The position numbers were made by a program, and so were the translations under genes. From positions 716,225 to 780,224 of the forward strand of contig JADJOZ010000001.1 in the NCBI GenBank assembly GCA_016713525.1: 64,000 nt of DNA. The letters are read 5' to 3'. A model generated the notes under the pieces. The model saw only the letters and a program-made list of their open reading frames with translations, was not told the origin of the DNA and did no database searches. This document shows, one piece after another, positions 1 through 64,000 of the stretch. Source of the DNA: Bacteroidota bacterium (GTDB lineage: Bacteria > Bacteroidota > Bacteroidia > AKYH767-A > OLB10). How positions within the stretch are numbered: the stretch's first letter is position 1; every line of letters begins with the position of its first letter.

Positions 1-851
1 TCGGGAAATGGTACTTCAGCCACCACCTGAAAATCAGATTCCGAGATTTGGCGGTAGCGCAGAATCGATACCTGAAAACTAACTTTTACTTTATTAGGGA
101 AAAGTGTGATCCTGCTTCGTTGAGAAACCGGAAGTTCCACAGGCAGTTCAATCATGCCCTCGGTATATTGTTCCACAGGCACATAGTAGTACACATAATC
201 GGCTGATGCTGAGATGCCTGCTAATTGCTCTTTCACTAAGAATACACTTCCAAATGAAGGAGTTTTCAAATTTTTAAGGTTCACCTGTTGGGTTTCAATG
301 GAAGTAATTTTATCCAGTAAATGTTGCGGTCCCGAAAGTTCAATTGAGTCGGGGCGAAGAATAATTTCACCGGCCTGCCCGAATTGTTGTTGGAAATGAA
401 TGGTGTGATTAATCTTTACCGGTACTTTTTTTAAATCTCTGGGTGTGAATGAAAAGCTGATAATTTCAGGAACAAGTTTATTCGCGACATGTTCGCCGGG
501 AAATTGATTTCTTAGTTTAATGGTCTGAAAATCCCGATTTTTTAGTCCGTTCAGCAGTTTGCCTACATCTATCAAAATAGAATCAGGAGCATCGCGGAGG
601 TGCACCCGAAACAATTCAAAACCGCTTCCGGAAAACCGGAATTCTAAACGCTTTGGCAGGTTATTGTCGGAATGATGACTGAAAGGAATATTCCTGTAGC
701 TGATAGGAATTACAATCGAGGTTTCATAATTCCGGCTCAGGGAAGTGAAGACCCAGAAAACAATAGCAAGCAGCAGGCATGAGAAAAAGATCCAGGCTTT
801 CTGGTTACCTTTTAATCGTTCGAACAGCTTAAAAAATGATCCTTTTTTCAA
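1..851 (-). CDS. YbbR-like (CdaR-type) domain protein, partial (runs off window start), TTG start
   Basis: Uninterrupted minus-strand frame from 851 to the window edge, beginning LKKGSFFKLFERLKGNQKAWIFFSCLLLAIVFWV (N-terminal TM then beta-rich repeat modules). It is not in the ORF track because it has no in-window stop. The gene order nusB-DUF1573-yajC-YbbR-like matches that conserved in Bacteroidota. Confidence 0.5.
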   Translation of the reverse strand, partial: MKKGSFFKLFERLKGNQKAWIFFSCLLLAIVFWVFTSLSRNYETSIVIPISYRNIPFSHHSDNNLPKRLEFRFSGSGFELFRVHLRDAPDSILIDVGKLLNGLKNRDFQTIKLRNQFPGEHVANKLVPEIISFSFTPRDLKKVPVKINHTIHFQQQFGQAGEIILRPDSIELSGPQHLLDKITSIETQQVNLKNLKTPSFGSVFLVKEQLAGISASADYVYYYVPVEQYTEGMIELPVELPVSQRSRITLFPNKVKVSFQVSILRYRQISESDFQVVAEVPFP

Positions 852-929
852 TTCAACCCTGTAATTAGAAGGAGTAAAGGGGACTGCCGTGCAAATTGAT
901 GCCGGCAGCCAGAACCGAAAAGTACGATC

Positions 930-1265
930 TTATTTTTTTACTTCAGCAGTTGCAGGAGCATATTGTTTGGTTGCTTCCGCAGAAATGGCAGATTTTTCAA
1001 CTTTTACCCTTACTTCATGAGCAATTTCAATCATGAAGGTAGTATCAGCTACTTCTACAATTTTACCATGAACACCACCAATGGTAACTACTTTATCGCC
1101 TTTTTGCAGACTTTCCTTGAAAACTTTTTCGAGTTTAGCTTTCTTCATTTGTGGGCGAATCATGAAGAAATAAAAGATCACAATGATCAGAACAATCATG
1201 AGTAATTGACCCATTGCACCACTTCCTGCAGGAGCGGCTTGTAAAAGGATAGTAAGTAAGTTCAT
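930..1265 (-). CDS. yajC: preprotein translocase subunit YajC
   Basis: 111 aa with an N-terminal TM helix, the FMIRPQ motif and a GDKVVTIGGVHGKIVEV core typical of YajC. Confidence 0.85.
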   Translation of the reverse strand: MNLLTILLQAAPAGSGAMGQLLMIVLIIVIFYFFMIRPQMKKAKLEKVFKESLQKGDKVVTIGGVHGKIVEVADTTFMIEIAHEVRVKVEKSAISAEATKQYAPATAEVKK

Positions 1266-1280
1266 AGGTATGTGTGAGGA

Positions 1281-1775
1281 TTAACTGTTAGCTTTAGGAA
1301 CCTGGATATCTGCACTGATTGTGAGAACCTTGGTATTAGGAATGGTGTTGGCAATAATGGTTACTGTTTTGCTGGTCATGCCCGATTTACCGGCACTGTC
1401 GAAGGTCACATTAATAAATCCTTCTTCACCGGGAGCGATCGGAGTTTTGGTATATTCAGGAACAGTACAACCGCAGGAAGCGCTTGCCGAAGAAATCACC
1501 AATGGGGCATTCCCGGAATTTTTGAATTTAAAGGCATAGCTTACTTTTTCACCCTGTTGAATAACTCCAAATTCATGATTATCGGTTTCAAAAGCGAACA
1601 CCGGAGTTGCATTGGCATCAGCATCAGCAGCTTTACCCGAATTGGCTGTTGCCGGATTGTTAACAATATCAGGTGAGAGTTTGGCTTCACCGTCGCTGCT
1701 TTCTGTCTTTTGGTTGCAGGCTGCAAGCACCACAAATAAGGCAATTGGAAGGAGGGATAGGAGTGATTTTCTCAT
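1281..1775 (-). CDS. DUF1573 domain lipoprotein
   Basis: Signal peptide plus lipobox (LAACN). The C-terminal ~100 aa match the DUF1573 pattern (FETDNHEFGVIQQGEKVSYAFKFKNSGNAPLVI...CGCT). Confidence 0.65.
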   Translation of the reverse strand: MRKSLLSLLPIALFVVLAACNQKTESSDGEAKLSPDIVNNPATANSGKAADADANATPVFAFETDNHEFGVIQQGEKVSYAFKFKNSGNAPLVISSASASCGCTVPEYTKTPIAPGEEGFINVTFDSAGKSGMTSKTVTIIANTIPNTKVLTISADIQVPKANS

Positions 1776-1834
1776 GCTTTTTATTTTTTGGAATGCAAAT
1801 TTAATAACAAATGGATGAAGATCTTGTTAAGATG

Positions 1835-2776
1835 CTATTCAAGCAATCCGCGACCGGTTTTAGCGATCGAGCCTTTAGTTTTAAGGTCGGCAACAATATT
1901 ATCGATTACCCCATTAATAAATATCTTGCTTTTCGGCGTACTGTAATCTTTGGATATATCAATGTATTCATTGATACTTACTTTGACAGGTATGCCGGGG
2001 AAATGCAGGATTTCACTGAGTGCCATCTTAAGTAAGATGATGTCAATGAGAGCAATTCGTTCCAGATCCCAGTTTTGTGTCTTTTCACCGATAAGCGTTT
2101 CAAAATAGGCATCGTTTTCAATGGTCTGCCGAAACAACTTCTCCATGAATTCCATGTCGTCTTCCTCATCACGGAATAGCGAAAGCAATTCAAAATGTCC
2201 TTTTTTATCGGGATGAGCCACTTTAATGGTTTTCAGAACCATACTGTTGATGAGGTCGAGAGCTTCTGCCCACCAGATATTCTGCTCTTCCATAACATTC
2301 TGTAATGCTTCAGAAGCAACAACAACATGTTTGTATACCCAGGTGCAGAATTCTACATCCTGCTCAATGGAGTGGGTAGCTACAGAAACATACTTTTTAT
2401 ATTCAGGTGAATTTCTGAGCTGAAAAAAAACTTTGGTAACCAGCTCAGCATCCTTTTGCCAGCTGATCTTTCTTTTTTTCAGGGCATCATTAAAATCGCT
2501 GAATGTACTCAGCCAGATCACAAAATGATTAGTTGCCAGTGACGACATAACAGGCTCATCTTTAGGGATAAATCTTGGTTGCAGATCTGCATAGTACTTC
2601 CGTTCTTCTTCTGCCAGTTCGGGAAGAATTTGTAAAAGGGAAAGGTAAAGATCGTAAGTCCGTTCGGTCCCTCTGAAAATCTCATTCACAGATGTGCCAA
2701 TATTCTTGTCTTCGGACTGATACCAGGTATAAAGTGCCTGCATCACTCTGATTCGTAAATGTCTTCTGCTGAGCAT
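1835..2776 (-). CDS. nusB: transcription antitermination factor NusB (long Bacteroidota form)
   Basis: N-terminal RRHLRIRVMQALYTWY and C-terminal LERIALIDIILLKMALSEILHF...NGVIDNI NusB signatures. The ~310 aa length is typical for Bacteroidota. Confidence 0.75.
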   Translation of the reverse strand: MLSRRHLRIRVMQALYTWYQSEDKNIGTSVNEIFRGTERTYDLYLSLLQILPELAEEERKYYADLQPRFIPKDEPVMSSLATNHFVIWLSTFSDFNDALKKRKISWQKDAELVTKVFFQLRNSPEYKKYVSVATHSIEQDVEFCTWVYKHVVVASEALQNVMEEQNIWWAEALDLINSMVLKTIKVAHPDKKGHFELLSLFRDEEDDMEFMEKLFRQTIENDAYFETLIGEKTQNWDLERIALIDIILLKMALSEILHFPGIPVKVSINEYIDISKDYSTPKSKIFINGVIDNIVADLKTKGSIAKTGRGLLE

Positions 2777-2853
2777 CGGTGTTAAGAACTTTAAAACATT
2801 GAGGTGACACGACCTTTAAAAGGTCTGCATCACAATTTGAACTGTTTCCGGAA

Positions 2854-3960
2854 TTAAAAACCCAGCTTTACTTTGCCGATATCGCTGATTCTTTTCTCAG
2901 CCATGCGGTTTGCTGCCAGGTAGGTTGGGATGTTTTCATCTGCAGCCATTTTAAAGATACCAAGTGTATAGTCATATATTTTCTCGGTATGCTGTAATGC
3001 ACGTTCCCTGTTGTAGCCGGTAAGTTCTGAATATACATTGATAAGTCCACCGGCATTAATCAGATAATCGGGTGCATATACGATCCCTTTTTCAGTGATC
3101 ATTTTGCCATGCACCGTTTCGTCGGCAAGCTGATTATTCGCAGCACCGGCAATTACCTGACATTTCAAGCGGTTAATATTTTCTGTATTTAAGGTGGCAC
3201 CTAAAGCACATGGAGCATAAATATCCATGTCGTTGCCAAAGAAATCGAGGTCGGTTAATACAGTTACCCCATTTTCTGAAGCAACTCTTTTCAGGGTATC
3301 CTGATTAAGATCAATGATAGAAACTACAGCTCCTTCTTTAACCAAATGTTTAACCAGATTTTCACCCACATGGCCAATTCCCTGAACGATGATTTTTTTG
3401 CCTTTCAGATTATCGTTTCCATATGCCTGCTTTGCAGCTGCTTTCATACCCATGTAAACACCATAAGCAGTTACAGGAGAAGGATCTCCACCGCCACCCA
3501 TAGATTCTGGTAATCCGGTAACGTGATTGGTTTCCATTTTCACATACTCCATGTCTTTGGTGCTTGTTCCAACATCTTCAGCAGTAATATATTTACCACT
3601 TAAACTGTTTACAAACTTCCCAAAACGACGGAATAATGGTTCAGATTTATCTTTTTTGGAATCACCGATGATTACCGCTTTTCCACCACCTAAATTTAAG
3701 CCGCTAATAGAAGCTTTAAACGACATTCCTCGTGATAAACGAAGTACATCACGTAAGGCTTCACTTTCATTGTCATATTTCCAAAAGCGGGTACCTCCAA
3801 GAGCAGGTCCGAGTACGGTATTATGAATGGCAATAATTGCTTTGAGTCCGGTTTCATGATCGTGACAGAACACCACTTGCTCATGTCCAAAGGTCGACAT
3901 TGGGTCGAAAAGGTAATTGGACGCTGCAGCAGCTTGTTTTATTTCTTTAACTTCAATCAT
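2854..3960 (-). CDS. Glu/Leu/Phe/Val dehydrogenase family (leucine dehydrogenase-like)
   Basis: Catalytic-Lys region LNLGGGKAVIIGD and Rossmann motif QGIGHVGENLVKHLVKEGAVV. 368 aa. Confidence 0.8.
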   Translation of the reverse strand: MIEVKEIKQAAAASNYLFDPMSTFGHEQVVFCHDHETGLKAIIAIHNTVLGPALGGTRFWKYDNESEALRDVLRLSRGMSFKASISGLNLGGGKAVIIGDSKKDKSEPLFRRFGKFVNSLSGKYITAEDVGTSTKDMEYVKMETNHVTGLPESMGGGGDPSPVTAYGVYMGMKAAAKQAYGNDNLKGKKIIVQGIGHVGENLVKHLVKEGAVVSIIDLNQDTLKRVASENGVTVLTDLDFFGNDMDIYAPCALGATLNTENINRLKCQVIAGAANNQLADETVHGKMITEKGIVYAPDYLINAGGLINVYSELTGYNRERALQHTEKIYDYTLGIFKMAADENIPTYLAANRMAEKRISDIGKVKLGF

Positions 3961-4093
3961 CAGTTGCTTTTTAATGTGGTGATTTCTAGTTTATTAATGC
4001 CAGGATAAGCTCCTGATGCGGTGCAAAGGTAAGGTTTTTTTCAGATAGCAAAGAAGGATTTCAATCGGTTTTAGGACTGATGTATAAAAACCA

Positions 4094-5092
4094 TCAACTT
4101 TGTCCGATTAGTGCTTCCAGAATCTTGTATAAAAGAGCCGCCAGCAATCCTGAAATTGGTATGGTAAGCACCCAGGCCCAGATGAGTTTGATTGTCACTC
4201 CCCATCTGACTGCAGAAATCCGCTTTACTAATCCAACCCCAATGATTGAACCTGTGATGGTATGTGTTGTGCTCACAGGAATTTTAAAATGTTGGGTAAC
4301 AAATAACGTAATTGCTCCTGCAGTTTCTGCGCTAAATCCTTCGAAAGGGGTAAGTTTGGTTACTTTTTGCCCCATGGTTTTCACTATTTTCCAGCCACCA
4401 ACCATGGTGCCTGCTGCAATAGCTGAATAGCAAGCAAGCGGAACCCAGCCCGGAATGTGGTGTATATCTGTAATTACCCCGTGAGATAACATAGCTGCAG
4501 CAATAATTCCGATGACTTTTTGAGCATCATTTCCACCATGCCCTAAACTGTAAAGAGCTGAGGAAAGTAATTGTAATTTCCGGAAAGAGGAGTCGATTTT
4601 CGAAGGATTGGAATGCCTGCATATTTGCATGGTAATAGCCGCCACGATGTACGATAAAATCATCCCTATAACAGGTGCCAGAACAATAAAATATACCGTA
4701 GGCATAATTTTATCCATTTGTAGCGCGTCAAATCCCCCGGCATGGGTAATACCGGCTCCGGCAAACCCTCCAATAAGTGTATGTGATGAACTGGAAGGGA
4801 TTCCCAGCCACCAGGTGACCAGGTTCCATATAATGGCAGCTACCAATCCTGCGATTACCACCACAAGGGTTATATTATCAGCATGAACTGTTTTTGCAAC
4901 AGTATCGGCAACCTTGAGTTCAAAAATCCAATAAGCCAGAAAGTTAAACATCGCTGCCCACAGCACAGCAGTAAGAGGCGACAGCACTTTGGTAGAAACT
5001 ACCGTAGCAATGGAATTTGCCGCATCATGAAAACCATTGATGAAATCAAAAATTAAGGCAAGGGCAATAACAACAATGAGGAGCGTTTCCAT
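4094..5092 (-). CDS. inorganic phosphate transporter, PiT family
   Basis: Two PiT signature repeats (GFHDAANSIATVV and HGGNDAQKVIGII) in a multi-TM protein of 332 aa. Confidence 0.85.
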   Translation of the reverse strand: METLLIVVIALALIFDFINGFHDAANSIATVVSTKVLSPLTAVLWAAMFNFLAYWIFELKVADTVAKTVHADNITLVVVIAGLVAAIIWNLVTWWLGIPSSSSHTLIGGFAGAGITHAGGFDALQMDKIMPTVYFIVLAPVIGMILSYIVAAITMQICRHSNPSKIDSSFRKLQLLSSALYSLGHGGNDAQKVIGIIAAAMLSHGVITDIHHIPGWVPLACYSAIAAGTMVGGWKIVKTMGQKVTKLTPFEGFSAETAGAITLFVTQHFKIPVSTTHTITGSIIGVGLVKRISAVRWGVTIKLIWAWVLTIPISGLLAALLYKILEALIGQS

Positions 5093-5107
5093 AATGAGTT
5101 AAAAGTA

Positions 5108-5698
5108 TCAGGCCATTTTAACTATGATAGATTCAATGACATTGGCGGCATCCTCGCATTTATCAGTCGCTGTTTCCAATGCCGATAATACTTCCTTGAG
5201 TTTGATGATCTGAATAGCGTCTTTCTCAGTCTCGAAAAGTTTGGCTACAGCATTGTCGAAAATGTCATCAGCATGATTTTCGATACTATTAATACGTACC
5301 AGTGAATCGGTGATATCACGCATCTTACGCATATTTTTCAATTCGAAAATGGCTCTGCGTAATTCTTCTGTTCCCGTTTGTATTAGTTCTGCCAGTTTTA
5401 CCACATCATTCGTGACAACTGTAAGCTTGTAAAGCTCCATTCGTTTCGATGATCCATGTATATAATCAAGTACATCATCAATTGCCGAAACTAATCGATG
5501 AATGTCTTCGCGATCATACGGGGTGATGAAGTTTTTACTCAGCTCCTTAAAGATTTCATGAGTGATCTCATCTCCAACATGCTCTATTCGTTCAATTTCA
5601 CGGAACCATTTGGTTTTTTCTTCCGGTGTTGTTGCAAGTACCAGTTGCACTATAGCCTTACCTCCTTCAGCACAATTGGCTGCTGCCTTATCAAACAA
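5108..5698 (-). CDS. DUF47 / PhoU-like Pit accessory protein
   Basis: Helical 196-aa protein immediately upstream of, and co-oriented with, the PiT gene. This is the standard PiT-DUF47 pairing. Confidence 0.7.
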   Translation of the reverse strand: MFDKAAANCAEGGKAIVQLVLATTPEEKTKWFREIERIEHVGDEITHEIFKELSKNFITPYDREDIHRLVSAIDDVLDYIHGSSKRMELYKLTVVTNDVVKLAELIQTGTEELRRAIFELKNMRKMRDITDSLVRINSIENHADDIFDNAVAKLFETEKDAIQIIKLKEVLSALETATDKCEDAANVIESIIVKMA

Positions 5699-5982
5699 TG
5701 GGAAAAAAAAGTCTGTCCTGTGGGATGAAGTATTTGAGGAAAGGAAGTGCCATAATTTGTTACGTTAAATGAGTTAGCATGTAATGTTATCCGAATCTTA
5801 AGGGCGCAAATGTAACGGAGTTTAATCACCTACACAAAAGATGTTGAAAAGTGTTTATAACGAATTGATCAAGTTAATTGACTGAATGACAATTAATTGA
5901 ATCAATTATTCGCAAAGTGTGATTCAGGTCACCGATAGAATTGTATTTAACAACTAATTTTGCAGTCAATAAATTCGGGAAA

Positions 5983-6393
5983 ATGAACAAGGGTTCCAAA
6001 TTGTACAGTATCGTAAATAATAAATGTCCTAAATGTCATGAGGGACAATTTTTCAACACTAATTCTTCTTACGACCTGCAGCATTTTTCTGAAATGCCTG
6101 ATGTTTGTCCTGTATGCGGGCAAACCTACATGCCGGAACCGGGCTTTTACTATGGCGCCATGTATGTGAGTTATGCTCTGAATGTTGCCATTTTTGTTAC
6201 CGTTTGGGTGGCGACAAATGTGCTTTTCAGCGATGGATTAGGTGTGTGGTGGTTGGTATTGGCGAGTATAATTGTCGGATTAGCCCTCATGCCGGTCAGT
6301 TTCCGGTGGGCCCGATTAATTTGGATCAACTTTTTTGTGAAATATGATGCTCAGTCGGCAACCAGAAACCGGGAAAAGCTTCCCATTATCTGA
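5983..6393 (+). CDS. DUF983 domain membrane protein
   Basis: Zinc-ribbon-like CPKCHEG...CPVCG followed by two TM helices. The internal ATG at 5983 was preferred over the track start at 5941. Confidence 0.45.
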   Translation: MNKGSKLYSIVNNKCPKCHEGQFFNTNSSYDLQHFSEMPDVCPVCGQTYMPEPGFYYGAMYVSYALNVAIFVTVWVATNVLFSDGLGVWWLVLASIIVGLALMPVSFRWARLIWINFFVKYDAQSATRNREKLPII

Positions 6394-7132
6394 CAATTAC
6401 CTGCAAGCGGGAATTACCTCTGCCAATTTCATAAGGTAGAACCTGTGAGGCATCTATTATCAGAATTTCCAGTTTTCTTAAATTCGCAATTCCGGCGGGT
6501 ACATTTGCATCACCACCACAACCGGCAATGTTCAATTCTCTGAGATTTTCCAGTTCACCCAACCATTGAGGTAAGGGAGTTTCCAACTGATTTCGACCAA
6601 TTTCAAGTACCTCCAGATTTTTTAATTTCGATAAATCTTCAGGCAGGGCAGTAAGGTGATTATCATTCAGATAAAGCACCTCCAGATTTTTCAAAAACCC
6701 AATATCTTCAGGTAACACTTTGAGCTGATTATTTCGCAGATCCAGTTCTTCCAAAGCAACCAGATTACCAATAGATTCGGGAACAGCGTGTAGTTTGTTA
6801 AACCTTAAATTAAGCTTTTTCAATTTCTTAAGGTTACCAATTTCTTCAGGTAAAGAATCCAATTGATTTGATTGAAATGAAAGCTTTTCCAATACCGTCA
6901 AATTGCCGATTTTGGGAGGGATGCGCTGTAGTTTGTGGCGGAACATGCTTAATTCCGTAAGTTGAATCATGTTGCCGATTTCGGGCGGAAATTCCGACAG
7001 TCCGGATGCTGTAAGGTTGAGTTGCTTTACACTTTGCGGGCTATTCTTAATGTTTTCAAAACTCTTCAACCGGCTTTTGCAACCTGATAAAAATAAAGCG
7101 ATCAGAAATACACTAAAAATTGTTCTCTTCAT
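6386..7132 (-). CDS. leucine-rich repeat lipoprotein
   Basis: Lipoprotein signal (FLSGCKS) followed by ~8 tandem 23-aa LxxLxLxxNxL repeats. Confidence 0.7.
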   Translation of the reverse strand: MKRTIFSVFLIALFLSGCKSRLKSFENIKNSPQSVKQLNLTASGLSEFPPEIGNMIQLTELSMFRHKLQRIPPKIGNLTVLEKLSFQSNQLDSLPEEIGNLKKLKKLNLRFNKLHAVPESIGNLVALEELDLRNNQLKVLPEDIGFLKNLEVLYLNDNHLTALPEDLSKLKNLEVLEIGRNQLETPLPQWLGELENLRELNIAGCGGDANVPAGIANLRKLEILIIDASQVLPYEIGRGNSRLQVIVR

Positions 7133-7262
7133 TCCCTAAAGGTAGTAAAATGAAATTACTTTTCGGAAATTACTCAGAAGATGCCAAGCAGGAGCACTTT
7201 TGTCAGCCTTTTTGTTCAAATTTGCAGTTCGTCACATCCACGAAAATCAGCAGCTTTGATTT

Positions 7263-9059
7263 ATGCATGCACTGGCATATCTGAATAAATACTTTTACAA
7301 ATACCGGGGACGAATGCTGGCCGGAATTTTATTTGTTACCATTTCAAACCTGTTTGGAATTATGCCGGCGAAACTGATCAGGTATGCACTCGATCAGGCA
7401 GGAGCACAGATATCATGGTATCAACTCACCAAATCATTCGATATCAGCAATGAGTTTCTGAATGCTATTTCATTCAACCTGCTCATTTTTGTTTTGCTGG
7501 TATTAGTGATGGCCCTGTTAAAAGGAATTTTTATGTTTTTTATGAGACAAACAATTATTGTCGTTTCCCGATACATTGAATATGATTTGAAGAATGAAAT
7601 TTACAATCATTATCAGAAACTGGATGCATCGTTCTACAATGCCAATAGCACAGGCGATTTAATGAACCGTATCAGTGAGGATGTGAGCAGAGTGAGAATG
7701 TATGTGGGACCCGCAATCATGTACACCGTGAATCTGGTAGTGATGTTCATCCTGGTGATATGGGCTATGGCACAGGTAAATGTAAAACTCACCTTATATA
7801 CCTTGTTACCATTGCCGGTACTCTCAGCAATAATTTACTACGTACATGAAGTAATCAACCGACGCAGTGAAAAAGTGCAGGAGAAACTATCGAAACTCAC
7901 GGTATTCGTTCAGGAATCGTTTTCCGGAATTCGTGTATTGAAGGCCTTTGCCAGAGAAGAATCGGTGAGTGAAAACTTCTCGCGGTTATCGGAGGAGTAT
8001 AAAAATGATTCGATGGATCTGGTGCGGGTAAATGCATTGTTTTATCCTGCCTTGCTGATTCTGGTTGGACTCAGTTCAATCATCACCATATACATTGGAG
8101 GATTACAGGTTATTGCAGGCACCATTACCATAGGTAACATTGCGGAATTCATCATCTATGTGAATATGCTCACGTGGCCGGTTGCTTCATTAGGATGGGT
8201 AGTTTCATTAGTGCAACGGGCAGCAGCTTCACAGCAACGAATCAATGAATTCTTAAAAACTTCACCCGGCATTCAATCGGGTGATGTCCCTTTTCCGGAA
8301 TTTAAGGGAAACATTCGCTTTGAAAATGTTACATTCACTTATAAAGGAGCAGCTCAACCGGCACTCACCAATATTAATTTTGAAATTCCGGCAGGCACTT
8401 CAATCGCTATAACCGGTCGCACCGGTTCAGGAAAATCAACATTGGCCTCTTTGATCTTAAGAATGTATGATCCTGAACAGGGTAGGGTATTGGTTGATGG
8501 AAAAGATTTACGAAGTGTAAATCTGTATCAATACCGGTCGCAAACAGGATATGTTCCGCAGGAAGTCTTCTTGTTCAGTGATACCATCGCAAATAACATT
8601 GCATTTGGTATAACAAATAACAATAATAAGGTACAGCTGCAGGAACTGATCACGAAAGCAGCATCGGATGCAGCTATTTTAAGTAATATCAATGAGCTGC
8701 CCGCTAAATTCGAAACCATGGTGGGGGAAAGGGGAATTACTTTATCGGGTGGCCAGAAACAACGGGTTTCAATTGCCCGGGCAATCATCCGGGAGCCGTC
8801 ATTATTAATATTCGACGATTGTTTGTCGGCAGTCGATACCAGAACGGAGGAGGAAATATTAACTAATTTGAAGCGAGTCATGGAAAACAGGACATCCATA
8901 ATCATTGGACATCGGATCTCCTCGGTGAGACAGGCTGATAAAATTCTGGTTTTGGAAAATGGGGCAATTGTAGAGCAGGGGACACACGATGAATTATTGA
9001 GTGCCAAAGGGGTTTACTTCGAAATGAATGAAAAACAGTCACTTGAGGAGTTAATTTGA
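7263..9059 (+). CDS. ABC transporter permease/ATP-binding protein (MsbA-like exporter)
   Basis: Six-TM N-terminal domain followed by Walker A GRTGSGKST, the signature LSGGQKQR and Walker B LLIFDD. Confidence 0.85.
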   Translation: MHALAYLNKYFYKYRGRMLAGILFVTISNLFGIMPAKLIRYALDQAGAQISWYQLTKSFDISNEFLNAISFNLLIFVLLVLVMALLKGIFMFFMRQTIIVVSRYIEYDLKNEIYNHYQKLDASFYNANSTGDLMNRISEDVSRVRMYVGPAIMYTVNLVVMFILVIWAMAQVNVKLTLYTLLPLPVLSAIIYYVHEVINRRSEKVQEKLSKLTVFVQESFSGIRVLKAFAREESVSENFSRLSEEYKNDSMDLVRVNALFYPALLILVGLSSIITIYIGGLQVIAGTITIGNIAEFIIYVNMLTWPVASLGWVVSLVQRAAASQQRINEFLKTSPGIQSGDVPFPEFKGNIRFENVTFTYKGAAQPALTNINFEIPAGTSIAITGRTGSGKSTLASLILRMYDPEQGRVLVDGKDLRSVNLYQYRSQTGYVPQEVFLFSDTIANNIAFGITNNNNKVQLQELITKAASDAAILSNINELPAKFETMVGERGITLSGGQKQRVSIARAIIREPSLLIFDDCLSAVDTRTEEEILTNLKRVMENRTSIIIGHRISSVRQADKILVLENGAIVEQGTHDELLSAKGVYFEMNEKQSLEELI

Positions 9060-9144
9060 TTTATAGGCTAATTTTTACATTATTTTTTGCATTTTTTTTC
9101 AATTGTAGTTAATTTTTCTATTTTTGTCATTCAAACAACTACAA

Positions 9145-9438
9145 ATGTCGGATTTTAATCAGAACGATGCCTCCAAAGGAGTTAAGAGTACACGGGTGAA
9201 GGCAGGTAAACGGACCTACTTTTTCGATATAAAATGTACTAATTATAATGACCATTACCTGGTGATTACAGAGAGTAAAAAGAAGCTTTCAATGGGATCA
9301 GAACGCCCGTTTTATATGCGGTCGCAGATTTTCCTTTACAAAGAGGATCTTGAAAAGTTCGTGAACGGACTGCAGCAATCCATTGACTATATAAAAAGCC
9401 AATACCCCGACATGGTGCTTGAAAAAAAACCGGGTTGA
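9145..9438 (+). CDS. DUF3276 (PUR-alpha-like) protein
   Basis: KAGKRTYFFDIK...HYLVITESKK...IFLYKEDLEKF pattern. The track start at 9124 is a TTG inside a TATTTTTG -7 promoter box, so the ATG at 9145 was preferred. Confidence 0.5.
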   Translation: MSDFNQNDASKGVKSTRVKAGKRTYFFDIKCTNYNDHYLVITESKKKLSMGSERPFYMRSQIFLYKEDLEKFVNGLQQSIDYIKSQYPDMVLEKKPG

Positions 9439-9583
9439 AGAGGATGATTATAACAATCAGCGCACCAATAATGGTTAAAAAGTTAATAAACCTGTTAATG
9501 AATATTTCATAAAATTTCGTAATCCGGAATATTATTAATACATTTACATCTACATCTACTTACTAATTTTATTCATTCCCCCC

Positions 9584-9811
9584 ATGAATAAAGACAATAA
9601 TAAAGGCTTAACTGCCCAAGACAGGCAGTGCCTTCAGTTGATTGAACAAAATATTCAATTAACACAACGTATAATTGGCGACGATGCCATCATTTATTAC
9701 GATCTCCGGATCCGGCCCCTTTTAGGTGAAGCCGAGCATATGGAAGTCATAAGCCTGAAACGCCTGACAGTATTTACCAGATCCTCTAATTGGGAGTTTC
9801 TGCCTAATTAA
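9584..9811 (+). CDS. hypothetical small protein
   Basis: A 75-aa ORF in an otherwise empty 540-bp intergenic region. No recognisable domain. Confidence 0.2.
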   Translation: MNKDNNKGLTAQDRQCLQLIEQNIQLTQRIIGDDAIIYYDLRIRPLLGEAEHMEVISLKRLTVFTRSSNWEFLPN

Positions 9812-9980
9812 AGATTCTGTTAAAATTTACGGTAAAGCATCATCCTTTTCAGGGTGGTGCTTTCTATGTTTCTGAGGCAACTTTTTTCATAACTGGTACG
9901 TCTGTTAAAATAGGTAATAAAATTCTTTTGATTATCCAATTTTAATCCTTTACTTTGATTGAGTATTAACCAACCTAATT

Positions 9981-12677
9981 ATGATCAAATCATTACGTCT
10001 GTTAGCTGCCTTAATTTTACTAAGTCAAGCATCATTTTCCCAATTAGTTCCCTGCATCGGAACGCAGTCCCTGACTGCAACTCCTCCGCCAAATGCGGCT
10101 GGAGCCTATGCTCCCGGAACAGTGGTTACTTATTGCTATTCGGTAACAGATTACGCTCAAAGTGTAGCTGACTGGATAGCAGGGATTCACCCAACATTTG
10201 GGCCGGGCTGGGATTTAACGACACTGATTCCGATTTCCGCATCTCCAAGTTGCGACGGTCAGGGTAATTGGGCATGGTATACTTCATGTACCGGAACAGC
10301 TTCAGGTATTACTTATGGTCCCGGATTCTATTACGATACTCCTGCCGGTGGTCCGGGATTAGATGGAATTCCCGGAAATAATTTCGGTGATAACTGTCAG
10401 GCATTTACCTGGAACTTCTGCTTTCAGGTGACTGTTGCAGCTAATGCACCCCAACTTACCGATCTCACTGTTTGTGTTCAGGCGCTGTCCGATTATCAGG
10501 CCGGTTCATGGGGAAATGATGGTTGTAGTGATGCCTGCGAATCGCTTGAAGCATTCGTTCAGGTTTGTACACTCATCATTCCTTCTGCAGTTATAACCAA
10601 TGCATCATGTGCTAATACCAATGATGGTTCAATTGTGGTAACGCCATCCGGACTACCACCTTATTCTTTCCTTTGGAGCAATGGAGCTACTACAGGTACA
10701 TTAAGTAATGTGCCTCCCGGTATATATACTTTAACAGTAACCGATTCCGCTGATTGCGATAAAGTTGTAACATTCCAGGTTGGTGGTCCGCAACCAATTA
10801 ATCTTAATGCAACAGTAGTGCAGGATGGATGTGTACCTGGTGGTGGTTCTGTAACTCTCGCACCAACAGGTGGAACCGGTGCTTCTTATACTTATCTGTG
10901 GAGTGATGGAACAACATCGAATTCATTGAACAATCTTACCGGTGGAACCTATACAGTTACTGTCACCGATGCTAATTCCTGCACCGAAACACAAACATTT
11001 ACCATAACATCAGTCGCACCAGTATCTGTCACAGCCAGCAGTACGAATTCTACATGTACCGGCAATAACGGATCGGCAACAGCTACTATTTCAGGTGGAA
11101 CAGCTCCATTTGTCTATAACTGGAGTCCTTCAGGAGGATCCGGAGCCACTGCATCAAACCTTGGACCGGGAACTTACACTGTTTTGGTGACCGATTCAAA
11201 TGGTTGCACTTCCACAGCACAGGCTACCGTTTTAGCAATCGGGTCATTTACTTTAACATCATCATTTATTCCTCTGGCATGTGATCCGCAAGGCACCACC
11301 TCGGCCACAGTAACCGTTAACGGAGGAACAGCACCCTATACCTATTCATGGACACCATCGGGAGGTACTTCCGCAACTGCAACCGGGCTCACTTCAGGAA
11401 CCTATGTTGTTTATGTTACTGATGCCAATAGCTGTGTCGATTCCAATACTATTGTTATTCCTGGAGTTATTCCTGTAACATTAAATACCAGTGCAACTTC
11501 GGTTCAGTGTAATGTCCCTAATTCAGGTTCTGTAATTGTAACCGCTACTGGTGGTGTTGCACCCTATACTTACTTATGGTCAGATGGGTCAACATCTGCT
11601 TCGGTGACTGGTTTACCGGGAGGATTATACACAGTCACTGTTACAGATGCAAACGGATGTACTTCTGATGCAACTTCATTAGTGAATGTAATTCCTGATG
11701 TGTTTGTTACTGCCGGAAGCGATCAAACTGTATGTGCCGGTCAGCCTGCTACCATTACTGCAAGCGCAACCGGAGGTACTTCACCTTTTGGCTATACCTG
11801 GAATAATGGCCCAACAATAGATTCTCAAACCGTAAATCCTATTGTAACTACTACTTATACAGTAACAGTGATTGATGCTAATTCCTGTACCGCAACTTCT
11901 TTTGTGACGGTAAATGTGGAGCAATATCCTGTAGTTTCTGTGAGTTCAAATGCATCTATTTGTTATGGTGCGAGCACACAACTTACCGCATCTGGTGGAA
12001 GTACATTCAGCTGGTCTCCTGTTGACGGATTAAGTGATCCTGCCATATCAAATCCTGTAGCTTCTCCATTAACAACTACTCCTTATACTGTGACGGTAAG
12101 CAACGGACTTTGTTCAAGCACAGGTAATGTGATTGTAACTGTTGAGCCTGAAATACAAACTGCATTTTCACCCGATACCACTCAGGGCGAAGCACCACTT
12201 GAAGTAACTTTCACCAATACCACTTCCGGTGCCTCCACATATCTGTGGGATTTTGGTGATGGCAATATCAGCAATGCTGTTTCACCAACAAATACTTATA
12301 CCGAGCAGGGTAGTTATACTGTTACCATGGTTGCAACCAATTCTTTGGGATGTACCGATACTTTGAAATTTACCTACATTGTAGTTAATGAGTATGCTGC
12401 TCTAGTTATTCCCAATGTATTCACACCAAATGGAGATGGTAAAAATGATGAGTTTAGCTTTATAGAGACAGGAATTTCATCTATAAGCGTTAACATCTTC
12501 AACAGATGGGGTAATGAGATTTATTCCTGGAATGAAAAAGCAAAAGGCTGGAATGGAAAATCTAAAGATGGTTCTGAAGCACCCGATGGTGTTTACTTCT
12601 ATGTGATCAAAGCCAGAGGCATTGATGATAAACCTTACAATTATCAGGGTACGGTCCAATTAATCAGAGTTAAATAA
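9981..12677 (+). CDS. T9SS type-B C-terminal domain cargo protein with SprB repeats and a PKD domain
   Basis: Signal peptide. Multiple SprB-type repeats (NASCANTNDGSI...PYSFLWSNG...YT[LV]TVTD..C). PKD-like block YLWDFGDGN. C-terminal gliding-motility CTD FTPNGDGKNDEF...YFYVIKARG...GTVQLIRVK. Confidence 0.8.
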   Translation: MIKSLRLLAALILLSQASFSQLVPCIGTQSLTATPPPNAAGAYAPGTVVTYCYSVTDYAQSVADWIAGIHPTFGPGWDLTTLIPISASPSCDGQGNWAWYTSCTGTASGITYGPGFYYDTPAGGPGLDGIPGNNFGDNCQAFTWNFCFQVTVAANAPQLTDLTVCVQALSDYQAGSWGNDGCSDACESLEAFVQVCTLIIPSAVITNASCANTNDGSIVVTPSGLPPYSFLWSNGATTGTLSNVPPGIYTLTVTDSADCDKVVTFQVGGPQPINLNATVVQDGCVPGGGSVTLAPTGGTGASYTYLWSDGTTSNSLNNLTGGTYTVTVTDANSCTETQTFTITSVAPVSVTASSTNSTCTGNNGSATATISGGTAPFVYNWSPSGGSGATASNLGPGTYTVLVTDSNGCTSTAQATVLAIGSFTLTSSFIPLACDPQGTTSATVTVNGGTAPYTYSWTPSGGTSATATGLTSGTYVVYVTDANSCVDSNTIVIPGVIPVTLNTSATSVQCNVPNSGSVIVTATGGVAPYTYLWSDGSTSASVTGLPGGLYTVTVTDANGCTSDATSLVNVIPDVFVTAGSDQTVCAGQPATITASATGGTSPFGYTWNNGPTIDSQTVNPIVTTTYTVTVIDANSCTATSFVTVNVEQYPVVSVSSNASICYGASTQLTASGGSTFSWSPVDGLSDPAISNPVASPLTTTPYTVTVSNGLCSSTGNVIVTVEPEIQTAFSPDTTQGEAPLEVTFTNTTSGASTYLWDFGDGNISNAVSPTNTYTEQGSYTVTMVATNSLGCTDTLKFTYIVVNEYAALVIPNVFTPNGDGKNDEFSFIETGISSISVNIFNRWGNEIYSWNEKAKGWNGKSKDGSEAPDGVYFYVIKARGIDDKPYNYQGTVQLIRVK

Positions 12678-12714
12678 TACCAACTTCTTTGGCTGATACT
12701 GTCAGTACCGCAAC

Positions 12715-13757
12715 ATGAAAAATATAAGTTTTATCATTCTCATTTTTATTGGTAGCGTAATCAATTCGTTTGCTCAGGGGAACTTAACCATTCCTGATCA
12801 AAGCCAAAAGGCCGGAGTTTCGCAGCGAATAGGTTTAACCGACATTGAAATTCATTATAGTAGTCCGCTGGTGCGTGCCAGAAGCATCTGGGGAGATGTA
12901 GTTCCCTTTGGTGAGGTTTGGCGTGCCGGTGCAAATGAAAATACCACTATCAGCTTTTCTACAGATGTTATAGTTGGTAATATTCAGGTTCCTGCGGGCA
13001 AATATGGACTACATATGATTCCAAGAAAGATAAATGGACCATTATTCTGTCGAAAAATGCCAGTTCCTGGGGTAGCTTTTTTTTATAATAAAGAAGAGGA
13101 TATGGTAAGGTTTGAAGTTGAACCATTGACTCGTGATTTCCAGGAGTGGCTTAGTTACAGGTTTACAGATCCAAAACCCGGAGCCGTAAATGTGACCATG
13201 AATTGGGAAAAAATTGCTATTTCATTTCCAGTCTCCATTAAGATTCAGCAAACAGTTGTTGCAAGCATGCGAAATGAATTACGCGGAGTTGCGGGATTCA
13301 CCTGGCAAGGTCCATGGCAGGCGGCCGATTATTGCATGACTCACAACATTTACCCGGAAGAAGCAATGCAATGGATTGATCAGTCATTGGCTGTTCAGGA
13401 AAATTTCCACAATCTGGAAACGAAATCATTGATCCTTGCTAAGGCCGGAAAACAAACTGAATCGGCGGAACTGCACGCCAAAGCAATTGCTGTTGCCAGT
13501 GAAACACAACTAAATACACATGGGTACAAAATGCTGGGAAATGGCGATTTGAACGGTGCTGTAGAAATATTTAAACTCAATATCAAACGAAATCCTAATT
13601 CCTGGAATGTGTACGACAGTTATGCTGAAGGTTTACTCATGAAGGGTGATAAAAAGGTGCCATCAGCAACTATCAGATAGCATTATCGAAAGCCCCGGAA
13701 GCACAGAAGAATCGAATTACAACACTAATCAATAATATTAAATCGGATATCAAATAG
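12715..13757 (+). CDS. DUF2911 domain plus TPR protein. Three indels: a compensating pair internally and one that truncates the C-terminus.
   Basis: N-terminal DUF2911 pattern (IEIHYSSPLVRAR...GEVWRAGANENT...GKYGLHMIP). The track frame reads RKINGPLFCRKMPVPGVAFF, whereas the +2 frame gives the canonical KDKWTIILSKNASSWGSFF(Y). Frame is restored inside the T8 run at 13077-13084. A further shift near 13642-13649 reveals a typical TPR ending KKGAISNYQIALSKAPEAQKNRITTLINNIKSDIK with the stop at 13755-13757. Confidence 0.6.
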
Positions 13758-13902
13758 CGACACCAGACACACACCAAACATTAAATCGGCAGCATTCCCT
13801 GAACACACCAGGGAAAGCGAAGTGAGCCGGCCTGAATATTGAATTTGCTAAAACACACACACAACCATATGCAATTCATTAACCACACCAAAACCAGGGC
13901 CT

Positions 13903-14767
13903 ATGCGACAGCTAAAGATTACAAAATCTATTACCAACAGGGAGAACGCCTCTCTGGAAAAGTACCTTCAGGAGATCGGACGTGAGGATCTGATCAATGC
14001 CGAAGAAGAAGTAAAGTTAGCACGAAAAATTCGTGCCGGCGATCAGGCTGCACTTGAAAAACTTACCAAGGCGAATTTACGTTTCGTAGTTTCTGTTGCC
14101 AAGCAATACCAAAACCAGGGACTCAGTTTACCCGATCTTATTAATGAAGGGAATTTAGGACTAATCAAAGCGGCAAAACGATTTGATGAAACCCGGGGTT
14201 TTAAATTTATTTCCTATGCTGTTTGGTGGATCCGGCAGTCAATTATGCAGGCACTTGCCGAACAATCCAGAATAGTGAGGTTACCCATTAACCAGCTTGG
14301 ATCGGTCAATAAAATTAAAAAAGCATTTTCTATTCTTGAGCAAAAAGTTCGAACGGGAACCCAGCAACAGTGAACTATCAATCGAGCTGGAAGTACCTGA
14401 AGAAAGTGTTGCCAATACGATGAAAATTTCCGGTAAGCAGGTAAGTGTGGATGCTCCGTTTGTAGCAGGTGAAGAACATAGTTTGCTCGATGTACTGGAA
14501 AATCCTGATTCACCATTAGCCGATAATGTGCTTATGAATGAGTCACTGCGTCAGGAAATTAACCGTTCACTGTCAACTCTCACACAACGTGAAAGTGATG
14601 TGGTGAAGTTATTTTATGGCATCGGCTGCAATCATAGTTTTACACTCGAAGAAATTGGTTCTAAATTCGATCTGACCAAAGAAAGGGTACGACAAATTAA
14701 GGAAAAAGCTATTCGCAGATTGCGACACAATTCGCGAAGCAAACTCTTAAAAACTTATCTGGGATAA
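13903..14767 (+). CDS. rpoD: RNA polymerase primary sigma factor (sigma-70, RpoD/SigA), single-base frameshift
   Basis: Track ORFs 13903-14373 and 14297-14767 are the N- and C-halves of one sigma-70 protein (regions 2-4: [18 protein letters not shown]...; [29 protein letters not shown]). Removing one A from the A5 run at 14342-14346 gives a continuous [14 protein letters not shown]. Confidence 0.85.
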
Positions 14768-17398
14768 TCAGAGCTTCTTTAATCGGATTACTTCTTCTTT
14801 CAATAATTTCACGGATATTTCGCAGGCTTTTTTAAAGTCATCGAAAACTGCCGGAATGCGTTCTGTATGGATCTGATCTCTTGAAAATTCTTCCAGTTCA
14901 GCCACCAGATTATGCAGGATATTGATTTTTAAAAGATTTACCGATGATTTCAGTTTGTGTACTGCCTGAAACGTAGCAGGCCAGTTTTGTTGACGGATAT
15001 GATCTTCCGATTCACCTAAAAGCTGAGGTATCTGCCCAATGAGCATGTGCAACAGACTCATCACATCTTCAGTGCTACCACTGAATAACAAAATTAATTT
15101 TTCAGATGAATTTCGTATATCCTCAACCGTTATACTGCTTTCATTGGGGGCAGGAGCAACTTCGGCAACTTTTGGCTTTCCATTTACCTGCTTCAGAATA
15201 GTAGTCAGTAATTCGTGCGGGCTGTACGGTTTGGTTATATAATCCGACATTCCTAGTGCAAGAGCCTTTTCCTTTTCGTGGTTACTGGCATAAGCAGTAA
15301 GGGCTATGATTGGAATTTGATTAACCGGATGGGGTAGTGTAGTTCTGATGACCTGTGTGAGCTCATATCCGTTCATCACCGGCATTTGAACATCCATCAA
15401 TATCACGTCAAATTTCCCGGCCTGTAAACTTGCCACTGCTTCTGTACCATTATTGGCAATTTCAACCTGAAAGCCCATTTTATTGAGCAGTTTTTGTGCA
15501 AGAAACTGATTGACCTTATTGTCTTCTACCAACAAAATTGTGACATCCGATAAATCGTTTAGAGGGATTTTACTGCCGGCTTTTTTGCCACCGGTAGTTT
15601 TTTCTAATTTCTTCAATAACTTGAATGGCAGCTCCACTTTAAAAACGGATCCGCTTCCTAATGTACTGTTTACGGAAATGGATCCACCCTGCAATTGTAC
15701 CAGTTGCTTAACAATGGTAAGTCCCAGTCCGGTGCCGCCAAATACCCTGTTTTTATCGTAATTAGCCTGAGTAAAACTATCGAAAATAGAATGAATTTTA
15801 TCTGATGAAATACCTATACCGGTGTCGGTTACCTTGAATAAAATTTTAATGGTGAGGTCATGCGATTCCACCAGTTGCATATCGAGAGAAACGGAACCCT
15901 TATCAGTAAATTTCACACTGTTGTTTAACAGGTTCAGCAGAATCTGATTTAAGCGAACCGCATCACCAATAAGTAATTCAGGCAGGTTATCGTCGATAGT
16001 TAGATTAAGCTTGATTTTCTTTTCTTCAGCTTTCACTTTTAATACCTGTACCATTCCTGTCAGTAATTCCTTGATACGGAATTCACTGCTTTCAAAACGG
16101 ATTTCACCGGAATGAATTTTTGAATAATCAAGGATGTCATTGATGATTACAATGAGATTATTCGCTGATAACTTAATGGTATTGATATACTCAAGCTGCT
16201 CAGGAGTAGGGTTGGTATCGGCAAGTAAATTGGCCATTCCCAAAACACCATTCAGCGGTGTGCGAATTTCGTGACTGATATTGGCAATAAACTGATCTTT
16301 AAGTAAAACAGTTTTCTCAGCCAGTTCTTTCTCTTTCAGGGTTTCTTCCAAATCGTAGCGCAACTGAATACCTTTGGTTTTCAGAACCACTTCTTCATTC
16401 ATCAGTTCGCCGGAAAGGGAGTTGAAGTTTTTGTAATGTAATAAGGCATTCCGGTAATCGCCGGCTTTTTCATAAGCATCAGCGAGAAAACGGTGAATTA
16501 AATTTTTAGGATATTTTACCTTTAAAGTCTCAGCAATCTGAAGCGATTCGGTAAGAATAGAAATGGCTTTGGTGTATTCACCGGTTTCAATGTAAAGGTT
16601 ACCCAGACTCTTCAACAGGTCGGCTTTCAGAATAACATTACCGGTGATATTTACATAATCGATTGCCTTGAAAAAATAATCGAGTGATTTATCGTATTCT
16701 TTGAGTTTGGTAAATAGTATGGCCAGACTACCTGTTGGTTTAACCTGAAGTTCCGGATTACTTAATGAATCAGCCTGAGTTAAGCTGCGGTCAAGATATT
16801 CATAGGATTTATCGAGATCATCGGCCCAGTTGTAGCAATTACCGATGTAATAATTGGTAATTGAAACCATAGACTCATTTCCGGATTCAGCAAAAATGCG
16901 AAGTGCCAATTCATGATTTTCGATTGCTTTGTTGTAATCGGTTAAGGCCTTGTAAATTTCTCCAAGTCTGTTATAAATAGATCCTTTTAAAGAAACATTT
17001 TCCGAATGACGGGCAAAATTCAGTGCTTTCAGTTGTGATTCCAGAGCTTCCTGATAATTTCCAATGCGGAAACAAATATCACTGATTGCTTGTTCCGATT
17101 CACAGGCACGCAAAGGTGCTGCGATCCGTTCGTACAAAGCAGTAGCTTCATGAAGGAGTGACAGTGCCTGTCGGGTATTACCTTTTTCATTCTGGATGTT
17201 TCCCAGCTCCAGCAAACATTCTCCTATTCCCGTTGAAAATTGGGCGTTTTTGGCCAGATTGAGTGCTTTTTCAAAAAATTCCTCCGATTGCATGAGGTCA
17301 GCATCCCGCAAAGTGCGAGCAGTCTCAATGAGGTGAGAAATTACTTCTTCCCCATTAATTGCCTCATTTACAGCAATTTTATCATTACTTCCCTGCAT
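14768..17398 (-). CDS. hybrid sensor histidine kinase / response regulator with N-terminal TPR sensor region and C-terminal HPt
   Basis: TPR repeats, HisKA (ANISHEIRTPLNG), HATPase (GTGLGLTIVKQLVQLQGG), a receiver domain (LLVEDNKVNQ...MDVQMP) and an HPt-like tail. Confidence 0.85.
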   Translation of the reverse strand: MQGSNDKIAVNEAINGEEVISHLIETARTLRDADLMQSEEFFEKALNLAKNAQFSTGIGECLLELGNIQNEKGNTRQALSLLHEATALYERIAAPLRACESEQAISDICFRIGNYQEALESQLKALNFARHSENVSLKGSIYNRLGEIYKALTDYNKAIENHELALRIFAESGNESMVSITNYYIGNCYNWADDLDKSYEYLDRSLTQADSLSNPELQVKPTGSLAILFTKLKEYDKSLDYFFKAIDYVNITGNVILKADLLKSLGNLYIETGEYTKAISILTESLQIAETLKVKYPKNLIHRFLADAYEKAGDYRNALLHYKNFNSLSGELMNEEVVLKTKGIQLRYDLEETLKEKELAEKTVLLKDQFIANISHEIRTPLNGVLGMANLLADTNPTPEQLEYINTIKLSANNLIVIINDILDYSKIHSGEIRFESSEFRIKELLTGMVQVLKVKAEEKKIKLNLTIDDNLPELLIGDAVRLNQILLNLLNNSVKFTDKGSVSLDMQLVESHDLTIKILFKVTDTGIGISSDKIHSIFDSFTQANYDKNRVFGGTGLGLTIVKQLVQLQGGSISVNSTLGSGSVFKVELPFKLLKKLEKTTGGKKAGSKIPLNDLSDVTILLVEDNKVNQFLAQKLLNKMGFQVEIANNGTEAVASLQAGKFDVILMDVQMPVMNGYELTQVIRTTLPHPVNQIPIIALTAYASNHEKEKALALGMSDYITKPYSPHELLTTILKQVNGKPKVAEVAPAPNESSITVEDIRNSSEKLILLFSGSTEDVMSLLHMLIGQIPQLLGESEDHIRQQNWPATFQAVHKLKSSVNLLKINILHNLVAELEEFSRDQIHTERIPAVFDDFKKACEISVKLLKEEVIRLKKL

Positions 17399-17581
17399 TT
17401 TTTAATCGTTGGTCTTTGAAAGGATCAAATATACGTCAAATCCCCCTAAGTGGCTAGATTCAGGCTTCTTAATCACTGAAATTAGGTATTCAGTGATTTT
17501 TCTAACTATACGGAAAATGGGTGCGGTTGGATGCATTCGGTGAAAACTATTCCGCATCCACAAAATTAAAATGGGTCCCTT

Positions 17582-19213
17582 TTAACGGATTAGCGCAAAA
17601 TAACCGGCTTTGGTCTCTTTAGATAACCTACCTGTCGACTGAATAGCTTCATAGGTTATCAGATAAGAATAAACACCCTCCGGTGCATCTTTACCTTCAA
17701 ATTGACCATTCCAATTACCATCAAAACCAAGTTTAATGGTACTATGCATTGTCTGGCCCCATCGGTTAAAAATTATGATCTTAAAATTGGTCACATTGGT
17801 ACCCTGTGCATAGTAGGTGTCATTTTTACCATCGGCATTGGGCGTAAAAGCTCCGGGTATAAAAAGTGTTTCGGGGCACGATTCGAGAACAACTAACGAA
17901 TCTGTTTTTGTGCATCCATCAGCATGTGTAACAACAACACTGTAAACTCCCGGATCAATAATCGCGATTTCCTGAGTTATTTCACCTCCCGGATACCAGT
18001 TGTAACTTGCTCCAGGTCCTGCATCTGCAATTACTACATCACCATTATCACCACATACAATAGCATCTGTAAGCACCACCTCGGGATTGGAAAGAACGGA
18101 AAGGTTAAAAGTATCTCGTGCAATGCAACCGCCATTATTTACTGCAACAATGTAAGTGCCACTGTCGCCGACTGCAATTAGAGCCGTTGTTTCTCCGGTC
18201 GACCACAAATAAGTACTTCCCGCAAAGGTAGCATCCAAAGTAAGTATAGTGCCATCACAAACAATACTGTCTGCCGGTAATGCTATCACCGGAGGATTCA
18301 CCACATAAACAGTCACAGGAACTGATGATCCCAGTCCATGCCACAAGTAAGTAGTAGTATCTGTTGGAGCAACTGTGAGTATGTTATTTACAGAAGTCAC
18401 CGTATCAGTTGGTGTTGCTAACAGCGACCAGAATCCCTGTGTATTGGTAATTCCTGTGAGTGCGGTATTTTGTCCCGGACAAATAACAGTATCACCTGTT
18501 ACGGATATCGTTTCTATAATTGGTGAAACAACAATATCATCAACATAGTAATAAGCAGCACTATTCAGAGCTGTGCAGGCAGGGGAAGGATTGATAAAAT
18601 TAAATGCCGTTGTTGCAGCATCCGTACGAAAATTTCCTATGGTAATAAACGCTTCGCCACCTGCAGCAACATAGTAGGATGTTAAGGCAGTCCACGATCC
18701 GGTATCGGCAACTACATTGGTTAATTCAACTTGTGGGGTAACATTTATGTAAGCAGTTCCTGATTGTGAAAGTTGTGATGTTGAAAAAACCACTCCTAAC
18801 CGGTTGGTTGCATATTTTGAATTGGAAGAACGACGAAACCAGGCTTCTGTTTTGTATAATTGTCCCGTAACCATTGGCGATACTAACGGTGCCTGCATAT
18901 ACGTTCGTTGATTGGCACCCGATTTCTTCGTGTAAATTCCGGCATAGGAACTGCCCCCATGTGCAGGAGCCTGGCCTGCAAAATTTACAGGAACACTAAC
19001 ATCATTGCAGCCCGGAGTTGTTCCATTTACATGACAGAAACTGAATAAGTCGGCAGTATCTCCTGTAGCAACCCAGGGTTGTGCAAGTGTAATTTCTTTG
19101 GGACCGGCTGGGCAACCGGAGAGTTGTTCAAACCCTGGATTCGGGCAAAGATTCTGACTTTTTAGATTTGTGGTTAATACCAATACCAGGAGGCAGCAGG
19201 CAATAATTCTCAT
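17582..19213 (-). CDS. T9SS type-B CTD cargo protein (Ig-like repeats)
   Basis: Signal peptide and C-terminal FTPNADGKNDTY...NRWGQ...GVYSY gliding-motility-associated CTD. Confidence 0.75.
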   Translation of the reverse strand: MRIIACCLLVLVLTTNLKSQNLCPNPGFEQLSGCPAGPKEITLAQPWVATGDTADLFSFCHVNGTTPGCNDVSVPVNFAGQAPAHGGSSYAGIYTKKSGANQRTYMQAPLVSPMVTGQLYKTEAWFRRSSNSKYATNRLGVVFSTSQLSQSGTAYINVTPQVELTNVVADTGSWTALTSYYVAAGGEAFITIGNFRTDAATTAFNFINPSPACTALNSAAYYYVDDIVVSPIIETISVTGDTVICPGQNTALTGITNTQGFWSLLATPTDTVTSVNNILTVAPTDTTTYLWHGLGSSVPVTVYVVNPPVIALPADSIVCDGTILTLDATFAGSTYLWSTGETTALIAVGDSGTYIVAVNNGGCIARDTFNLSVLSNPEVVLTDAIVCGDNGDVVIADAGPGASYNWYPGGEITQEIAIIDPGVYSVVVTHADGCTKTDSLVVLESCPETLFIPGAFTPNADGKNDTYYAQGTNVTNFKIIIFNRWGQTMHSTIKLGFDGNWNGQFEGKDAPEGVYSYLITYEAIQSTGRLSKETKAGYFALIR

Positions 19214-21183
19214 TGTTGCGGGGGGACAAGCTGTATGTTGATGACTTCTATTTTTCTTTCACTGGCTGCAGCCGGATGATAAACGGAATTACGTTTATCT
19301 TTCAACTGATCGCTCACACCGGAAGCGACTAATGTTTCACCTGCAGGTACTTCAGTAACTTTTAATTTTCCATCTTTAAGATATGCATTCAGTACACCGT
19401 TGTTGAAGATGTTAAAGAAATTAACCAGCGAGGCAATTCTTCTTCTGGAAAGTAGCTCATTGTATTCACTTTTTGCGAGTGGACTGGTACGTCCCCTTAC
19501 TTCAAGTTCAATGGAATAACCTGCTTCCAGTGCTTTTTGAATTTTTCCTGCAAAAGTATTCAGTCTGTTGTAGGATTTAGTTACTGTGGCAACGAAAAAT
19601 GTATCAATTTCACTCTCTGCATTTGCTTTTGGTGACCCGGTTAATTTACCGGAATATTTTAGTTTGTATTCGGGGATTGCCGCCAGATATTCCTGATATA
19701 ACTTCTCATAATTCTCGGTAGTAGTTGATGCATAACTACGCTTTCCCGGTTGATTGTTTTCGAAGTAAAGTTCTAAAGGCAGAAATTCCTCATAGGTTGC
19801 TCTGTTACCGATTGCAGCAGCTTCTATTGCTTCGGGAGTTGGTTTAATTCCCCCTGTAGGCAGTAAGGTTGAGTCAACAGCGGCTACAACAGGTGTAGTG
19901 TCCTTTTCAGGGATATTGAAGAGGTAAATGTCGTAGCAACAAGTTTTGCTGCCAATAAACATAGATCCTTTACGATTCGAAGACAATGTTCCCGATTTAT
20001 AATCTTTGTTCAGCGTATAATAAACATCATTTACACTGGTGTTTATTCCGGGACCTAAATTTTCAGGAGGGCTAAAATTACTATTGGTAATTACAGCTTT
20101 CATGATATCCATTCCTCCAAGCCCTACATGACCATAACTGCTAAAATACAAGGTTTGATTAGGTGAGTCGAAGAATGGCGTCATTTCATCATCAAAAGTA
20201 TTGACCGGTGGCCCGGGATTTTCAGGAGCGCCGAAAGCAAATGAAGCATCGATTAAACTTGTCCATATATCGAGTTTACCTGAACCTCCGGGTCGGTCGG
20301 ATACGAAATACAATACGTAGCCATCGGCACCACGGGTTCCAATTGCGGGTTGTGTAGCAGTATAACCGGTAAGGTTCACACCACCGGGAATAAGTTCCGG
20401 TTTCGACCATTTTCCATCTGTCATGCGACTGTAGTACAATTCACATTCGAGATTATTTTCACCTTCGGGCAAACAGCGCGAGAAAACGGCAACTTTGAAA
20501 TCGGGGCTGAAAGCAAGATTTCCGTTATGGGATTTAGCATCGTTAAACAAAATATTCATGGGCACCGGAGTGGCGAACTTCGCATTTTTTTTGGATGACT
20601 GCAAAATCCTCGATACATAGTAATCATCGGTTTTCTTGTCTTTCGATTCATACAAAAAACGTAATGATGCAAAATAGAGTGTTGAATCGCCGATTAGTGA
20701 TGCACCGAATTCGGAGTAATTGGTATTCACCGGAGATCCCGCATTGGTAATGGTAATATCAGATTGTTTGGCCGCAAGTTTCATCACTTCAGGCATGGCA
20801 GCAATTTCAAAATTCGCTTTGGTCTGAAAGTAGGAGGAATCGGTTTTTGTAAGTGCAGCATAACGTTCAAACAAACGGGCTGATTCTTCGTACATGCCCA
20901 AATATTTTTTCATTTCCGCAAAGTGAAATACAGCCAGCGGGAACCGATTAGATTGGTCTTCCAACACTGTTTTCCCATACCAGATGGCAGCTCTTTCATA
21001 ATCTTTGTAAAGTCGGCTTGCCTCAGCCATTTTGTACATAATAGTAAGGTCACCAGTTTCAAAAGCCAAAGCATTATTGTAATATTCGATGGCTTCAGCA
21101 AAACGCATATCTTCCATACTTTTATCTCCTGCCTGAAGCCACGCTTTCAAAGTCTGGGCATTCAAATAATTGCTTCCCGACAA
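19210..21183 (-). CDS. PorE-like T9SS-associated OmpA-family protein (TPR, PD40/beta-propeller and OmpA-like peptidoglycan-binding C-terminus)
   Basis: N-terminal TPR, TolB-like PD40 repeats (YFVSDRPGGSGKLDIW; LYFSSYG...GGMDI) and a C-terminal OmpA-like domain (ELEVRGRTSPLAKSEYNELLSRRRIASL). The architecture matches PorE-type proteins. Its start overlaps the upstream cargo stop by 4 nt. Confidence 0.65.
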   Translation of the reverse strand: MSGSNYLNAQTLKAWLQAGDKSMEDMRFAEAIEYYNNALAFETGDLTIMYKMAEASRLYKDYERAAIWYGKTVLEDQSNRFPLAVFHFAEMKKYLGMYEESARLFERYAALTKTDSSYFQTKANFEIAAMPEVMKLAAKQSDITITNAGSPVNTNYSEFGASLIGDSTLYFASLRFLYESKDKKTDDYYVSRILQSSKKNAKFATPVPMNILFNDAKSHNGNLAFSPDFKVAVFSRCLPEGENNLECELYYSRMTDGKWSKPELIPGGVNLTGYTATQPAIGTRGADGYVLYFVSDRPGGSGKLDIWTSLIDASFAFGAPENPGPPVNTFDDEMTPFFDSPNQTLYFSSYGHVGLGGMDIMKAVITNSNFSPPENLGPGINTSVNDVYYTLNKDYKSGTLSSNRKGSMFIGSKTCCYDIYLFNIPEKDTTPVVAAVDSTLLPTGGIKPTPEAIEAAAIGNRATYEEFLPLELYFENNQPGKRSYASTTTENYEKLYQEYLAAIPEYKLKYSGKLTGSPKANAESEIDTFFVATVTKSYNRLNTFAGKIQKALEAGYSIELEVRGRTSPLAKSEYNELLSRRRIASLVNFFNIFNNGVLNAYLKDGKLKVTEVPAGETLVASGVSDQLKDKRNSVYHPAAASERKIEVINIQLVPPQQ

Positions 21184-21227
21184 GGAAAGAAAAATAAAAA
21201 GACAATTATTCTGAGTGCTTTCATAAA

Positions 21228-22283
21228 TTAATAGAGTGGGCAGGGTGGTTTAATGCCCAAATGTTTTACTTTACGGATGATATAAATAAGTGATAATTCA
21301 TAACCACCTTTTCCATTACTGGCCCGATCGAGATCAGAGGTATTGAAATCATACGACACGCCCACAGTCAGATTGTTATAATCGAATCCGGCAGAAGCAA
21401 TGAAAGCATCTTTGGCACGTAGCCACGAGCCCAGGTAAAGGGCATAATTTCTTCCGGGTAATTCACTCAACCGAAATCGTACCGAAGTGCCTCCGGTAAC
21501 TTCACGGAAGGAACCCTGATTCATGAATATCAATGCAGGAATCAGATCAAATCTGGTGGCAATGGCAAAATCAGCTTTCAGATCAGTCTGTAATCGCGGA
21601 AACATTTTTGCTCCCTCATCAAAAAAGGAATCATCGGGGCGATTGATATGTTGCAAACTTATTCCGGCACCAGCCTTGAAACGATCGTTCACACGAATGA
21701 GATAGGTGAGTCCGGCGCCAAAATCAAAATAACCCTGATTATCGCCACTAAAATTTTCGGAATTCCCGGTGTTGGGATCAAATCCGTCGCCGGTAAATTG
21801 TTCATCAAAGGTCAGATCGGAATAATTGATGGAACGTCGCACATACGAGAATTGTATTCCTCCCGAGAGGAAGTGAATAGAATCGCGGCCGATTGCCCTT
21901 ATTGCACCTGCAGAAATTCCGACTTGCGTAAGGCCCAGTTCAGAATCACCGGCACGATCATTATTGATGAGTAATCCCAGACTATAACGTTGTTTCGATT
22001 CCGGAAAGAAATTTACCGGCATATCAAATGAACCTGAAAAAGTCCGGTAAGGCACCGTAACCGATTTCCACTGCCGTCGGTGATTCGCAATAAAGCGGTA
22101 ATCACCATTGTAAAATCCGGTTAATGCAGGATTTAAATTGAGAGGCGATGACTGAAATTGTGAGAAGTGTATATCCTGAGCATTTACCCCTGTTAATGCA
22201 GGTAAAAACAGCAGACAAAACATTGCAAACCGGATTAAAATACGGTTGGTAACGGTTTGTGGATATATGTTATTCAATTTCAA
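21228..22283 (-). CDS. T9SS membrane protein PorP/SprF family
   Basis: Hallmark N-terminus AQDIHFSQFQSSPLNLNPALTG. 351 aa. Confidence 0.8.
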   Translation of the reverse strand: MKLNNIYPQTVTNRILIRFAMFCLLFLPALTGVNAQDIHFSQFQSSPLNLNPALTGFYNGDYRFIANHRRQWKSVTVPYRTFSGSFDMPVNFFPESKQRYSLGLLINNDRAGDSELGLTQVGISAGAIRAIGRDSIHFLSGGIQFSYVRRSINYSDLTFDEQFTGDGFDPNTGNSENFSGDNQGYFDFGAGLTYLIRVNDRFKAGAGISLQHINRPDDSFFDEGAKMFPRLQTDLKADFAIATRFDLIPALIFMNQGSFREVTGGTSVRFRLSELPGRNYALYLGSWLRAKDAFIASAGFDYNNLTVGVSYDFNTSDLDRASNGKGGYELSLIYIIRKVKHLGIKPPCPLY

Positions 22284-22285
22284 AA

Positions 22286-24611
22286 TTAACGTATTAGAGT
22301 TACATTGCCTTTTTTAAAGAATTTTTCATTGCCGAAGCAGGTTATTTCCAGATAATAAACATACACTGCCGGAGTAGCAAGCTTGTCTTTGTATTTTCCG
22401 TCCCATCCTTTTTTCGGATCGGTAGTTTCAAAAACTTTCTCGCCCCAGCGATCATACACACGGAATAGTAATTCTTTGATAGTATTACCTCTTACATAAA
22501 GCACATCATTATTCTGATCACCATTTGGGGTAAATGCATTTGGGATGAATAATTCAGGTTCTTCACACAATACTTGTTTAATTACAAGCGAAACCGAGTC
22601 AATGTTGGAGCAGCCATTACTATCGGTAATGGTTACATACCAGGTAGTGTTTTCATCGGGAGTAACCACAGGATTTTGAATAGCCGGATTACTGAGGCCG
22701 GCAACCGGAGTCCATGAATAAGTAAAATTACCTGTTGCAACGGCGTTTAGAATTACCGTTTCACCATCAAAAATGGTGTCGCTGGAAATGGTGGCATCAA
22801 GCGGCGGAATAAATGATGAGAACAACACTTCAACACTATCTGTGTAGCTACAATTATTATCATCGGTAACAGTTGCGGTATACCAGCCGGGACATAATCC
22901 GGTGGCTACTGTTCCTGTTTGTTGCTGCGGATCATTCCAGTTAATGGTATAAGGAGTTGTGCCTCCCGTAAGATTAATGGTGGCGCTACCAATACACAGT
23001 CCGTTACAGTAGGCATCTGTTGCATTAATTGTTGCTGCCAGGGGTAACGGATTTGTTATAACAGACGTGGTTGTTGTACTGCAGCCTGTGGAATCTGTGA
23101 TGGTAACAGTATAGGTTCCTGCACACAGACCAGTGGCTGTAGCCGATGTTTGTGCAGCCGGATCATTCCATAAATAGATTAATGGTCCGTTGCCATTGGT
23201 GACATTTACAGTTGACTGGCCGTTGCATTCACCGGCACATCCTGCTTGTCCGTTGGAAGCAATTGCTGCAATTTTTGGCGGAATAATTATAGTTTGACTA
23301 ATTGTTTTTCTGCAACCCCTTGCCGATTGAGCCTGCAAAATCACATTATAAGTTCCGGGGCCGGGGAATGTGTGAGTAGGGTCGGTGGTATTTACCAGTG
23401 GGGAACCATCACTGAAGTTCCAGCTCCATTGCGATGTTGCTCCACTGGCCGTGTTGCTGGTGTCATCGAATGTTACTGAGAACGAACATGGATTTAAATT
23501 GTAACTAAAGCCTGCCTGATAAGCAGGTAATAATGTTACTTCACCCACGGTAGTATCGGCACATGCCGGATTGAAAATGGAGTAGGCGATAAGTGTTACA
23601 TTATAGGTTCCTGTATCGGGATAAGTGTAGGCAGGATTGACCTGCAAAGAAGTATCGGCCAGTGTTGTAGGATCACCAAAATTCCAATTATAGGATATCG
23701 CACCAAAACTATTATTGGTGAATTGCACAGAATTGCTTCCACAGGTTAAAACGGGGGTCTGCAAAGCAGCAACTACGAGGGTGGGACATGGTTCCACATT
23801 TAACTGATAATCGCGGCGGGTTTTGGAAAGCAATACACCATTACGGTATTCATTAACGCAAACACCAATTACAAACTGACCAATGGTATTGGGACAGGTT
23901 ACTCAAATTGTATGGAGGTTGAAAAATAACATTCTGGAAGGGTGGTGCATAGCTGTTTATGGTGTTTTGATCGAGAATAGGAATATTCTGATCGGCACCA
24001 TCATAGGGATTACATATTTCATAAACCAGTGAATCGCCCTGCTGATCGATTGCGGAGTGATCGAAGACGAAATCCAGACCTGCACAAATGAATGGTGGTG
24101 GCAACTGTGTAAAAACCGGGTTGCTGTTTACGGCCGGTGAACCGGGAATAGTTGCGTAGGCAGTAATTCCAACATTCAGTGGATTTACAATATTGTTGAT
24201 GGTCTGATTCCGGCAACATCGCTGATAACCTAACTGATATCCTCCCGGACGTGGAGGAAGTGTTATCGTTCCGGAATACCTCGCAAATTCGTAGCATACA
24301 TCGACAGGAGGAATGAAACAAGGCGAATTGATGATGGGAGGAATGGTATCGGAAGCAATAATTGGCAGATAAAGATAAGTGATTAGAGTATTGTTGGCGT
24401 CCCAGATTCCAATAAAAGCGGGGTTATCGAATGGAGGAACTCCATTGTAACAGTCGCGGTAAACAGTAAGGTTTATCTGGTATATATTATTTCCATTATA
24501 TCTATAATACAGCTCACCTCCAACAATATGCGTTGCAAAAAGTTGAAATTGGGACAGGAGAAGAATAAAAAACAGAATTAATTTACGGGCCATAAATAAG
24601 TCGCGAGCCAC
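22286..24611 (-). CDS. T9SS type-B CTD cargo protein (SprB repeats), frameshift near 23853-23905
   Basis: Track ORFs 23853-24611 (signal peptide plus ATHIVGGELYY N-terminal domain) and 22286-23833 (TTG start, SprB repeats, C-terminal FTPNGDQNNDV...RWGEKVF CTD) lie in different frames. The downstream frame stays open back to 23900, giving ...CPNTIGQFVIGVCVNEYRNGVLLSK. Confidence 0.7.
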
Positions 24612-24704
24612 CGTTTTGTCGGTTGCTCAATATTACCCTAAAATTATAAAATAGCAGGGATTGGTAGGTAAAAACTTTCAACTTTATTTTGTTGAAAAGA
24701 AGCA

Positions 24705-25316
24705 TCACCTGACTTTGACTGTCAACAGGTGCATTTCACCAATAAATGCCTCCAGCAGATCGCCTTTCACAACAGGGCCAACTCCTTTAGGGGTTCCGGT
24801 AAAGATAAGATCACCTTTTTTGAGAGTGAAATATTGTGATACGAAAGCAATGATAGTATCAATTTTGAAAATCATGTCGGATGTATTTCCCGATTGCACC
24901 AACTGACCATTCTTTTTGAGTGAAAAATCAATTTGCTGAACATCTTCAAATGACGATTTATCGACGAATTTCCCTACAGGAGCGGAACCATCAAAACCTT
25001 TTGCCAGCTCCCAGGGTAATCCTTTTGCCTTCAATGATGCCTGCAGATCGCGTGCTGTGAAATCGATACCAATGCCGATTTCTTCATAGTATTTGTGAGC
25101 AAATTTTTCCTGAATATTTTTACCAAGTTTGCAGATTTTCACCACAATTTCGGTTTCGTAATGAATATCGGCTGAGAAGTCGGGCAGGAAAAAGGCTGCC
25201 TTTGCTGATTCTGGGCTGTTTCAGGTTTCAGAAAAATTACCGGTTGTTCATTCACCGGATTGTTGAGTTCTTTGGCATGTTCTGCATAATTCCTGCCAAC
25301 ACATATTATTTTCATG
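24705..25316 (-). CDS. fumarylacetoacetate hydrolase (FAH) family protein, frameshift near 25195-25215
   Basis: N-terminus [34 protein letters not shown] reads from an ATG at 25316, whose ATGA overlaps the GT2 stop. After a 1-nt shift it continues [27 protein letters not shown] into track ORF 24705-25145, which ends [15 protein letters not shown]. Confidence 0.7.
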
Positions 25317-26295
25317 ACTTTTTTATTGAAGGATCGAAATGCAATTCACTGAATTTTTTCTTCTTAAGAATGAAATATTCCCAGGCAATATTTCCCTTGT
25401 AAATAGTTTGTTCTTCATTTCTGATAGCACCTTCGCGACGTTTGTACATGCCTTTCAAAACACGTTCATAGAAATGAAAGTGAGCTTTCAGCACAGCCAG
25501 GCAATCGCCAATTCCGCCTTGCAATAAAAACTTAAATCCTGCCACACCATCCAGTAAGAGGCGCACCACAATTACCGGAATGAGTCGGCTTGAAGGTAAA
25601 TTTTTATAGAGCATGGAAAGATTATTCCGAAAGTTCAGATATGTTTTTCTGGGATTGTTTTTTGGTAAAGTGGCACCCCCTACATGATATACGGTAGCAT
25701 CGGGTACGCAAAAAATATCATACCCCATATTTCGGATTCTCCAGCACAAATCAATTTCTTCCATATGGGCAAAGAAGTGATCATCGAATCCACCCGCTTT
25801 TTTAAAAACAGATGACCTGATCATCATGCAAGCTCCGGAAGCCCAGAAAACCGGTGTGGGGGTATTGTATTGGCCTTTATCTATCTCGAGATCTCCAAAT
25901 ATCCGGCCTCTGCAAAACGGGTATCCGAAAGCATCAATAAATCCTCCGGCAGCACCTGCATATTCAAACTGCTCAGGGTGTTTATGCCATCTCAATTTAG
26001 GCTGGCACACGGCTGTGGCCGGATGTTGATCCATGTAACTAATCAGTGGTTCGAGCCACCCGGATGTGACTTCTACATCGGAGTTAAGCAGCAAGAAGTA
26101 TTCGGCATCCACTTTTTGAAGTGCATCGTTATAACCCTTAGCATAACCTTCATTGACAGGATTTTCAACTATTACTACTTCCAGATGCGTGGTTTTTAAC
26201 CAGGAAACGGAACCATCAGTAGAAGCATTATCAGCAACAATCACGGTCGCAACATTTCTGCTATGTGCTATTACTCCGGGAAGAAACTGTTCCAT
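25312..26295 (-). CDS. glycosyltransferase family 2
   Basis: GT-A fold N-terminus ([12 protein letters not shown]...LLLNSDVEV). 327 aa. Confidence 0.8.
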
Positions 26296-26532
26296 CAGCT
26301 TTTCCCATTCCAGTTAAGAATAACAACAGCAGTTTTCAAATGCAGTATTTATTGGTCAAAAATAGTGAAGCGCAAAATTAACAATCCCTGCTTCATACCA
26401 ATCAGGAAATCCGAAATTACATGGAATAATATACCAATGTTTGAAATAACCTTGTGATTGCAGGGGAGTTAGGGGTAATCTCACCCGTTTCCATCCTGCC
26501 AAAGCAGCTAAAACAATAAGCCTGTAAAATGA

Positions 26533-28005
26533 TTATTTCGGATTGCTGAAATTTTCTCCTGCTTTATTTCCGAAATAATCGGCGCCTTTATTTTTTTCAT
26601 CAAAATCGAGGCTTTGGGTATCTCTTTTATAAATTTCGAGTTCCCAGCGATCGTTGTTTGGTTCGCCTTGCGCATCGGAATGTAACAACATAAAATCGTT
26701 CGTTACCAGATCCGGATTATAGAAAACAAATTTGCGATTCGATTGCTGACCGATTTTATAATAGTGCCATACTTCATAAGGATATGCACTTGGCTCATTA
26801 TAACTTTTGGTGATGGTATTCGGAGGTCCGTATTTGAGATAAACCCGGCCCCTTTCTGTGGTGTATCCTTTGGCAATTCTGGTTCCGAAATCATTGTTCA
26901 CACGCATCACTTCTATGCGGTAATCCATCCAGGCCTTCTCAGGATTTACAGGGCTTCGCTTCGTCCAGAAATCATAGAAAAACTGCTGCATGATTTTTAC
27001 ATCTGCCAGCTTCATCTGATTGGCCAGAAATGTCTGCTCTAACTGATTGGCAATAGGAGTAAGCGAATGGATGTAATCAATGAGGGAATCTTTATTGGTG
27101 ATGGCAGATGCAAAAGTATTTGCGACATCGCGTTGCTGAAAATTATCTGTTTCAGGCAGCGTGACTACGTTGCTTCGCTGAATGAAAGTAGAATTTGTAG
27201 CAATTAGTTCATTTTGCTGATTCCTGACTTCAATTACTAAATTGTAGTTTCCGGATGGCAGATCAGTGATCGGTATTTCGCGCAATAATACATTTACTTT
27301 TTCAAGATTTTGTTTCACGAAACCTCTCATGGCTTCTATAACACGCTTCGATTCCGCTGTTTCAATGAAGTAACTTAATAAATATGGTGATCCACTCATT
27401 ACTTTGTCTGTGTTATAGACTTCAGCATAAAATTTTACAGATTTATTATTGGTGTTAAAGAAATTATCTGCGAAAGGGATCAAATCAAAACCACTCTTCG
27501 AAAGTATCCCAGGAGTTACTGTTTTGGAGTACGATTCAATGAGCTCAATATCTGAAATGGCAACTATATTATTGTAATATTCAATGGTAACCGGTTGCGT
27601 CACATTGTAGGGTTTCTCAGGAGTGTTTTTGTCGCGGATTAACAATTCCAGTGCATATTTCCCATTGGGTAACTGAACCCGTTGCTGATCCAGGAAACTA
27701 AAATCCAGATTTATGGTGTCTTTAACTTCCGGACTCAACAAATTGTATTTGTCAGCATGACGAATTCCATCAGCATCCTTATAAGTAACAGCTATTTCAA
27801 TTGCTCCCTGAAACATGCCATTGGCATTTTTGGCATAAACCACACTTTTGCCGTTCACCGACAGATACGTTTCGATATACGGACCATTTTCAGGCGAGTA
27901 AAAAGTCTTGAATGAAAATAGTGCCTGAAGATTTTTTGCATTTCCCACCGTTAAATTGAGGGAAATAAGTGCTGCCAATACTAAAATACGCTTCATAGGG
28001 TTCAA
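26533..28005 (-). CDS. GWxTD domain-containing secreted protein
   Basis: Signal peptide. C-terminal region KGYTTERGRVYLKYGPP...YEVWHY matches the GWxTD-family pattern (GYTTE variant). Confidence 0.6.
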   Translation of the reverse strand: MNPMKRILVLAALISLNLTVGNAKNLQALFSFKTFYSPENGPYIETYLSVNGKSVVYAKNANGMFQGAIEIAVTYKDADGIRHADKYNLLSPEVKDTINLDFSFLDQQRVQLPNGKYALELLIRDKNTPEKPYNVTQPVTIEYYNNIVAISDIELIESYSKTVTPGILSKSGFDLIPFADNFFNTNNKSVKFYAEVYNTDKVMSGSPYLLSYFIETAESKRVIEAMRGFVKQNLEKVNVLLREIPITDLPSGNYNLVIEVRNQQNELIATNSTFIQRSNVVTLPETDNFQQRDVANTFASAITNKDSLIDYIHSLTPIANQLEQTFLANQMKLADVKIMQQFFYDFWTKRSPVNPEKAWMDYRIEVMRVNNDFGTRIAKGYTTERGRVYLKYGPPNTITKSYNEPSAYPYEVWHYYKIGQQSNRKFVFYNPDLVTNDFMLLHSDAQGEPNNDRWELEIYKRDTQSLDFDEKNKGADYFGNKAGENFSNPK

Positions 28006-28370
28006 TTTAGAATGCTAAATTAAGCATTTTGAACCATTTTTATTGACATAATAATGTCATTTTTTCATTTTCTCTAAGGGTTTTCCCTGAGAAGGGGTTT
28101 AAACGGTAAAAGATAGTCGTACCAAGGGTTCTAGACCATTTTCAGGTGCATTTTATGCTGTACTGAGGGTGCTTTTTGAAAATTGTTAATATTTTTTTGA
28201 ATCATAGCATTGAAAGTAACAAAAACCGTGTAATTTTGCTTCCGGCCATTTGGGCAGAGTGGCTGAGTACATGCCGGGGAGTGGGACTTTTGTTCCACCT
28301 CCGGTTTCCTATAATCTGACCCGAAATAACTCCCCTGGATAGGTGCAAACCTTCCTAATTTTCTGCCCGA

Positions 28371-28397
28371 TCCCGGTCCTTGCGACCGGGATTTTTG
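28371..28397 (+). terminator. intrinsic terminator-like hairpin (8-bp stem TCCCGGTC/GACCGGGA, loop CTTGC, then TTTTTG)
   Basis: Seen directly. No annotated plus-strand gene lies upstream, so it may terminate a small unannotated transcript (see findings). Confidence 0.5.
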
Positions 28398-28502
28398 TTT
28401 TCAGGAGTTTTAAAGTCATTTCCTGAACTTAAGATTTGCCGGGTAATGGTTTTTATTTACTTTTAGCTATCGATTTCATGTCGCACATCTAAAAACTGAA
28501 TC

Positions 28503-29930
28503 ATGACTCCAAAAATTTTACTCCCGTTCTTACTCATTCTAATCTCCTTTTCGGCCAACGCACAGAAGTATGGCAACACCTGGTATTTTGGCGATAAAGC
28601 CGGCATGCATTTCAATAACTGTAATCCCATTCCAGTTCCTACCAGTAACATCGATGGTTTTGAATGTTGCGCCACGTACAACGATACTTCCGGTCAGGTG
28701 TTGTTTGATACGAATGGTGAGAAAGTGTGGAACCGCCTGAATAATGTGATGCCAAACGGACAAATTTCTTCCAGTGGAAGTACTAAAAGTCAGACCATCA
28801 TTATTCCTTTCCCGGGATCCGATTCACTATACTACATAATCACTACCTGTATTCAGGGACAACCTGCATCAGTGTCCGAATTTCATATTGTGGATATGAG
28901 TCTGAATAATGGATATGGCGATGTTTCAAGTAAAAATAATCAGCTCACCACTGCCGTTCCTACCGAACAAGTTGCAGCTACGTATCATGCGAATGGCACC
29001 GATATCTGGTTGGTTTTACATGAATACCTGACAAATAATTTTCTCGTCTTTCATGTTACTCCCGCCGGAATACCTGCTTTCCCGCAATATTATCCGGTTG
29101 GTACCGGCCTGCTCCCTTGTTCGAGTAATATGAATGCACGCGGACAAATTAAGTTTTCTCCCGATGGGAGCAAACTTGCCATTAATGGTAATGGTGTTGG
29201 GAATGATAACCTTTCAAACCTTCTTTCTCTTTACGATTTCGATATCAATACCGGTGTGGTCTCGAATCCCATTGATTTGCCATTCAGCCGAGGCGATTTT
29301 TCACTTTCGTTTTCACCTGATAACACCAAATTGTATGGTGCTACCTGGAAGGCATTTAATTTTACTGCAAGCGATTATAACATTCTTTATCAGTTCGATT
29401 TATCGAGTGGGGTGCCATCAACTATTATTAATTCGAAAGTAATATTAGATTCTATACCGATTCCGCAGTCTTTTGGCGATATGAAACTAGGTCCCGATGG
29501 CAGAATTTATATCGCCCGCAATAATTCTGATTTCCTCGATGTAATTCGTTTCCCCAATGTAGCTGGTGCCGGCTGTACCTATGTAGAATACGATTTTCAC
29601 CTTGGCGGGAAAACTTCCACATTCGGACTGAACAATTACATTGAATACCGCAATTACTGTGACAATACGGTTTCAGTAAATGAAGTTAACGGGAAGGTAA
29701 AACCACAACTTTATCCGAATCCGGTTAATTCATTGACACACCTGAAACTGAATGTTGTTGTTGCAGATGCAACTATTTCAATCAGCAATTCTACCGGACA
29801 ACTTGTGAAGCAGCTATCTCAGCTCAATGGTTCGGAGTTAAAAATCGATTGTGCAGGACTAATTCCGGTTTTTTATGTGATGCAGCTCCATGAAAAGGCA
29901 GGTTGCTTACAACAGAGAAACTGGTGGTAA
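28503..29930 (+). CDS. secreted beta-propeller-like protein with T9SS type-A C-terminal sorting domain
   Basis: Signal peptide (FSANAQ) and C-terminal LYPNPVNSLTHLKLN...ATISISNSTGQLV...GLIPVFYVMQL type-A CTD. The last ~20 aa may be affected by an indel near an A4 run. Confidence 0.65.
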   Translation: MTPKILLPFLLILISFSANAQKYGNTWYFGDKAGMHFNNCNPIPVPTSNIDGFECCATYNDTSGQVLFDTNGEKVWNRLNNVMPNGQISSSGSTKSQTIIIPFPGSDSLYYIITTCIQGQPASVSEFHIVDMSLNNGYGDVSSKNNQLTTAVPTEQVAATYHANGTDIWLVLHEYLTNNFLVFHVTPAGIPAFPQYYPVGTGLLPCSSNMNARGQIKFSPDGSKLAINGNGVGNDNLSNLLSLYDFDINTGVVSNPIDLPFSRGDFSLSFSPDNTKLYGATWKAFNFTASDYNILYQFDLSSGVPSTIINSKVILDSIPIPQSFGDMKLGPDGRIYIARNNSDFLDVIRFPNVAGAGCTYVEYDFHLGGKTSTFGLNNYIEYRNYCDNTVSVNEVNGKVKPQLYPNPVNSLTHLKLNVVVADATISISNSTGQLVKQLSQLNGSELKIDCAGLIPVFYVMQLHEKAGCLQQRNWW

Positions 29931-29965
29931 GCGGGGATTAATTGTTTGATTTGAATGAGTGCTTT

Positions 29966-30166
29966 TCAGGAAGCAAGTCCCAAATTAATCACCATGTGTA
30001 CTGCCAGCAGCAAAAATCCCAGAAGCAACAGGATGGATATCAGGAATACTATGGTTTTAATGTAATTGACTTTCCATGATAGCAATAGCCGTCGGATACT
30101 AACTAACTTTTGTCGCGTTTTATAATCCATATTTTGGTACAAACCGGTGCGGGATTGTTGTGGCAC
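29966..30166 (-). CDS. hypothetical small membrane protein
   Basis: 66-aa ORF with one strong TM helix. It may be spurious. Confidence 0.2.
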   Translation of the reverse strand: MPQQSRTGLYQNMDYKTRQKLVSIRRLLLSWKVNYIKTIVFLISILLLLGFLLLAVHMVINLGLAS

Positions 30167-30411
30167 AAAGTAGTGGCGGTATGTTAACTGAAGGTAAAGT
30201 GAGTCCGCAGAATTTTGCAGTATTGAACAATTTTTACTAAAAAGTTACAATTGCGGGGCTCAGCCTTATTAACAGCCTGTTGATAAATAAAATAACAATA
30301 TTTTGTTTTATACCATAACTTTTGTATTTTTGATCTACCAGGAACAGATTCTGTGAATATAGGTTGTACTGCCCCGCAGCATTATAAGTCAGTAGTTTCT
30401 GTCAAACTAAG

Positions 30412-30452
30412 CCGATCATTTCCACCTGTACTCGGGAGTGATCGGTTTTTTT
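30412..30452 (+). terminator. hairpin plus T7 tract (CCGATCA...TGATCGG with a 20-nt loop)
   Basis: Seen directly. It lies downstream of a possible structured region (30250-30400) in which GCGGGGC pairs with GCCCCGC. Confidence 0.35.
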
Positions 30453-30740
30453 ATTGTATATAGTTGATAGTAAGTTTGTTATACATCAAAAAGCCCTGTT
30501 TTTAATTTGGATTCCGAATTTTGTAGTTTATGACATTTCGCGGACCTCATTTCGAATAAAAAATGTCGCCCAAAACCGGTTGATGTTGAAACGGCAATGA
30601 TGAAAAAATGCCGTAAAAAACCAATCTGTAAAAATCAGCGAACAAATTTCAAGTTCTGAATAGCATCCAACAAAACATAAAATATGTTCATTTTCAGCGA
30701 GTTTAAAACGCCATCAACCTCAAATTTTTTTCTATTCACA

Positions 30741-30770
30741 TTTGGCTGACATAAACCTAAATGTTCTACT
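30741..30770 (+). promoter_or_regulatory. Bacteroidota-type promoter for tRNA-Ser (-33 TTG ... -7 TACTTTTG)
   Basis: TACTTTTG matches the TAnnTTTG -7 consensus ~10 nt upstream of the tRNA 5' end, with TTTGG about 22 nt further upstream. Confidence 0.5.
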
Positions 30771-30779
30771 TTTGCCCCC

Positions 30780-30869
30780 GGAGAGTTGGCAGAGCGGTCG
30801 ATTGCGGCAGTCTTGAAAACTGTTGAGGTGTTAAAGCCTCCTGGGGTTCGAATCCCTAACTCTCCGCCA
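30780..30869 (+). tRNA. tRNA-Ser (anticodon UGA), type II with long variable arm, CCA encoded
   Basis: Cloverleaf was built by hand. Acceptor GGAGAGT/ACTCTCC, D-arm GCA..TGC, anticodon stem GCAGT/ACTGT with loop CTTGAAA (anticodon TGA), variable arm GAGG...CCTC, T-arm TGGGG-TTCGAAT-CCCTA, discriminator G, then CCA. Confidence 0.85.
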
Positions 30870-30880
30870 ACAAAAAATCA

Positions 30881-30910
30881 ATGCCCCTTTCGGGGCATTT
30901 TTTATTTTAT
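30881..30910 (+). terminator. intrinsic terminator after tRNA-Ser (ATGCCCC-TTTC-GGGGCAT then a T-tract)
   Basis: Perfect 7-bp GC-rich stem followed by TTTTTTATTTT. Confidence 0.7.
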
Positions 30911-30953
30911 GCCGTTGCCAAGCTTGCTTGAGCAAAAGGCAGAAATAAAAAAT

Positions 30954-31326
30954 GACGGCACAAAGTGCCGCATTGGTTTTTTGTTGAAGCCACCCCCAAA
31001 AGGGATCAGCGAAGCTAATCCCTTTTGGGAAAAAGCCCTGATCAAACTTGTTTGAATCGGGGCTTTTGCTTTTTCCAGCAACCAACCTTGGTTGGTTGCT
31101 TTTTGTTGAAGCCACCCCCCAACGGGATCAGCGAAGCTAATCCCTAACACCAATAAGAACCTGCAGCAACCAACCTTGGTTGGTTGGTTTTTGTTGATGC
31201 CACCCCCTAACGGGATCAGCGCAGCTAATCCCTAGCAAAAATCGCAGACCAATATCAACCAACTTTAGTTGGTTGTTTTTTGTTGAAGCCACCCCCAAAA
31301 CGGGATCAGCGAAGCAACAATTCGCA
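30954..31326 (+). repeat. tandem modular repeat array (4 units, ~88-bp period). Each unit is a palindromic hairpin with a T-tract followed by a conserved 45-nt motif TTTTTGTTGAAGCCACCCCC(N)AACGGGATCAGCGAAGCTAATCCC.
   Basis: Motif copies at 30975-31022, 31100-31144, 31188-31232 and 31277-31326. The preceding hairpins are CGGCACAAAGTGCCG, GCAACCAACCTTGGTTGGTTGC (twice) and CAACCAACTTTAGTTGGTTG. An extra terminator-like hairpin sits at 31032-31074. Confidence 0.75.
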
Positions 31327-31430
31327 TGCCTGTGTCGATGCCAGGTAAAACCTTTTGAACTGGATAAGGAAGAAAATTTCACGTTGGATACGGGAATTAA
31401 GGTTTGTTCCCATATAATTTTATTACATTT
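31318..31430 (+). promoter_or_regulatory. conserved ~110-nt upstream element, copy A (core CTTTTGAACTGG...GAAAATTTCAC..GGATACG.GAATT at 31352-31400)
   Basis: A near-identical element recurs at 33228-33340. Each lies ~200 nt upstream of the next start codon (31552 and 33458). Confidence 0.5.
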
Positions 31431-31551
31431 GAATAAAAAAATTCCAAAATTGATGGGTTTGCTGATACTAAACTTTAAATCGTTTTAGGTCCCTATAGTT
31501 ACCATTTTAACGCTCCGGACAAGTAGGAGAAAAAATTCAAAATAAGCTGCA

Positions 31552-33205
31552 ATGAAAAACATTCACAAAAATCTGCTTCTTGTTATTCTGACTTTTAATT
31601 TTTGCTTTTATTCTCTTTCCTATTCTCAAAATATTCCTACAATTCAGTGGCAAAATACTATAGGGGGAAGTAGTTTTGATTTCCTTTATTCTGCAGAGCA
31701 AACAACAGATGGTGGCTATATTCTTGTAGGATATTCTTATTCAAACATTTCAGGAGATAAAACTGAAAACTTTATAGGTAGTTATGGCAGAAGTGATTAT
31801 TGGATTGTAAAAACTGATTCATCAGGTAACATTCTGTGGCAGAACACTATCGGAGGAGAATATGAAGAAGCACTTACTTCCATAAAACAAACAACTGATG
31901 GGGGATATATTTTGGGTGGATTTTCACAGTCAAACGCTTCAGGCGATAAAACAGAAAATAATTATGATACTTTATGCGCAACTTTCGATTACTGGATTGT
32001 AAAAACAGATTCACTTGGAAATTTAATTTTGGGACATCACCATTGGTGGAAGTGATGAAGATAGACTTTTGGCTATTGAGCAAACAGCAGATAATGGTTT
32101 TATTCTAGGTGGATTTTCCAGATCAAATATTTCAGGTGTTAAAGTTGAAAATAATATTGGTGCATCTCCAACAACTGATTACTGGATTGTAAAAACTGAT
32201 TCGCTTGGCAATATTGAATGGCAAAACACAATTGGAGGTAGTTTATATGACTATCTTTATTCTATTAAGGAAACTCAGGACGGAGGTTACATTCTTGGAG
32301 GAATGTCTTGTTCAAACATTTCAGGTGATAAAACGGAAACCTGCCTATGGTATGGAGACTATTGGATTATAAAAACAGATTCACTGGGAACAATTCAATG
32401 GCAGAATACAATTGGAGGAAATGGCAATGACGCACTTTTTTCATTAGTACAAACCTCAGATGGAGGATATTTACTAGGTGGAGAATCTAATTCGAATATT
32501 TCGTGGGATAAGACTGAAAACAGCATGGGTGACTTTGATTATTGGATTGTAAAAACGAACTCAGTTGGAAACATTCAGTGGCAAAACACTATCGGAGGAA
32601 GTGAAGGTGATTTTCTCGAATCATTACAGCAAACCACTGACGGTGGCTATATACTTGGCGGCTGGTCCCTGTCAAACATTTCAGGCGATAAAACACAAAA
32701 TAATTGTGATAGTACTTTGGGCTATCCAGATTTCTGGATTGTGAAAACCGATGCTGCTGGAAGCATACAGTGGCAAAATACTATCGGGGGCAGTAAAAAC
32801 GATAAGCTTCATTCCATTGAACAAACAATTGACGGCGGATACATTCTTGGTGGCTATTCAGAATCAGACATTTCAGGAAATAAAACAGAAAATTGCATTG
32901 GCTATTCAGATTACTGGATTGTAAAACTTACTCCAGAAACAATCACTTCAAGTGTGCAAACGCCCTATCAGCAATTACCAATTTTAATTTCTCCCAATCC
33001 TTTTACAGATAAATTAAATGTTACTGTCAATAATAGTGAACTTTCAGAAATTATTCTTTATGACATGACAGCAAGAAAAATAATGCAAATGAATTTTACA
33101 AATTCCATTACTCTAAATACAGAACAGCTTGCAAAGGGTTTGTATATTTATGAATTGCGAATTAAAAATGGTATGTCCCCAAAAGGGAAAATTGTGAAAG
33201 ATTGA
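31552..33205 (+). CDS. 7-bladed beta-propeller-like repeat protein with T9SS type-A CTD, frameshift at T-run 32017-32020
   Basis: Track ORFs 31552-32055 and 32069-33205 form one gene. Removing one T from TTTT at 32017-32020 gives a continuous ...DSLGNLIWDITIGGSDEDRLLAIEQTADNGFILGG. There are seven ~60-aa repeats (QWQNTIGGS..D...S..QT.DGGYILGG.S.SNISGDKTEN....DYWIVKTDS.GNI), a signal peptide, and a C-terminal ISPNPFTDKLNVTV...GLYIYELRI type-A CTD. Confidence 0.65.
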
Positions 33206-33227
33206 GACGGTTATAAGCAAGTTTGCA

Positions 33228-33340
33228 CGGGCTTCGTTTCAGTATCCCTGCCAGACATAATCTTTTGAACTGGTCAGGATGAAAATTTCACACCGGATAC
33301 GTGAATTCAGCCTTATTTCCTGAAGGTATTTAAATTTGAA
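33228..33340 (+). promoter_or_regulatory. conserved ~110-nt upstream element, copy B
   Basis: CTGCCAGACATAATCTTTTGAACTGGTCAGGATGAAAATTTCACACCGGATACGTGAATTCAG...AAATTTGAAT aligns with copy A. Confidence 0.5.
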
Positions 33341-33457
33341 TCAAATTTTTTCTTAATTTGCAATAGCGTATAATTTTAGCGACTGACAAGTTGATTATAG
33401 ATAAAATGCATTTTTAAGCAGTTAACATGTATGATGTCATTTGTTTAAATTTATATT

Positions 33458-34018
33458 ATGAAACAATTTTACTGGATTTTTATTTTGCTTGCTGTAATAT
33501 CAAACCCACTTAATGCGCAGCAGGCAGAAGCTGATTTCAAAAAGTCCTTGTTTGTAAATTCAAAAGATGAAAATGTCTATTCGCTTTCTATTGGAGGTGG
33601 CATTGGTGCAGGTAGTCAAGGTGCTACTGGCGGATTGATTGTAGATTTAGACGTTTATCATATTTTAATTGGATATAAGTTGATAAAGCATGGAATTTTG
33701 TTGCCAAAAGACCACAAACAAGCAACTGAAAATTCTTTTTATTTTGGCTATCAATATCGAACTAAAAAAATAATGAGTTCAATTGGTGCAGGAATAGGCA
33801 TCTTAAAATATAAATGTACAAGTGGAATTAATGGCAACTGTTATGACATTGATGAAAACACGAGCCAATGCATACCATTGAAATTAGAGTTTGACTATTT
33901 ATTTTCACCATACATTGGAATTGGAATATCTGCAAACAATACATTTACTGATAATTCCCCCTTGTTTTCCGCTATGTTTCACCTGAAATTTGGTATATTC
34001 TGGAGTCAGGAATATTAA
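33458..34018 (+). CDS. putative outer-membrane beta-barrel protein (hypothetical)
   Basis: Signal peptide (PLNAQQ) and alternating amphipathic beta-strand pattern. It ends with aromatic residues (FWSQEY). No named domain recognised. Confidence 0.35.
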   Translation: MKQFYWIFILLAVISNPLNAQQAEADFKKSLFVNSKDENVYSLSIGGGIGAGSQGATGGLIVDLDVYHILIGYKLIKHGILLPKDHKQATENSFYFGYQYRTKKIMSSIGAGIGILKYKCTSGINGNCYDIDENTSQCIPLKLEFDYLFSPYIGIGISANNTFTDNSPLFSAMFHLKFGIFWSQEY

Positions 34019-34208
34019 GCAATAGTAAGCCTGTAACAACTCTCTCTGCCACCGGATTTATATGTTTAAAGGGTGTGTATCATAAATGGCCTGACAATAT
34101 TTTGATGAGGATTAATGGGTAATGTGGCACATACAAAATTTTTTGTCACCTTTGCTATAGCCATGAAAACTGGCGCCAATAACTTGACATAGCATTAAGC
34201 TCACAACC

Positions 34209-34685
34209 ATGAAGAAACCAATCTTAGTAATTTTAGTCCTTGCAGCAACTTTTTCGCTGGGCTTCGCATTTAAATCGCTTACTACAACCTATACAAACCC
34301 TAACAACATGAAAAGAGTAACCGGAATCGGCGGAGTTTTCTTTAAATGTAAAAATCCGAAGGAAACCACAGAATGGTATAAAAAACACCTCGGATTAGAT
34401 ACCAACCCATACGGTGCAACCTTTGAATGGTACGAAGGACCCGACAGTACCACCAAAGCCCAAACCCAATGGACACCCTTTCCGGAGACCACCAACTATT
34501 TCGGGAACTCGAACCAGAATTTCATGATAAACTACCGCGTTGAAAATCTCGAGGCATTGGTAGAAGAACTAAAAAAAGAAGGCGTAACCATAGTAGACAA
34601 AATTGAATCGTACGACTATGGCAAGTTTGTGCACATTCTCGATGGCGAAGGCAACAAAGTGCAGCTTTGGGAAGCGATAGATTAG
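34209..34685 (+). CDS. VOC (glyoxalase/bleomycin-resistance) family protein, secreted
   Basis: Signal peptide, then GIGGVFFKCKNPKETTEWYKKHLGL and KFVHILDGEGNKVQLWE blocks typical of the VOC superfamily. Confidence 0.55.
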   Translation: MKKPILVILVLAATFSLGFAFKSLTTTYTNPNNMKRVTGIGGVFFKCKNPKETTEWYKKHLGLDTNPYGATFEWYEGPDSTTKAQTQWTPFPETTNYFGNSNQNFMINYRVENLEALVEELKKEGVTIVDKIESYDYGKFVHILDGEGNKVQLWEAID

Positions 34686-34693
34686 CACGAACC

Positions 34694-35119
34694 ATGCAGT
34701 ATTTACTTTATCTGTTAGTCCTTTTTTACTTTTTGTATACACTTTCGTATGCTTTGAAATTCAATAGGGCCAACATTTACTATGCAGGTAAACAAAAGCT
34801 TGTCCATAATCTCATGATTTGGCTGGTTCCTTTTCTGTGGATTCTGCTCTTAAAAACCATTGACAGACCAATTGGAAGAAATTCGTTTTCCCAAGAACCA
34901 GAAACCGGTCCTGATGGAAGTGATGGAGGCGGGCCACCGGATTCTATTCATTTTTTCATGGATCCGGAAGTGCATCGGATGGAGGTTACTCCGGCTCCGA
35001 CTCAGGTGGCTACGATAACCATGGATATGACTCCGGTGGAAGTGGAAATTCAGGTGGTAGTGGAGATGGTGGGGATTAGGGGGGGCATTGCAAAGGCTAA
35101 ACATTATACAATAATATAG
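34694..35119 (+). CDS. hypothetical membrane protein (C-terminus possibly frameshifted)
   Basis: Two TM helices. The alternative frame after the T6 run near 34957-34962 gives a Gly/Ser/Asp/Tyr-rich low-complexity tail (GSGSASDGGYSGSDSGGYDNHGYDSGGSGNSGGSGDGGD). Confidence 0.3.
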   Translation: MQYLLYLLVLFYFLYTLSYALKFNRANIYYAGKQKLVHNLMIWLVPFLWILLLKTIDRPIGRNSFSQEPETGPDGSDGGGPPDSIHFFMDPEVHRMEVTPAPTQVATITMDMTPVEVEIQVVVEMVGIRGGIAKAKHYTII

Positions 35120-35198
35120 GACAACCTTTGAAATTGAGAGTGTTTTGCCGCAAAATACTTAAAAGTTTAGAATCATTTTATATAGTATTTTAAATGAG

Positions 35199-36572
35199 TT
35201 ATTTTTTATTTACTTTAAATTTCCCAGCAACTATTCTTAAATATTTCACTACGATAAAAATTGGAAATAACAGACAAAAAAACAATGATAAAAACCCTAT
35301 TTGCAATTGTTTTTGAATATCTAACATAAACAAGAACACAGAAACGATTAAAGTCAATATAATGTAGTTAATGAAACTATAAATTGGTTCTTTAAGTGTT
35401 GGGTCGAAAATAATCCAATTGAAAGGGTTTTTCTCATAGCCCATCAATTCTGGATTGAAAAAATATAGATATAAAAGGAATAGACAAAAAATTAGGATAT
35501 TGATTAAAATTCCGTTAGCAAGTTGAACTATGCTCAGCTTGTAATACAGGCTATTTCTCGAATCATTATTGACTTGCAATTTAATGATTTTTGAATTTGT
35601 TTTTGTAATTGGATCATGAAGACGGACGTCATAATTTCCAGATCGAAATTTCCTCTTTAAAAGAATTTTTAACTGGCTATTTTCTAGCTGAAACTCAAAA
35701 TCTTTGTTTATTTTATTTGGAACTAAAGAATTAATAAATTGAACTTCAATTTTGTCTTGATCTAAAATATTGTAGGTTCTAAAATCAAAAATTAAAGGGA
35801 TTTCCTGGTCAAATTTACTGCCATTGATGTTCAGAGAGTCATTGCCATCAAATTGATGATTTAATAAGGCTATAGTAGGTGCTTCAGTTTCAACAAGAGC
35901 GGAAATCAATAGAGAGAATGGTTTGGAGTTAGAATTTTCGAAAAAGTCAGGGATCAAAATTACTGAACCAGAATCAATTAATCCAACTATAAAATATATG
36001 CTTTCTTGTTTACAAGATGAAACTAACCTGAAATTGTGAGATTCAAAGTTGCTTTGGTTTAGAACTTGAGGAAAGTTATTTGTAGAATTTAAAAGTTGAT
36101 ATTCAGCATGTGTTAGCGATGACGTTACTTTAATATCAACAGTATTAAATTCGATAAATATTTTACTTTGCAGAGGAGAACTGGATGTCATACCGGATGC
36201 CCTTTTTGGAGTATGCAGTGGAACATAGTTAACTAGTAACAGTAAATGTGAATCTATATAAAGGAGTTTACCATTGATTAGATTTCGGGTTTGAATTTGA
36301 GCATTGACATCAAAAATGCGTTCTTGAAATTGGGAATTCATTTCCGTATAAGTAAATTCATGAACCCTGATATTTGTTGTACTTGAAGATTCATATTTAA
36401 CTAAAAGGCAAATTTTATTTTCTGAAAAAGTAGCATCTAAAATTTCAGGTTTAAGTTGAGAGTCAATTCGTTTGTGAGAGATATTTTTGTAAATCATGTC
36501 GTAATTATTAGTGTTAGCATCAGATTTCGTATAAATCAAAATTCCCAAAATAATTAAAATTAGCTGTCTCAT
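35199..36572 (-). CDS. hypothetical protein: signal peptide, large extracytoplasmic domain, C-terminal TM helices
   Basis: 457-aa AT-rich ORF with N-terminal MRQLILIILGILIYT and C-terminal hydrophobic helices. No recognisable domain. Confidence 0.4.
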   Translation of the reverse strand: MRQLILIILGILIYTKSDANTNNYDMIYKNISHKRIDSQLKPEILDATFSENKICLLVKYESSSTTNIRVHEFTYTEMNSQFQERIFDVNAQIQTRNLINGKLLYIDSHLLLLVNYVPLHTPKRASGMTSSSPLQSKIFIEFNTVDIKVTSSLTHAEYQLLNSTNNFPQVLNQSNFESHNFRLVSSCKQESIYFIVGLIDSGSVILIPDFFENSNSKPFSLLISALVETEAPTIALLNHQFDGNDSLNINGSKFDQEIPLIFDFRTYNILDQDKIEVQFINSLVPNKINKDFEFQLENSQLKILLKRKFRSGNYDVRLHDPITKTNSKIIKLQVNNDSRNSLYYKLSIVQLANGILINILIFCLFLLYLYFFNPELMGYEKNPFNWIIFDPTLKEPIYSFINYIILTLIVSVFLFMLDIQKQLQIGFLSLFFCLLFPIFIVVKYLRIVAGKFKVNKK

Positions 36573-37140
36573 AGTGATAGATTTGTTTGATTTGGAAAAT
36601 GTATATCAGGGTTTTTATTGAAAATTTACACTTTGATTTTTTTCGGATTGATTTATTTGGAAGAAATATTAATTTTATTATTGGTGTATTTAAGCTGCTT
36701 AGTAATTGCTTTCAACAAATTTCACAATTATTGGACTGGATTTCCATCTTAAATAATTTCAAATTTATAAGAATATTAGAGATTTCCAAAATTGCGTTCT
36801 GTAAAACTTGTTTTTATCGAAAACTAGTAATGATTTAGTGCATGATGAGTTATCGATTGAGTTGTAATGATCATTGAAATAGCTTGAAAACAGACACATG
36901 TTGTCAGGTGTTGTTTACATAAGTATTTGAATATTGCAATTTATTGAATATCAGAATAATGTAATACTTACTTAAGGTTTTGGTTGGCTTTTCAGGAAAA
37001 TAGGTAAGGTTTTCTTGCTAACGAAGCAGTTTATTTAATTTCACACTTTTTCGTGGACCATCCTAACTATTTTTTTTAAGGGGAAGAAGTGGGTTCGGGG
37101 AAAAAATGTACTTTTGGTACTAAACTTAAAACTAAAATTT

Positions 37141-37494
37141 ATGAAAAGATCTACTTTGATTGCAATTGCAATTTTTATCGCCTGTAATGTGAATGGGCAA
37201 ACGAATACAGATTCTACTCAGGTCAGAATTGAAATGGTTCAATTGAATTTAAACAAGTATTATAACCAGACAAGGACAGGTACTGGGATATTCGCTTTTG
37301 GAGCTTTACTTGGGACTGCTACACTTATTGGATTGGATCGACAGCAAGGTGAATATAGGTTACGTAATAGTTTGTACGGAGTTGCTGGAGCTGCTGCTTT
37401 GACCGGGTTGCTTATAAATATGGAAGCAATTCGTTTTGTTCGCGAGGCTTCAGAGATTTCCATTGGACCAGGGGGTGCAAAAATTAAATTTTAA
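37141..37494 (+). CDS. hypothetical secreted or membrane protein
   Basis: Signal peptide (MKRSTLIAIAIFIACNVNGQ) and a Gly/Ala-rich TM-like segment. First gene of a three-gene co-oriented cluster. Confidence 0.35.
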   Translation: MKRSTLIAIAIFIACNVNGQTNTDSTQVRIEMVQLNLNKYYNQTRTGTGIFAFGALLGTATLIGLDRQQGEYRLRNSLYGVAGAAALTGLLINMEAIRFVREASEISIGPGGAKIKF

Positions 37495-37509
37495 CACATT
37501 TTAATTAGT

Positions 37510-37854
37510 ATGACTGAAGAAAATGAAAAGTTGCAAACGAAGCATAAGCAACAATTTTGGTTCAAAGTAGGATTGACTGTTATAATTCTATTGTGGCTCT
37601 CTAATTTTTTGATTTTGTTTTGTCATAATCCTGGAACTATTGGTGATTCTTTTGGTGTTGTTAATTCACTCTTCAGTGGATTAGCATTTGGAGGAATAAT
37701 TTATACAATCATACTTCAAAGGGATGAACTACAACTTCAAAGAGACGAACTTAGTTTAACTCGATTAGAATTGAAGAGATCTGCTAATGCACAGGAAGAT
37801 TCTCAAAAGGCTCTTGAAAGGCAAGCAGCTAATTTGAAAAAAGTGCAGAATTGA
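37510..37854 (+). CDS. hypothetical membrane-anchored coiled-coil protein
   Basis: Two TM helices, then a coiled coil with an internal LQRDELQLQRDEL duplication. It starts 16 nt after the previous gene. Confidence 0.35.
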   Translation: MTEENEKLQTKHKQQFWFKVGLTVIILLWLSNFLILFCHNPGTIGDSFGVVNSLFSGLAFGGIIYTIILQRDELQLQRDELSLTRLELKRSANAQEDSQKALERQAANLKKVQN

Positions 37855-38063
37855 GTGCTCTAACAACTCTTATTGAATATTACCAAGGTTTGAATACTAA
37901 AACTTATGACATTATAGCTAAAGAAAGATACAATGATGTGATCACCATTTATATTGCAAGAATTTCTCAAATACTTGAAGATAAACAAAGCTAGATAAAA
38001 AATTCATATAGTTGCATTCTGATACTGATAGTTTTTACAATAATCTGATAAATTTGATTTTTT

Positions 38064-38909
38064 ATGCTTAATGAAATAAGAGATGGCTGGTCCCATTTTA
38101 TTGATAGGTTAAAAAGTCCATTTGGTGGAACATTTATATTTATCTGGATAATCACCCATTGGGAATTCATTTATTATCTAATTTTTGTCAGTTCTGATGT
38201 GACAGCTGAAGAACGAATTATAAACTTTAAATTTTTTTTTCAAGGAAGTCTTGGTAAAAGATTTATCTTGGATGTATTGCAACCTGCATTATTAACATTT
38301 CTCGCAATTGCAACATATCATAGCTTTTCCATTGTAGCGGGAGTAATCACCGGTGCTTTTAAGCGTTATTTGGAGCCCTGGATTTCAGGTGAATTGGGGA
38401 CTGGACCAACCGTTTTGAAATCTGAACTGGATTTGGAATCTCAAAGATTAATGAAACTCCAATTAGAATTAACAAAATGTCAAGATTTGAGAAATGATGA
38501 ATCTAGGCGGAATTTAGGTTCTGAACAAGAATTGAAAAGTAGTATAAATGTTTATTTGGGCCAGCTGAATAATGCAAATGCCAAAATTAATGATATTGAA
38601 AACAGACTGAAAATTTTAAGCGAAGGAGACAATAAACAATTATCAGATTTACATTATAAGCAGAGATTGAAAGAATTAAGATGCTTGGATTTTAGAAATG
38701 ACAGGCATCCAGGGTTAAGGGATATAATGAAGGATAAAAAATATAATTTTTATTTCGATGATGTAACCAAATCATTTAATCGAGAATCATTCAACTTGGA
38801 TGACAGTTCCTATCTTGTAGATGGAGTTAAAAAGTACAATATTTCAACAGTGATGATTAATCATATATACAAAATCAGGTGTATTTTGAAAAAGGGATAT
38901 GAAAAATAA
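38064..38909 (+). CDS. hypothetical membrane protein with C-terminal coiled-coil
   Basis: 281 aa with N-terminal TM helices followed by a long coiled-coil and charged region. No recognisable domain. Confidence 0.4.
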   Translation: MLNEIRDGWSHFIDRLKSPFGGTFIFIWIITHWEFIYYLIFVSSDVTAEERIINFKFFFQGSLGKRFILDVLQPALLTFLAIATYHSFSIVAGVITGAFKRYLEPWISGELGTGPTVLKSELDLESQRLMKLQLELTKCQDLRNDESRRNLGSEQELKSSINVYLGQLNNANAKINDIENRLKILSEGDNKQLSDLHYKQRLKELRCLDFRNDRHPGLRDIMKDKKYNFYFDDVTKSFNRESFNLDDSSYLVDGVKKYNISTVMINHIYKIRCILKKGYEK

Positions 38910-39089
38910 TTTGGTCTATATTAATTTAATAAATTATTCAATGCTAAATAATGGTACTTATTTTGGGTTTGAATTGAATTATGCAACCCAAAAAATGTAT
39001 AAAATTCTATATTCACCAGTTGATATTTCAGAGTTCCAAAATTATTTCTCTGGAACTGAGGATAATTAAGTAATTTGTCGCCTGTGCAT

Positions 39090-39707
39090 CTATCCAGCCC
39101 CATTCTGAGCCACATACTTTTCCGTACACACTTTAACATACTCCAAGCCTCCTCGCTTATCATCCCCACCGTGAAGGGAATTCTCACGGGGTTTAAAGGG
39201 GTTCAGAATATAATTCTTGTACCTGCAGTAGTCGCCTAATTTCTTTTTAAACTGCCGGGAATCACAGTACATCCTTTGTTTTGGGTAAATATCATAAAAG
39301 TGATCCGTGAGCTCCTTTCGGCTTATTTCCACGTTAAGATTGTTAGGATCTGAAAAGTAGGTATCTGCCCAATCCATAAATGACTCTCCGATATCCTGCC
39401 GGAGCTTTCTGGCTTGAATATTCTCAAATGGGGGAGACACTATCCCGAATTTAAAATAAAGCTTCAGACAGGTCGCCATGAGGTTGTAAAACAGATTCCA
39501 CTGGTCGAACTCCCATTCATCAAAGAAAAGCACTCCGAAATCGTCCACCGGTCGCAAATGTGGACCGTAATAGTCTGAAAAGACCATAAACGCCTGGCGA
39601 TCGCTGTGGCTGTATCCGGAGCCGGACAGGGCATGATTGGTTGTAAGGAAGATCTTGGGACTGTTGGTTAGAGTGAGTCGCTTGTCATATTTGCCTTCAA
39701 TTTGCAT
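39090..39707 (-). pseudogene. C-terminal fragment of a P4-type phage/plasmid primase-helicase (D5-like), remnant
   Basis: KIFLTTNHALSGSGYSHSDRQAFMVF...FFDEWEF resembles the region after the ATPase core of P4-family primases. The N-terminal primase and Walker A parts are absent. No flanking integrase. Confidence 0.3.
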
Positions 39708-39806
39708 TCTGCCGGTGATAAGAGGGAATAGGCAATGGAATTGAGGATGGAACCTTTGGAAAGGGGTGGGTTACTTAGGTTCATCAGGTGAAGTGGAAGT
39801 TAAAAT

Positions 39807-40750
39807 TATGTAGATCTTTCAACAACATAATTAACGAATTTTTCAATTAATATTTCAACTAATTTAGGAGTTGAGATGTAATCGTCGAATTTGTTCGTGG
39901 TGCTCCAACCTAGCTCTCCTGTGATGTATTTGTGAAAATAATAAGATTGATTACCACCCTGTAGATTTGTTGAGTTATATTCAAAATTGCATTGTAATCT
40001 TGAATCTGATAATGTATTACTATATTTTCTAATAAATTCAATACAAAGAAGTAAAGGATCAATTCCAATGTGAAAATGAACTTTGGGAACATCTCCTCCA
40101 ATCTGGAGTGATCTTTTGAATAATTTCGATTAGGTTGATTGTCAGGCCATATTTTGTTATATTCCTCAAAAATTTTATCATATAACAGTTGTAATTCTGA
40201 ATTCAAATCTTTAATTGATTCCTCATGCCTGAAATAATTTGACAGGCCGTCGATCCAGTTTTTCTGTGGTTTAAGTTATCAATTATTTCTTTCGGAGTTA
40301 GTTTTAATGAACTCCCATGTAACTCAATCAATTTTTGTTGTATAAATCCGACTGTTAAATCTATCGTAGACAAGTCAAAATTAGCGTATATGTAATTTCT
40401 TCCAATATAATCAATTTGGCTGTTGTCTAAATTCAGAATTATAAAACTATATGGAGTACTAAATTTTGAGTTAGCAATTGTCTAGACATTATTGCTTCTT
40501 TTTCAATCAAGGTCCAGGATGAAATTCCATAATTTTCTCTATGCAAAATGATAACTAAACGACTTCTATGTTTATATATATTTTGTAGTACAGGAATTGC
40601 ATTTTTAAATGCTAATTCCTTTTTATCCGTACTGTAAAGAAATATTTTGTCCGTATTTCCCAGTCTTTTCTGTAATTCTTCGGCTATCTTTTTGTCTTGA
40701 TCCAACAAAGAAAAGGCTATTTCGTAATCAAAATCTAAAGAATCGTTCAT
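39807..40750 (-). pseudogene. TIR/TIR-like domain protein disrupted by at least 3 frameshifts
   Basis: Track ORF 40439-40750 has a TIR-like N-terminus (DFDYEIAFSLLDQDKKIAEELQKRL...SRLVIILHRENYGISSWTLIEKEAI). Translation continues in other frames as TIANSKFSTPYSFIILNLDNSQIDYIGRNYIYANFDLSTIDLTVGFIQQKLIELHGSSLKLTPKEIIDNL, then NSELQLLYDKIFEEYNKIWPDNQPNRNYSKDHSRLEEM, then DVPKVHFHIGIDPLLLCIEFIRKYSNTLSDSRLQCNFEYNSTNLQGGNQSYYFHKYITGELGWSTTNKFDDYISTPKLVEILIEKFVNYVVERST, ending at 39807. Confidence 0.45.
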
Positions 40751-40769
40751 GACCTAAATATTTATATTT

Positions 40770-40982
40770 TTAAATTGGATCTAATCGTTCAAGCTCAAAT
40801 TCATTTGCATGTACAAAAGGCATGAATTCACCCTCAGCAATCTCAACAGGAATTAAAACAAAATCAAACCCTAGCAAAGGATAGATGTCATTTAAAAAAT
40901 GTTTTCTCGGTTTAATTTTATCTCCTTCAATGCTGTGTTTTATTCCTTTATACAGCACAATATCTCCTATTTTGTATTTCAA
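40770..40982 (-). CDS. hypothetical small protein immediately upstream of the TIR-like gene
   Basis: 70-aa ORF whose stop lies 20 nt before the TIR-like start. No recognisable domain. Confidence 0.3.
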   Translation of the reverse strand: MKYKIGDIVLYKGIKHSIEGDKIKPRKHFLNDIYPLLGFDFVLIPVEIAEGEFMPFVHANEFELERLDPI

Positions 40983-41378
40983 TTTTAGTAGAATTTTTAT
41001 GCAATATACGATTTTTAAAAGTAAAAAGGTATTTAGATAGTATCTTTTTGAAATCTAAATGCTGGAACTGAAGCTTACATTTGGCCTCGCTATCAAATAA
41101 TCTAAGTTGATTCATTTTGGTAAAATAGTATGTGTTTTAATAAATGCACAGTAATTTGCTCCACTTTATTTTTGGAACCATCATATTGGGAATTACTTTT
41201 CCGATTTGGAATTACAGGAATTTCATACCCTCACAACCAATCGAACTATTCATGTCCATATTTGTAAAAATTTATTTTATTTTTTTGAAATTTCAAATTA
41301 ACATTTCTGGTTGAATGAGATTTTCTGAATGGTGCGATTGAAACCTGGATATTAAAAATTATTAACTGATTCATAAAC

Positions 41379-42775
41379 TTAATTTTTAACAATAGCCTGA
41401 TTCGTAATTGACAATTTTTCAATTAAAGCCAATGTTTGTCTGTATTCAGCTGCCTCTGAAAGTTTTGTGAATTCTATTTCAGCATTTGTTGTTGTGAGAA
41501 TGAATTTTTCTAATTCATCCAATGTAATTTTGAAAAATTCTTTTCGATAATTAATTTTATTTAGTCTTTGGTTATCGAATTGTTTGTGAATTTCGTATTC
41601 CAATTGTGGTGCATTTTCAGAGTAAATTATTGCATGTACATCGAAATGGAACGGTACAGAGGCATCACCTAATTCCTTAACGCGCTCTTTAGGGTCAAGT
41701 CTACGGGTCATGCCAATTTTGTAAACATTTTCGCCAAATGCACCAATGTTAGAAACAACATATATGTGACCTACTTTTGTTTGCTGAGCCATTGATATTG
41801 CTCTGTCTTTGCGTTCGTGTGCCAATTGTAATTCGGCTTCTAATTGAGCAATTTTTTCCAGTAATTCATTCTTGTTATCAATAAGTCCGGATTCGAGTTG
41901 CTGTTTTGTTTTTTCAATTTCCTTTTCAAAGACTATTTCATCCTGTTCAGCAGATTTTTTTGCACGTTCTAACTCACGTAAAGCACGTTCTTCCTCCTTC
42001 ATCTGTTCTTTAAGACGTTTTTGCTCCTCTTTCTCTTCATATTTTTTTGGAGTTCATATTCATAGGTCAATGCTAATTCTTCAAGTTTGCATTCTAGGAA
42101 GGATTTGGTGACATAAATTTCATGACTTGAACCCAAGGTATTTACATTTTCATAAATCTTGACGATACGTTCTTTGGACTTTTCTATATTGTTCCATTTG
42201 ACTTTTGATATAATTGCTTCACATTCCCCATTAAATGCGAAGATCATAAGTTTTTCATACTGCTTCGTCATTTTTTTTCCTTCAGATTGACTACCACCTA
42301 CCACCCATTGCCTGTCACATTTTGCACCAGCACCTTGTTTAATTAGAAGTCTCTGCTTTTGATAATTTAATTCTAATTTTTCTGAATATTGTGAGCTTAC
42401 TTCAAAGTTAAATTGAGGTTGATATACGCCATAAGTTCCAAGTTCCAGTGTATCTTGAAACAATTCGATTTCCTTCCTCATTTTGGAAATATCTTCTGAA
42501 GTTGCATCAAATGTGCTTTTCTGACCTTCAAGTTGCAATTTTAAATCTTTGACCTTTTCTTCAAATGAATTTATTGATTCAGACATTTTTGCTAATGGTC
42601 CAAATTGAATTATGTGTTCTTTCAATTTGTCCACTTCCAAATAAGCAGAATCTTTTTCTAAATTTAAGCTGGTAATCTTTTTTCTCAAACTGCTTATTAT
42701 AATAAAAGCAACAATCGAAGTAAGGACAATTCCGATTCCTAAGCCGAACAAAGTATGTGTTTGATCATCCATCAT
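41379..42775 (-). CDS. DUF4041 plus T5orf172 (GIY-YIG-like) domain protein, frameshift in homopolymer at 42043-42049
   Basis: Track ORFs 41999-42775 (TM, coiled coil, DUF4041-like) and 41379-42002 (T5orf172-like: VGHIYVVSNIGAFGENVYKIGMTRRLDPKERVKELGD...) are one gene. Adding one A to the A7 run on the coding strand gives a continuous ...YELQKKYEEKEEQKRLKEQMKEEERALRELERAKK. Confidence 0.7.
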
Positions 42776-43105
42776 TATAGTAGTTTACAGGTATTTAATT
42801 CTCGGAAAGTATAAATTTAATATCTAACCAAACCAAGGGTTTTCCCTATTTTTTTCAAGGGTTTTCCCGCAATTTCCTTCTGTAAACTTCGGTTTTGTTG
42901 CATTTTGGGAATTATTATTAATGAACCATTTAGGACGTTTTCATTTTAATGGAGTTAGATTATGAAAGTTTAGTCGTAGTTATTTTGGCGATTTGTGGAG
43001 TTTGCAGTTAATTTATGTGTAATGTAGTAAACAATCTTATAATTGCCTTTTCCAGTAAGATCCATTACTTTTAGTTCAATTTCATTTCAATTTAATACCG
43101 TAATC

Positions 43106-43453
43106 ATGATTAATTTTAAAAGGTTACATACAGCAGTCAAGAAAGCTGGTCGTTCATGGGAAAATGTTGGGCCTGTAATTGGTTTAACCGGTAATGGAAT
43201 GCGATATTCCATCAAAAATAGATCACTTTCATTGGTTAAATATGAAAAGTTATGCAAGGAGTTGAAGGTGCATCCGGCATTTATATTCCTTGAAAGCGAT
43301 GATTTAAGTGCTATGTTTTATAAGAAACGGATAACTGAAGTAGATTTGGGTAGTAGCCAGATTGCGATTTTAAAGGCTGAAAATGAGATGTTGAAAGAGC
43401 AAAATCGCAAGCTTCAAACCAGATTGATCGAATTGATTGACATCAAAAAGTAA
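43106..43453 (+). CDS. small HTH DNA-binding regulator with C-terminal coiled coil
   Basis: MINFKRLHTAVKKAGRSWENVGPVIGLTGNGMRYSIKN resembles a Cro/C1-type HTH. The C-terminus is a leucine-zipper-like coiled coil. Divergent from the DUF4041 gene. Confidence 0.4.
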   Translation: MINFKRLHTAVKKAGRSWENVGPVIGLTGNGMRYSIKNRSLSLVKYEKLCKELKVHPAFIFLESDDLSAMFYKKRITEVDLGSSQIAILKAENEMLKEQNRKLQTRLIELIDIKK

Positions 43454-43604
43454 GTTCCGCAATCGAACCATTAATGAAATTACACATACTTTTTTTTTAT
43501 TTACATTAGCGTTTTGAACTTCGGTACAGGACAGGTTAATGATTGTTTAAAACCAGTTCTACGATCCTTAATTCCAAAATGGAGTCTTAAAAATTAATTA
43601 CCAA

Positions 43605-43955
43605 ATGATCTACAAATTCAAACTAACCACTTATAGAATTATAGGAGCAATTCTTGTTTTACTCGGGTTGATTGGATACCTGACTATAGCAGATGAATTC
43701 CGACACTATAATGAATTTCTTGGAGTGACCTGTGTACTGGTTTCCGGTCTGGTTTTGTTGCTTATTGACTTTAGATTTCATTTATTTCAAAAAGTTGAAC
43801 TCCAGTGGCTCTCTATTTGCCTGTTAGCATGTATACCCCTTGGAGGTGTTGTCCTTGATAATATGCCGATCGGTATGTGTATAGGATTTATTTCAGGAAT
43901 TTCAATTGCTATTATTTTGGGAAAGGTTAATGTGACCAAATCAAGTCAATCGTAA
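43605..43955 (+). CDS. hypothetical membrane protein (4 TM)
   Basis: 116-aa hydrophobic ORF. Confidence 0.35.
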   Translation: MIYKFKLTTYRIIGAILVLLGLIGYLTIADEFRHYNEFLGVTCVLVSGLVLLLIDFRFHLFQKVELQWLSICLLACIPLGGVVLDNMPIGMCIGFISGISIAIILGKVNVTKSSQS

Positions 43956-44111
43956 AAAAATAGCGTAATAATTGATCCCATGTCACCAATCCATCAAAAT
44001 TACCATGAACTTAGCTGATCGTTTTTTATTCAGTTGACCAAGTTTAATAAGCTCTTTATTATCCGTATTAAGGCATTTTTCTGTTGCAATTGATCTCAAA
44101 ATGATTATCTT

Positions 44112-44486
44112 GTGAAAAATAATGTATTTATGAAAGTCATGGTCCAAGCTGAATCTATAAGCAAATTGATGCAATATCAGCTCCACGAGCGGGTTTATCC
44201 TTCCTGGGTGTTTGATGAGAGTACCTTGCTAATAATTGATGCCAATCAGAGTGCACAAGATTTTTGCAATTATGAGGGTAATGAGTTAATTGGATTAAGT
44301 ATTACGGAGCTTTGGAAAGACGAGGACTTGAGTGATATCATTCATGATCTGGAGATGCATAGTTCGGAGCGATCATTTTATGGTAATCTGAAGCATACCA
44401 AAAAGAATGGTGACGAGGTGATAATGCGTGTACGTGCCACGCGACAACTTAATCCAAAAACACTTTGGGAAGTACATTTAGTATGA
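44112..44486 (+). CDS. small PAS-domain protein
   Basis: LLIIDANQSAQDFCNYEGNELIGLSITELW...HTKKNGDEVIMRVRATRQL is PAS-like. Confidence 0.4.
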   Translation: MKNNVFMKVMVQAESISKLMQYQLHERVYPSWVFDESTLLIIDANQSAQDFCNYEGNELIGLSITELWKDEDLSDIIHDLEMHSSERSFYGNLKHTKKNGDEVIMRVRATRQLNPKTLWEVHLV

Positions 44487-44755
44487 TTTGACTCTCTATT
44501 TTGCGTTAGGGATTGAGCCAGGTACCGTGTACCGGTGAAAGCCCGCCCCGAAGGGGAACGCCCAAAGAGCGAAAAGCATCCAAAGAATAGAAACTCTAAA
44601 ATTGACTAAAACCTGCTGTGCAGTGATTCCGATTTTTACTTTTTTGTACTACATTTGATGCAATATATCTTACCATGCATCTTGTGCTGATTGCGGTATT
44701 TGGTTGTTATTCAATGAGATATAAAGGTATCAAAGGTTTAGGCCGGATTTAAGGG

Positions 44756-45859
44756 ATGATTTCGAATATGGTAAGAAGAATGGTGTGCATCGTGATTTTG
44801 ATGATGGCATTTTATCCGTTGAAGGCTCAGTTTACCTATGAAATGGTGCCACTGGAAGTATTGGATACTATTTTTGATAAGTCGGCAATTGATAAGCTCA
44901 GAAATGAGCAACTGCATTACCTTTCTCCTGATTATTTTACGGTTGGAGTGTATAAAAAAAGCGGCGGACTTTGTTTGATTGCCCGCGAAGGGAATCACTG
45001 GCTGGCTATGAGTTTGCCCGCTGACAATTCGATGGAGAACAAAAAACTTCAGTACAATGGTACTTATATTTTTTATGAAACCTTTTTTACGCATGCATCG
45101 AGAGGGATATCGGGTTCGTATGGCAATTTTAATTTGATTGATCCGACAAGAAAAACATGCGTGGAAGTGCCTGTTACCGTTAACATGGAAACTTATGATA
45201 CTGATTCAGAAGATGCAATTGGACATGAAACTTCTTGTGATTCGAAGGTGATTTTGCAAAACAACGAATTGCATGTTGTAAGTTTTAGCTCCGGTAACAG
45301 CGATTGCATACAGAGTGGTGTTTATAGAATAGAGGATCGTGAATTGAAGAAGATTAAACATTTGGATGAATCGCGTTATGCCATGGTTGATGTGCGATGG
45401 GCTGGTAAAATAGCGACCTACATGAATTTGGATGAAGTCAAAACTGCCTATGGTTACGCAACAGTGGAGCCGGTCACCGACAGCTACAGTAATTGTGCAG
45501 CCGGTGAAGTGGTTGCTCAACAGATTACCTGGGGAAATGATACTCTGGCGGTGGTGTTGCTAAATGCCGATGATTTACAACTTGTGCGGACAATAATTGT
45601 GCTATCGGATAAGATTCCATTTGGCAAAGTGCATAAAGGATTAACTGCTAAGGAACTTTTTCAGCTATATCCGAAAGAAAAATTGCATGCAGATTTACTG
45701 AGTGATGATGAGTATATTTATCTGGATGATTTACAAATTAAAGTCGTGTTTAAAACAACGGAAGCGAACAGGGTAGGGAAGTATGATGATGAGGAATACA
45801 AAGGCTTGAAGCGACCTGATGCCGTGATAGATTTTATTGAAGTTAATTACCATGGCTAA
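44756..45859 (+). CDS. hypothetical secreted protein
   Basis: Signal peptide (MMAFYPLKAQ). 367 aa. No recognisable domain. Confidence 0.45.
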   Translation: MISNMVRRMVCIVILMMAFYPLKAQFTYEMVPLEVLDTIFDKSAIDKLRNEQLHYLSPDYFTVGVYKKSGGLCLIAREGNHWLAMSLPADNSMENKKLQYNGTYIFYETFFTHASRGISGSYGNFNLIDPTRKTCVEVPVTVNMETYDTDSEDAIGHETSCDSKVILQNNELHVVSFSSGNSDCIQSGVYRIEDRELKKIKHLDESRYAMVDVRWAGKIATYMNLDEVKTAYGYATVEPVTDSYSNCAAGEVVAQQITWGNDTLAVVLLNADDLQLVRTIIVLSDKIPFGKVHKGLTAKELFQLYPKEKLHADLLSDDEYIYLDDLQIKVVFKTTEANRVGKYDDEEYKGLKRPDAVIDFIEVNYHG

Positions 45860-46534
45860 ATACAAACTTATTTTTGTACTTTTTTTGGTGGTAATGGTCG
45901 CGGTTGTCAGGCACCGAAAACTACGGAAGAAGCTGCAAACGGATCGGATTCAACGGCGAGTTCGGATGTGGTGTTGATTGATTCAGCAGCATCCGGCATG
46001 AATGCATCGGTAAGTGATTCTGAACAGGAGCAAAATGTTATAGAGGTTCAAGACACTGTTATCGTGAAAAGCAAAGTATTTGAAGTCAATAAGCTAAAGT
46101 GCTATTGGGAATACACGGCTGAGCGTTTGATTCGAGTGAAAGATCAGGAACATAATTTACGGATTATACAAATGCAGTTGAAGGAGGCGGGAAAAGAACG
46201 GGTGTTATTTACACCGGAGAATTCACCTGATTTGGCAAATACATTTTATAGTTTGACAGAATTAGAAAATAATGGTGATTATGTTATCAGTTGCGAAGAC
46301 AAAAATGCGGATTCGTGGTGTGATTATGAGATCTTGTTTGAGCGTGCAGCAGCTGGAGCAAATACGTCAACCAATGTATTTTTATTTGATCCGAAGAGCA
46401 GCAAATTTGAGTATTCGCAATTATTCAGCGGTACGAACATGGAATATGACAAAGATAAAAACATGATTAAGACATTCTGGAAGATGAGTGTGGATGACTA
46501 TGTGTTGACCTATACCTACTTTGACGGCAGATAA
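45853..46534 (+). CDS. hypothetical lipoprotein, probable frameshift near 45899-45908
   Basis: An ATG at 45853 overlaps the previous gene's stop (ATGGCTAA) and gives MAKYKLIFVLFLVVMVA. A 1-nt shift continues GCQAPKTTEEAANGSDSTASSDVVLIDS into track ORF 45968-46534, producing a lipobox VAGC. Confidence 0.4.
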
Positions 46535-46659
46535 AAAGGCAATTGATTATATTATTGAAGAGCAGTATGAAACAGATTCGGTTACGGTTGTGAAGAAAAG
46601 AGATGGAAAAATTGTTAGTTGGCGAAAAATGGCGAGTGGGGAATAATAAATTAAGTTAA

Positions 46660-47547
46660 ATGAAGATAAATCCATTTAAGAGAGTTCCGCAATCGTTCGA
46701 CATGAAATTGACGCGTACCTGTAAAGTCTGCGAGAACACTTTCAGCGGACGATATTGCAATTTGTGTGGTGAGAAAGTTACGGAGCCGGAGGAGCGATCG
46801 ATTTTGAATTTCCTGGATCATTTGCTGAATGCATTTACCTTTCTGGATGGGAAATTTATAAAGAGTCTGAAGCTTTTACTGTCCAAGCCCGGACAATTAT
46901 CGTGGAATATAGCGGAAGGCATCCGGGTTCCTTATATGAAAATGATATCGTTATTTTTTGTGGCCAACTTTTTTTATTTTTTGTTTCCTGTTTACGATAC
47001 CTATAATTCCACTTTAAAAACCCAAATGAATGATTTGGGGGCTCACAGTCGGCGGGCAACAGAAATTGTGGATGAGCATTTAACGAATCATACGATGCCG
47101 ATGCAGGAATTCCAGGAGCGGTATCAGGATAAGTCGACGAATTTATCGAAGATGTTGATAGTACTTTTGGTTTTGATGTTATCGGTGATATTGATGGTGG
47201 TTCATCACCAAGGGAAAAAGTATTTTTATGATCATTTACTATTTGCTTTGGAATTTTATAGTTTTCAATTACTCGTGAATCTGGTTGTTCTTGCAAATAT
47301 CTTTTATTGGGTGATTCAGGGTGCAGCTTATTTTGGAATGGATTGGAAATTTTTGACAACGGGAAATCTGTTTAGTGTAATCAGTACGATTACCATTTGC
47401 TATTTTTTATTTAGGGGTCAAATAAATTTCTACGGAAGTAAATGGTACTGGTCGGCTCTCAAAACACCTTTGCTAATACTTCTTATGTTTAGCACCATTC
47501 ATCTTTACCGGATAGCATTATTTTATATCACCATGTGGTTTTTATAA
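46660..47547 (+). CDS. DUF3667 domain membrane protein
   Basis: N-terminal zinc ribbon CKVCENTFSGRYCNLCGE, then ILNFLDHLLNAFTFLDGKF, then multiple TM helices. This arrangement is typical of DUF3667. Confidence 0.5.
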   Translation: MKINPFKRVPQSFDMKLTRTCKVCENTFSGRYCNLCGEKVTEPEERSILNFLDHLLNAFTFLDGKFIKSLKLLLSKPGQLSWNIAEGIRVPYMKMISLFFVANFFYFLFPVYDTYNSTLKTQMNDLGAHSRRATEIVDEHLTNHTMPMQEFQERYQDKSTNLSKMLIVLLVLMLSVILMVVHHQGKKYFYDHLLFALEFYSFQLLVNLVVLANIFYWVIQGAAYFGMDWKFLTTGNLFSVISTITICYFLFRGQINFYGSKWYWSALKTPLLILLMFSTIHLYRIALFYITMWFL

Positions 47548-47758
47548 ACTTTCCGGATTTTGAATATCCCGTTAACAGGCAACCTGGTTCCTGCAACCAT
47601 TTAAATAAACGCCTATATTCGTTTATACTTGCTCATGAATAAATGAGGGTTTATTTTTGCCGGCGATTTAATTTTTGAGGTTTTTGTAAATGTCAGATCT
47701 TTTTATACATTTGTTAATTCCTCAACTCTAATTTTTCAAACCTAAAAAAACTAACCTT

Positions 47759-49306
47759 ATGAAGAAAAACCTTATTTATGTATTTCTGGTTGTGCTGACC
47801 GGTGTTTTTGCCTGTAACAAACCAGAAGACAATCTCCCGGAACCACAGGAGGGAGTGCTGAAGCAGAAAGCGAATCCGGTAGCAGTGCCGGCAGGTGATC
47901 CGTTATCGCAGACTGACCTTGATAAAACGGTAATTGGTTTGCTGGAGTCTCGCAATGATTTTCAGTGGGAATGGGTGGATGTAAAAACACTTTGGAGTGC
48001 CGTTCAGTACAACGATCATTCTGTGGCAATTGGGTATAAGCCTTTGGGAGCCGGAGATATCAGCAGCAAACTGCATGAAATTAATGTTAAATCGGGTGCC
48101 TACAAAGAAGTGCATGATGCGCTGATAGCTTTTATTCTGAAAGAATTGAATTCGGTAGCTGAAAATCCGGTTTCGTTGAATGATATTTTAGTTGAAGATG
48201 ATCAAGTGTTGCCAATTTTAACTATCCGGTTAACGGATAAAAATGTGCTGACAGCGCTATATAATCTGGAGAATGTGCGTTACATAGAACCACTCGATTA
48301 CTGGCCTGCCGACCTCAGTCGCATCAGTTCTTCATCGGGTTGTGATGCCTCAACACAGGCATTGAATGCTGCTGATTATACTACAATTACTCCGGGAGCC
48401 AGATTGCCCTGGAATTACAATAATCAGAATGTTCCTGCTGCCTGGAATGTGAGTCAGGGACAAGGTATAACCATTGGTGTGATAGATGCGGGAATAAGTT
48501 CATCACAACCATTATTGGGTGCATCCTTTAACAATGGTGACTCCAATGTTGGTCGCGCTATAAGCACCGATTACACTTTGGGAAATGGTCCGTATAACAG
48601 TTGTACGCATGGCAATAGCATGTGCGGACAAGCTGCAGGGCCACGTAACAACCAGAATGCTACAACCGGAGTTGCCTATAAAAGTAATCTGCATTTCATC
48701 CGTGCCTGTAACGATGTAGTTTTGGATGCCTCTTCTGAAAAAACTGCTGTCAAAAATGCACTGATAAGAATGGGCAACAGGGGAGATGTAAAAATTATCA
48801 GTATGAGCATTGGAACACCATTTTCGAGTGGTGTGTTGAAAGATGGAGTTGACTATGCCTATGGTTTAGGTAAATTTATACTCGCTGCGGCAGGTACTTC
48901 CTTTAGCTGGACCAGCTGGTGGGGAGTTATATATCCTGCAGCTTATAGCTCATGTGTTGCAGTAACCGGAGTAAAGGAAAACGGTTCCAAATGCAGTTCA
49001 TGCCACGATGGGGGGGCTGTTTTGTATACCATTACCATGGAAAGAACTGCAAACAGTAATCGCAATTCACTCACACTTCCATTCTCAGGTGTAACACCAT
49101 CCTACATTGGAGGTAGTTCAAGTGCTACTTCAACCGCTGCCGGAATTGCAGCTCTCGTGTGGAGCACAAAACCGAACATGACCAGAGCTCAGTTGCAGAC
49201 TTGTTTGACTAACACAGCTCAGTTTTATCCAAGCCGCAACAGTACTAAAGGATATGGAAACCTGAATGCAGGTTCAGCGGTGAACTATGCTGTTGCCAAC
49301 TACTAA
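47759..49306 (+). CDS. S8 family serine peptidase (subtilisin-like) lipoprotein
   Basis: Catalytic-triad contexts GVIDAGI (Asp), CTHGNSMCGQAAG (His) and GGSSSATSTAAGIAALVWS (Ser). Lipoprotein signal VFACN. Confidence 0.8.
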   Translation: MKKNLIYVFLVVLTGVFACNKPEDNLPEPQEGVLKQKANPVAVPAGDPLSQTDLDKTVIGLLESRNDFQWEWVDVKTLWSAVQYNDHSVAIGYKPLGAGDISSKLHEINVKSGAYKEVHDALIAFILKELNSVAENPVSLNDILVEDDQVLPILTIRLTDKNVLTALYNLENVRYIEPLDYWPADLSRISSSSGCDASTQALNAADYTTITPGARLPWNYNNQNVPAAWNVSQGQGITIGVIDAGISSSQPLLGASFNNGDSNVGRAISTDYTLGNGPYNSCTHGNSMCGQAAGPRNNQNATTGVAYKSNLHFIRACNDVVLDASSEKTAVKNALIRMGNRGDVKIISMSIGTPFSSGVLKDGVDYAYGLGKFILAAAGTSFSWTSWWGVIYPAAYSSCVAVTGVKENGSKCSSCHDGGAVLYTITMERTANSNRNSLTLPFSGVTPSYIGGSSSATSTAAGIAALVWSTKPNMTRAQLQTCLTNTAQFYPSRNSTKGYGNLNAGSAVNYAVANY

Positions 49307-49329
49307 AATTTAAAAACCAACTTGTATAA

Positions 49330-49360
49330 TGCCGCCGGATCATTTTTCGGCGGCATTTTT
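49330..49360 (+). terminator. intrinsic terminator (GCCGCCG...CGGCGGC plus T-tract)
   Basis: Seen directly, 25 nt after the S8 stop. Confidence 0.65.
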
Positions 49361-49572
49361 GTTTAAATTATTAACAATTAAATGCCTTTCAAATTTTAGT
49401 GCGGTCGTAATCAATAGGATGTGAAAAACTTTTCAACTTATTTTGATGTCGAATACATTCTACATGGCTGCTACTTGCGCTGTCTAAGTAATAGCGGTAT
49501 TTTAGCATATCGAAAGCGGACAACCCCATTGTCCGGTTTTGTTTTTTAAAACACATCTAACCAAAATTACCT

Positions 49573-52500
49573 ATGCGTAAATTACTACTTGGCCTGGGAA
49601 TGACCTTCCTTTCAGGTTCCATGATGGCCCAAAATCTTGTTGGCCGCGAAGCTGAAAAATTTCATCCTGCTGCACAATTCGTGCGATTTGATGACCGTAC
49701 ACCGGCACCATTATTTGTATCGTTCCGTGACAACAGTTATGTTCCGGCATCGGCAACTACTGCCATCATGAAAGAAGTTTTACAACTTTCTACAAATGAC
49801 AGCTGGCAATTAATTCGCACCGATCATGATGAACTGGGCATGCAGCACCACCGGTATCAGCAATTCTACAAAGGTATTCCTGTTCAAACCGGTGAATATA
49901 TTGTGCATGAGCAACAAGGTGTGATTAAATCCATGAATGGTGTTTGTTACAAAACCCTTCCGGTAGCTACCAATCCCGTAATTGGAGAGTCGGAAGCATT
50001 GGATCGGGCCTTGAAAAACATCGGTGCATCAGTTTATTTGTGGGAGACTCCGGATGCGGAGCAAATTGCTTTAGTTGGACATTCACATGGCAAAGATCGT
50101 CCGAAGGGAGAACTGGTTATTTTGCCTTCTTTAGGATTTGAAAAAGGACAAACGACTTCACTTTGCTGGAAGTTCGATATATACGCTCATGAGCCACATC
50201 AGCGATATAATGTTTACATCAATGCCGAAACTGGCAAAATGATGTTTAAAGAAAGTCGCATCTGCACTTTTGCTGCGAATGGTTCAGGTAATACACGTTA
50301 CAGCGGATTGCAATCATTTACTACTGATTCAATAGCACCAGGCAGCTATCGTTTACGGGATGTTACCAGAGGTGGTGGTGTTGAAACATATGATTTGAAT
50401 AATGGTACCAATTATGGTACAGCTGTCGATTTTACCGATGCCGATAACTTCTGGAATACTACCACCAATCAGGATGATGCTGCATTGGATGCACATTGGG
50501 GAACCCAGATGACTTACGATTATTATTTCCAGACACATGGCAGAAACAGTTACAACAATGCCGGTGCTGTACTTCGTTCCTATGTTCATTACAGTTCCAA
50601 CTATAACAATGCCTTCTGGAATGGTTCACAAATGACTTATGGTGATGGAAATGGATCAACCTTTTCACCACTCACCGAACTGGATGTGGTTGCACATGAA
50701 TTAACACATGGAGTGACTAACTTTTCATCTAACTTAGTTTATTCTTATCAGTCAGGTGCATTAAATGAATCATTCAGTGATATCTTCGGAATCACAGTTG
50801 ATTTCTTTGCACGTCCCGGTACTGCAAACTGGTTATTGGGAGATCAGTGTTATACACCCGGTACACCCGGTGATGCATTGCGTTCTATGAGCAATCCAAA
50901 TTCAGCGGGTGATCCCGATACTTATTTGGGAACTAACTGGTACACCGGAACCGGAGATAATGGTGGTGTTCATCAGAATAGCGGCGTACAGAATTACTGG
51001 TATTACCTGTTAAGTATTGGTGGATCGGGAACCAATGATGTTGGTTTCAACTTCAATGTTACCGGAATTACCATCGCCAAAGCACGTATGATAGCCTATA
51101 GGAATAATACATTTTACTTAACATCATCATCTCAATACAGTGATGCAGCATTTTATTCCTTACAGTCTGCAACCGATTTGTATGGTAACTGTTCACCTGA
51201 GGCAGTATCCGTTAAAAATGCCTGGGATGCTGTTAATGTAATGGGATTACAAATAAATGCTAACCTGGTTGTGTCTGCAAGTCCGGTTTGTTTAGGTGGC
51301 CCAATTCAACTTAACGCTGCAGGTGGTGTTTCTTATTCATGGACTGGTCCGGGTGGATTTACTTCAACATCAGCAACTCCGGTAATTCCTGTTGCAACAT
51401 CCGGTACTAATGGCGTTTATACCTGTACAGTTACAGATGCTAACGGATGTTCAGGCAGTAAATCAGTGACTATTGCTGCAAATCAGTCTCCAACAGTTAG
51501 TGTTAGCGGAGCATCACCAATTTGTTCAGGCTCATCAGTGAATCTTTCTGCTACAGCAGCAGTTTCGGGTTCAGGAAGCAGTACCGGTTCAAACAGCACC
51601 GATATTGCAATTCCAGATGCCAATCAAACAGGTATTTCGTCTACGATTGCCATCGGACAATCAACAAGTGCTGCTTCAATTATTTCTGTTACCATCGATA
51701 GTTTGATTCACCCTTATGTAGCCGATCTTACTTTGCGTCTTATTGCTCCAAACGGATCATTCATAAATCTTGCTTCCGGAGTAGGAGGGGCAGGTGATAA
51801 TTTTTATGGAACAGTATTTACTTCATCGGCCACTACAGCTATTGGTTCAGGCACGGCACCATTTACCGGTAATTTCCTTCCACAATCACCATTCAGCAAC
51901 CTGACAGGTTCCGCAAATGGTACATGGACATTAAACGTAATTGATGGCTTCGGACAAGATTTAGGAACACTTTCCAAATGGTCGATTGCTCTAGCTCCAA
52001 ATACCATTATTTCATATAGCTGGTCACCATCAACCGGATTAACAACCACAACAGGTGCTACTACATCAGCATCTCCAACTTCTTCTACAACTTATACCGT
52101 AATTGCAACCGATGTTTTAGGATGTACAGCATCTGCAACTGCAGCTGTTGATGTTTCCAATATTGAAATTACCGGTATCGTAACTAATCCGCTATGTCCG
52201 GGAGGAAACGGAACAATTGATATCAGTCTTGCCGGAGGCAGTGCGCCATATACCTACAATTGGAGTGATGGAAGCACCAATGAAGACCTTCAAAGTACTA
52301 CACCCGGATTTTATACTGTAATCGTTACTGATGCTGCAGGGTGCTCTGTTACGTTTGTCAGACAACTTACTTCACCGGCAGCATTCAGTGTTGGTATATC
52401 GGCTTCTGATGCCACCTGTGGCAATAATGATGGTACCTTCACCTCCGGGACCTGTTTCGGGTCCTGCCGGAGCATGCCGAAATCAGAATAACGTTACCTT

Positions 52501-54244
52501 CTCAGTAGCAGCAATTCCGGGAGCAACCTCCTATAACTGGACACTACCAAATGGTGCGAGTGGAACATCTGCAACAAATACCATTGTAGTTTCTTTTGGA
52601 TCAACTTATGTAACAGGAAATATTTGTGTGAGCATTTCAAATGCCTGCGGACAAAGTTCTGCTACTTGTTTTCAGGTTCCATATTTGAATCAGGCTGCTT
52701 CAACTCCACCATCCCTTACCGGTACATTGCAGGCATGTGCAGGTACTACCCAAACATATACTGCAGCAACTGCTTTCAGGGCAACTTTTTATAACTGGAC
52801 AGCACCAGCAAATTCAGTTATTGTGAGTGGTCAGGGTACCCAGACAGTAAGTATTGCTTTTGCTTCTAATTTTATCTATGGTGATATATCAGTGGCTGGT
52901 GGAAATTGTATCGGTTTAAGTAGTGTTCGAAAACTGAGAGTTTACAATAAGCCATCTATCCCGGGTGTTATTTCGGGACCATCAACAGGTGTGTGTGCAG
53001 GATCGAATGGTACTTATTCTATTGTACCTGTAGTTGCTGCAACCACTTATAACTGGACGGCTCCGGCCGGTGCTACTATAACGGGAGGTCAGGGTACTAC
53101 ATCAGTTACAGTTGACTTTGGGCCGACTTATACCAGTGGTAATTTAATTGTCAACGCATCTAATAGCTGTGGAAACTCTAACAACAGAATTTTAACTGTT
53201 GCCTCCAAACCTGCATTGCCCGGACCTGTTTCCGGTCAAAGTGGATCTGTTTGCCCGGGTTCCGTGGTCACATATACCATTGCTGCTGTTCCTGGAGCTT
53301 TAGGATATAATTGGACAACACCTGCAAATACTACCATATTATCCGGACAAGGTACCACTTCTGTTTCGGTATCATTTAATACAGGATTTGCAGGCGGAAA
53401 CCTGCTTGTTAATGCAACCAATGCGTGTGGCACTTCCAATAATAGAGTGCTTTCTTTAGCGGGTGCTCCTGTTAAACCGGGTGGGATTACATTAAATGCT
53501 CCAATCACCAATATTTGTGGATTAACATCAGCAACATATAGTGTTCTTCCTACTGGAAATACATCTTCCTATCAATGGGCTGTACCTGCATTTGCAACAA
53601 TAATTTCAGGTCAGGGCACAACTTCAATTACAGTAAGTTATTCTAATACATTATCAGGTACAGGAAATGTTTGTGTATCAGGAATAAATAATTGTGGAGC
53701 AAGTTTACCACGATGCACCACAGTTACATCATTGCCAAACCGCCCATTAGCAATTACAGGTACGAATGTAGTGTGTGCCGGTCAGCAATCAATCAATTAC
53801 ACAATTCCAACCGAACCCGGTGTAGTATATACATGGGCTGTACCTTCAGGTGCAAGCATTGTAAGTGGCCAGGGAACAGGTAATATTGTTGTCAATTGGG
53901 GGGCAACTGCCGGAAACATCACTGTTTTTGGTACCAATAATTGCGGAAATTCATTGAACAGATTTTTAAGTGTTGCTATTAATTGCAGGTTAACTTCAGC
54001 AGCAATGTTTAAAGCTTCCCTGTTCCCAAATCCTGCACGTACAACATCAATGTTGAAACTTGAAGGAAATCATGGTGCATATGAGGTTAACATTTTTGAT
54101 ATGACCGGAAAGGAAGTCATAAGTTTACAAGGTACCAATGAATCCATTGAATTACCATTAACCGGAATTGAAGCCGGAATATATATGGTTCGAATAACAA
54201 CTGCTTCGGGTAATACGGAAGTATTGCGATTGGCAGTAGAATAA
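49573..54244 (+). CDS. M4 (thermolysin-like) metallopeptidase with proprotein-convertase P-domain, SprB repeats, ~10 Cys-containing ~90-aa repeat domains and a T9SS type-A CTD. Frameshift near 52441-52450.
   Basis: HEXXH region VVAHELTHGVTN with a downstream NESFSDIFG. P-domain-like YVADLTLRLIAPNG...GTWTLNVIDGFGQDLGTLSKWSIAL. Track ORFs 49573-52491 and 52331-54244 join if one C is removed in ACCTCCGGG, giving GNNDGTFTPGPVSGPAGAC. The C-terminus LFPNPARTTSMLKLEG...GIYMVRITT is a type-A CTD. Confidence 0.8.
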
Positions 54245-54269
54245 AAATAATACCTCAATAAACCGGAAA

Positions 54270-54297
54270 GGGGCTTGCAATTGCGGGCCCTTTTTTT
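54270..54297 (+). terminator. intrinsic terminator (GGGCTTGC-AATT-GCGGGCCC plus T7)
   Basis: Seen directly after the M4 peptidase stop. Confidence 0.6.
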
Positions 54298-54346
54298 GTT
54301 TTTGATCAGAATAGCTTTATGTTTGTGTCTGACTAGAAAATAAGTT

Positions 54347-54841
54347 ATGAGAACAGAATCCATTGTACTTGCTGATGTGATGAATAAAACACGTCAACTC
54401 ACAGAACTCTATTTAAATCTTCTGAAAAATGCCGATCCTTATCAAGTGTATGAAGTTGATGGTAAAAAACTGAATAGTATCTTGTGGATTAAAGCACATC
54501 TTTCGGTGACTGAAAACTGGCTGTTACTAAGAAGTACCGGTGGAGAAGCCATTCGTATTCCGTGGGCAAAACAATTTGGAATTGGTTCTGTGGTTCCGGC
54601 AAAAGAAGAATACCCTGCTCAGGATGAAATTGATGCAGTTTTCAAAGAAGTTCATCAGAATGCAATTTCATTCATCAGTACCATTGCCGATGATAAACTG
54701 GAAATTGTAAATGCAACCGGGTTTGAATTTGCGGGAGAGAATTCAACCCGTTCAGTAATTATACATGCCATCCGTCATGAAGGAACACATTCAGGGCATC
54801 TGGGATGGCTGTGCAAATTGAATGGTATTAAAACCATTTAA
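54347..54841 (+). CDS. DinB-family (DinB_2 / YfiT-like) protein
   Basis: Four-helix-bundle pattern with conserved His residues (IRHEGTHSGHLGWL). Confidence 0.6.
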   Translation: MRTESIVLADVMNKTRQLTELYLNLLKNADPYQVYEVDGKKLNSILWIKAHLSVTENWLLLRSTGGEAIRIPWAKQFGIGSVVPAKEEYPAQDEIDAVFKEVHQNAISFISTIADDKLEIVNATGFEFAGENSTRSVIIHAIRHEGTHSGHLGWLCKLNGIKTI

Positions 54842-54843
54842 GT

Positions 54844-55587
54844 CTAAGGGATTTTCAACGGCCCGAAGGAACTTATCATTTCCTTCAATACCTCCGGTTT
54901 GAGTAGTTTTATTCTCTTACCTACCAGTGAAATTAGTCCTTCCTTATTAAACGCCGATAAAGTGCGGATTACTTCTTCTAATGAACTTCCTGTTATATCG
55001 GCGTAATCCTGACGAGGCAATTGCAATCCCAGATAATCAACCCCTTCAAAGTGCTCTGGTTGAAAAATTTCATTGATGGTGAGAAGAGCATCAGCAAGTT
55101 TTTGTCGTGCCGACATTTGTGATAAAGAGCGCAATTTGTATTCCGCTCTTCGTAATTCATCGGCATAAAAATTCAATAATTCAAAAACCAGATCCCCATT
55201 ATTTTTTAAAGTCTCTTTGAAAGTTTTCTCGGGAATAAAACAAACGGTTGCGGGTGATAAAGCAGTGGCTCCAATGGGATAAATTTTCGAGCTGCCAAAT
55301 CCCCTGTGACCAATAAGATCTCCGGATTTAGCAAGTCTCACAATTGGAGTTGTGTTTGTATATCCGGAAGTAAAAACCTTGAACTGTCCCTTATAAATAA
55401 AATAAATTCCATTAACTGGATCGCCTTCGCGAAAAAGATCATCATGCTTCTTAATTCGGAGTGCCACCCTCTTTTTATCGATAGCTGATTTCCATTCAGC
55501 GGTAGTAAATCGATTGATGAAGCAATTTTGTGAATCGCATGTTTTGCAATGGGGAAGAACCATAAGTAGATTGAACTGTAAATTCAA
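54844..55587 (-). CDS. Crp/Fnr family transcriptional regulator (N-terminal Cys cluster, cNMP-binding domain, C-terminal HTH)
   Basis: CKTCDSQNC N-terminal cysteines, a cNMP-binding beta-roll (GDLIGHRGFG) and C-terminal HTH YADITGSSLEEVIRTLSAF. Confidence 0.7.
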   Translation of the reverse strand: MNLQFNLLMVLPHCKTCDSQNCFINRFTTAEWKSAIDKKRVALRIKKHDDLFREGDPVNGIYFIYKGQFKVFTSGYTNTTPIVRLAKSGDLIGHRGFGSSKIYPIGATALSPATVCFIPEKTFKETLKNNGDLVFELLNFYADELRRAEYKLRSLSQMSARQKLADALLTINEIFQPEHFEGVDYLGLQLPRQDYADITGSSLEEVIRTLSAFNKEGLISLVGKRIKLLKPEVLKEMISSFGPLKIP

Positions 55588-55679
55588 AGGTACAAATTTG
55601 ATTTGGAGATAAACAAAAAGTATTGTAAAGACCTGAATATTAGTATTTTAATATGTGTCAAAATTGATTGATGAAAAAT

Positions 55680-56893
55680 TTATTTAGTGCCAGTTTCAGC
55701 TTTTAAGTTTCCTACCAGTATCAATATCAACCCACTTAACATAAGTGAAGAAATAAGAAGAAGTGAGACATCCGCAAATGGAATGACTGTATATGAAAAG
55801 GATGCCAGACCCTGAATAAGCAGCACCATTTCATTGAGAAAAATTCCTCCAATAAAAATCATAATCCCATTTCTGACATATTTATTATTCCGGATCAGCT
55901 TATTTAAATATATGTACCCTAACAGAAATACAGAAATGACTCCAAGCAATACCAAATGAAGATAAGCAATTACAATTGTCCGGAATCCGAAAGCCAGTTT
56001 ACTGATTTCCGGAATTACAGAGCCGGCCTGAAGCAACAATTTAATAGTGAGTGCAACTCCGGCAAATTGTAAAAGCACTCCCGATAATGGATTCAAATGT
56101 TTCTGGATTTCTTGTTTATTCGATAGTAAAAACGAATCATCAGGAACCATGCAATTAGCTGTGCAATGGATGCTACAACTACTAATACATAAATCCAATT
56201 GGAAACCGGTACCCACAATACCGATAGGAAGTAAGCAGGAATACAGGCAAGTGCAAAGATTGGAAATGTATATTTTGGGAGTTCCTTTTCGGGAAGTACT
56301 TTGGATAACCAATCGGTAAAGAGACCCATACAAGCAAAGAAAAACCAGCCATTGTACTGGAAATGCAGGTAATAGTAAACAGACCCTAAATAATGATGTT
56401 GTGTAATGTTTTTATGAGACATCATATATGCAAGGTAAAAAGTTCCTGCTGCTGATATGATATTAAAAAATAAGGCTGCTTTAAACCAGGGTGCACCTGC
56501 AGATTTGTCGTTCTGACGGAAATAAAACAGGGCAAATAGCCATGATACAATAATGGAAGACGTAGAAAAAAACAACGATATAATTCCATATCCCTGAATG
56601 GCGAAAAATACCAGCATTCCATAGGCACATATTAGGTTGGCATAAATCAATATTACACCTGATCGTGATTCAATAAATGGTTTATTTAATCTGTAAACAA
56701 GTAAAGTCATTAAAGCATGACTTACCCATCCTGCAAAAGCAAAATGCGAATGGGCATGTAACAGATTTTTCTGATCAAAGAAAGGAAATTCAAAACCAAT
56801 TTTGTATCGCATTAAAATACCCAGAGAAGCGATAATTGCCAGATTTAAAATGGCAACATTAATAAGCGACCGGTAATTCGTTTGGAGTTGCAT
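55680..56893 (-). CDS. NnrS-family heme-copper membrane protein, frameshift in A5 run 56128-56132
   Basis: Overlapping track ORFs 56093-56893 and 55680-56333 are one ~400-aa polytopic protein with conserved His (HAHSHFAFAGW). Adding one T on the coding strand gives a continuous ...IAWFLMIRFLLSNKQEIQKHLNPLSGVLLQF. Confidence 0.6.
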
Positions 56894-56901
56894 TATTTCA
56901 A

Positions 56902-57321
56902 CTATGTAGCATTTAAAATTTTTATTTGCATCACTGTAGCAATACTCATTGCCCGTTGTTTGATGGTGGTAGCATTTGGTCCTTCAAATAAATCATCAAC
57001 AGTCTTTGTAAAAAGTTCAATCCAGTGATTAAAATGTTCGGGTTTCATGGCACTCTTTTGGTGAAGTGCAATATGAGGAGGCATGGGATTTCCTTTGTAA
57101 TTTCCGGTATTAAAAACTATGTTTTCCCAAAAATCTACCATTATAGGAAGATGATGATCCCAGTCTACAGGAATAATTTTAGAGAAAAAAAATCCAATTT
57201 CACTGTCTGTTCTTACCTGATCATAAAATGTATGAACGATATCAGAAATATCTTGTCGGTTTTGAATATCTTCTTTCATAAGTTGTTTATAAATCTTTTT
57301 TTCGAAAACGAAACATTGCAA
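56902..57321 (-). CDS. truncated hemoglobin (group II/III globin)
   Basis: 139-aa globin-like protein (FYDQVRTDSEIGFFF...HIALHQ...FNHWIELF) in an NO/N2O gene neighbourhood. Confidence 0.55.
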   Translation of the reverse strand: MQCFVFEKKIYKQLMKEDIQNRQDISDIVHTFYDQVRTDSEIGFFFSKIIPVDWDHHLPIMVDFWENIVFNTGNYKGNPMPPHIALHQKSAMKPEHFNHWIELFTKTVDDLFEGPNATTIKQRAMSIATVMQIKILNAT

Positions 57322-58054
57322 TTAAAAATGGAATTATAGTCCAAAGTATCAGCAACAGGATGGTGAACAGGCGCCCGGTGAAAGTGCCGAAGAATTCTTT
57401 GAATATTGCTCCCGTATAACCCATCATGGCTGAAACATCCAGTTCAAGCAATACCAGAATTCTCGATAAATCAATCGGGCTTAATACGCTGATACCGATC
57501 ATCATTTTTTCAATAGGGTATTCGGCAAACTGGAATACCAGAAATAATATTATCCCGTCAAATAGTAACGCAAAGAATAGCCAGATGAGAATGGCAATGC
57601 CCAGGCCTTTTGCTTTATCACGGGTTAGTGATGCACTCAGGAATGCAAGGGCGGTGAATACCATCGTACTGAATATTCCGGCTATGATGAGATGTAAACC
57701 GGATACATTAAAAGCAAAAATTAATATTGGAATACCGGCACCAACCATAAATGCAAGTAAAAGGGAAATGGAAAGCCCGGTAAAAATACTGATATAAATC
57801 TTTGTTCTTTTGATGGGTTGACTTACGAGTAGTTCTATGAATTCGCCGCAATTGTACACATAAATAGCAGAAAAAATTACAGCTATCAATGGAACCGTCA
57901 GTAAAACCATATTTAACAAGGTTAACAATCCTTTGGTTGCATTATCTTCAAGACTGAAAACACTCCAGCTCAAAATGGCGAGCAGCAGGGTATAGAAAAG
58001 CAGTATTTTGTTTTTCAGGATGTCAAGCATCACATATTTCATAATTCTATACAT
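57287..58054 (-). CDS. nosY: ABC-2 type permease NosY
   Basis: Six-TM permease directly downstream of nosF and nosD. Its start overlaps the nosF stop. Confidence 0.7.
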   Translation of the reverse strand: MYRIMKYVMLDILKNKILLFYTLLLAILSWSVFSLEDNATKGLLTLLNMVLLTVPLIAVIFSAIYVYNCGEFIELLVSQPIKRTKIYISIFTGLSISLLLAFMVGAGIPILIFAFNVSGLHLIIAGIFSTMVFTALAFLSASLTRDKAKGLGIAILIWLFFALLFDGIILFLVFQFAEYPIEKMMIGISVLSPIDLSRILVLLELDVSAMMGYTGAIFKEFFGTFTGRLFTILLLILWTIIPFLIAMFRFRKKDL

Positions 58055-58760
58055 GAGCAGCCGACTTTAGAATTTTAGCAATTGCTTTTGAAATACGGTC
58101 TTCTCCAGTTTCTGATTTTATGATGTCAACTTCTTTTTTAAACACTATTTTTCCATCCTGCATAAAAATTATACCGTTCACCATTTCATCGAGTTCACTC
58201 AGGAGATGGGAAGTTATCAGAATCAGCTTTCCGGCTTCTTTTTCCTGAATAATTTTTTCTTTCAGAATTTCAGAAGCAAGAGGATCGAGGCCGGCTGTAG
58301 GTTCGTCAAGTATCAGAACATCCGGATTGAACATGAATGCCAGGGTGGCACTTACTTTTTGAGTGGTTCCTCCTGATAGTGTCCTCATTTTTTTATCTGC
58401 CATATTTTTCAGATCAAAAAGTCTGTACAGTTGATCATCGACAGGTTTTTCCGGTTGGCGGATTTCCTGAATCATATCGATTATTTGTCCAATTGTCATA
58501 TTATCGGGATACCGGCCGATTTGTGGCATATAACCTATACAATTTCGGTATAAATGGTCGTTGTAAATCGATTTGCCATTAAACAAAATCTGGCCGGAAT
58601 CAGGAACAACCATACCGAGTAAGCCTTTAATCAGGGTGGTTTTTCCGCAACCATTGGGACCAATTAAAGCTAATGTCGATCCTGAATTACAATCAAGGTT
58701 CACATCATGAAGTGCCTTTAATCTGCCGAAAGATTTATTGATATTTTTGAAAGCTATCAT
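58047..58760 (-). CDS. nosF: ABC transporter ATP-binding protein NosF
   Basis: Walker A GPNGCGKTT, signature LSGGTTQK and Walker B LILDEP. 4-nt overlap with nosD. Confidence 0.8.
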   Translation of the reverse strand: MIAFKNINKSFGRLKALHDVNLDCNSGSTLALIGPNGCGKTTLIKGLLGMVVPDSGQILFNGKSIYNDHLYRNCIGYMPQIGRYPDNMTIGQIIDMIQEIRQPEKPVDDQLYRLFDLKNMADKKMRTLSGGTTQKVSATLAFMFNPDVLILDEPTAGLDPLASEILKEKIIQEKEAGKLILITSHLLSELDEMVNGIIFMQDGKIVFKKEVDIIKSETGEDRISKAIAKILKSAAHV

Positions 58761-59998
58761 AATTCAATTGCACGCATTAAAGGTGTGTTGTCTCTGAATA
58801 GATCAGGAGTCAAGCTAGGAATTAGTTTTTCGGATTTATCTAGTAAGGAGACTATAATACTACGGTAAAGAAGCATAGCCGGCGGATTCATTTCTACAAT
58901 CACAGAAAACAAACTAATAGGGTGGTAGGGGACATCTCCTTTTTTATCCTTGTTCAAATCATACCCTTCATACTTATCCCAGTAATTTCCATCAAAATTA
59001 TTCAGGACCAGGGAACCATTGGTTGTTATATCGAATGTGTTAGCGGTAAAATTATTTTTGGTTACGATATTGTCCATACAGCTTGCCTGAATACGCATAC
59101 CCCAGCCATTTTGATGGAAACTATTTTTGGTAACAATAATACGGTTTGTTCCTTCCATATAAATTCCTGAAGTGTTGCTGATAAATTTATTTCCTGCAAT
59201 CTGACTGTCGGAAATTTCTTTTAATAGTAAACCATATGCTGCATCTCCCCAATTTTGTTCGAAAACATTATGAAACATCTTTACATTTTTAGTAAACATA
59301 ACAGCAACGCCAGCTCCATTTCCGGTGAAGGTGTTTAGTACATAGGAATCGTTGTTCGAGAACATGAAATGCAGTCCATACCGGATGTTGTTTTTAGAGT
59401 GATTCATAAAAATGTCCGAATTTGTTACGAATTCAAAGTAAATCCCATCTCTGTGTCCCTGTATTTCGTTTGAAGTTATTTGTAGACTATCGCTCTTCCA
59501 GCAATGAATGCCGTTTCCGATCAGTTGTTCATCTGTGGCATTGGAAATGATGTAGTTGTTTCTTATCAGGCAATGCTTACTATATTGGATATAAATTCCA
59601 AAAAAATTATTTTCAATTTTGTTATTTTGTATGATGACATTGTTGGAGGCGTATACTTTTATTCCTCCGGGATCATCGAGACTTCCATGTCCGGAATTTC
59701 TGATTGTAAATCCTTCAACTATTACATTGGGTGATTTTACTGAAAGTACTTCATATTTTAGTTCGCCATCAATTACGGGATTACCTGTTCCTTTGAAGTA
59801 AATAGGTTTGTCAATAATAATATTTCCTTCTTTGTATGTTCCGGCGAATACCAGAACCGTATCACCTGCTAGAGATTGATTTAACGCTTGTTTGATGGAA
59901 GGATATTGTTTAAAAGGGCCTGTCAACAACTGTCTGCCCGAAGCAATTGCCGAAAAGCCCAATAACAAAAACAACCAAACAAATATTTTATACTTCAT
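58757..59998 (-). CDS. nosD: nitrous-oxide reductase maturation protein NosD (periplasmic right-handed beta-helix)
   Basis: Signal peptide and repeated parallel-beta-helix segments (NNVIIQNNKIENNFFGIYIQYS...). Position between nosL and nosF. Confidence 0.8.
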   Translation of the reverse strand: MKYKIFVWLFLLLGFSAIASGRQLLTGPFKQYPSIKQALNQSLAGDTVLVFAGTYKEGNIIIDKPIYFKGTGNPVIDGELKYEVLSVKSPNVIVEGFTIRNSGHGSLDDPGGIKVYASNNVIIQNNKIENNFFGIYIQYSKHCLIRNNYIISNATDEQLIGNGIHCWKSDSLQITSNEIQGHRDGIYFEFVTNSDIFMNHSKNNIRYGLHFMFSNNDSYVLNTFTGNGAGVAVMFTKNVKMFHNVFEQNWGDAAYGLLLKEISDSQIAGNKFISNTSGIYMEGTNRIIVTKNSFHQNGWGMRIQASCMDNIVTKNNFTANTFDITTNGSLVLNNFDGNYWDKYEGYDLNKDKKGDVPYHPISLFSVIVEMNPPAMLLYRSIIVSLLDKSEKLIPSLTPDLFRDNTPLMRAIEL

Positions 59999-60453
59999 TT
60001 TATAATTGCATCCCAGCTTACTGGGGTAGCATTAGTGTTTTTTAAGAATGTAGATGCATCCACAGATTTATCAATCGCAATTATATTTCCACCCATGGGA
60101 CCTTTGTGGTCACTTGTAGTATAAAAGCTCATTTCTTTTGTATGAAACAATTCATGTGGAGGATGGAAACTACTAACATAGATTTCTTTTACCTGAAAGT
60201 CCGGTTCTTCTTTTAGAAAAGCAGTCAGACAAATTAAATCATCAAATTTGTAGGCCCGCCCTTTCATCGTTACTATTTCCGCAGCATATTTCAGGTCTGA
60301 AATCATCATTTTGCAATAAATGCAATGTTCTTTATTGATGATTATTGGTTCCTTACCTGAACCTGAGCATGAGGTTATGGTGATAGCAAGTGCTGCAGGA
60401 AGAATGAAGGATGCTACGATGTTTTTCTTAAATATTATCCCGAATTCTTTCAT
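59995..60453 (-). CDS. nosL: copper chaperone lipoprotein NosL
   Basis: An internal Met at 60453 begins a perfect lipoprotein signal MKEFGIIFKKNIVASFILPAALAITITSC, followed by a NosL-like domain (CIYCKMMISDLKYAAEIV...GPMGGN). Confidence 0.6.
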   Translation of the reverse strand: MKEFGIIFKKNIVASFILPAALAITITSCSGSGKEPIIINKEHCIYCKMMISDLKYAAEIVTMKGRAYKFDDLICLTAFLKEEPDFQVKEIYVSSFHPPHELFHTKEMSFYTTSDHKGPMGGNIIAIDKSVDASTFLKNTNATPVSWDAIIK

Positions 60454-60999
60454 AAACGCCAGAAGCATTAAAATGCCACTGGAAATAAACAGCCAGCCAC
60501 CGATGTCGGGGATGGAGTATGCGCCAAAATTTAAGAGTTGCTTGAAGCCAATAAGTGGAGGCTGATATGCCATTCCGGGTACTATAATTGCAGCATTCGG
60601 ATCCAAATCGTGGCCGTAATTATATTCCCAGCGCCAGAAATCTACCATAGCCAGAACCCCGAAAGCAATGAATGAAAATAGTAATATTTTAAGATGAATT
60701 TTTTGCCCTGCAAATGAAGTCAATAATGAAATTAGGGCGAAAATCCCGATGATATAAGGAAGTAGCGTAAATTCCATAAAGTCGTCGGTATGTAAAGTCT
60801 TCATGCCAATATAATGGTTTAGGCCATTTATAATATCGACATTACCTCCTAATTTATTTGCAAATATCTGTAACATGAGTCCTTCCGGATACTGCGGTGC
60901 ATCGAGTTCTATTCTCCAGATGGGAACGAAGAGTGAAATGATCAGAAATATTCCTGCGAAGAGCAATAGTAGTCTGGCAGGTGAATTTAATTTTTTCAT
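60454..60999 (-). CDS. NosB-like polytopic membrane protein, in-frame with nosL (no intervening stop)
   Basis: 182 aa with ~5 TM helices, read continuously into the nosL frame in track ORF 59995-60999. Clade-II nos clusters carry a membrane-protein gene (nosB) at this position. Confidence 0.4.
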
Positions 61000-61085
61000 G
61001 GATTTAGTTTCAAATGATTAAAAGAGGGGAGTAGCAGCAGTTGTTTTACTGCCACTCCCGTTTGAACCGGCTAAAATTTCAAACC

Positions 61086-63065
61086 TTATTTCGAAGCTTC
61101 CGGCACACTTTCTCCGAGACTAAATTTTAATGCGTTATTACTCCCTGCCGGAGATACTCTGATATATCCCTGCATTTCCTGGTGCAAAGCACTACAGAAG
61201 TCGGTGCAATACATGGGATACATACCGGCTTTTTCAGGAACCCATTTTAAGGTACTGGTTTCTCCCGGCATAATGAGCAGTTCAGCATTATTAGCACCCT
61301 TCACCGCAAATCCATGCGGAACATCCCAGTCTTGTTCAAGATTGGTTACATGAAAGTAAATCTCATCGCCAACTTTTACTCCCTCTATATTATCAGGTGC
61401 AAAATGTGACCTTATCGAACTCATATATACATGAACTTTGTTCCCTTCTCTCTCCACCTTAGCATCTTTTTCTCCTTTAGTTGCAAAAGGATGTTTGTTG
61501 TCATCAATTTTGAAAATCTTAACCTGATTTTCTCTTATTTTAGCTGCTTCAACAGCTTGGGCATAGTGCGGTTCCCCAATAGTGGGAAAATCCAGTATCA
61601 TTTGCATTTTGTCGCCACTGATATCGAATAGCTGTGCACTTTGTGCCAATTCAGGACCTGTTGGAAGATATCGGTCTTTGGTAATTTTATTGTAAGCAAT
61701 CAGATATTTCGGTGAAGGTTTTTTGCTGTCGCCACCTGGAATGCACAAGTGACCTACAGAATAAAATGTTGGTACCCGATCCAAAACTTTTAGATCTTTA
61801 ATATTCCACTTTACCACTTCTGATGAAACAAAGAAGGATGTGTATGCATTTCCCTTTCCATCAAATTCTGTATGCAAAGGTCCAAGTCCTGGTTTTTTGA
61901 CTTCGCCATATAAGGCAGCTTCATACTTCACCACTGGAATTCCTTCATACATTCCATCATATTGTTTATTAGCAATTGCATTCTGTAATTTATCGAAACT
62001 AAATACAGGAATTATTGCAGCTAATTTACCACTACCTACAATGTACTCACCGGTAGGATCAACATCACAACCGTGAGGCGATTTCGGACAAGGGATCATA
62101 TAACATATATCGGTTAGTTCTTTTGAGTCGAGAACCAAAACTTCTGTTCTTATGGTTGATGTTGCTGAATGAGTTTCATCACTGTAACTGTTGTGTGCAT
62201 ATTTTACAGCTACTTTTTTCCCTTTTCCGGCTTTGATATATTCTTCAGCTTTTTTCCAGTTAACAGCCATGATAAAATCCTTGTCTTTTTGGGAAGCATT
62301 TACTTCCAGCAAGGTACTGGCCTGTTCTGTGTTGTAGCAGGAGAAAAAGAACCAACCATGAGATTTGCCTTTTCCGGCATGACTCAAATCGAAATTCACT
62401 CCCGGACATTCAATCTGGAATGCGATGTCCATATTTCCTTTTTCTTTGTCGACACTTATGAAGCTGATGTAGCCCTTGAAATTCTGCTTATAACTATTAA
62501 TGGCTACATCGCCATTTGCATTATCTGGTGGAATACTGAAACGCGTACCGGCAACCACATACTCCGTGTTTTCAGTTATGAAAGGTGACGAGTGATTACC
62601 TGCACTGTTTGGTAATTCAATGATCTCTGCTGTTCGGAATGTTTTAAGATCGATCCTCGCAACTCGGGGTGTATTGTTGGCATTTCCAAACACCCATCTG
62701 CCATCAATTTCTCCGTTTGTTTGAGACATTTCGGTATGATGTAAATCGTCCCATGGCACAAAACCATGTGAAGTGTTAAGCATTGGTTTTGTTTCTTCGC
62801 TGTAACCCCATCCTTTTTCAGGATCAACAGAAAATACAGGGATTACACGTAATAAACGTCCGCTGGGTAATCCGTAGGTACTAATTTGTCCGCTAAATCC
62901 CCCACTTACAAAGTTGTAGTAGGAATCGTATTGACCGGGAGCCACATAAGCTTTAGCTGCGTTGTCTCCGGAAACAGCATTGCTGGTGTTCTTAGGTTTG
63001 CATGCAATAGCAAGTACCATGGTTGTTGCAAACATGGTAGCAAGTAAAAATTGGTTTGTTTTCAT
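61086..63065 (-). CDS. nosZ: nitrous-oxide reductase NosZ (Sec-type signal, clade-II-like)
   Basis: 659 aa with a seven-bladed propeller catalytic region and a C-terminal CuA cupredoxin (VPHGFAV...CTDFCSALHQEMQGY). N-terminal Sec-type signal MKTNQFLLATMFATTMVLAIAC. Confidence 0.9.
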   Translation of the reverse strand: MKTNQFLLATMFATTMVLAIACKPKNTSNAVSGDNAAKAYVAPGQYDSYYNFVSGGFSGQISTYGLPSGRLLRVIPVFSVDPEKGWGYSEETKPMLNTSHGFVPWDDLHHTEMSQTNGEIDGRWVFGNANNTPRVARIDLKTFRTAEIIELPNSAGNHSSPFITENTEYVVAGTRFSIPPDNANGDVAINSYKQNFKGYISFISVDKEKGNMDIAFQIECPGVNFDLSHAGKGKSHGWFFFSCYNTEQASTLLEVNASQKDKDFIMAVNWKKAEEYIKAGKGKKVAVKYAHNSYSDETHSATSTIRTEVLVLDSKELTDICYMIPCPKSPHGCDVDPTGEYIVGSGKLAAIIPVFSFDKLQNAIANKQYDGMYEGIPVVKYEAALYGEVKKPGLGPLHTEFDGKGNAYTSFFVSSEVVKWNIKDLKVLDRVPTFYSVGHLCIPGGDSKKPSPKYLIAYNKITKDRYLPTGPELAQSAQLFDISGDKMQMILDFPTIGEPHYAQAVEAAKIRENQVKIFKIDDNKHPFATKGEKDAKVEREGNKVHVYMSSIRSHFAPDNIEGVKVGDEIYFHVTNLEQDWDVPHGFAVKGANNAELLIMPGETSTLKWVPEKAGMYPMYCTDFCSALHQEMQGYIRVSPAGSNNALKFSLGESVPEASK

Positions 63066-63089
63066 ATTTGTGTCAGGTTTGTTGTGATA

Positions 63090-63572
63090 TTATTTTACGC
63101 CATCATTTTGTCTCATAAATTCAAGAATATTCCGGGCTTCATCATCGGTTAGTCCCTGATTAGGCATTCTAACCAGACAAATTTCTAGTTGCGCCTGAAC
63201 TTCAGGATCTTTATCAATCATTGGGTCAGGATTAGTTATAAAATTCATGATCCACGCAGGTGTTCTCCTTTCGGTAACTCCTTTCCAACCGGGCCCAACC
63301 AACCGCTCATCGGTGAGTTTATGACATGATGCACATTTTACTCCCTGAATTGCATTTCCGGCATCAGCCATGGTTTTATTCAATCCATCCCCTAAGTCTA
63401 CAGTTGTGAATTTGCCTTCACCACGGTTCGGATCATAACTTGGATTTTCATTGGTTGTCGTTGTATTGTCTCCCAATGGAGCCTGTGTTTTCTTTTCTTC
63501 TGTTTGTTGATTCTGATTTCCGCAGGAGGCAATCATGATTGCCAATGCTGCTGTGAGTAAGATTTGTCGCAT
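63090..63572 (-). CDS. c-type cytochrome lipoprotein (NosC-like)
   Basis: CASCH heme-binding motif and lipoprotein signal (IMIASC). Sits immediately upstream of nosZ as in clade-II clusters. The internal Met at 63572 was preferred. Confidence 0.6.
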   Translation of the reverse strand: MRQILLTAALAIMIASCGNQNQQTEEKKTQAPLGDNTTTTNENPSYDPNRGEGKFTTVDLGDGLNKTMADAGNAIQGVKCASCHKLTDERLVGPGWKGVTERRTPAWIMNFITNPDPMIDKDPEVQAQLEICLVRMPNQGLTDDEARNILEFMRQNDGVK

Positions 63573-63791
63573 AAGTTTGGTTGGATTATTTGAGTGTTTG
63601 AGTTTGAAATACATTGTTTTTGTTCCTGCTCTGGATAATTTAATCAGGTGTTTATATCATTAGTTTGGAATCAACATGGCAAAAGTAAGTCTGGTTGATA
63701 CCTTAAATGTATGATAAGACACATAAATAAATATGAGATATATCAGGTAAAGGTAATCTATTTGTTGTGTTATTTGCCAAAAAGAAATAAA

Positions 63792-64000
63792 ATGAAAACA
63801 ATTAAATCTTTGACCATCGGAGAAATTGCCATAGAACGACCTGAATCAATTGCGTTGTTTGAGAAATACCAAATTGATTATTGTTGCGGAGGAAAGCAAA
63901 CACTGGAAGCTGCGTGTGAGGCAAAAAATATTGCAGTTGAAAAGATTCTGATTGAATTGCAAGATATTGATAGTGAAGATAATACGACAAAAGACCCTCT
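63792..64000 (+). CDS. iron-sulfur cluster repair di-iron protein (RIC / ScdA / YtfE), N-terminal part, partial at window end
   Basis: An ATG at 63792 gives MKTIKSLTIGEIAIERPESIALFEKYQIDYCCGGKQTLEAAC. The IDYCCGG motif is diagnostic of the ScdA N-terminal domain. Track ORF 63802-63990 on the minus strand is the spurious antisense frame. Confidence 0.6.
   Translation, partial: MKTIKSLTIGEIAIERPESIALFEKYQIDYCCGGKQTLEAACEAKNIAVEKILIELQDIDSEDNTTKDP

Follow-up and report, generated by a model that had tools for sequence, protein, structure and literature searches.

Interrupted genes in a 64-kb Bacteroidota window, rpoD included, are very probably consensus errors of a low-coverage Nanopore MAG

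The 64,000-nucleotide stretch of DNA analysed here (hereafter the window) contains a series of frame-broken genes, including that for the sigma factor RpoD. With high confidence, we interpret these as consensus errors of a low-coverage Nanopore MAG and reject real gene decay as their cause. The true genes of the organism, rpoD among them, are almost certainly intact. The finding is a data-quality warning and novel biology is absent from it.

Interrupted genes and their intact counterparts

The original prediction held that single-base indels, mostly in homopolymers, break at least ten genes. All ten of the loci that it named are indeed broken relative to conspecific genomes of 98-99% nucleotide identity, eight of them by the gain or loss of one nucleotide in a short run of A or T (in one case C) and two by mid-size deletions (Table 1). 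Run lengths were judged from the assembled sequences of relatives rather than from raw reads, and the comparison covers the window from 4.7 kb onward. As had been anticipated for a comparison with close relatives, the single-base sites change length by one base, the two deletions being the exceptions. Intact versions are present in the relatives at every site: RpoD of 287 aa, DUF2911 of 347 aa, FAH of 203 aa, the T9SS cargo protein of 786-792 aa, the GT2 glycosyltransferase of 342 aa, the M4 peptidase of 1614 aa and a membrane protein of 404 aa.

Table 1. Lesions of the window relative to conspecific sequences. L003 is one of the conspecific sequences of the five-way alignment; JADJIL and JADJBQ (L011) are sister MAGs.
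Position	Strand	Window	Relatives	Change	Locus and consequence
5703-5710		A8	A7	+1	PhoU_div-like gene; private in five-way alignment; coding position in L003
7259		A1	A2	-1	ABC transporter gene, 5' end or upstream
9092-9099		T8	T7	+1	intergenic
9422-9429		A8	7 bases	+1	DUF3276 gene
9477-9481		A5	A4	+1	non-coding, just 3' of the DUF3276 stop codon
13026-13028		A3	A4	-1	DUF2911 (347 aa in relatives), first member of compensating pair
13077-13084		T8	T7	+1	DUF2911, second member of compensating pair
13651-13655		A5	6 bases	-1	DUF2911, altered C-terminus (321 vs 347 aa)
14342-14346	+	A5	A4	+1	rpoD (13903-14767), split into two 156-aa ORFs
21190-21194		A5	A6	-1	35 nt into 671-aa PD40-like gene; window ORF restarts at TTG, 657 aa
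23893-23895	-	T	54 nt	53-nt deletion junction	786-792-aa T9SS cargo gene (PKD/SprB/CHU_C); window ORFs of 515 and 252 aa
25189-25193		A5	A6	-1	FAA-hydrolase (FAH) gene, 203 aa in relatives
26300-26303		T4	T5	-1	40 nt into GT2 glycosyltransferase gene; window ORF of 327 aa vs 342 aa in relatives
29893-29896	+	A4	A5 (JADJIL)	-1	T9SS Por_Secre_tail protein, last ~12 residues altered (475 aa vs 479 aa in homologues); single comparator, itself error-prone
31463-45531					low-GC stretch with extreme indel density, vs JADJBQ (L011)
32027-32030	+	T4	T3 (L011)	+1	beta-propeller-like 550-aa repeat protein with Por_Secre_tail (31552-33205), split
39806-40750	-				TIR-like gene; L011 allele at ~39956, 40259-40263 and 40464-40467 restores 315-aa ORF
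42042-42048	-	T7 on + (A7 in gene)		one base short	DUF4041/T5orf172 gene (41379-42775), split into 258 and 207 aa
45901	+	C1	CC	-1	263-aa lipoprotein gene, lipobox region
46520-46522	+	T3	TT	+1	263-aa lipoprotein gene, C-terminus truncated
52433-52434	+	T	174 nt	173-nt deletion junction	1614-aa M4 peptidase/T9SS gene; window ORFs of 972 and 637 aa
56128-56132		A5	A6	-1	404-aa membrane-protein gene adjoining nos cluster; window ORFs of 266 and 217 aa
63779-63783		A5	A6	-1	intergenic

For instance, rpoD is represented by two overlapping ORFs (13903-14373 and 14297-14767), and removal of one A from the A5 run, exactly where a one-nucleotide correction had been predicted, yields a 287-aa sigma-70 protein that differs from the RpoD of relatives (L003) in a single residue (Q179H) and has the Sigma70 regions r1.2 to r4. 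In the DUF2911 gene the compensating pair was correctly recognized, while the third site lies about 8 nt away from the predicted 13642-13649. Several of the other single-base predictions required small adjustments. The FAH indel, placed at ~25195-25215, lies at slightly lower coordinates; the extra T of the beta-propeller-like gene is present, not at 32017-32020, but ten positions further on; and the T7/A7 run of the DUF4041/T5orf172 gene, given as 42043-42049, is shifted by one base. The lipoprotein lesion expected at ~45899-45908 corresponds to the change from CC to C, and the second site in this gene had been missed. The A5 run ascribed to NnrS is affected as predicted; however, the NnrS label is unsupported, with no Pfam family match. 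In the T9SS-B cargo (23853-23905) and M4 peptidase (~52441-52450) genes the predicted breaks are real, but instead of one-nucleotide indels they are deletions of 53 nt (at 23894) and 173 nt (at 52433), respectively.

Additional sites had escaped the prediction. Within the range that it covered these are 21190-21194, 26300-26303, 29893-29896 and roughly 15 in the low-GC island, and outside that range 5703-5710, 7259, 9092-9099, 9422-9429, 9477-9481 and 63779-63783. The overall rate is about one per 2 kb, around three times the one per 6 kb that had been estimated.

The indel density is far higher in the low-GC island than elsewhere in the window: against JADJBQ, 67-70 indel events and 108-115 substitutions are seen in 14 kb. 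About 19 of these indel events are best explained as errors of the window, with the sites assigned by greedy ORF restoration, a heuristic, against this single and error-prone comparator; some of these sites, where the DNA probably does not code, may have been wrongly assigned, and such a comparison is blind to errors common to both MAGs. Here, the prediction of at least three sites in the TIR-like gene was borne out by the three corrections that restore its ORF, although this gene matches the Pfam TIR model weakly (E = 0.002, which misses the cut-off). Homologues of the DUF4041/T5orf172 protein are unbroken chains of 445-480 aa.

Probable provenance of the window and its sister assemblies

An 876-aa protein of the window is MBK7968017.1, and the window is very probably part of the MAG Fred_18-Q3-R57-64_BATAC.274 (JADJOZ000000000), which was assembled from Oxford Nanopore R9.4.1 reads; the sequencing chemistry and coverage ascribed to the window below depend on this probable identity. 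This MAG belongs to the Bacteroidota, order AKYH767-A, family OLB10, and originates from a Danish wastewater plant (Singleton et al., 2021; PMC8012365). Its entry in Supplementary Data 3 of that study gives an ilmcov of 3.99, an npcov of 12.45 and membership in dRep cluster 152_1, which also includes JADJIL and JADJBQ; it is reported as 95.9% complete with 0.95% contamination and a polymorphic rate of 0.016, and bears the flag SPREPHQ, which marks a species representative. The assembly pipeline comprised CANU, Racon, two rounds of medaka (model r941_flip213) and a final Racon step with Illumina reads (PMC8012365). With long-read coverage of about 12x and Illumina coverage of about 4x, polishing very probably left many wrong homopolymer lengths in the consensus, together with a few local deletions, and such residual errors would break ORFs on paper only.

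As is well documented, homopolymer indels persist in R9.4.1 consensus sequences and break up gene calls wherever polishing with short reads is insufficient (Sereika et al., 2022; PMC9262707). The window resembles these residual errors, as measured by IDEEL, in its one-base errors rising with run length, in its broken gene calls, essential genes included, in the aggravation by low depth of both long reads and short-read polishing, and in the independent appearance of such errors in sister MAGs of one pipeline. It departs from the classical pattern in its 53- and 173-nt deletions and in that some of the errors lie in very short runs (CC, TT, AA); the predicted placement of the errors at homopolymers stands, but not all of the runs are long.

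Sister assemblies of the same project have comparable lesions of their own. In JADJIL, rpoD is broken at a different T-run, along with the PhoU_div, Crp and nosZ genes; between JADJBQ and the window, about 70 indels are counted over 14 kb. Frameshifts of this kind are absent from the other conspecific assemblies (SPAdes-style ENA contigs, Logan and GCA_964269775.1). Sequence look-ups for a short-read contig of the identical strain found none; among them, exact-protein look-ups with the 876-aa protein, its database twin P0001 and the 158-aa ORF at 34209-34685 gave no record. In a search of genome contigs with a TPR/histidine-kinase protein, the matches listed were distant kinase relatives, and the species representative was not among them.

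Pattern of the indels and alternative readings

The two larger lesions call for separate consideration. Neither the 53-nt nor the 173-nt deletion is a homopolymer error, neither length is a multiple of three, and the two affected genes code for large secreted proteins with repeat domains, a class that is dispensable and often varies. It is therefore conceivable that the single-base indels are artefacts while one or both of these deletions are genuine strain-specific inactivations; some of the TIR-like/DUF4041 lesions of the defence island might belong here too. We consider it unlikely that even one of these larger lesions is genuine. Both deletions are private to an assembly already ridden with errors, and their odd common signature, in which one T stands in place of 54 or 174 nt and a search for direct repeats on either side found none, resembles low-coverage consensus or polishing drop-out more than two independent deletions. 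Moreover, their flanks are free of decay, with synonymous/non-synonymous changes of 3/0 in the cargo gene and 14/4 in the M4 peptidase gene. If such an inactivation were nevertheless real, the Fredericia strain would truly be without one of its secreted proteases, adhesins or defence genes.

The lesions are private to the window among 4-6 conspecific sequences, and none of them occurs in L001-L008 or L010. In a five-way alignment of the window with L001-L004, covering 22.6 kb (4.7-27.3 kb), the counts of private indel events and private substitutions are 12-13 and 127 for the window, as against 1 and 106 for L001, 1 and 55 for L002, 0 and 7 for L003, and 2 and 69 for L004. The one event of L002 is a scaffold gap. 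The number of substitutions in the window is normal relative to its relatives, and the clean relatives have no coding indels at all. At 46.6-64 kb, aligned by MAFFT with faster settings, the window-private events are the 173-nt deletion and those at 56127 and 63778; at 44.4-46.8 kb they are those at 45901 and 46520.

All 17 of the single-base events with at least three comparators are changes in run length, eight of them by +1 and nine by -1. At 4.7-27.3 kb the share of A/T runs that are altered rises steeply with their length (lengths 2-3, 1/2598; length 4, 3/208; length 5, 1/83; length 6, 3/29; length 7, 4/5), and none of the 1770 G/C runs is changed. As percentages these values are 0.04%, 1.4%, 1.2% and 10% for lengths 2-3, 4, 5 and 6, respectively; for length 7 the overall value is 33% (4/12). 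The density is uneven, in that four of the five A/T 7-mers are read as 8 at 4.7-27 kb and none of seven is wrong at 46.6-64 kb; we attribute this, putatively, to uneven short-read coverage. Coding DNA shows no depletion of indels: of the 14 single-base events, 11 fall in coding sequence, as against an expected 88%, the coding share of the A/T runs of length at least 4. Window-private codon changes in the corrected frame amount to 41 synonymous and 13 non-synonymous in broken genes and 228 and 77 in intact ones (odds ratio 0.94, p = 1). Thus, relaxed selection is absent from the broken genes.

These observations bear directly on whether the window might have undergone real and recent pseudogenisation on a massive scale, such as could arise by homopolymer slippage in a mismatch-repair-deficient hypermutator. 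Slippage mutations would likewise depend on run length, and their confinement to one terminal branch is what a very recent mutator burst would leave behind. This is nonetheless very improbable given that the essential rpoD is split, that frameshifts are equally frequent in coding and non-coding DNA, and that the substitutions on this branch are ordinary (127 vs 55-106 in relatives) when a mutator should raise transitions too. Further, the broken genes have no non-synonymous excess, and two Nanopore assemblies of the same project have their own unrelated frameshifts, in rpoD as well, with other conspecific assemblies having none. Reductive or host-restricted genomes, such as those of Mycobacterium leprae and Sodalis, spare their essential genes, carry lesions that recur in their close relatives, and display relaxed selection as well as further downstream decay. 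The window shares with them the many frameshift-interrupted ORFs but differs in all of these respects. Genuine genome decay was accordingly rejected as a candidate, as neither a raised non-synonymous ratio nor lesion sharing among strains was found.

Slightly less probable still is population heterogeneity or phase variation, whereby the consensus would have taken a minority or mixed allele at tracts that are really polymorphic in length. The polymorphic rate of the MAG is non-zero (0.016), and the region has strain-variable islands and a recombination tract. However, the affected tracts are short (1-8 nt, in most cases 4-8 nt) and do not vary in length among the other strains, and they include housekeeping and intergenic sites, which is not the pattern of contingency loci. 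Phase-variable contingency loci were also rejected in their own right, as no long simple-sequence tract polymorphic among strains was observed.

Finally, programmed recoding, in which +1/-1 ribosomal frameshifting or transcriptional slippage restores the frames in vivo, has a negligible probability: the A/T runs might be slippery, but conspecifics of 98-99% identity carry an ordinary uninterrupted frame at each of the sites, which leaves no conserved site and refutes this reading, and the changes go in both directions, occur in intergenic DNA and affect runs as short as 1-5 nt. Programmed frameshift sites, as in prfB, dnaX and the IS3 transposases, are conserved across orthologues; they share with the window a change of frame at a slippery run in a functional gene, but the orthologues of the window's genes are in frame. 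We know of no precedent for more than 30 programmed sites in 64 kb. Systematic homopolymer sequencing error, which the original prediction had favoured over decay, agrees with the private, run-length-dependent and coding-blind indels, with the absence of relaxed selection, with the indels of the sister MAGs and with the probable source, a Nanopore R9.4.1 MAG polished at only about 4x Illumina coverage.

Consequences for the use of the genome

The value of these results is practical only. The window very probably belongs to the species-representative MAG of an uncultured activated-sludge Bacteroidota lineage. Truncated fragments have already entered the public protein databases, as in the case of the 258-aa 'DUF4041 domain-containing protein' (P0122) from the window's contig. 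More generally, a MAG that passes 'high-quality' criteria can bear about one frameshift per 2 kb. The earlier caution that pseudogene calls in the window are unsafe and that corrected frames are needed is upheld. It extends to inferences on gene content, metabolism, domain architecture and defence systems, which are unreliable from this contig unless the frames are corrected against conspecific genomes; the genes to watch are the neighbours of the nos cluster, the T9SS cargo genes, the M4 peptidase gene and the TIR-like and DUF4041 genes.

Broken genes and lesions private to the window

The fragment pairs listed by the original prediction are all present in the ORF map: rpoD is split into two ORFs, and the T9SS cargo, M4 peptidase, DUF4041/T5orf172 and membrane-protein genes into fragments of 515 and 252, 972 and 637, 258 and 207, and 266 and 217 aa, respectively. 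In the rpoD DNA we could follow ...AFSILEQK in one frame and its continuation in the next, with the join lying, as predicted, at an A5 run; hence, the observation is real at this flagship site. The relatives have one intact gene in every case: RpoD (287 aa), DUF2911 (347 aa), the FAA-hydrolase FAH (203 aa), the cargo protein (786-792 aa), GT2 (342 aa), M4 peptidase (1614 aa) and the membrane protein (404 aa). Pfam confirmed the identities of RpoD, DUF2911 and FAH, and the corrected RpoD differs by one residue from that of L003. The label NnrS for the membrane protein is unsupported, as the corrected protein matches no Pfam family at E<=0.01.

These comparisons used conspecific DNA (98-99% nucleotide identity) fetched around three anchors: L001 (GCA_016719045.1), L002 and L008 (ENA MUNK22-1 scaffolds), L003 and L006 (GCA_964269775.1), L004, L005 and L012 (GCA_016706985.1, the sister MAG JADJIL), L007 and L009 (ENA contigs with SPAdes-style names), L010 (Logan ERR4678574) and L011 (GCA_016703655.1, the sister MAG JADJBQ). 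The intact TPR/histidine-kinase protein adjoining rpoD has many database relatives of 99-100% identity on long MAG contigs, and P0001 (MBK7968017.1) is identical to it. Its residues V135 and A170 are replaced by I and D in the eight conspecific 876-aa homologues examined (P0002-P0009), a difference that may genuinely mark the strain or reflect consensus errors of the substitution type.

A five-way alignment covering 4763-27342 assigned to the window 12 private indel events and 127 private substitutions, against 1 and 106 for L001, 1 (a scaffold gap with Ns) and 55 for L002, 0 and 7 for L003, and 2 and 69 for L004. Thus, the window branch is ordinary in substitutions while being about tenfold enriched in indels. 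The predicted indels were confirmed, with their extent understated: we find about one lesion per 2 kb rather than one per 6 kb, and between 12715 and 56893 no fewer than 14 genes are hit.

Coordinates of lesions, genes and other features in the window
Feature	Position	Description
rpoD ORFs	13903-14373; 14297-14767	156 aa each
rpoD frame join	14342-14346	A5 run
Run-length differences, window alone (five-way alignment)	5710; 7259; 9099; 9429; 9481; 13026-28; 13077-84; 13651-55; 14342-46; 21190-94; 25189-93; 26300-03	
Deletion, window alone (five-way alignment)	23894	53 nt; cargo gene
Hybrid kinase	14768-17398	876 aa; TPR/HisKA/response-regulator/Hpt
Shortened A run	29893-96	one A short vs JADJIL (L012); C-terminus of 479-aa T9SS protein altered
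Tandem repeat	31076-31315	88-nt unit, 2.7 copies, 85% identity; diverged copies from ~30970
Low-GC island	34685-43100; 31316-33239	30-35% GC; strain-variable
Extra T in T run	32027-30	550-aa repeat protein
TIR-like gene	39806-40750	window and JADJBQ
DUF4041/T5orf172 ('SNIPE') gene	41379-42775	window and JADJBQ
Right side, window alone	45901	CC>C
Right side, window alone	46520	TT>TTT
Right side, window alone	52433	173-nt deletion; M4 peptidase
Right side, window alone	56128-32; 63779-83	A6>A5
Membrane-protein gene	55680-56893	404 aa corrected; beside nos cluster
Divergent tract	~56900-58800	nosY, nosF, adjacent 139-aa gene
nos cluster	57287-63614	intact
Tract with zero differences	58800-63600	nosD, nosL, nosZ, cytochrome c; 4.8 kb

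Sequencing error and gene decay

The attribution of these frameshifts to systematic sequencing or assembly error, as opposed to gene decay, is supported by four lines of evidence. First, the lesions depend on run length: between 4.7 and 27.3 kb the A/T runs changed number 1/2598 at length 2-3, 3/208 at length 4, 1/83 at length 5, 3/29 at length 6 and 4/5 at length 7, with no change in 1770 G/C runs. Second, they are blind to coding: of 14 single-base events, 11 are coding, and coding DNA holds 88% of A/T runs of at least 4, and clean relatives show no coding indels among themselves. Third, there is no signal of decay, with window-private codon changes in the corrected frames of broken genes (41 synonymous, 13 non-synonymous) matching those in intact genes (228 and 77; odds ratio 0.94, p = 1). 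Fourth, the sister assemblies have errors of their own. JADJIL has no annotated rpoD, owing to a private 1-nt deletion (L004 ~13076) in a T-run equivalent to window 14317-22, distinct from the window's site. Its further private 1-nt deletions (L004 ~21937; L005 ~10640 and ~16800) break PhoU_div, Crp (60 + 165 aa) and nosZ (645 vs 659 aa). Hence, the frameshifts track the assembly project and not phylogeny.

The source of the data is consistent with this. JADJIL and JADJBQ belong to dRep cluster 152_1 (GTDB o__AKYH767-A; f__OLB10; midas_s_283), together with Fred_18-Q3-R57-64_BATAC.274 (JADJOZ000000000), a MAG of 36 contigs and 5.21 Mb (MaxContigBP 855503) with 3.99x Illumina and 12.45x Nanopore coverage that carries the species-representative flag (Singleton et al., 2021, Supplementary Data 3; PMC8012365). 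The project used Nanopore R9.4.1 reads, CANU 1.8, Racon and two rounds of medaka (model r941_flip213), followed by one round of Racon using Illumina reads (PMC8012365). Homopolymer indels persist in R9.4.1 consensus and fragment gene calls, and low-coverage bins require adequate short-read polishing (Sereika et al., 2022; PMC9262707). Errors are fewer in JADJIL (Illumina 7.9x) and many in JADJBQ (3.8x) and JADJOZ (4.0x). Indel density is uneven, with 4/5 A/T 7-mers wrong on the left versus 0/7 on the right; uneven short-read depth is a likely cause.

The cargo and M4 peptidase genes, predicted to need 1-nt corrections, proved instead to carry mid-size deletions that are not homopolymer errors, in which 54 and 174 nt (multiples of 3) are swapped for a single T. 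No direct repeats flank either deletion, and we regard both as low-depth drop-outs in the consensus or in polishing; it appears improbable that either is real.

The low-GC island and the nos region

The only other genome carrying the cassette of the island, here taken as 31.5-45.5 kb, is JADJBQ, from the same project. Over 14.1 kb the two differ by 108 substitutions but ~70 indel events, which implies that both are near raw-consensus quality here. Picking alleles greedily to maximise ORF length took the JADJBQ allele at 19/67 events and restored a 550-aa Por_Secre_tail repeat protein, a 315-aa TIR-like protein via three sites, as predicted, and a 464-aa DUF4041/T5orf172 protein. The lesion of the repeat protein is an extra T, in a run lying 10 nt from the position predicted. 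Among the best 120 of ~8000 DUF4041 homologues, both domains occur in one chain, mostly of 445-480 aa, in all except the window's own 258-aa fragment (P0122 in nr).

At the same place JADJIL carries another cassette, 6.3 kb long, that includes a DUF4145 protein, and that strain also lacks the 550-aa repeat protein; the island looks like a defence-island hotspot. The 88-nt tandem repeat sits within a 1.6-kb stretch without long ORFs; each unit contains a T-run preceded by the perfect palindrome AGCAACCAACC-TT-GGTTGGTTGCT, and resembles a terminator or REP-like element.

The nitrous-oxide reductase cluster encodes nosZ (659 aa, nos_propeller), nosL, nosD, nosF, nosY and a cytochrome c. The divergent tract has ~240 differences in 1.9 kb from L005, L006 and L007, and the tract with zero differences directly follows it; the former either was imported by recombination from a divergent lineage or reflects a chimeric consensus.

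The evidence supports the view that the window's frameshifts are a known sequencing or assembly artefact and no biological feature. Accordingly, this species-representative MAG and its protein fragments are unfit for inference of pseudogenes or domain architectures unless the frames are corrected.

Follow-up and report, generated by a model that had tools for sequence, protein, structure and literature searches.

Four copies of a structured motif stand in tandem behind a tRNA-Ser gene in the window, the whole 64-kb stretch of Bacteroidota DNA analysed here, and raise the question of what kind of element they represent. The array arose within one lineage by tandem amplification of a conserved, tRNA-Ser-linked module. 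As to the nature of the module, we tentatively favor a tRNA-linked small RNA that resembles the 3' part of a tRNA, is read from the + strand and was tandemly amplified in the lineage of the window, a reading to which we give a little less than an even chance.

Anatomy of the array

The tRNA-Ser(TGA) gene (30780-30869) is followed by a terminator hairpin with a T-run (hairpin at 30880-30899) and then by the four motif copies, which have the form TTTTTTGTTGAWGCCACCCCC(N3-5)GGGATCAGCGMAGCTAATCCC, measure about 46 nt and are interleaved with terminator-like hairpins (Table 1). The motif pattern has three to four matches in the window against 0.00 expected, and 12 terminator-like sites lie between 30400 and 31700 against 1.6 expected. 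Four modules of about 88 bp had been described in the original prediction; the number of copies and the period stood (Tandem Repeats Finder: period 88, 2.7 copies, 85% matches), but the copies start 122, 88 and 89 nt apart, the first period being longer because the extra terminator T2 intervenes, and copy 4 is truncated, ending immediately after GCGAAGC at position 31315. T2 itself, formerly listed as a fifth terminator-like hairpin, is real.

Hairpins precede all copies (CGGCACAAAGTGCCG at 30956-30970, CAACCAACCTTGGTTGGTTG at 31079-31098 and 31167-31186, and CAACCAACTTTAGTTGGTTG at 31256-31275), though not as the perfect palindromes once described, the 22-nt palindrome being perfect in one instance only and the second ending in G, not C. 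Likewise, the 9-bp motif stem (GGGATCAGC/GCTAATCCC) was found, capped by GCGAAGC and interrupted by a single C.A mismatch, but copy 3 carries a GCGCAGC cap and the stem of copy 1 is lengthened to 16 bp (30995-31029). The module boundaries had to be redrawn: in the ancestral single-copy form, the T-tract is part of the conserved motif and not of the hairpin before it. At least four spurious ORF calls in the window are produced by the modules.

Table 1. Features of the tRNA-Ser locus and the array behind it (positions in the window).
Feature	Position	Strand	Basis or remark
tRNA promoter, Bacteroidota type: -33 TTTG and -7 TACTTTTG	30741..30774	+	regex TAnnTTTG; sole such box ahead of the array
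tRNA-Ser(TGA) gene, CCA encoded	30780..30869	+	ARAGORN; Rfam tRNA 52.4 bits; 100% identical in L001
T1, intrinsic terminator of the tRNA, 8-bp stem and T-run, A-run at flank	30880..30907	+	
P region, small hairpin (CTTGC-TTGA-GCAAG-like) and A-rich tract; upstream part of the conserved core unit	30918..30955	+	alignment
Hairpin A, CGGCAC-AAA-GTGCCG	30956..30970	.	terminator scan, both strands
M1, motif copy 1, ancestral-type: block 1 TTTTTTGTTGAAGCCACCCCC, then hairpin B (16 bp, 30995-31029; GCGAAGC cap)	30977..31029	+	covariance model 81 bits
T2, intrinsic terminator following M1	31031..31075	+	hairpin and T-run
hpN-1, 10-bp palindromic hairpin adjoining the T-run of copy 2	31077..31100	+	
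Motif copy 2, hairpin B at 31124-31144	31100..31144	+	covariance model 78.5 bits
Tail 2, TAACACCAATAAGAACCTGCAG, starts with tRNA-matching TAAC	31145..31166	+	
hpN-2 hairpin	31167..31186	+	
Motif copy 3, GATGCC variant, GCGCAGC cap, hairpin B at 31212-31232	31187..31232	+	covariance model 75.1 bits
Tail 3, TAGCAAAAATCGCAGACCAATAT	31233..31255	+	20/23 identical to tail of L001 copy d
hpN-3 hairpin, CAACCAACTTTAGTTGGTTG	31256..31275	+	compared with hpN-1/hpN-2: compensatory C-G to T-A change
Motif copy 4, truncated after GCGAAGC; right-hand array breakpoint	31276..31315	+	covariance model 41.3 bits
~85-nt segment, first copy (second at 33240-33322); pair flanks a 1.9-kb two-ORF block	31330..31412	+	block missing in L001 and L013

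Terminator T1 is flanked by an A-run and could therefore work in both directions, while hairpin A resembles a - strand terminator because a T-run directly follows it on that strand. At the position of the P region, other lineages have a different hairpin. T2 is only 70.8% identical to its counterpart in L001, a metagenome-assembled genome, yet a hairpin with a T-run follows the corresponding copy there as well. Downstream of the array, the two-ORF block, missing from two relatives, is followed by low-GC DNA, in agreement with the island-like junction behind the tRNA that had been proposed. Pfam analysis of 19 ORFs between 25 and 49 kb of the window revealed a glycosyltransferase, GWxTD, T9SS cargo, DUF2715, glyoxalase and T5orf172/DUF4041 proteins; no RAYT (TnpA-REP) gene turned up among these ORFs.

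Distribution and linkage to tRNA-Ser

Pattern scans of genomes and metagenomes yielded seven loci besides the window, one of which (L002) is the window's own contig, and synteny look-ups added three further loci. The sample is small, comprising three tRNA-linked Bacteroidota lineages and one diverged copy without a nearby tRNA. At every tRNA-linked locus, the motif lies 3' of a tRNA-Ser gene or of a tRNA-Ser 3' remnant, in direct orientation; each genome has one such locus. The adjoining tRNA-Ser has the anticodon TGA in the window, L001, L012 and L013, GGA in L003 and L008, and CGA in L006; remnants adjoin the motif in L004, L005 and L007. The interval between tRNA and repeat is 163-232 bp. 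Given its place behind tRNA-Ser in further Bacteroidota and a conservation equal to that of the tRNA, the element is probably a hitherto unrecognized small RNA or the relic of a recombination site.

A search by synteny with the Omp85 gene beside L003 showed that only L008, whose intergenic region is identical to that of L003, keeps the tRNA; L009, L010, L011, L016 and L017 from the same search revealed neither tRNA nor motif. In L003, L004 and L007, the loci of other lineages that allowed checking, the downstream gene is convergent. The exact motif pattern occurred at one locus in the L001 assembly and nowhere in the rest of 185,579 species genomes, and a covariance model detected no further copy in the 64-kb window. 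No motif was found by three pattern scans of viral contigs and BLAST against plasmids and phages, and translations of the motif's open frames compared with 5.8 billion proteins gave 2153 word candidates, but none at E <= 10. Rfam 15, run on the window and six loci, returned tRNA only at the gathering threshold and sub-threshold chance matches only up to E of 10; the motif is a new covariance-model target that is not in Rfam.

The array comprises four copies in the window and L012, five plus a degenerate one in L001, four plus a degenerate one in L013, and two in L005, and both copy number and copy order vary among close relatives. All four copies in L013 carry the GCGCAGC cap, which is a sign of concerted evolution. 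The hpN hairpin is confined to the arrays.

Derivation from the tRNA

The ancestral module, represented in the window by copy 1 and standing singly at the loci of two other Bacteroidota lineages, lies just past the tRNA-Ser terminator in the orientation of the tRNA. It starts with one or two small accessory hairpins, followed by a U-run and the C-rich block UUUUGUUGAAGCCUCCCC, continues with the invariant 9-bp hairpin GGGAUCAGC-GNA-GCUAAUCCC, which keeps the C.A mismatch, and ends with a tail copying the acceptor 3' strand of the adjoining tRNA and with its own intrinsic terminator. At single-copy loci, this tail tracks the acceptor strand of whichever tRNA-Ser adjoins, being an exact copy of the tRNA 3' end over 19/19 nt in L003 and 18/18 nt in L006, the tRNAs of which differ from one another. 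The direct repeat begins within the T-loop (AATCCC...) at both loci, with 6-7 nt of identity only to its left. In addition, block 1 (TGTTGAAGCCTCC) matches the variable arm of tRNA-Ser(TGA) (TGTTAAAGCCTCC) at 12 of 13 positions in the same order (p about 0.001-0.02).

In the window, the 10 nt AATCCCTAAC are common to the tRNA 3' end and motif copy 2 (9/10 in copy 3). This match had been taken as a hint of attachment-site remnants and is genuine homology, given the variable-arm match in block 1 and the exact 18-19-nt copies at single-copy loci. The motif reproduces the final ~45 nt of a tRNA-Ser in remodelled form, namely the variable arm, the T arm made into a longer hairpin, and the acceptor strand.

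The arrays of one lineage hold up to five full paralogues with differing 22-nt tails. Beyond TAAC, the tails in the lineage of the window lack a tRNA match, and tRNA mimicry is therefore not essential there. An origin of these tails as decayed tRNA trailer (ACAAAAAATC...) was considered and dropped, as the resemblance was not significant (p > 0.17 in 17 of 18 comparisons, 0.011 in the other). The 64-kb window contains no second copy of the tRNA 3' end that could mark an island boundary.

Conservation and structure

Comparison of the window with L001 gave 100% identity for the tRNA and 99.1% (114/115) for the core unit of 115 nt (P region, hairpin A and M1), against 75% for upstream intergenic DNA and 87-92% for flanking genes. 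With 99% identity in the unit against 75% in intergenic DNA, the core unit is under selection. An alignment of 19 motif copies, drawn from three lineages, shows no variation in 32 columns. All hairpin caps read G-N-A, and any base can stand at N (GAA, GCA, GGA or GTA). The loop of the stem ranges from 3 to about 27 nt, and loop insertions, where present, form hairpins of their own whose loop is GAA or GUGA. Sequence changes in the accessory hairpins and in T2 preserve the pairing; the outermost pair of hairpin A, for example, is G-C, C-G or U-A across lineages. Hairpin B, by comparison, revealed zero covariation, eight of its pairs never varying, which is equally compatible with a DNA site bound by a protein.

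Folding predicted an alternative helix, UUUUGUUGA:UCAGCGNAG, that can form on the + strand only, includes three G.U pairs and differs from the hairpin by no more than 2-4 kcal/mol. Competition between the two pairings would account for the frozen state of both motif blocks. Folding of single sequences did not separate the strands, z-scores being similar on both. A conserved peptide was rejected as an explanation: linker indels break the frame, L006 has a stop and L007 a frameshift, and the conservation is not codon-like.

Tail identity among the window, L001 and L013 is 82-100%, and a near-same tail, one base off, occurs twice within L013. Tail 2 is identical or one base off in L013 and 19/22 identical in L001. 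Tails 2 and 3 (22-23 nt) have no other match within the window. These tails are the variable single-stranded seeds of the original prediction.

Transcription signals and strand

The -33/-7 promoter arrangement of the window's tRNA-Ser gene recurs 5' of the tRNA-Ser genes in L001, L003 and L006. The TAnnTTTG -7 box is present 5' of each of these four genes and absent from the units and arrays on both strands; the conserved TTnTTTTG at the 5' edge of the motif is without the A of this box. A strong terminator precedes each module, which makes expression of distal copies hard to explain. On the + strand, all tRNA-linked single-copy loci have a terminator after the motif, as do the arrays after their ancestral-type copy, and array terminators are present after the copies except for the truncated copy 4. 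There are also hints of the - strand, on which the C.A mismatch would be G.U and hairpin A makes a good terminator whatever the lineage. Readings as a sigma-54 promoter, an ECF promoter or a complete cloverleaf were rejected by eye, since spacing or partner strands misfit.

Small RNAs released from tRNA transcripts, such as the 3' external transcribed spacer of E. coli glyW-cysT-leuZ, are known, as are paralogous sRNA families. The modules resemble the former in lying directly 3' of a tRNA in the same orientation and in being small, strongly conserved and equipped with their own intrinsic terminator; in contrast, they lack a canonical promoter, derive from the tRNA body and stand in tandem copies that each follow a terminator. 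For the family of ~85-nt sRNAs originally proposed, the evidence is divided. Terminators kept by compensatory change and the strong conservation of the motif would speak for it; the array lacks a canonical Bacteroidota promoter, and the supposed seeds are conserved and have no other match in the window, which speaks against it.

Alternative explanations

In the strongest alternative, the modules might instead be attachment-site relics at the DNA level, that is, an element-side arm plus core (attR-type) left by elements targeting the T-loop and 3' end of tRNA-Ser. The array would then have grown by tandem accretion or unequal exchange, the hairpins would be terminators carried along with each tRNA 3' end, and conservation would come from recognition by a trans-acting integrase, making an RNA function unnecessary. 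We regard this as a real possibility, if a somewhat improbable one. It is supported by the exact direct repeats at the motif 3' ends in L003 and L006, where we judge the 6-7 nt of left-hand identity too short for homologous gene conversion, so that site-specific exchange is favored. Integrated elements are pervasively marked by displaced tRNA 3' fragments (PMC4383910; PMC9897764), and mobilizable transposons of Bacteroides integrate at tRNA-Ser (PMC13597742). A genuine insertion at the same tRNA is seen in L005, where foreign genes are followed by GAATCCCTAACTCTCCGCCA without the tRNA 5' part and then by the array. Moreover, the DNA straight after the tRNA is wholly different in the window, L001 and L005, the downstream genes are variable, low-GC and defence-like, and the TAnnTTTG scan found the modules without a promoter.

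The loci share with tRNA-targeting integrative elements (Islander-type islands, CIME/IME remnants, and NBU2/MTnBf8 at Bacteroides tRNA-Ser) a partial tRNA 3' copy downstream of an intact gene in direct orientation, the identity block from T-loop to CCA end, tandem copies and a hot spot of variable genes. Unlike the att repeats of such elements, however, the repeats lie within 163-232 bp of the tRNA instead of kilobases away, with no integrase or cargo between, and the sequence on the left side of the identity block itself resembles tRNA and hardly varies among three lineages and three isoacceptors. No integrase or recombinase was detected by Pfam among selected ORFs from five loci (25-49 kb of the window, L003, L004, L005 and L007), nor any motif-bounded kb-scale element among the loci of one genome, one metagenome and three viral-contig scans. 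Relics would be expected to decay, yet the core unit is conserved like a gene, far above neutral DNA, and the motif persists beside dead tRNA remnants (L004, L007) and once without any tRNA. A stem loop ranging from 3 to about 27 nt misfits a fixed recombination core, and compensatory change in the accessory hairpins points to a single-stranded structure.

That structure could also be one of DNA. The sequence GCGNAGC is best known from DNA, where it forms an extra-stable mini-hairpin at ssDNA origins, primase sites and the hairpin promoters of phage N4; its RNA form is less stable (PMC13037366). The motif has the same cap with all four bases at N, the C-G closing pair and the G-N-A loop, so that a folded + strand hairpin might be recognized as a signal for priming or single-strand initiation or as a folded recombination site, left behind or exploited by an element that moves by conjugation or replicates as a rolling circle. 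Folded recombination sites are indeed brought to mind by the invariant stem, its conserved mismatch and the differing length of the terminal structure. Here, though, the cap sits on a 9-bp stem of a chromosomal tRNA-linked repeat with no ssDNA replicon in sight: relaxase, Rep or HUH genes are absent nearby, plasmid and phage collections gave no matches, and complementary core sites of the R''/R' type were absent on reading the sequence. A single-strand signal, which we consider very improbable, would also fail to explain why the motif is so strictly tied to tRNA-Ser and why its tail derives from the tRNA. An integron attC array was rejected as well on reading the sequence, because GTTGAAG ends in G rather than Y, its complement is absent from the module and the 88-nt spacing leaves no room for cassettes; so were repeats of type III toxin-antitoxin systems (ToxI-like), the downstream genes encoding T9SS-tail or DUF2715 proteins or being convergent in L003, L004 and L007.

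A dispersed repeat of the REP/BIME type or a CRISPR-like guide array is scarcely credible: imperfect palindromes are clustered in tandem in the intergenic region at a gene 3' end, and short variable segments separate conserved repeats, but motif and hairpins occupy one locus per genome instead of hundreds and in direct, not alternating, orientation, Pfam found no cas genes in 19 ORFs of the 25-49 kb part of the window, and the would-be spacers do not turn over, being common to species and once repeated within L013, with a conserved 20-nt hairpin in each unit besides. The original prediction was thus right to set CRISPR aside, and its REP/BIME-like alternative is not supported.

Proposed origin and significance

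Returning to a tRNA-linked small RNA, we propose that the module most likely arose by duplication of the tRNA 3' part, as site-specific recombination at the T-loop produces. Transcription of the + strand, started at a non-canonical promoter or reading through from the tRNA and its strong promoter, would yield a small structured RNA like the 3' part of a tRNA, whose two conserved blocks may pair in two mutually exclusive ways. In the lineage of the window, unequal recombination would have multiplied a shortened unit (motif, 22-nt tail and terminator hairpin) to two to six copies per locus. The anatomy, the linkage and homology to the tRNA, the strong conservation and the changes in copy number are established; transcription, strand and any RNA activity are what we infer.

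In its fullest form, which we think rather unlikely, the proposal describes a new small-RNA family behind tRNA-Ser in Chitinophagales-like Bacteroidota, born from the 3' part of a tRNA, endowed with a pairing switch and amplified in one lineage, that could mimic the 3' end of tRNA-Ser or serve as its decoy toward an enzyme, a toxin or an integrase by which this end is read. If the modules are only relics, they would be a compact, conserved "solo att" structure marking recombination hot spots at tRNA-Ser in environmental Bacteroidota. If they are transcribed, they would represent a rare case of a bacterial functional RNA born from a tRNA fragment, standing beside its parent gene and matching the acceptor end, and the sensing or mimicry of tRNA 3' ends would become testable.

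Anatomy of the array

The tRNA-Ser(TGA) gene, the sole tRNA gene of the window, has a textbook Bacteroidota promoter and is followed, 3' of its terminator, by four copies of the motif TTTTTTGTTGAWGCCACCCCC(N3-5)GGGATCAGCGMAGCTAATCCC, a pattern with a chance expectation of 0.00. Start-to-start distances of the copies are 122, 88, and 89 nt, the array has a period of 88 (Tandem Repeats Finder), and 12 terminator-like sites were observed against 1.6 expected. All array elements listed in the original prediction were recovered with small corrections only; of a 22-nt palindrome described there as twice perfect, the first copy is so, while the outer pair of the second is imperfect. Four ORFs that overlap the tRNA and the array are indeed repeat artefacts. 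Since the motif can be read without a stop in three frames (LLKPPPxGISEANP, GISFADPxGGWLQQK, and GLASLIPxGGGFNKK), gene callers may yield such peptides wherever it occurs.

Coordinates of features at the tRNA-Ser locus and downstream of it
Feature	Position	Strand	Remark
tRNA-Ser promoter	TTTG - 22 nt - TACTTTTG at 30767	+	
tRNA-Ser(TGA)	30780-30869	+	
tRNA terminator	30880-30899 plus T-run	+	array begins 3' of it
Motif copy 1	stem 16 bp, 30995-31029	+	own terminator at 31031-31075
Motif copy 4	ends at 31315, after GCGAAGC	+	shorter than other copies
Artefact ORFs	30786-31055 (+), 30831-31115 (-), 30902-31153 (-), 31137-31382 (-)		81-94 aa
1.9-kb block	31316-33240		
First ORF of block	31552-32055		no Pfam match
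Second ORF of block	32069-33205		T9SS sorting tail
Duplicated ~85-nt segment	31330-31412 and 33240-33322		
Low-GC stretch	35000-39500 and 41379-42775		GC 0.29-0.34
T5orf172/MUG113 protein	41379-42002	-	beside DUF4041 protein
DUF4041 protein	41999-42775	-	beside T5orf172/MUG113 protein

Rfam 15 holds no family for the motif: in the cmscan suggested earlier, only the tRNA matched, at the gathering threshold as well as with hits up to E = 10 admitted. The motif, the palindromic hairpins before copies 2, 3, and 4 (hpN-1, hpN-2, and hpN-3), and the tails behind the copies have no further occurrence in the 64-kb window outside the array, and a pattern scan of one genome per species, covering 185,579 species, gave just one matching stretch, which belongs to the related MAG L001; the REP/BIME-like reading, that is, a dispersed REP-type repeat, is thereby ruled out. 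A CRISPR-like store, already rejected in the original prediction, is ruled out as well, since the tails, its "spacers", are common to related species: tail 2 is identical to that of L001 at 19 of 22 positions and recurs in L013, identical or with one base different, and tail 3 agrees with L001 at 20 of 23. Genes adjoining the array are ordinary (glycosyltransferase, GWxTD, T9SS cargo, DUF2715, and glyoxalase).

Relatives and copy number

In the window's lineage, comprising Bacteroidia/"Bacteroidetes bacterium" MAGs (L001, L005, L012, and L013) and the window's own contig (L002), the array always lies 3' of the orthologous tRNA-Ser(TGA), while copy number and order vary: four copies in the window and L012, five and one degenerate copy in L001, four and one degenerate copy in L013, and two in L005. 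All four L013 caps read GCGCAGC, a uniformity that indicates concerted evolution. Constant across these arrays is a sub-unit of P region, hairpin A (both accessory upstream parts), and extended-stem motif, followed in every locus by a terminator of variable sequence.

L003 and L008, of a lineage judged Chitinophagales-like from protein names, carry one copy 107 nt 3' of tRNA-Ser(GGA), and L006 carries one 3' of tRNA-Ser(CGA). L004 and L007 have the L006-type unit 3' of a decayed tRNA-Ser 3' remnant, GTTCGAAAGTTGTCCCCTCCGCCCCGCCA (L007 6440-6475 and L004 13360-13395, both - strand), with no detectable tRNA; the same terminator and unit as at the intact L006 locus follow, so the motif outlived the tRNA there. 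In their hairpin loop, 19-20 nt are inserted, the 3' part of which (GCGGAGG) has its complement in the tail (CCTCCGC).

A covariance model from 19 motif copies, run over 177 kb of the DNA analysed, matched the known copies and only one diverged copy, L007:2134-2210, without a tRNA nearby. This copy (26 bits; region 2105-2222, + strand), inverted and some 4 kb distant from the main one of L007, is preceded by GGAGAGTAGGGGTTCGATT, resembling the tRNA-Ser 5' acceptor strand fused to the T-arm, and folds into a three-way junction closed by GGAG/CUCC.

The variable junction

The junction behind the array is a variable hot spot. Its 1.9-kb block, present in the window and L012 and absent from L001 and L013, consists of two adjacent ORFs, perhaps a single gene interrupted by a frameshift. 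Flanking it are two copies of an ~85-nt segment whose usual place is before the DUF2715 gene, and the block has the look of an insertion mediated by duplication at the array's right edge. The low-GC stretch beyond (against ~0.40 upstream), with ORFs lacking Pfam matches and the T5orf172/DUF4041 pair, has the appearance of an island or defence-gene neighbourhood on the downstream side of the tRNA, and the ORFs scanned there included no integrase. At L005 1-1172, a tRNA-Ser 3' fragment, GAATCCCTAACTCTCCGCCA (1153-1172), occurs without a tRNA body, preceded by small ORFs without Pfam match, and the contig stops before any integrase. The fragment is a true displaced tRNA end and implies that an element integrated at tRNA-Ser in that relative.

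Conservation and origin

Between the window and L001, identity is 100% in the tRNA and 99.1% (114/115) over P region, hairpin A, and motif 1, compared with 75% in upstream intergenic DNA, 87-92% in flanking genes, and 70.8% in T2, the terminator after motif copy 1; despite this divergence of T2, a hairpin plus T-run still lies 3' of the corresponding L001 copy. The motif has 32 columns in which no base differs across the three lineages. Within hairpin B, the 9-bp stem capped by GCGNAGC, eight pairs are constant and one position, C.A (A.A in one case), stays unpaired throughout, indicating sequence constraint only and no covariation. The accessory hairpins do vary in a compensatory way: the outer pair of hairpin A is G-C, C-G, or U-A, hpN-3 has T-A for the C-G of hpN-1 and hpN-2, the L005 hpN is CCCACCAACC/GGTTGGTGGG, and the P-region hairpin differs in sequence in each lineage. 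Judged from these sequences, the motif unit is evidently under selection.

The motif runs on as AATCCCGCCCTCTCCGCCA in L003 and as AATCCCCCTCTCTCCGCC in L006, each an exact copy of the adjoining tRNA's 3' end; these tRNAs are unlike each other, and each is copied by its own neighbouring motif. Block 1, the C-rich 5' part TGTTGAAGCCTCC, matches the tRNA-Ser(TGA) variable arm TGTTAAAGCCTCC at 12 of 13 positions, and this match is collinear with the T arm's GGG...AATCCC. Its p value against shuffles is about 0.001-0.02; for the GGA tRNA the match falls short of significance. By both observations, the motif is a remodelled version of the last ~45 nt of tRNA-Ser, its T-loop swapped for a longer hairpin. 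The 10-nt tRNA match from which att remnants had been suspected is what the window's lineage retains of this homology. In L003, similarity between tRNA 3' end and motif tail (9869-9925 and 10032-10090) reaches into both terminators, at about 75-80% over ~35 nt by eye and with compensatory changes; the segment duplicated in that lineage thus included the tRNA's terminator.

RNA or DNA

A + strand RNA is the reading that we tentatively favour for the selected entity. Every cap is G-N-A, where N may be any base, closed by a C-G pair, and the hairpin inserted in the L004 and L007 loop has a GAA or GUGA loop, both pointing to the + strand; all single-copy loci linked to a tRNA have a + strand terminator 3' of the motif. 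On this strand only, an alternative helix, UUUUGUUGA:UCAGCGNAG (three G.U pairs) plus CCC:GGG, is a rival of hairpin B, and in L003 and L006 their energies are no more than 2-4 kcal/mol apart; two competing pairings would explain the freezing of both blocks. Pointing to the - strand, the C.A mismatch would there become a G.U pair, and in each lineage hairpin A and the following TTTTTCATTCCC together form a good terminator on the - strand. Two features speak against independent sRNA genes: no TAnnTTTG promoter box occurs in the units on either strand, while one lies upstream of each tRNA-Ser, and a strong terminator precedes every array module.

A DNA recombination-site structure is somewhat less probable. 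The literature treats tRNA 3' fragments of this kind as att sites that belong to integrated elements (PMC4383910; PMC9897764) and describes Bacteroides mobilizable transposons that target tRNA-Ser (PMC13597742). A DNA-level origin agrees with an identity block that begins in the T-loop and has no more than 6-7 identical nt on its left side, with the foreign genes in L005 between the (missing) tRNA body and the displaced end, before the array, and with the first ~40 nt 3' of the tRNA being wholly different among the window, L001, and L005. Against a mere relic stand the lack of an integrase among scanned ORFs from five loci, a repeat-to-tRNA distance of only 163-232 bp, the lack of a motif-bounded element in any scan, and a conservation of the unit far above that of intergenic DNA, which argues against decay. 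A single-stranded-DNA signal, kept alive by GCGNAGC being best known as an extra-stable DNA mini-hairpin (PMC13037366), is very improbable.

Whichever molecule is selected, the array is very probably a real, conserved tRNA-Ser-linked module, which is not CRISPR, REP, or an Rfam family, and which derives from the tRNA-Ser 3' part; in the window's lineage, unequal recombination has multiplied it in tandem and rearranged it.

What the first reader, a model, noticed from the sequence alone, without database searches (positions are those of the whole stretch)
30870..44700. AT-rich accessory island anchored at tRNA-Ser with mobile-element and defence-associated remnants but no integrase
Sequence composition turns visibly AT-rich from ~35 kb to ~44.5 kb. 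Almost every gene between the tRNA and ~47.5 kb is hypothetical or accessory: a propeller cargo, an OM barrel, VOC, membrane and coiled-coil proteins, a P4-type primase C-terminal fragment, a TIR-like gene, DUF4041-T5orf172, a small HTH regulator and a PAS protein. Its right-hand boundary is not defined; the genes between 44.7 and 47.5 kb are hypotheticals plus a DUF3667 protein. tRNA genes are classic integration sites. The primase remnant and the absence of any integrase or recombinase point to an old, decayed integrative element that has since turned into a defence and surface-protein island.
Basis: inference. Interest (0 to 1): 0.55.

Follow-up and report, generated by a model that had tools for sequence, protein, structure and literature searches.

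The report
Strain-variable phage-defence hotspot, not tRNA-anchored
The AT-rich stretch is real, but it is an 8.9-kb hotspot where related strains of an uncultured Bacteroidota bacterium carry different gene cassettes, built around the leftover of a phage replication gene; it lies 3.8 kb from the tRNA, and this is an ordinary kind of bacterial defence island.

Summary
tRNA-Ser(TGA) is at 30780-30869, GC falls to 0.32 over 34.7-43.55 kb against 0.40 elsewhere, and no ORF of 98 aa or more between 31.5 and 47.5 kb matches an integrase. The single-island reading does not hold. Related genomes show three nested layers. (1) Two conserved blocks, ending at the GWxTD gene (28.0 kb) and starting at the S8 peptidase (47.76 kb), bracket a tRNA-Ser-containing interval. 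It is 19.3 kb here and 2.8 kb in relative L124. (2) The tRNA, its repeat array, the DUF2715 barrel and the VOC gene are shared with a congener, so they are not recent cargo. (3) Only 34686-43552 varies between strains. Five versions exist, and all those that reach that point keep the 3' stub of a roughly 1010-aa phage primase-helicase gene. The SNIPE/PD-lambda-1 gene and the TIR-like gene are probably intact. Their frameshifts sit mostly in homopolymer runs, differ between two 98%-identical assemblies, and disappear when alleles are combined. No copy of the tRNA 3' end marks a distal boundary, but old tRNA-3'-like tandem units sit directly after the tRNA. This is a new member of a known kind, of low to moderate interest.

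The parts
26533..28005 (-). GWxTD-domain gene, the last gene of the conserved left block (16.5-28.4 kb)
   Evidence: Pfam GWxTD_dom. Orthologues with conserved downstream synteny occur in about 15 relatives. Similarity to L124 ends at window 28400.
28503..29930 (+). 475-aa T9SS cargo gene lying between GWxTD and the tRNA; specific to this genus
   Evidence: Por_Secre_tail. Present in L001 and L002 at 88% aa. In most relatives the tRNA sits 150-400 bp from GWxTD with no such gene.
30780..30869 (+). tRNA-Ser(TGA), intact
   Evidence: ARAGORN and Rfam RF00005, 52 bits. It is 100% identical in L124.
30880..31331 (+). tRNA terminator followed by four tandem 88-122-nt units. Each unit is a tRNA-3'-like motif (GTTGAAGCCACCCCC..GGGATCAGCGAAGCTAATCCC) plus a terminator-like hairpin; the fourth unit is cut short and has no terminator.
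   Evidence: Repeat family D2. Terminator scan found 16 against 6.6 expected, clustered here. The units are present in L041, L121, L002 and L124, and a diverged form in L012. Collinear similarity to the tRNA 3' part has p = 0.003 for unit 2 and p = 0.0002 for the L015 intermediate. No Rfam family matches.
31552..33205 (+). One T9SS beta-propeller cargo gene (about 550 aa), read as two ORFs here because of a 1-nt indel near 32027. It is shared within the species, absent in congener L002, and flanked by 80-nt direct repeats at 31332-31411 and 33242-33320.
   Evidence: L041 has an intact 550-aa gene. Taking one allele from L121 restores 552 aa. L002 lacks 31332-33240.
33458..34018 (+). DUF2715 outer-membrane barrel gene; shared at genus level, so not strain-variable cargo
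   Evidence: Pfam. 91% aa identity to L002 and 97% nt identity to L041.
34209..34685 (+). VOC/glyoxalase gene, the left anchor of the hotspot
   Evidence: Pfam. 97-98% aa identity in L002 and L041. L041 diverges immediately after its stop codon.
34686..43552 (.). Strain-variable AT-rich hotspot (8.9 kb). The parts below lie inside it.
   Evidence: GC 0.323. Different content at this position in L041, L122, L289 and L002. Junctions are aligned. The same block occurs in L121 with about 4-fold fewer substitutions than the flanks.
34667..35119 (+). 150-aa membrane / Gly-rich ORF at the left edge, overlapping the VOC stop; present in L002 and L121, absent in L041
35199..36572 (-). 457-aa protein of unknown function with a signal peptide and a C-terminal multi-TM region; a near-orphan ('cassette A')
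   Evidence: No Pfam, NCBIfam, PHROG or PADLOC hit. Only 2 clusters match among 1.84 billion representatives. An 88.7%-nt copy is present in L289.
37047..37126 (+). Conserved 80-nt element ending in TACTTTTG, which fits the Bacteroidetes -7 box TAnnTTTG. It is the left border of cassette slot B.
   Evidence: Shared with L041 (89-90%) and L289 and followed by different genes in each. Single copy per genome. Its reading as a promoter is inference.
37114..38909 (+). Cassette B of this strain: three small membrane / coiled-coil proteins (126, 114 and 281 aa), function unknown
   Evidence: Only weak PHROG N-terminal hits, to families of unknown function, and no PADLOC hit. Replaced by 370 aa plus DUF5677 in L041, by 294 aa in L289 and by 349 aa in L122.
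39090..39740 (-). 3' remnant (last ~22%) of a roughly 1010-aa phage primase-helicase gene. The zinc ribbon, Toprim domain and Walker A/B motifs are missing.
   Evidence: 49% identity to residues 780-1000 of L129's 1013-aa protein, which carries Zn_ribbon_DnaG and DUF3854. Homology starts just after Walker B, with nothing upstream. 284 relatives occur in IMG/VR contigs. Shorter stubs of the same 3' end are in L041, L122 and L289.
39800..40750 (-). TIR-like gene of about 315 aa, read here as ORFs of 103 and 98 aa because of 1-nt indels, mostly in homopolymer runs
   Evidence: PF01582 at 24.7 bits on the 103-aa ORF. The allele-repaired ORF is 316 aa. A full-length homologue, P0132, is 50% identical over 97% of the query, including across the repaired junction. 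P0132 lies next to a type I R-M system.
41379..42775 (-). SNIPE / PD-Lambda-1 homologue (N-terminal TM helix, DUF4041, GIY-YIG/T5orf172), split in this assembly at an A7 run near 42040-42048
   Evidence: PADLOC PD-Lambda-1 at 521 bits, covering profile positions 54-478 of 491 after repair. Pfam hits. The frameshift is visible in the sequence. L121 reads through this site.
43043..43453 (+). L002 keeps only its last 49 nt.
   Evidence: No significant profile hit. It carries 12 substitutions against L121 and so lies outside the low-divergence block.
43553..47680 (+). Accessory segment shared within the species: a 116-aa membrane protein, PAS, 367-aa and 188-aa hypotheticals, and DUF3667. It is the right anchor of the hotspot.
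   Evidence: Collinear with L122 at 93-97% nt, with two indels. Absent from L123, L124 and the available part of L002.
47759..49306 (+). S8 peptidase, the first gene of the conserved right block (S8, M4, DinB, Crp, ABC)
   Evidence: Orthologues at 73-77% aa with conserved downstream synteny occur in L123-L126. Similarity to L124 starts at window 47681.

Best explanation
The finding covers a nested variable interval, not one island. Two conserved gene blocks bracket a tRNA-Ser(TGA)-containing interval whose content differs between genera. The blocks end at the GWxTD gene (about 28.4 kb) and begin at the S8 peptidase (about 47.68 kb).

Inside that interval only 34686-43552 varies between strains. 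This AT-rich segment behaves as a defence and accessory-gene hotspot. It is a scaffold of short conserved pieces: the VOC gene end, an 80-nt promoter-like element, the 3' stub of a phage primase-helicase gene, a 74-nt piece at 41128-41201, and the upstream region of the 116-aa gene. Between these pieces different gene cassettes sit in different strains.

In this strain the cargo is:
- a near-orphan 457-aa membrane protein;
- a trio of small membrane / coiled-coil proteins;
- a TIR-like gene of about 315 aa;
- a SNIPE/PD-lambda-1 membrane-anchored GIY-YIG nuclease, which in E. coli cuts phage DNA during injection.

Inferred history: a phage of the family carrying this primase-helicase once lay here and was deleted down to a stub. 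Cassettes have since been gained, lost and swapped by homologous recombination through the conserved scaffold pieces and flanks, not by site-specific integration at the tRNA.

Shown here: the layers, the boundaries, the alternative cargos, the truncation, and the identity of the SNIPE homologue. Inferred: the recombination mechanism, the prophage origin, and a defence role for the unknown cassettes.
For: Layers:
- The left block is conserved in about 15 relatives and the tRNA-Ser/GWxTD linkage in 8.
- The right block is conserved in L123-L126. The interval is 2.8 kb in L124/L125, with unrelated cargo and inverted orientation.
- L002 (85% nt) shares 30014-31315 and 33240-35089 but nothing in 35.1-43.4 kb except 49 nt.
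- L041 (97% nt) shares 30001-34685, then carries other AT-rich cargo.
- L122 (93-97%) rejoins the window at about 43553.
- L289 shares 35094-37124, then has a different gene.

Scaffold:
- The 80-nt element precedes different cassettes.
- Primase stubs of about 650 nt (window), 300 nt (L041), and 110-150 nt (L122, L289) share the same 3' end.

Recent sharing:
- Window against L121 has 32 substitutions in 8.3 kb of the block and 139 in 8.2 kb of flanks (Fisher p = 1.6e-17).

Cargo:
- PD-Lambda-1 at 521 bits, nearly end to end. Its mechanism is taken from bioRxiv 10.1101/2025.11.03.685801.
- The TIR-like family member P0132 sits in an R-M / integrase neighbourhood.
- L041's slot holds a DUF5677 protein and L122's island a TIR_2 remnant.

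Phage origin of the stub. In intact phage contigs the region downstream of this gene is often variable: 88 of 330 closely related pairs share under half of it.

Composition.
Against: - Only one cargo gene matches a validated defence family. The trio, the 457-aa protein and the alternative cargos (370, 349 and 294 aa) have no assignable function, so 'defence hotspot' rests on one and a half genes plus context.
- All comparison genomes are MAGs or metagenome contigs. Three of them break inside or next to the hotspot, so no complete second version is available and no truly empty site was found.
- The low divergence of the block between the window and L121 could come from consensus assemblies of mixed strains rather than from recent transfer.
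- The allele-mixing repair chooses among 2^k combinations to maximise ORF length. It is independently validated only for the propeller (L041), for SNIPE (profile coverage), and for most, but not all, of the TIR-like protein (P0132 aligns poorly over residues 222-260).
- Old tRNA-3'-like units next to the tRNA mean that site-specific integration at this tRNA in the past cannot be excluded.
Confidence: 0.72

Rival explanations
1. One reading: one old integrative element inserted at the 3' end of tRNA-Ser, spanning 30.87 kb to about 44.7-47.5 kb. It later lost its integrase and decayed into a defence and surface-protein island.
For: - tRNA-Ser sits at one end of the family-level variable interval, and the cargo downstream of it differs between genera.
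- A phage replication-gene remnant is present.
- Degenerate tRNA-3'-like units follow the tRNA. L013 and L015 carry clearer partial tRNA-Ser copies at the same locus, as serial integrations would leave.
- 18 of 41 E. coli defence hotspots are tRNA loci (PMC10121019).
Against: - The tRNA-proximal genes are conserved in the congener and the conspecific, while the distal block varies.
- The segments have three different phylogenetic depths and different compositions (VOC GC3 0.48, primase stub 0.53, cargo 0.23-0.29).
- There is no tRNA-3' repeat at any distal boundary.
- The tRNA-like units are shared with L124, so they predate the present cargo.
Confidence: 0.1
2. The 34.56-43.06 kb block is itself a still-mobile element. 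It could be a satellite or a mobilisable island moved in trans, or carry an unrecognised recombinase, and it recently spread between strains.
For: - The block is nearly identical (0.3-0.4% substitutions) in two genomes whose flanks differ by about 1.7%.
- It has a foreign composition.
- Several of its proteins have no known function.
Against: - No recombinase, relaxase or terminal repeats were found.
- The edges of the low-divergence block (inside VOC, and just upstream of the 43043 ORF) do not coincide with the edges of presence/absence seen against L041, L002 and L122. That pattern fits homologous crossovers better than site-specific ends.
- Parts of the block occur independently in other strains: cassette A alone in L289, and the stub alone in L122.
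Confidence: 0.1
3. Assembly or binning artefact: the AT-rich block is a mis-joined foreign contig or a strain chimera, not a real part of this chromosome.
For: - The assemblies carry many homopolymer indels (77 in 16.5 kb).
- Three related contigs end in or next to the block (L041, L121, L122).
Against: - L121 independently spans both junctions collinearly, from 29013 to 45531.
- L041 confirms the left junction context, L122 the right one, and L289 an internal one. All have AT-rich cargo at the same place.
Confidence: 0.04

Closest known systems
Chromosomal defence-island hotspots flanked by core genes (E. coli integration hotspots, Hochhauser et al. 2023, PMC10121019; 'core defence hotspots' of Pseudomonas aeruginosa, from my own knowledge)
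   Same: - A fixed chromosomal position between conserved genes.
- Different cargo in closely related strains.
- Deviant, AT-rich composition.
- At least one validated defence family, with uncharacterised neighbours.
- A tRNA gene nearby.
   Different: - No recognisable intact mobile element carries the cargo, whereas in E. coli almost all cargo rides on identifiable MGEs.
- The hotspot is 3.8 kb from the tRNA, behind genes conserved across the genus.
- No empty state was found.
- Exchange appears modular, slot by slot.
Variable defence-gene slots inside P2/P4-type prophages and satellites (Rousset et al. 2022, from my own knowledge; P4-like satellites at tRNA hotspots are mentioned in PMC10121019)
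   Same: A short cassette slot bounded by conserved element sequences holds alternative, mostly single-gene or few-gene systems. Here the bounds are the promoter-like element and the 3' end of the primase-helicase gene, and four alternative cargos were seen.
   Different: - The surrounding element is gone apart from a 650-nt stub.
- The replication protein is a DnaG-zinc-ribbon/Toprim plus P-loop type of Bacteroidota phages, not P4 alpha.
- There are no integrase, capsid or psu/sid-like genes.
SNIPE / PD-lambda-1 (Vassallo et al. 2022, PMC9519451; Saxton et al. 2025, bioRxiv 10.1101/2025.11.03.685801)
   Same: - The gene at 41379-42775 has the three defining parts in order: an N-terminal TM helix (LFGLGIGIVLTSIVAFIIISSL), DUF4041, and a C-terminal GIY-YIG/T5orf172 domain.
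- It matches the PADLOC model over positions 54-478 of 491.
   Different: - It is from a Bacteroidota host.
- The ORF is interrupted in this assembly at an A7 run.
- Activity, phage range and partners (ManYZ in E. coli) are untested.
tRNA-integrated genomic islands and prophages with attL/attR copies of the tRNA 3' end (Williams 2002, from my own knowledge)
   Same: - A tRNA gene next to variable DNA.
- Degenerate tRNA-3'-like units downstream of the tRNA, and partial tRNA-Ser copies at the same locus in relatives L013 and L015.
   Different: - No integrase and no distal repeat.
- The tRNA-like units are tandem, 88-122 nt apart with no cargo between them.
- They carry an enlarged loop conserved between genera, and are about 90% identical to those of L124 where flanking coding DNA is about 70%. 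That looks like selection, not scars.

Membership tests
tRNA-integrated genomic island / prophage | Element abuts the 3' end of the tRNA gene | tested here: not met
   The strain-variable block starts at 34686, 3.8 kb from the tRNA. The DNA in between is conserved in L002 and L041.
tRNA-integrated genomic island / prophage | Direct repeat of the tRNA 3' end at the distal boundary (attR) | tested here: not met
   No match to the 27-nt 3' end with up to 3 mismatches anywhere else in the window. blastn-short gave only chance-level hits. Only degenerate tandem units lie next to the tRNA.
tRNA-integrated genomic island / prophage | Integrase or recombinase gene | tested here: not met
   No such Pfam, NCBIfam, PHROG or PADLOC hit in any ORF of 98 aa or more between 31.5 and 47.5 kb.
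tRNA-integrated genomic island / prophage | Present or absent as a unit in related genomes | tested here: not met
   There are three layers with different distributions.
Chromosomal defence / accessory hotspot | Same position between conserved flanking genes in related genomes | tested here: met
   The VOC gene lies on the left (L041, L002, L121) and the 116-aa/PAS genes on the right (L122, L121).
Chromosomal defence / accessory hotspot | Different cargo in closely related strains | tested here: met
   Five versions were seen: window/L121, L041, L122, L289 and L002.
Chromosomal defence / accessory hotspot | Cargo enriched in known defence systems | tested here: inconclusive
   One PADLOC system (PD-Lambda-1). 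A weak TIR-like gene whose homologue sits by an R-M system. DUF5677 and a TIR_2 remnant in other versions. The remaining genes are unknown.
Chromosomal defence / accessory hotspot | An empty state exists in some genomes | tested here: inconclusive
   No contig joins VOC directly to the 116-aa gene. The smallest family-level interval is 2.8 kb, in L124. The genome and metagenome scans were capped at one each.
SNIPE / PD-lambda-1 | N-terminal transmembrane anchor | tested here: met
   A hydrophobic stretch at residues 9-30 is read directly from the translation. No TM predictor was run.
SNIPE / PD-lambda-1 | Central DUF4041 domain | tested here: met
   PF13250, E = 7.6e-19.
SNIPE / PD-lambda-1 | C-terminal GIY-YIG (T5orf172) nuclease domain | tested here: met
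   PF10544 and PF13455, E = 1e-18 to 1e-20. The GHIYVV...YKIGMT motifs are visible in the translation.
SNIPE / PD-lambda-1 | Single uninterrupted ORF | tested here: inconclusive
   The gene is split at an A7 run in this assembly. L121 reads through that site but is broken elsewhere. The combined alleles give 467 aa, which matches the model at 521 bits.
SNIPE / PD-lambda-1 | Protects against phage by cutting injected DNA | not testable with these tools
   This needs plaque assays.
Phage primase-helicase (DnaG zinc ribbon + Toprim + P-loop; phrog_28855) | Zinc ribbon, Toprim domain and Walker A/B motifs | tested here: not met
   Homology begins after Walker B at window 39740, and there is no upstream remnant. 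Only the C-terminal ~22% is present.
TIR-domain defence protein (e.g. Thoeris ThsB) | TIR fold | tested here: inconclusive
   PF01582 scores 24.7 bits on the 103-aa ORF, 18.4 bits (below the cut-off) on the repaired protein, and nothing on homologue P0132. The AF2 model has pLDDT 38. The PDB profile search gave E = 1 to plant TIR 3jrn.
TIR-domain defence protein (e.g. Thoeris ThsB) | Partner effector gene (ThsA-type) adjacent | tested here: not met
   No PADLOC hit in the neighbouring ORFs.

The most novel reading that the evidence does not exclude
Two readings remain open.

(a) Slot B, between the conserved promoter-like element (37047-37126) and the primase stub (39090), is a dedicated exchange slot. 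Its four alternative, unannotated cargos are the 126/114/281-aa trio, the 370-aa plus DUF5677 pair, a 294-aa protein and a 349-aa protein. These, together with the near-orphan 457-aa protein and the 315-aa TIR-like family, could include one or more undescribed anti-phage systems of Bacteroidota.

(b) The tandem tRNA-Ser-3'-derived units after the tRNA could be a functional, undescribed structured-RNA family rather than integration scars. They are conserved at about 90% where neighbouring coding DNA is about 70%. They also show one compensatory stem change in a distant relative.
Probability: 0.25. Interest if true: 0.55.

Novelty: new member of a known kind. Interest (0 to 1): 0.3.

Why it matters
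Taken alone, this is a routine defence and accessory hotspot in an uncultured activated-sludge Bacteroidota lineage. Its practical value is threefold.
- It gives a mapped cassette slot with four alternative unknown cargos and conserved borders. That is the kind of place where new defence genes are found, in a phylum where few have been tested.
- It is a clear case where apparent pseudogenes ('remnants') are mostly homopolymer indels of long-read MAGs. This matters for anyone inferring decay from such assemblies.
- It shows that 'AT-rich region near a tRNA' should not be read as one tRNA-integrated island without comparing relatives.

Tried and rejected
- Exact-protein look-ups for five window proteins found nothing. 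The source genome is not in that collection.
- A search for the tRNA 3' end elsewhere in the window found nothing.
- Rfam found only the tRNA. No family matches the tandem units.
- DNA searches of 35.1-43.0 kb against phage and plasmid records matched only the PD-lambda-1 nuclease domain, at about 70% nt.
- Viral-contig scans for the 281-aa and 457-aa proteins found no relatives.
- The idea that the 80-nt element is a repeated recombination site (attC-like) was rejected. It is single copy.
- AlphaFold2 on the TIR-like family (4-row alignment) gave pLDDT 38.5, so no fold search was run.
- PDB sequence searches for the primase-helicase homologue, the TIR-like profile and the alternative cargos gave nothing significant.
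- A link between the primase-carrying phages and tRNA-Ser was checked and not found. Their contigs carry other tRNAs.
- I considered an inversion model for the S8/GWxTD orientation differences between L025/L003/L004, L124 and the window. I left it unresolved: the interval is inverted in L124 relative to the window, and S8 is inverted in L025.

Full report

ARAGORN and Rfam place an intact tRNA-Ser(TGA) at 30780-30869 on the + strand. The window averages about 0.40 GC. Over 34686-43552 the GC is 0.323, against 0.401 +/- 0.027 for 1-kb windows outside it. Tetranucleotide distance from the rest of the window peaks over 34-44 kb. One GC-normal islet interrupts the block at 39.0-39.8 kb (GC 0.44, GC3 0.53).

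Profile searches confirm most of the gene list:
- a Por_Secre_tail propeller (31552-33205);
- a DUF2715 barrel (33458-34018);
- a glyoxalase/VOC protein (34209-34685);
- a TIR hit just above threshold (40439-40750; 24.7 bits against a 21.3 cut-off);
- T5orf172 (41379-42002) and DUF4041 (41999-42775);
- PAS (44112-44486) and DUF3667 (46660-47547).

No ORF of 98 aa or more between 31.5 and 47.5 kb matches an integrase, recombinase or transposase. The small 'HTH' ORF at 43043-43453 matches no profile.

**2. What related genomes show**

The organism is an uncultured Bacteroidia lineage known only from MAGs. A scan with the GWxTD protein (26533-28005) returned 40 loci. The block 16.5-28 kb is collinear in about 15 of them. 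tRNA-Ser(TGA) lies next to the GWxTD gene in eight.

Congener L002 (JAEUTI010000087.1; 90% aa, about 85% nt) compares with the window as follows:
- It matches 17906-29928, then 30014-31315 (tRNA and repeats), then 33240-35089 (DUF2715, VOC, 150-aa ORF).
- It lacks the propeller gene (31332-33240). In the window that gene is flanked by 80-nt direct repeats.
- It has unrelated genes in place of 35.1-43.4 kb, apart from the last 49 nt of the 43043 ORF.

Three conspecific-level sequences were found.
- L121 (GCA_016703655.1) is collinear with 29013-45531 at 98.3%.
- L041 is 97% identical over 30001-34685, including an intact 550-aa propeller. It diverges immediately after the VOC stop codon into different AT-rich cargo. 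That cargo still contains an 80-nt match to 37047-37126 and a copy of the primase-fragment 3' end.
- L122 (GCA_016716985.1) is collinear with 43559-59132 at 93-97%. To the left of that it has other cargo, including a TIR_2 remnant and a 107-nt stub of the same primase 3' end.

A fifth version, L289, shares 35094-37124 at 88.7%. It then carries a single different 294-aa gene, followed by the primase stub.

On the far side, S8-peptidase orthologues (75-77% aa) in L123-L126 show that S8, M4, DinB, Crp and ABC form a conserved right block. In L124/L125 the whole GWxTD-to-S8 interval is 2.8 kb. It holds tRNA-Ser, two to three of the tandem units and two unrelated genes, and it is inverted relative to the window.

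So there are three layers:
- a family-level variable interval (about 28.4-47.68 kb);
- genus- or species-level accessory genes within it;
- a strain-level hotspot at 34686-43552, which coincides with the AT-rich block.

**3. Anatomy of the hotspot**

From left to right the hotspot contains:
1. A 150-aa ORF overlapping the VOC stop, absent in L041.
2. A 457-aa membrane protein with only two related clusters among 1.84 billion representatives.
3. A conserved 80-nt element ending in TACTTTTG. This fits the Bacteroidetes -7 consensus TAnnTTTG (own knowledge; its function is inferred).
4. A cassette slot. It holds three small membrane / coiled-coil proteins here, 370 aa plus DUF5677 in L041, 294 aa in L289 and 349 aa in L122.
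5. The primase-helicase stub.
6. A TIR-like gene.
7. A SNIPE/PD-lambda-1 gene.
8. The 43043 ORF.

The stub aligns at 49% identity to residues 780-1000 of 1013-1018-aa proteins encoded on IMG/VR Bacteroidota phage contigs. Those proteins carry a DnaG-type zinc ribbon and a Toprim-like DUF3854 domain. Shorter homologues show Walker A (GRSGKS) and Walker B (VFIDD) motifs just upstream of where the window's homology starts, and nothing lies upstream in the window.

The stub is about 650 nt here, about 300 nt in L041, and 110-150 nt in L122 and L289, always with the same 3' end. I read this as progressive erosion of one ancestral gene.

Among 330 pairs of phage contigs with at least 90%-identical primase 3' ends, 88 share less than half of the 2.5 kb downstream. 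This is weak support that the position is a natural accessory-gene slot in these phages.

**4. 'Remnants' are mostly assembly errors**

The window and L121 differ by 77 indels, nearly all 1-2 nt and mostly in homopolymer runs. Accession style and 'tig' contig names suggest long-read MAGs; this is inference. Choosing, at each indel, the allele from one or the other assembly gives these results:
- **Propeller:** restored to 552 aa with one swap. This agrees with L041's intact gene.
- **SNIPE:** restored to 467 aa with one swap at the A7 run seen. The repaired protein matches the PADLOC PD-Lambda-1 model at 521 bits over positions 54-478 of 491.
- **TIR-like gene:** restored to 316 aa. A 346-aa protein from another Bacteroidota metagenome aligns over 97% of it at 50% identity, including across the repaired junction (SRQLLTQKFSTPYSFIILN...). 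That homologue lies beside a type I R-M system, DUF2971, RadC and an integrase.

The repair picks the best of 2^k combinations. Residues 222-260 of the TIR-like protein still align poorly, so some uncertainty remains. The primase stub is the only clear relic.

**5. How it most likely works**

SNIPE in E. coli is a constitutively membrane-anchored GIY-YIG nuclease that cuts phage DNA during injection. It requires its TM helix, DUF4041 and nuclease domains (bioRxiv 10.1101/2025.11.03.685801; first reported as a DUF4041 protein in PMC9519451). The window's homologue has all three parts. The other cargos have no assignable function.

For turnover, the best-supported mechanism is homologous recombination through conserved flanks and scaffold pieces. 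The evidence is:
- The borders of presence/absence differ between strain pairs (34685 against L041, about 35095 against L002, about 43553 against L122, 37124 against L289).
- No repeats or recombinase are present.
- Between the window and L121 the block has 32 substitutions in 8.3 kb, against 139 in 8.2 kb of flanks (p = 1.6e-17). The switch points lie inside the VOC gene (about 34560) and just before the 43043 ORF (about 43059).

The last observation could also arise from consensus assemblies of mixed strains.

**6. The tRNA question**

No copy of the tRNA 3' end occurs elsewhere in the window. Directly after the tRNA terminator lie four tandem units of 88-122 nt. The first three combine a motif (GTTGAAGCCACCCCC-N3-4-GGGATCAGCGAAGCTAATCCC) with a terminator-like hairpin, and the fourth is cut short.

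The motif is collinear with the tRNA's own variable arm, T arm and acceptor start. Shuffle tests gave p = 0.003 for unit 2. An intermediate form in L015 that runs to ...CTCCGC-CA gave p = 0.0002. L013 and L015 carry clearer partial tRNA-Ser copies at the same locus. This is what past integrations at this tRNA would leave.

However, three points argue for constraint or tandem duplication rather than independent scars:
- The units are tandem, with no cargo between them.
- They are shared with L124 at about 90% identity, where flanking coding DNA is about 70%.
- In distant L012 the inner stem changes from AGC/GCT to TGC/GCA, a compensatory change.

The units are older than the present cargo and do not delimit it.

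**7. Comparison with known systems, and verdict**

The locus fits the known class of chromosomal defence/accessory hotspots between conserved genes (PMC10121019). It also resembles cassette slots of P2/P4-type elements (own knowledge). It differs in having no carrier element left and in showing modular, slot-wise exchange.

It fails all four tests for a tRNA-integrated island: abutting the tRNA, an att repeat, an integrase, and unit-wise presence. The region is accessory, deviant in composition, has no integrase and holds a real mobile-element relic. But it is not one island, it is not anchored at the tRNA, and its defence genes are probably alive. Novelty: a new member of a known kind. Interest: about 0.3.

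Noticed in passing
window 30880-31331 (also L002 6478-6941, L041 971-1313, L124 8430-8649, L012 downstream of its tRNA): Four tandem units derived from the 3' part of tRNA-Ser follow the tRNA, and the first three each have their own terminator-like hairpin. They are about 90% identical between genera whose coding flanks are about 70% identical. A distant relative shows one compensatory stem change. No Rfam family matches. They could be an undescribed tRNA-derived sRNA family or old integration scars.
   Followed up: partly
window 29013-45531 against L121: There are 77 small indels, nearly all 1-2 nt and mostly in homopolymer runs, between two 98.3%-identical assemblies. ORF breaks in this window cannot be taken as pseudogenes. 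The propeller, SNIPE and TIR-like genes are all affected.
   Followed up: yes
window 49573-54244: The M4 peptidase / PKD / T9SS gene is read as two overlapping ORFs (972 and 637 aa). It is a single 1614-aa gene in L122, which also has 174 extra nt at the break (window 52433/52435). A frameshift or a collapsed PKD repeat in this assembly is likely.
   Followed up: partly
window 31332-31411 and 33242-33320: 80-nt direct repeats (78% identical) flank the propeller gene, which is missing in congener L002. L002 has a single copy of the repeat. This suggests gain or loss of the gene by recombination between duplicated upstream regions.
   Followed up: partly
window 26533-49306 compared with L124/L125, L123 and L025/L003/L004: The interval between the GWxTD and S8 genes has been inverted at least once in the family. 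The tRNA is next to S8 and points the other way in L123-L125. In L025/L003/L004 S8 lies directly beside GWxTD on the same strand. No inverted repeats that would explain this were found.
   Followed up: partly
L140, L152, L153, L165, L167 (IMG/VR phage contigs carrying the full-length primase-helicase): These phage contigs encode a tRNA with anticodon TCA, which ARAGORN calls tRNA-SeC. It is most likely a TGA suppressor tRNA, which hints at stop-codon recoding in these Bacteroidota phages.
   Followed up: no
L015, about 200-470 nt downstream of its tRNA-Ser: A small GIY-YIG-like ORF lies between the tRNA-Ser and a partial tRNA-Ser copy. The assignment was read by eye and not profile-tested. It may be a homing-type or mobile insertion at the same tRNA locus.
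   Followed up: no
L122 4092-5549 and 8106-8929, against window 44003-44082 and 46648-46688: There are two further indels between conspecifics in the 'right anchor' segment: a 1.46-kb piece with 93- and 80-aa ORFs, and a DUF218 gene. The 43.55-47.7 kb segment is therefore also somewhat fluid.
   Followed up: partly

Follow-up and report, generated by a model that had tools for sequence, protein, structure and literature searches.

Genes and repeats beside a tRNA-Ser gene

The window, that is, the whole 64-kb stretch of DNA analyzed here, originates from an uncultured sludge Bacteroidota bacterium. The locus under study comprises two consecutive co-directional genes, each preceded by one copy of a repeat, between a tRNA-Ser gene and a strain-specific island:

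30780-30869, + strand: tRNA-Ser(TGA), marking the left side of the variable locus
30973-31316, + strand: four tandem units of ~88-122 nt (truncated in the case of the last one) that contain GTTGAAGCCACCCCC..GGGATCAGCGAAGCTAATCCC along with a GC-rich hairpin and a run of T
31330-31452, + strand: copy A of the repeat, delineated by the A/B alignment (nhmmer E = 3e-26) and identical in 8 contigs of the species
31552-33205, + strand: gene of a repeat-rich secreted protein ("beta-propeller") with a T9SS C-terminal sorting domain (PF18962)
33240-33359, + strand: copy B of the repeat, 5' of the barrel gene, delineated by the A/B alignment and nhmmer, with nine strain versions aligned
33458-34018, + strand: gene of a 186-residue putative outer-membrane barrel protein, which matches DUF2715 weakly and whose N-terminus resembles a signal peptide
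34686-43099, unstranded: strain-specific island to the right of the locus

A frameshift near 32020-32069 divides the window's propeller gene into two parts (31552-32055 and 32069-33205); in seven related contigs the gene is an intact 550-residue ORF. An exact look-up of the window's barrel protein returned no record. The tandem units adjoin copy A and number five in the related contig L014. All relatives diverge over the island, and homology with L014 resumes at position 43100.

A sequence-only reading of the window had proposed that two copies of one element precede the two genes. Both copies lie where it had placed them, and they align far better than shuffled sequences (local alignment score of 66 for the core against 14.8 ± 2.1, with 0 of 500 shuffles reaching 66). 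Likewise, the pattern CTTTTGAACTGG-N4-10-GAAAATTTCAC has two matches in the window and none in 100 shuffles. The A/B alignment reports 85 identical columns out of 123, with ~80% identity in its centre and a maximum of 80-85% at 31347-31397. The repeat is real, highly significant and sharply bounded. CTTTTGAACTGG occupies residues 31352-31363 in copy A and 33262-33273 in copy B, and its distances to the start codons (200 nt for the propeller gene, 196 nt for the barrel gene) had been given correctly; the segment GAAAATTTCAC..GGATACG is located at 31372-31392 (A) and 33281-33301 (B). The list of shared blocks needs amending at its left end, where the common block is TGCCAG and not CTGCCAG, and the right block common to both copies is ATTTGAAT. 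The lengths of the identical blocks fit chance, a longest identical run of at least 12 arising in 34% of the permutations of the same A/B alignment (P = 0.34).

Predicted promoters at the 3' ends of the copies

The Bacteroidota sigma-A promoter, mapped genome-wide in Flavobacterium psychrophilum, consists of TTTG at -33 and TAnnTTTG at -7, the latter box occupying positions -12 to -5 relative to the transcription start (PMC9723704). Scanning the locus for these motifs, together with folding of the segments that follow, gives:

31403-31406, + strand: TTTG resembling a -33 element in copy A, separated by 17 nt from the -7 box that follows, found with the regular expression TTTG-N15-21-TAnnTTTG
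31424-31431, + strand: -7 box TACATTTG of copy A, the sole TAnnTTTG of its intergenic region, with a predicted start at ~31436
31437-31551, + strand: predicted 5' leader of the propeller gene, not structured (fold z = +1.5)
33331-33338, + strand: -7 box TAAATTTG of copy B, the sole TAnnTTTG of its intergenic region, with a predicted start at ~33343
33344-33457, + strand: predicted 5' leader of the barrel gene (fold z = +0.25)

The -7 boxes lie at the 3' end of each copy, 128 nt (A) and 127 nt (B) before the ATG. Since each copy ends in the sole -7 box of its intergenic region, the element should span ~ -107 to +16 of a predicted promoter, and the segment of highest A/B identity falls at ~ -90 to -40. 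Copy B has no TTTG at -33, which should lie ~17-21 nt before the -7 box, the sequence there being CCTTATTTCC. In the strain type represented by contigs L014 and L028, the -7 box of copy B reads TATAATTGG, a degraded form. In the window, TAnnTTTG is 3.4-fold enriched in non-coding DNA, which accounts for 24% of the sequence and contains 39 of the 75 sites. The tRNA-Ser gene serves as a control: its own TAnnTTTG (30767-30774) predicts a start at 30779 and the tRNA begins at 30780, an agreement within 1 nt. A scan for E. coli-type sigma-70 promoters returned fewer matches than shuffled sequences do, and is therefore uninformative for this phylum. Terminator-like hairpins cluster at 30880-31275, immediately before copy A; the scanned region holds 14 of them where 2.8 are expected. 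Behind such strong terminators, the propeller gene requires its own promoter. The same hairpin scan reports none after the propeller gene.

The predicted leaders, of ~115 nt each, are long compared with the median of 24-32 nt of Bacteroidota 5' UTRs (PMC9723704). No homology between them is detectable (alignment score of 17 against 16.0 ± 2.4 for shuffles), in agreement with the divergence downstream of the elements that the sequence-only reading had described. Of its further suggestion, a duplicated module made of a promoter and a 5' leader, the promoter part is supported, with a TAnnTTTG in the 3' block, while the leader part has to be abandoned, the leaders not being homologous.

Another reading has the element itself transcribed and acting as a structured RNA, be it a small RNA, a leader or something riboswitch-like. 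Short hairpins can be drawn, such as GGGAA..TTCCC at 31392-31411, but those of A and B are out of register, as read from the alignment, and fold z stays within -1.0 to 0.0 for A and B on either strand. No Rfam family overlaps either copy even at E <= 5 (region 30700-33600), and the matches at gathering score, in this region or in the window, are to tRNA only. The position of the sole promoter box at the 3' end of the element, which places most of it upstream of the predicted start, also argues against an RNA, a reading that we hold to be extremely improbable. A small protein or pseudogene was likewise rejected: nothing in copy B corresponds to the 71-residue ORF over copy A (31273-31488) or to the 81-residue minus-strand ORF, since the frame is interrupted by a 1-nt indel and soon runs into stops, and, read from the sequence, no reading frame is conserved across A and B.

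Distribution of the element and the question of a shared regulator

The distribution of the element was assessed by one scan each of the GTDB species representatives and of the JGI metagenomes, and in plasmid, phage and viral collections. Public matches stem solely from strains of the same species (95-100% identity), and viral contigs, plasmids and phages returned no match. Within the 64-kb window and ~40 kb of extra strain DNA from related loci, nhmmer reports no further copy, and none, nor any half-site, appears in the window when 1-3 mismatches are allowed. Homologues of the barrel (72-79% at the amino-acid level) and of the propeller (63-64%) in other lineages are not preceded by the element, nor, in the window, is a third T9SS cargo gene at 28503. 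The looser pattern TTTTGAACTGG-N3-12-GAAAATTTCAC has four matches among the GTDB representatives (Eubacteriales, Methanoperedens, Neomarinimicrobiota and Endozoicomonas), which are attributed to chance since nhmmer aligns the seed region alone (E = 0.004-0.24). The same pattern retrieves 8 JGI contigs. L005 alone among them is related; L006-L010 and L012 represent one 25-nt coincidence, present also in the Endozoicomonas match (L004), and the match in L011 lies inside the glgB coding sequence. Lastly, a candidate third, degenerate copy before the glyoxalase gene was discarded: its similarity is limited to 26 nt (33342-33367 versus 34135-34161) and is reached by 12 of 500 shuffles, and nhmmer reports nothing.

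The common regulator site suggested by the sequence-only reading would make the shared segment from -100 to -40 the binding platform of one transcription factor that co-regulates both surface proteins, for example a dimer seated on the GAAAATTTC palindrome centred near -60, with selection maintaining the similarity. Several features fit. Identity is highest (80-85%) upstream of the -33 position and falls in the spacer, GAAAATTTC is a 4-1-4 palindrome centred 60 nt (A) or 58 nt (B) upstream of the predicted starts, CTTTTGAACTGG is invariant in all copies of all strains aligned, and the promoter-to-ATG distance is alike in both genes. The propeller and barrel genes may be co-regulated. However, the GGATACG and GAATT blocks are mutated in copy B of 5 of the 9 strains, the lengths of the identical runs are within chance, and no regulator gene is adjacent. 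Polymorphism is also as frequent at shared as at unshared positions, the nine B copies being polymorphic in 12 of the 85 columns where A and B agree and in 6 of the 39 where they differ. With blocks of chance length and polymorphism spread evenly, nothing points to a regulator motif under constraint. Copy A and its leader are 100% identical in all strains, but the adjacent repeats are equally identical and strain divergence increases toward the variable island, so that the conservation of copy A says nothing specific about the element.

The sequence-only reading had itself named, as counting against its proposal, that the element would occur nowhere else and would not be conserved in relatives. 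This is what the sequences scanned show, with no extra copy or half-site in the window, none before the cargo gene at 28503 and none upstream of the homologues of both genes, and it weakens the regulon idea. Recurrence, conservation at orthologues and constraint relative to the flanks, which characterize regulon operators, are absent from the window and the related loci, and a shared operator is in our opinion rather unlikely.

The same searches bear on a dispersed, promoter-carrying intergenic repeat family of this genome (MITE- or REP-like), of which A and B would be two members. In two loci with propeller homologues, L026 and L027, which come from two other organisms, nearly all gaps between co-directional genes are occupied by another, palindromic element of ~200 nt, indicating that repeated intergenic modules are common in this gene neighbourhood. 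Yet the window and the ~40 kb of extra strain DNA from related loci hold two adjoining copies only, which are 20-30% diverged instead of near-identical and display neither terminal inverted repeats nor target duplications, and no other member came to light in the GTDB representatives, the JGI metagenomes or the viral, plasmid and phage collections, so membership in such a family appears improbable.

Strain variation and the origin of the two copies

Contig L014 has the repeat only once, copy A and the propeller gene both being missing; L028, a 5'-truncated contig, matches the same strain type. L025 lacks most of copy B and the barrel gene. Metagenome 3300012956 contains the L014/L028 strain type, as L028, side by side with that of L005. 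The locus is thus modular, gene-plus-promoter modules being present or absent among strains. The cassette-like origin that had been envisaged for the propeller gene gains real support from L014 and L028, which lack exactly copy A plus the propeller. There is no sign of a dedicated mechanism, whether of cassette or of recombinase type.

The L014 breakpoint coincides with the left edge of the repeat, where the 13 nt to the left of TGCCAG form an A/B mosaic; farther left, the sequence matches either copy poorly. The L025 breakpoint falls inside CTTT|TGAAC, its other end being in unrelated DNA. If the copies were site-specific recombination sites delimiting mobile cassettes, with the propeller module inserted or excised between them, one could understand that direct repeats flank this module exactly, that L014 and L028 retain one copy with a junction at its left edge, that L025 is without the barrel module, and that the locus adjoins a tRNA gene and a variable island. 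The breakpoints of L014 and L025 differ, though, and define no fixed crossover position, no integrase, transposase or other recombinase is encoded within ~10 kb on either side, and the element forms no hairpin of the kind found at integron-type sites. Ordinary homologous or illegitimate recombination is enough to account for the strains, and we give the recombination-site reading very little credence.

The two copies are probably a diverged local duplication of a promoter-bearing segment, in a highly variable locus adjacent to tRNA-Ser. One segment, which covers a Bacteroidota sigma-A promoter from ~ -107 to +16, would have been duplicated locally and then diverged, and the propeller and barrel genes would each probably be transcribed from their own copy, with starts near 31436 and 33343. 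The copies flanking the propeller module may have arisen with its insertion or have served as the substrate for its loss. Common descent would best explain the A/B similarity, ongoing selection on specific motifs being unnecessary. A neutral relic alone leaves unexplained the near-identical distances to the ATG (128 and 127 nt) in front of unrelated leaders, and the position of the identity peak, at -90 to -40 instead of in the core promoter, is compatible, too, with a conserved binding region farther upstream. The duplication is real but ordinary. If correctly interpreted, it is a textbook-type case of a variable locus where a newly placed gene acquired its working promoter through a short segmental duplication; it is of use for annotating these sludge MAGs (predicted starts, a strain-variable propeller gene) and leaves the general picture unchanged.

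A more far-reaching idea, which we consider a long shot, is that the element is a portable promoter-plus-operator module moving with surface-protein genes through a hot spot next to tRNA-Ser, its copies providing both a common regulatory input and homology for insertion and excision. It would then represent a promoter-carrying gene-cassette system in Bacteroidota, with the L026/L027 repeat as its analogue in other lineages, and its link to the gain and loss of surface-protein genes would bear on how T9SS cargo repertoires diversify in this phylum.

Compared with known systems, the two copies resemble Bacteroidota sigma-A promoters by an exact TAnnTTTG in both and a -33 TTTG in copy A, and differ from them in that ~90 bp upstream of the core promoter are duplicated too and in their long predicted leaders. 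The sequence-only reading had also called for a comparison with ECF-sigma promoters. Those of T9SS genes carry the SM6 motif and a -10 CGT box (PMC9723704), SigP of P. gingivalis being cited there. The two genes are T9SS-related surface-protein genes, the element contains GAAC and copy A a CGT, but GAAC (31357-31360) and CGT (31381-31383) are 20 nt apart in copy A instead of 16-17, copy B reads CAC at the corresponding position, and no ECF sigma gene is nearby; as read from the sequence, no AAC/CGT geometry is common to both copies. The ~200-nt intergenic repeat of L026 and L027, which is not in Rfam and precedes T9SS cargo genes, is likewise a repeated module before consecutive co-directional genes of unrelated secreted proteins. 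It differs by its unrelated sequence, its long inverted-repeat arms and its many copies (~90% identical) in two different loci, whereas the element of the window, present in two copies only, is devoid of dyad structure. Regarding segmental direct-repeat duplications and repeat-mediated deletion, the ~70-80% identity of the copies is low for RecA-dependent recombination, and the L014 junction is a short mosaic at the repeat edge instead of a clean hybrid; the likeness lies in two direct copies flanking a strain-variable gene and in the single copy kept by the strains without it.

Two repeat copies beside adjacent surface-protein genes

The propeller and barrel genes are each preceded by one copy of a repeat of about 120 bp, and this arrangement probably arose by a now diverged duplication of a promoter-bearing segment, giving both adjacent surface-protein genes similar sigma-A promoters. 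Genes left of the locus are ordinary. Its features are as follows:

30780-30869, tRNA-Ser(TGA), upstream of copy A
30973-31316, tandem array of four ~88-122-nt units (starts about 30973, 31096, 31184, 31272), directly 3' of tRNA-Ser
31330-31452, copy A (global alignment)
31352-31363, CTTTTGAACTGG block of copy A
31372-31392, GAAAATTTCAC-N3-GGATACG of copy A
31552-33205, propeller gene: tandem-repeat protein with signal peptide and T9SS C-terminal sorting domain (PF18962)
33240-33359, copy B (global alignment)
33262-33273, CTTTTGAACTGG block of copy B
33281-33301, GAAAATTTCAC-N3-GGATACG of copy B
33458-34018, barrel gene: 186-aa protein, N-terminus signal-peptide-like, matching DUF2715 weakly
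34209-34685, glyoxalase-family gene, next after the barrel gene

The propeller gene is frameshifted in the window near 32020-32069, yielding ORFs 31552-32055 and 32069-33205, but seven related contigs (L005 and six more) hold it as an intact 550-aa ORF; either a sequencing error has introduced the frameshift or the gene has recently become a pseudogene.

Global alignment of the copies returns 85 identical columns out of 123, with an identity peak of 80-85% at 31347-31397. Local alignment of the cores scores 66 (shuffles 14.8 +/- 2.1), and the pattern CTTTTGAACTGG-N4-10-GAAAATTTCAC has two matches in the window and none across 100 dinucleotide shuffles, no additional site appearing in the window when 1-3 mismatches are tolerated. 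Reading of 31100-33600 confirms that the blocks listed by the sequence-only reading are present in both copies in the same order, GAATT and then ATTTGAAT coming next, and that the core begins 200 and 196 nt from the start codons. The longest identical run (12) is expected by chance at 69% identity over 123 columns (P = 0.34; P = 0.14 for the top three runs taken jointly). Since the run lengths fit chance, these blocks provide no evidence for discrete motifs.

Neither copy matches an Rfam family, at the gathering score or at E <= 5, and on neither strand do the copies or the leaders fold more stably than shuffles (z -1.0 to +1.5); that the repeat encodes a structured RNA is extremely unlikely. 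A coding reading was rejected: none of the ORFs crossing copy A is matched in copy B, one frame being broken by a 1-nt indel and the other cut short by an early stop.

Predicted promoters and leaders

Each copy has as its 3' block an exact Bacteroidota sigma-A -7 box, TACATTTG at 31424-31431 in copy A and TAAATTTG at 33331-33338 in copy B. TAnnTTTG occurs at 75 sites in the window, 39 of them within the non-coding 24%, and exactly once in each of the two intergenic regions, 128 (A) and 127 (B) nt before the ATG. Genome-wide start-site mapping in Flavobacterium psychrophilum places the -7 box at -12..-5 (PMC9723704); on that basis transcription is predicted to start at about 31436 and 33343, and the repeat would span about -107 to +16. 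As an internal control, the box at 30767-30774 gives a predicted start 1 nt ahead of tRNA-Ser. A -33 TTTG is found 17 nt upstream of the -7 box in copy A, and the TTTG/TAnnTTTG pattern scan reports none in copy B. From these signals we infer promoter activity and start sites for both copies. An ECF-sigma motif had also been put forward for comparison, and no AAC-N16-17-CGT arrangement is common to copies A and B.

At about 115 nt, the predicted leaders are well above the median 5' UTR lengths of 24-32 nt (PMC9723704). Alignment of 31437-31551 with 33344-33457 scores 17, against 16.0 +/- 2.4 in shuffles, a similarity that is not significant and that bears out the divergence noticed downstream of each copy. 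The earlier proposal of a duplicated promoter and 5'-leader module is thus supported for the promoter, with a -7 box in each copy, and unsupported for the leaders, which are not significantly similar. Separately, a marginal 26-nt similarity (reached by 12 of 500 shuffles) connects the start of leader B (33342-33367, AAATTTTTTCTTAATTTGCAATAGC) with the region upstream of the glyoxalase gene (34135-34161, AAATTTTTTGTCACCTTTGCTATAGC).

Each array unit comprises GTTGAAGCCACCCCC..GGGATCAGCG(A/C)AGCTAATCCC followed by a GC-rich hairpin and a T run, resembling a terminator. Such hairpins number 14 in the scanned region, against 2.8 expected, and are concentrated between tRNA-Ser and copy A, which means that the propeller gene must have its own promoter. 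The same scan finds none 3' of the propeller gene, and the barrel gene could be reached by read-through from it as well. The units, four in the window and five in L014 (9333-9768), a strain type without the propeller gene, have no Rfam match and are confined to this locus among all sequences compared. Units 2 and 3 carry AATCCCTA(A/G)C (31139-31148), as does the tRNA T-arm end (30851-30860). The array may be what is left of repeated integration events at the tRNA, or its units may be akin to small RNAs.

Distribution and constraint

Exact-pattern scans of GTDB species representatives and JGI metagenomes returned L005 as the sole non-chance match, a contig 97% identical to window 30001-34685; one chance match, within a glgB coding sequence, was discarded. 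Same-species contigs retrieved via both proteins (L013, L014, L019-L025, L028) all carry the repeat at the same place. It is absent upstream of the barrel homologues L015 (72% aa), L016 (79% aa) and L029 (74% aa), each with a different upstream neighbour, from the propeller homologues L026 and L027 (63-64% aa), and from the window's third T9SS cargo gene (28503); the barrel homologues L017 and L018 (73% aa), with only 68 nt upstream, were left out of this comparison. Plasmid collections, phage collections and viral contigs contain no match, and no terminal inverted repeats occur at the repeat ends. Membership of a dispersed repeat family is improbable.

The L026 and L027 loci, which come from other organisms, have a different ~200-nt element in nearly all gaps that separate co-directional genes, oriented like the genes throughout:

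L026: 3206-3430, 5772-5989, 7616-7835, 9492-9572
L027: 110-156, 1736-2081, 3664-3919, 5564-5751, 6701-7001, 8800-8854, 10839-11002

It exhibits long inverted-repeat arms, AAAGAAATAAAAAAAAGAAGGG ... CCCTTCTTTTTTTTACTTCTTT, with outer GATAAC/GTTATC, about 90% identity within L026 and ~40-nt stretches identical between L026 and L027. It has no Rfam entry and is unrelated to the window's repeat.

Among copy B sequences aligned from nine strains, 12 of 85 columns are polymorphic where A and B agree and 6 of 39 where they differ; positions common to both copies are therefore no better protected. Five of the nine strains, short-read contigs among them, change GGATACG to GGATACA and GAATT to GATTT. 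Copy A and leader A are 100% identical across strains, as are the adjacent repeats, and identity to the window falls rightwards, from 97.8% in the propeller to about 97% in core B and about 95% in the barrel; copy A's identity is uninformative about the repeat itself, divergence simply increasing rightwards. The invariance of CTTTTGAACTGG in every copy and strain is weak evidence for constraint at best. Identity that peaks at -90..-40, a palindrome near -60 (GAAAATTTC) and a promoter-to-ATG distance that is equal in both genes would fit a selected common regulator site within the repeat, but in the sequences scanned the repeat neither recurs nor is conserved in relatives, and polymorphism is not avoided at the shared positions, so that we consider such a site rather unlikely.

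Gain and loss of modules in strains

L014 (GCA_016715745.1) follows the window as far as 31315 and picks it up again at 33240; copy A and the propeller gene are missing, and five 88-nt units are followed directly by one B-type copy. The 13 nt left of TGCCAG mix A-type and B-type bases, and resemblance to either copy is poor further left. L028, a separate JGI metagenome contig from the same sample as L005, begins inside the B core, the L014 junction not being on the contig, and shares L014's B variant and downstream gene; this agreement makes a sequencing error unlikely for the L014 variant. As judged from the sequences, the single-copy state may reflect either a repeat-mediated deletion or an ancestral empty site. 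In this strain type the -7 box TAAATTTG is changed to TATAATTGG (L014 9868-9880; L028 17-30; equivalent to window 33328-33340), and the predicted promoter of the barrel gene would therefore be weakened exactly where the sole copy remains. In L025 (propeller 95% aa), copy B is reduced to its left 26 nt, which end in ...CAGACATAATCTTT and run straight into the sequence preceding the glyoxalase gene; the barrel gene is therefore missing.

To the right, every relative departs from the window at 34686, immediately behind the glyoxalase gene, and L014 homology is back at 43100. The intervening strain-specific island (34686-43099) holds several ORFs without family and fragments of phage-like and defence-like genes:

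39090-39707, C-terminal fragment of a large phage-type protein
40439-40750, TIR-domain fragment
41379-42775, split DUF4041/T5orf172 (GIY-YIG-like) gene

IS66 is present in the L019 and L020 versions of the island. No recombinase or integrase was seen in 34686-43099, and the breakpoints differ, with no one fixed site; a site-specific cassette system is very improbable. The locus is thus a hot spot next to a tRNA gene, at which gene-plus-promoter modules are gained and lost.

The repeat would gain importance only by proving, in a scan of the whole genome or in mapped transcripts, to be a portable regulatory module. Its particular sequence is undescribed and restricted to one uncultured species; the feature is real but of a known kind.
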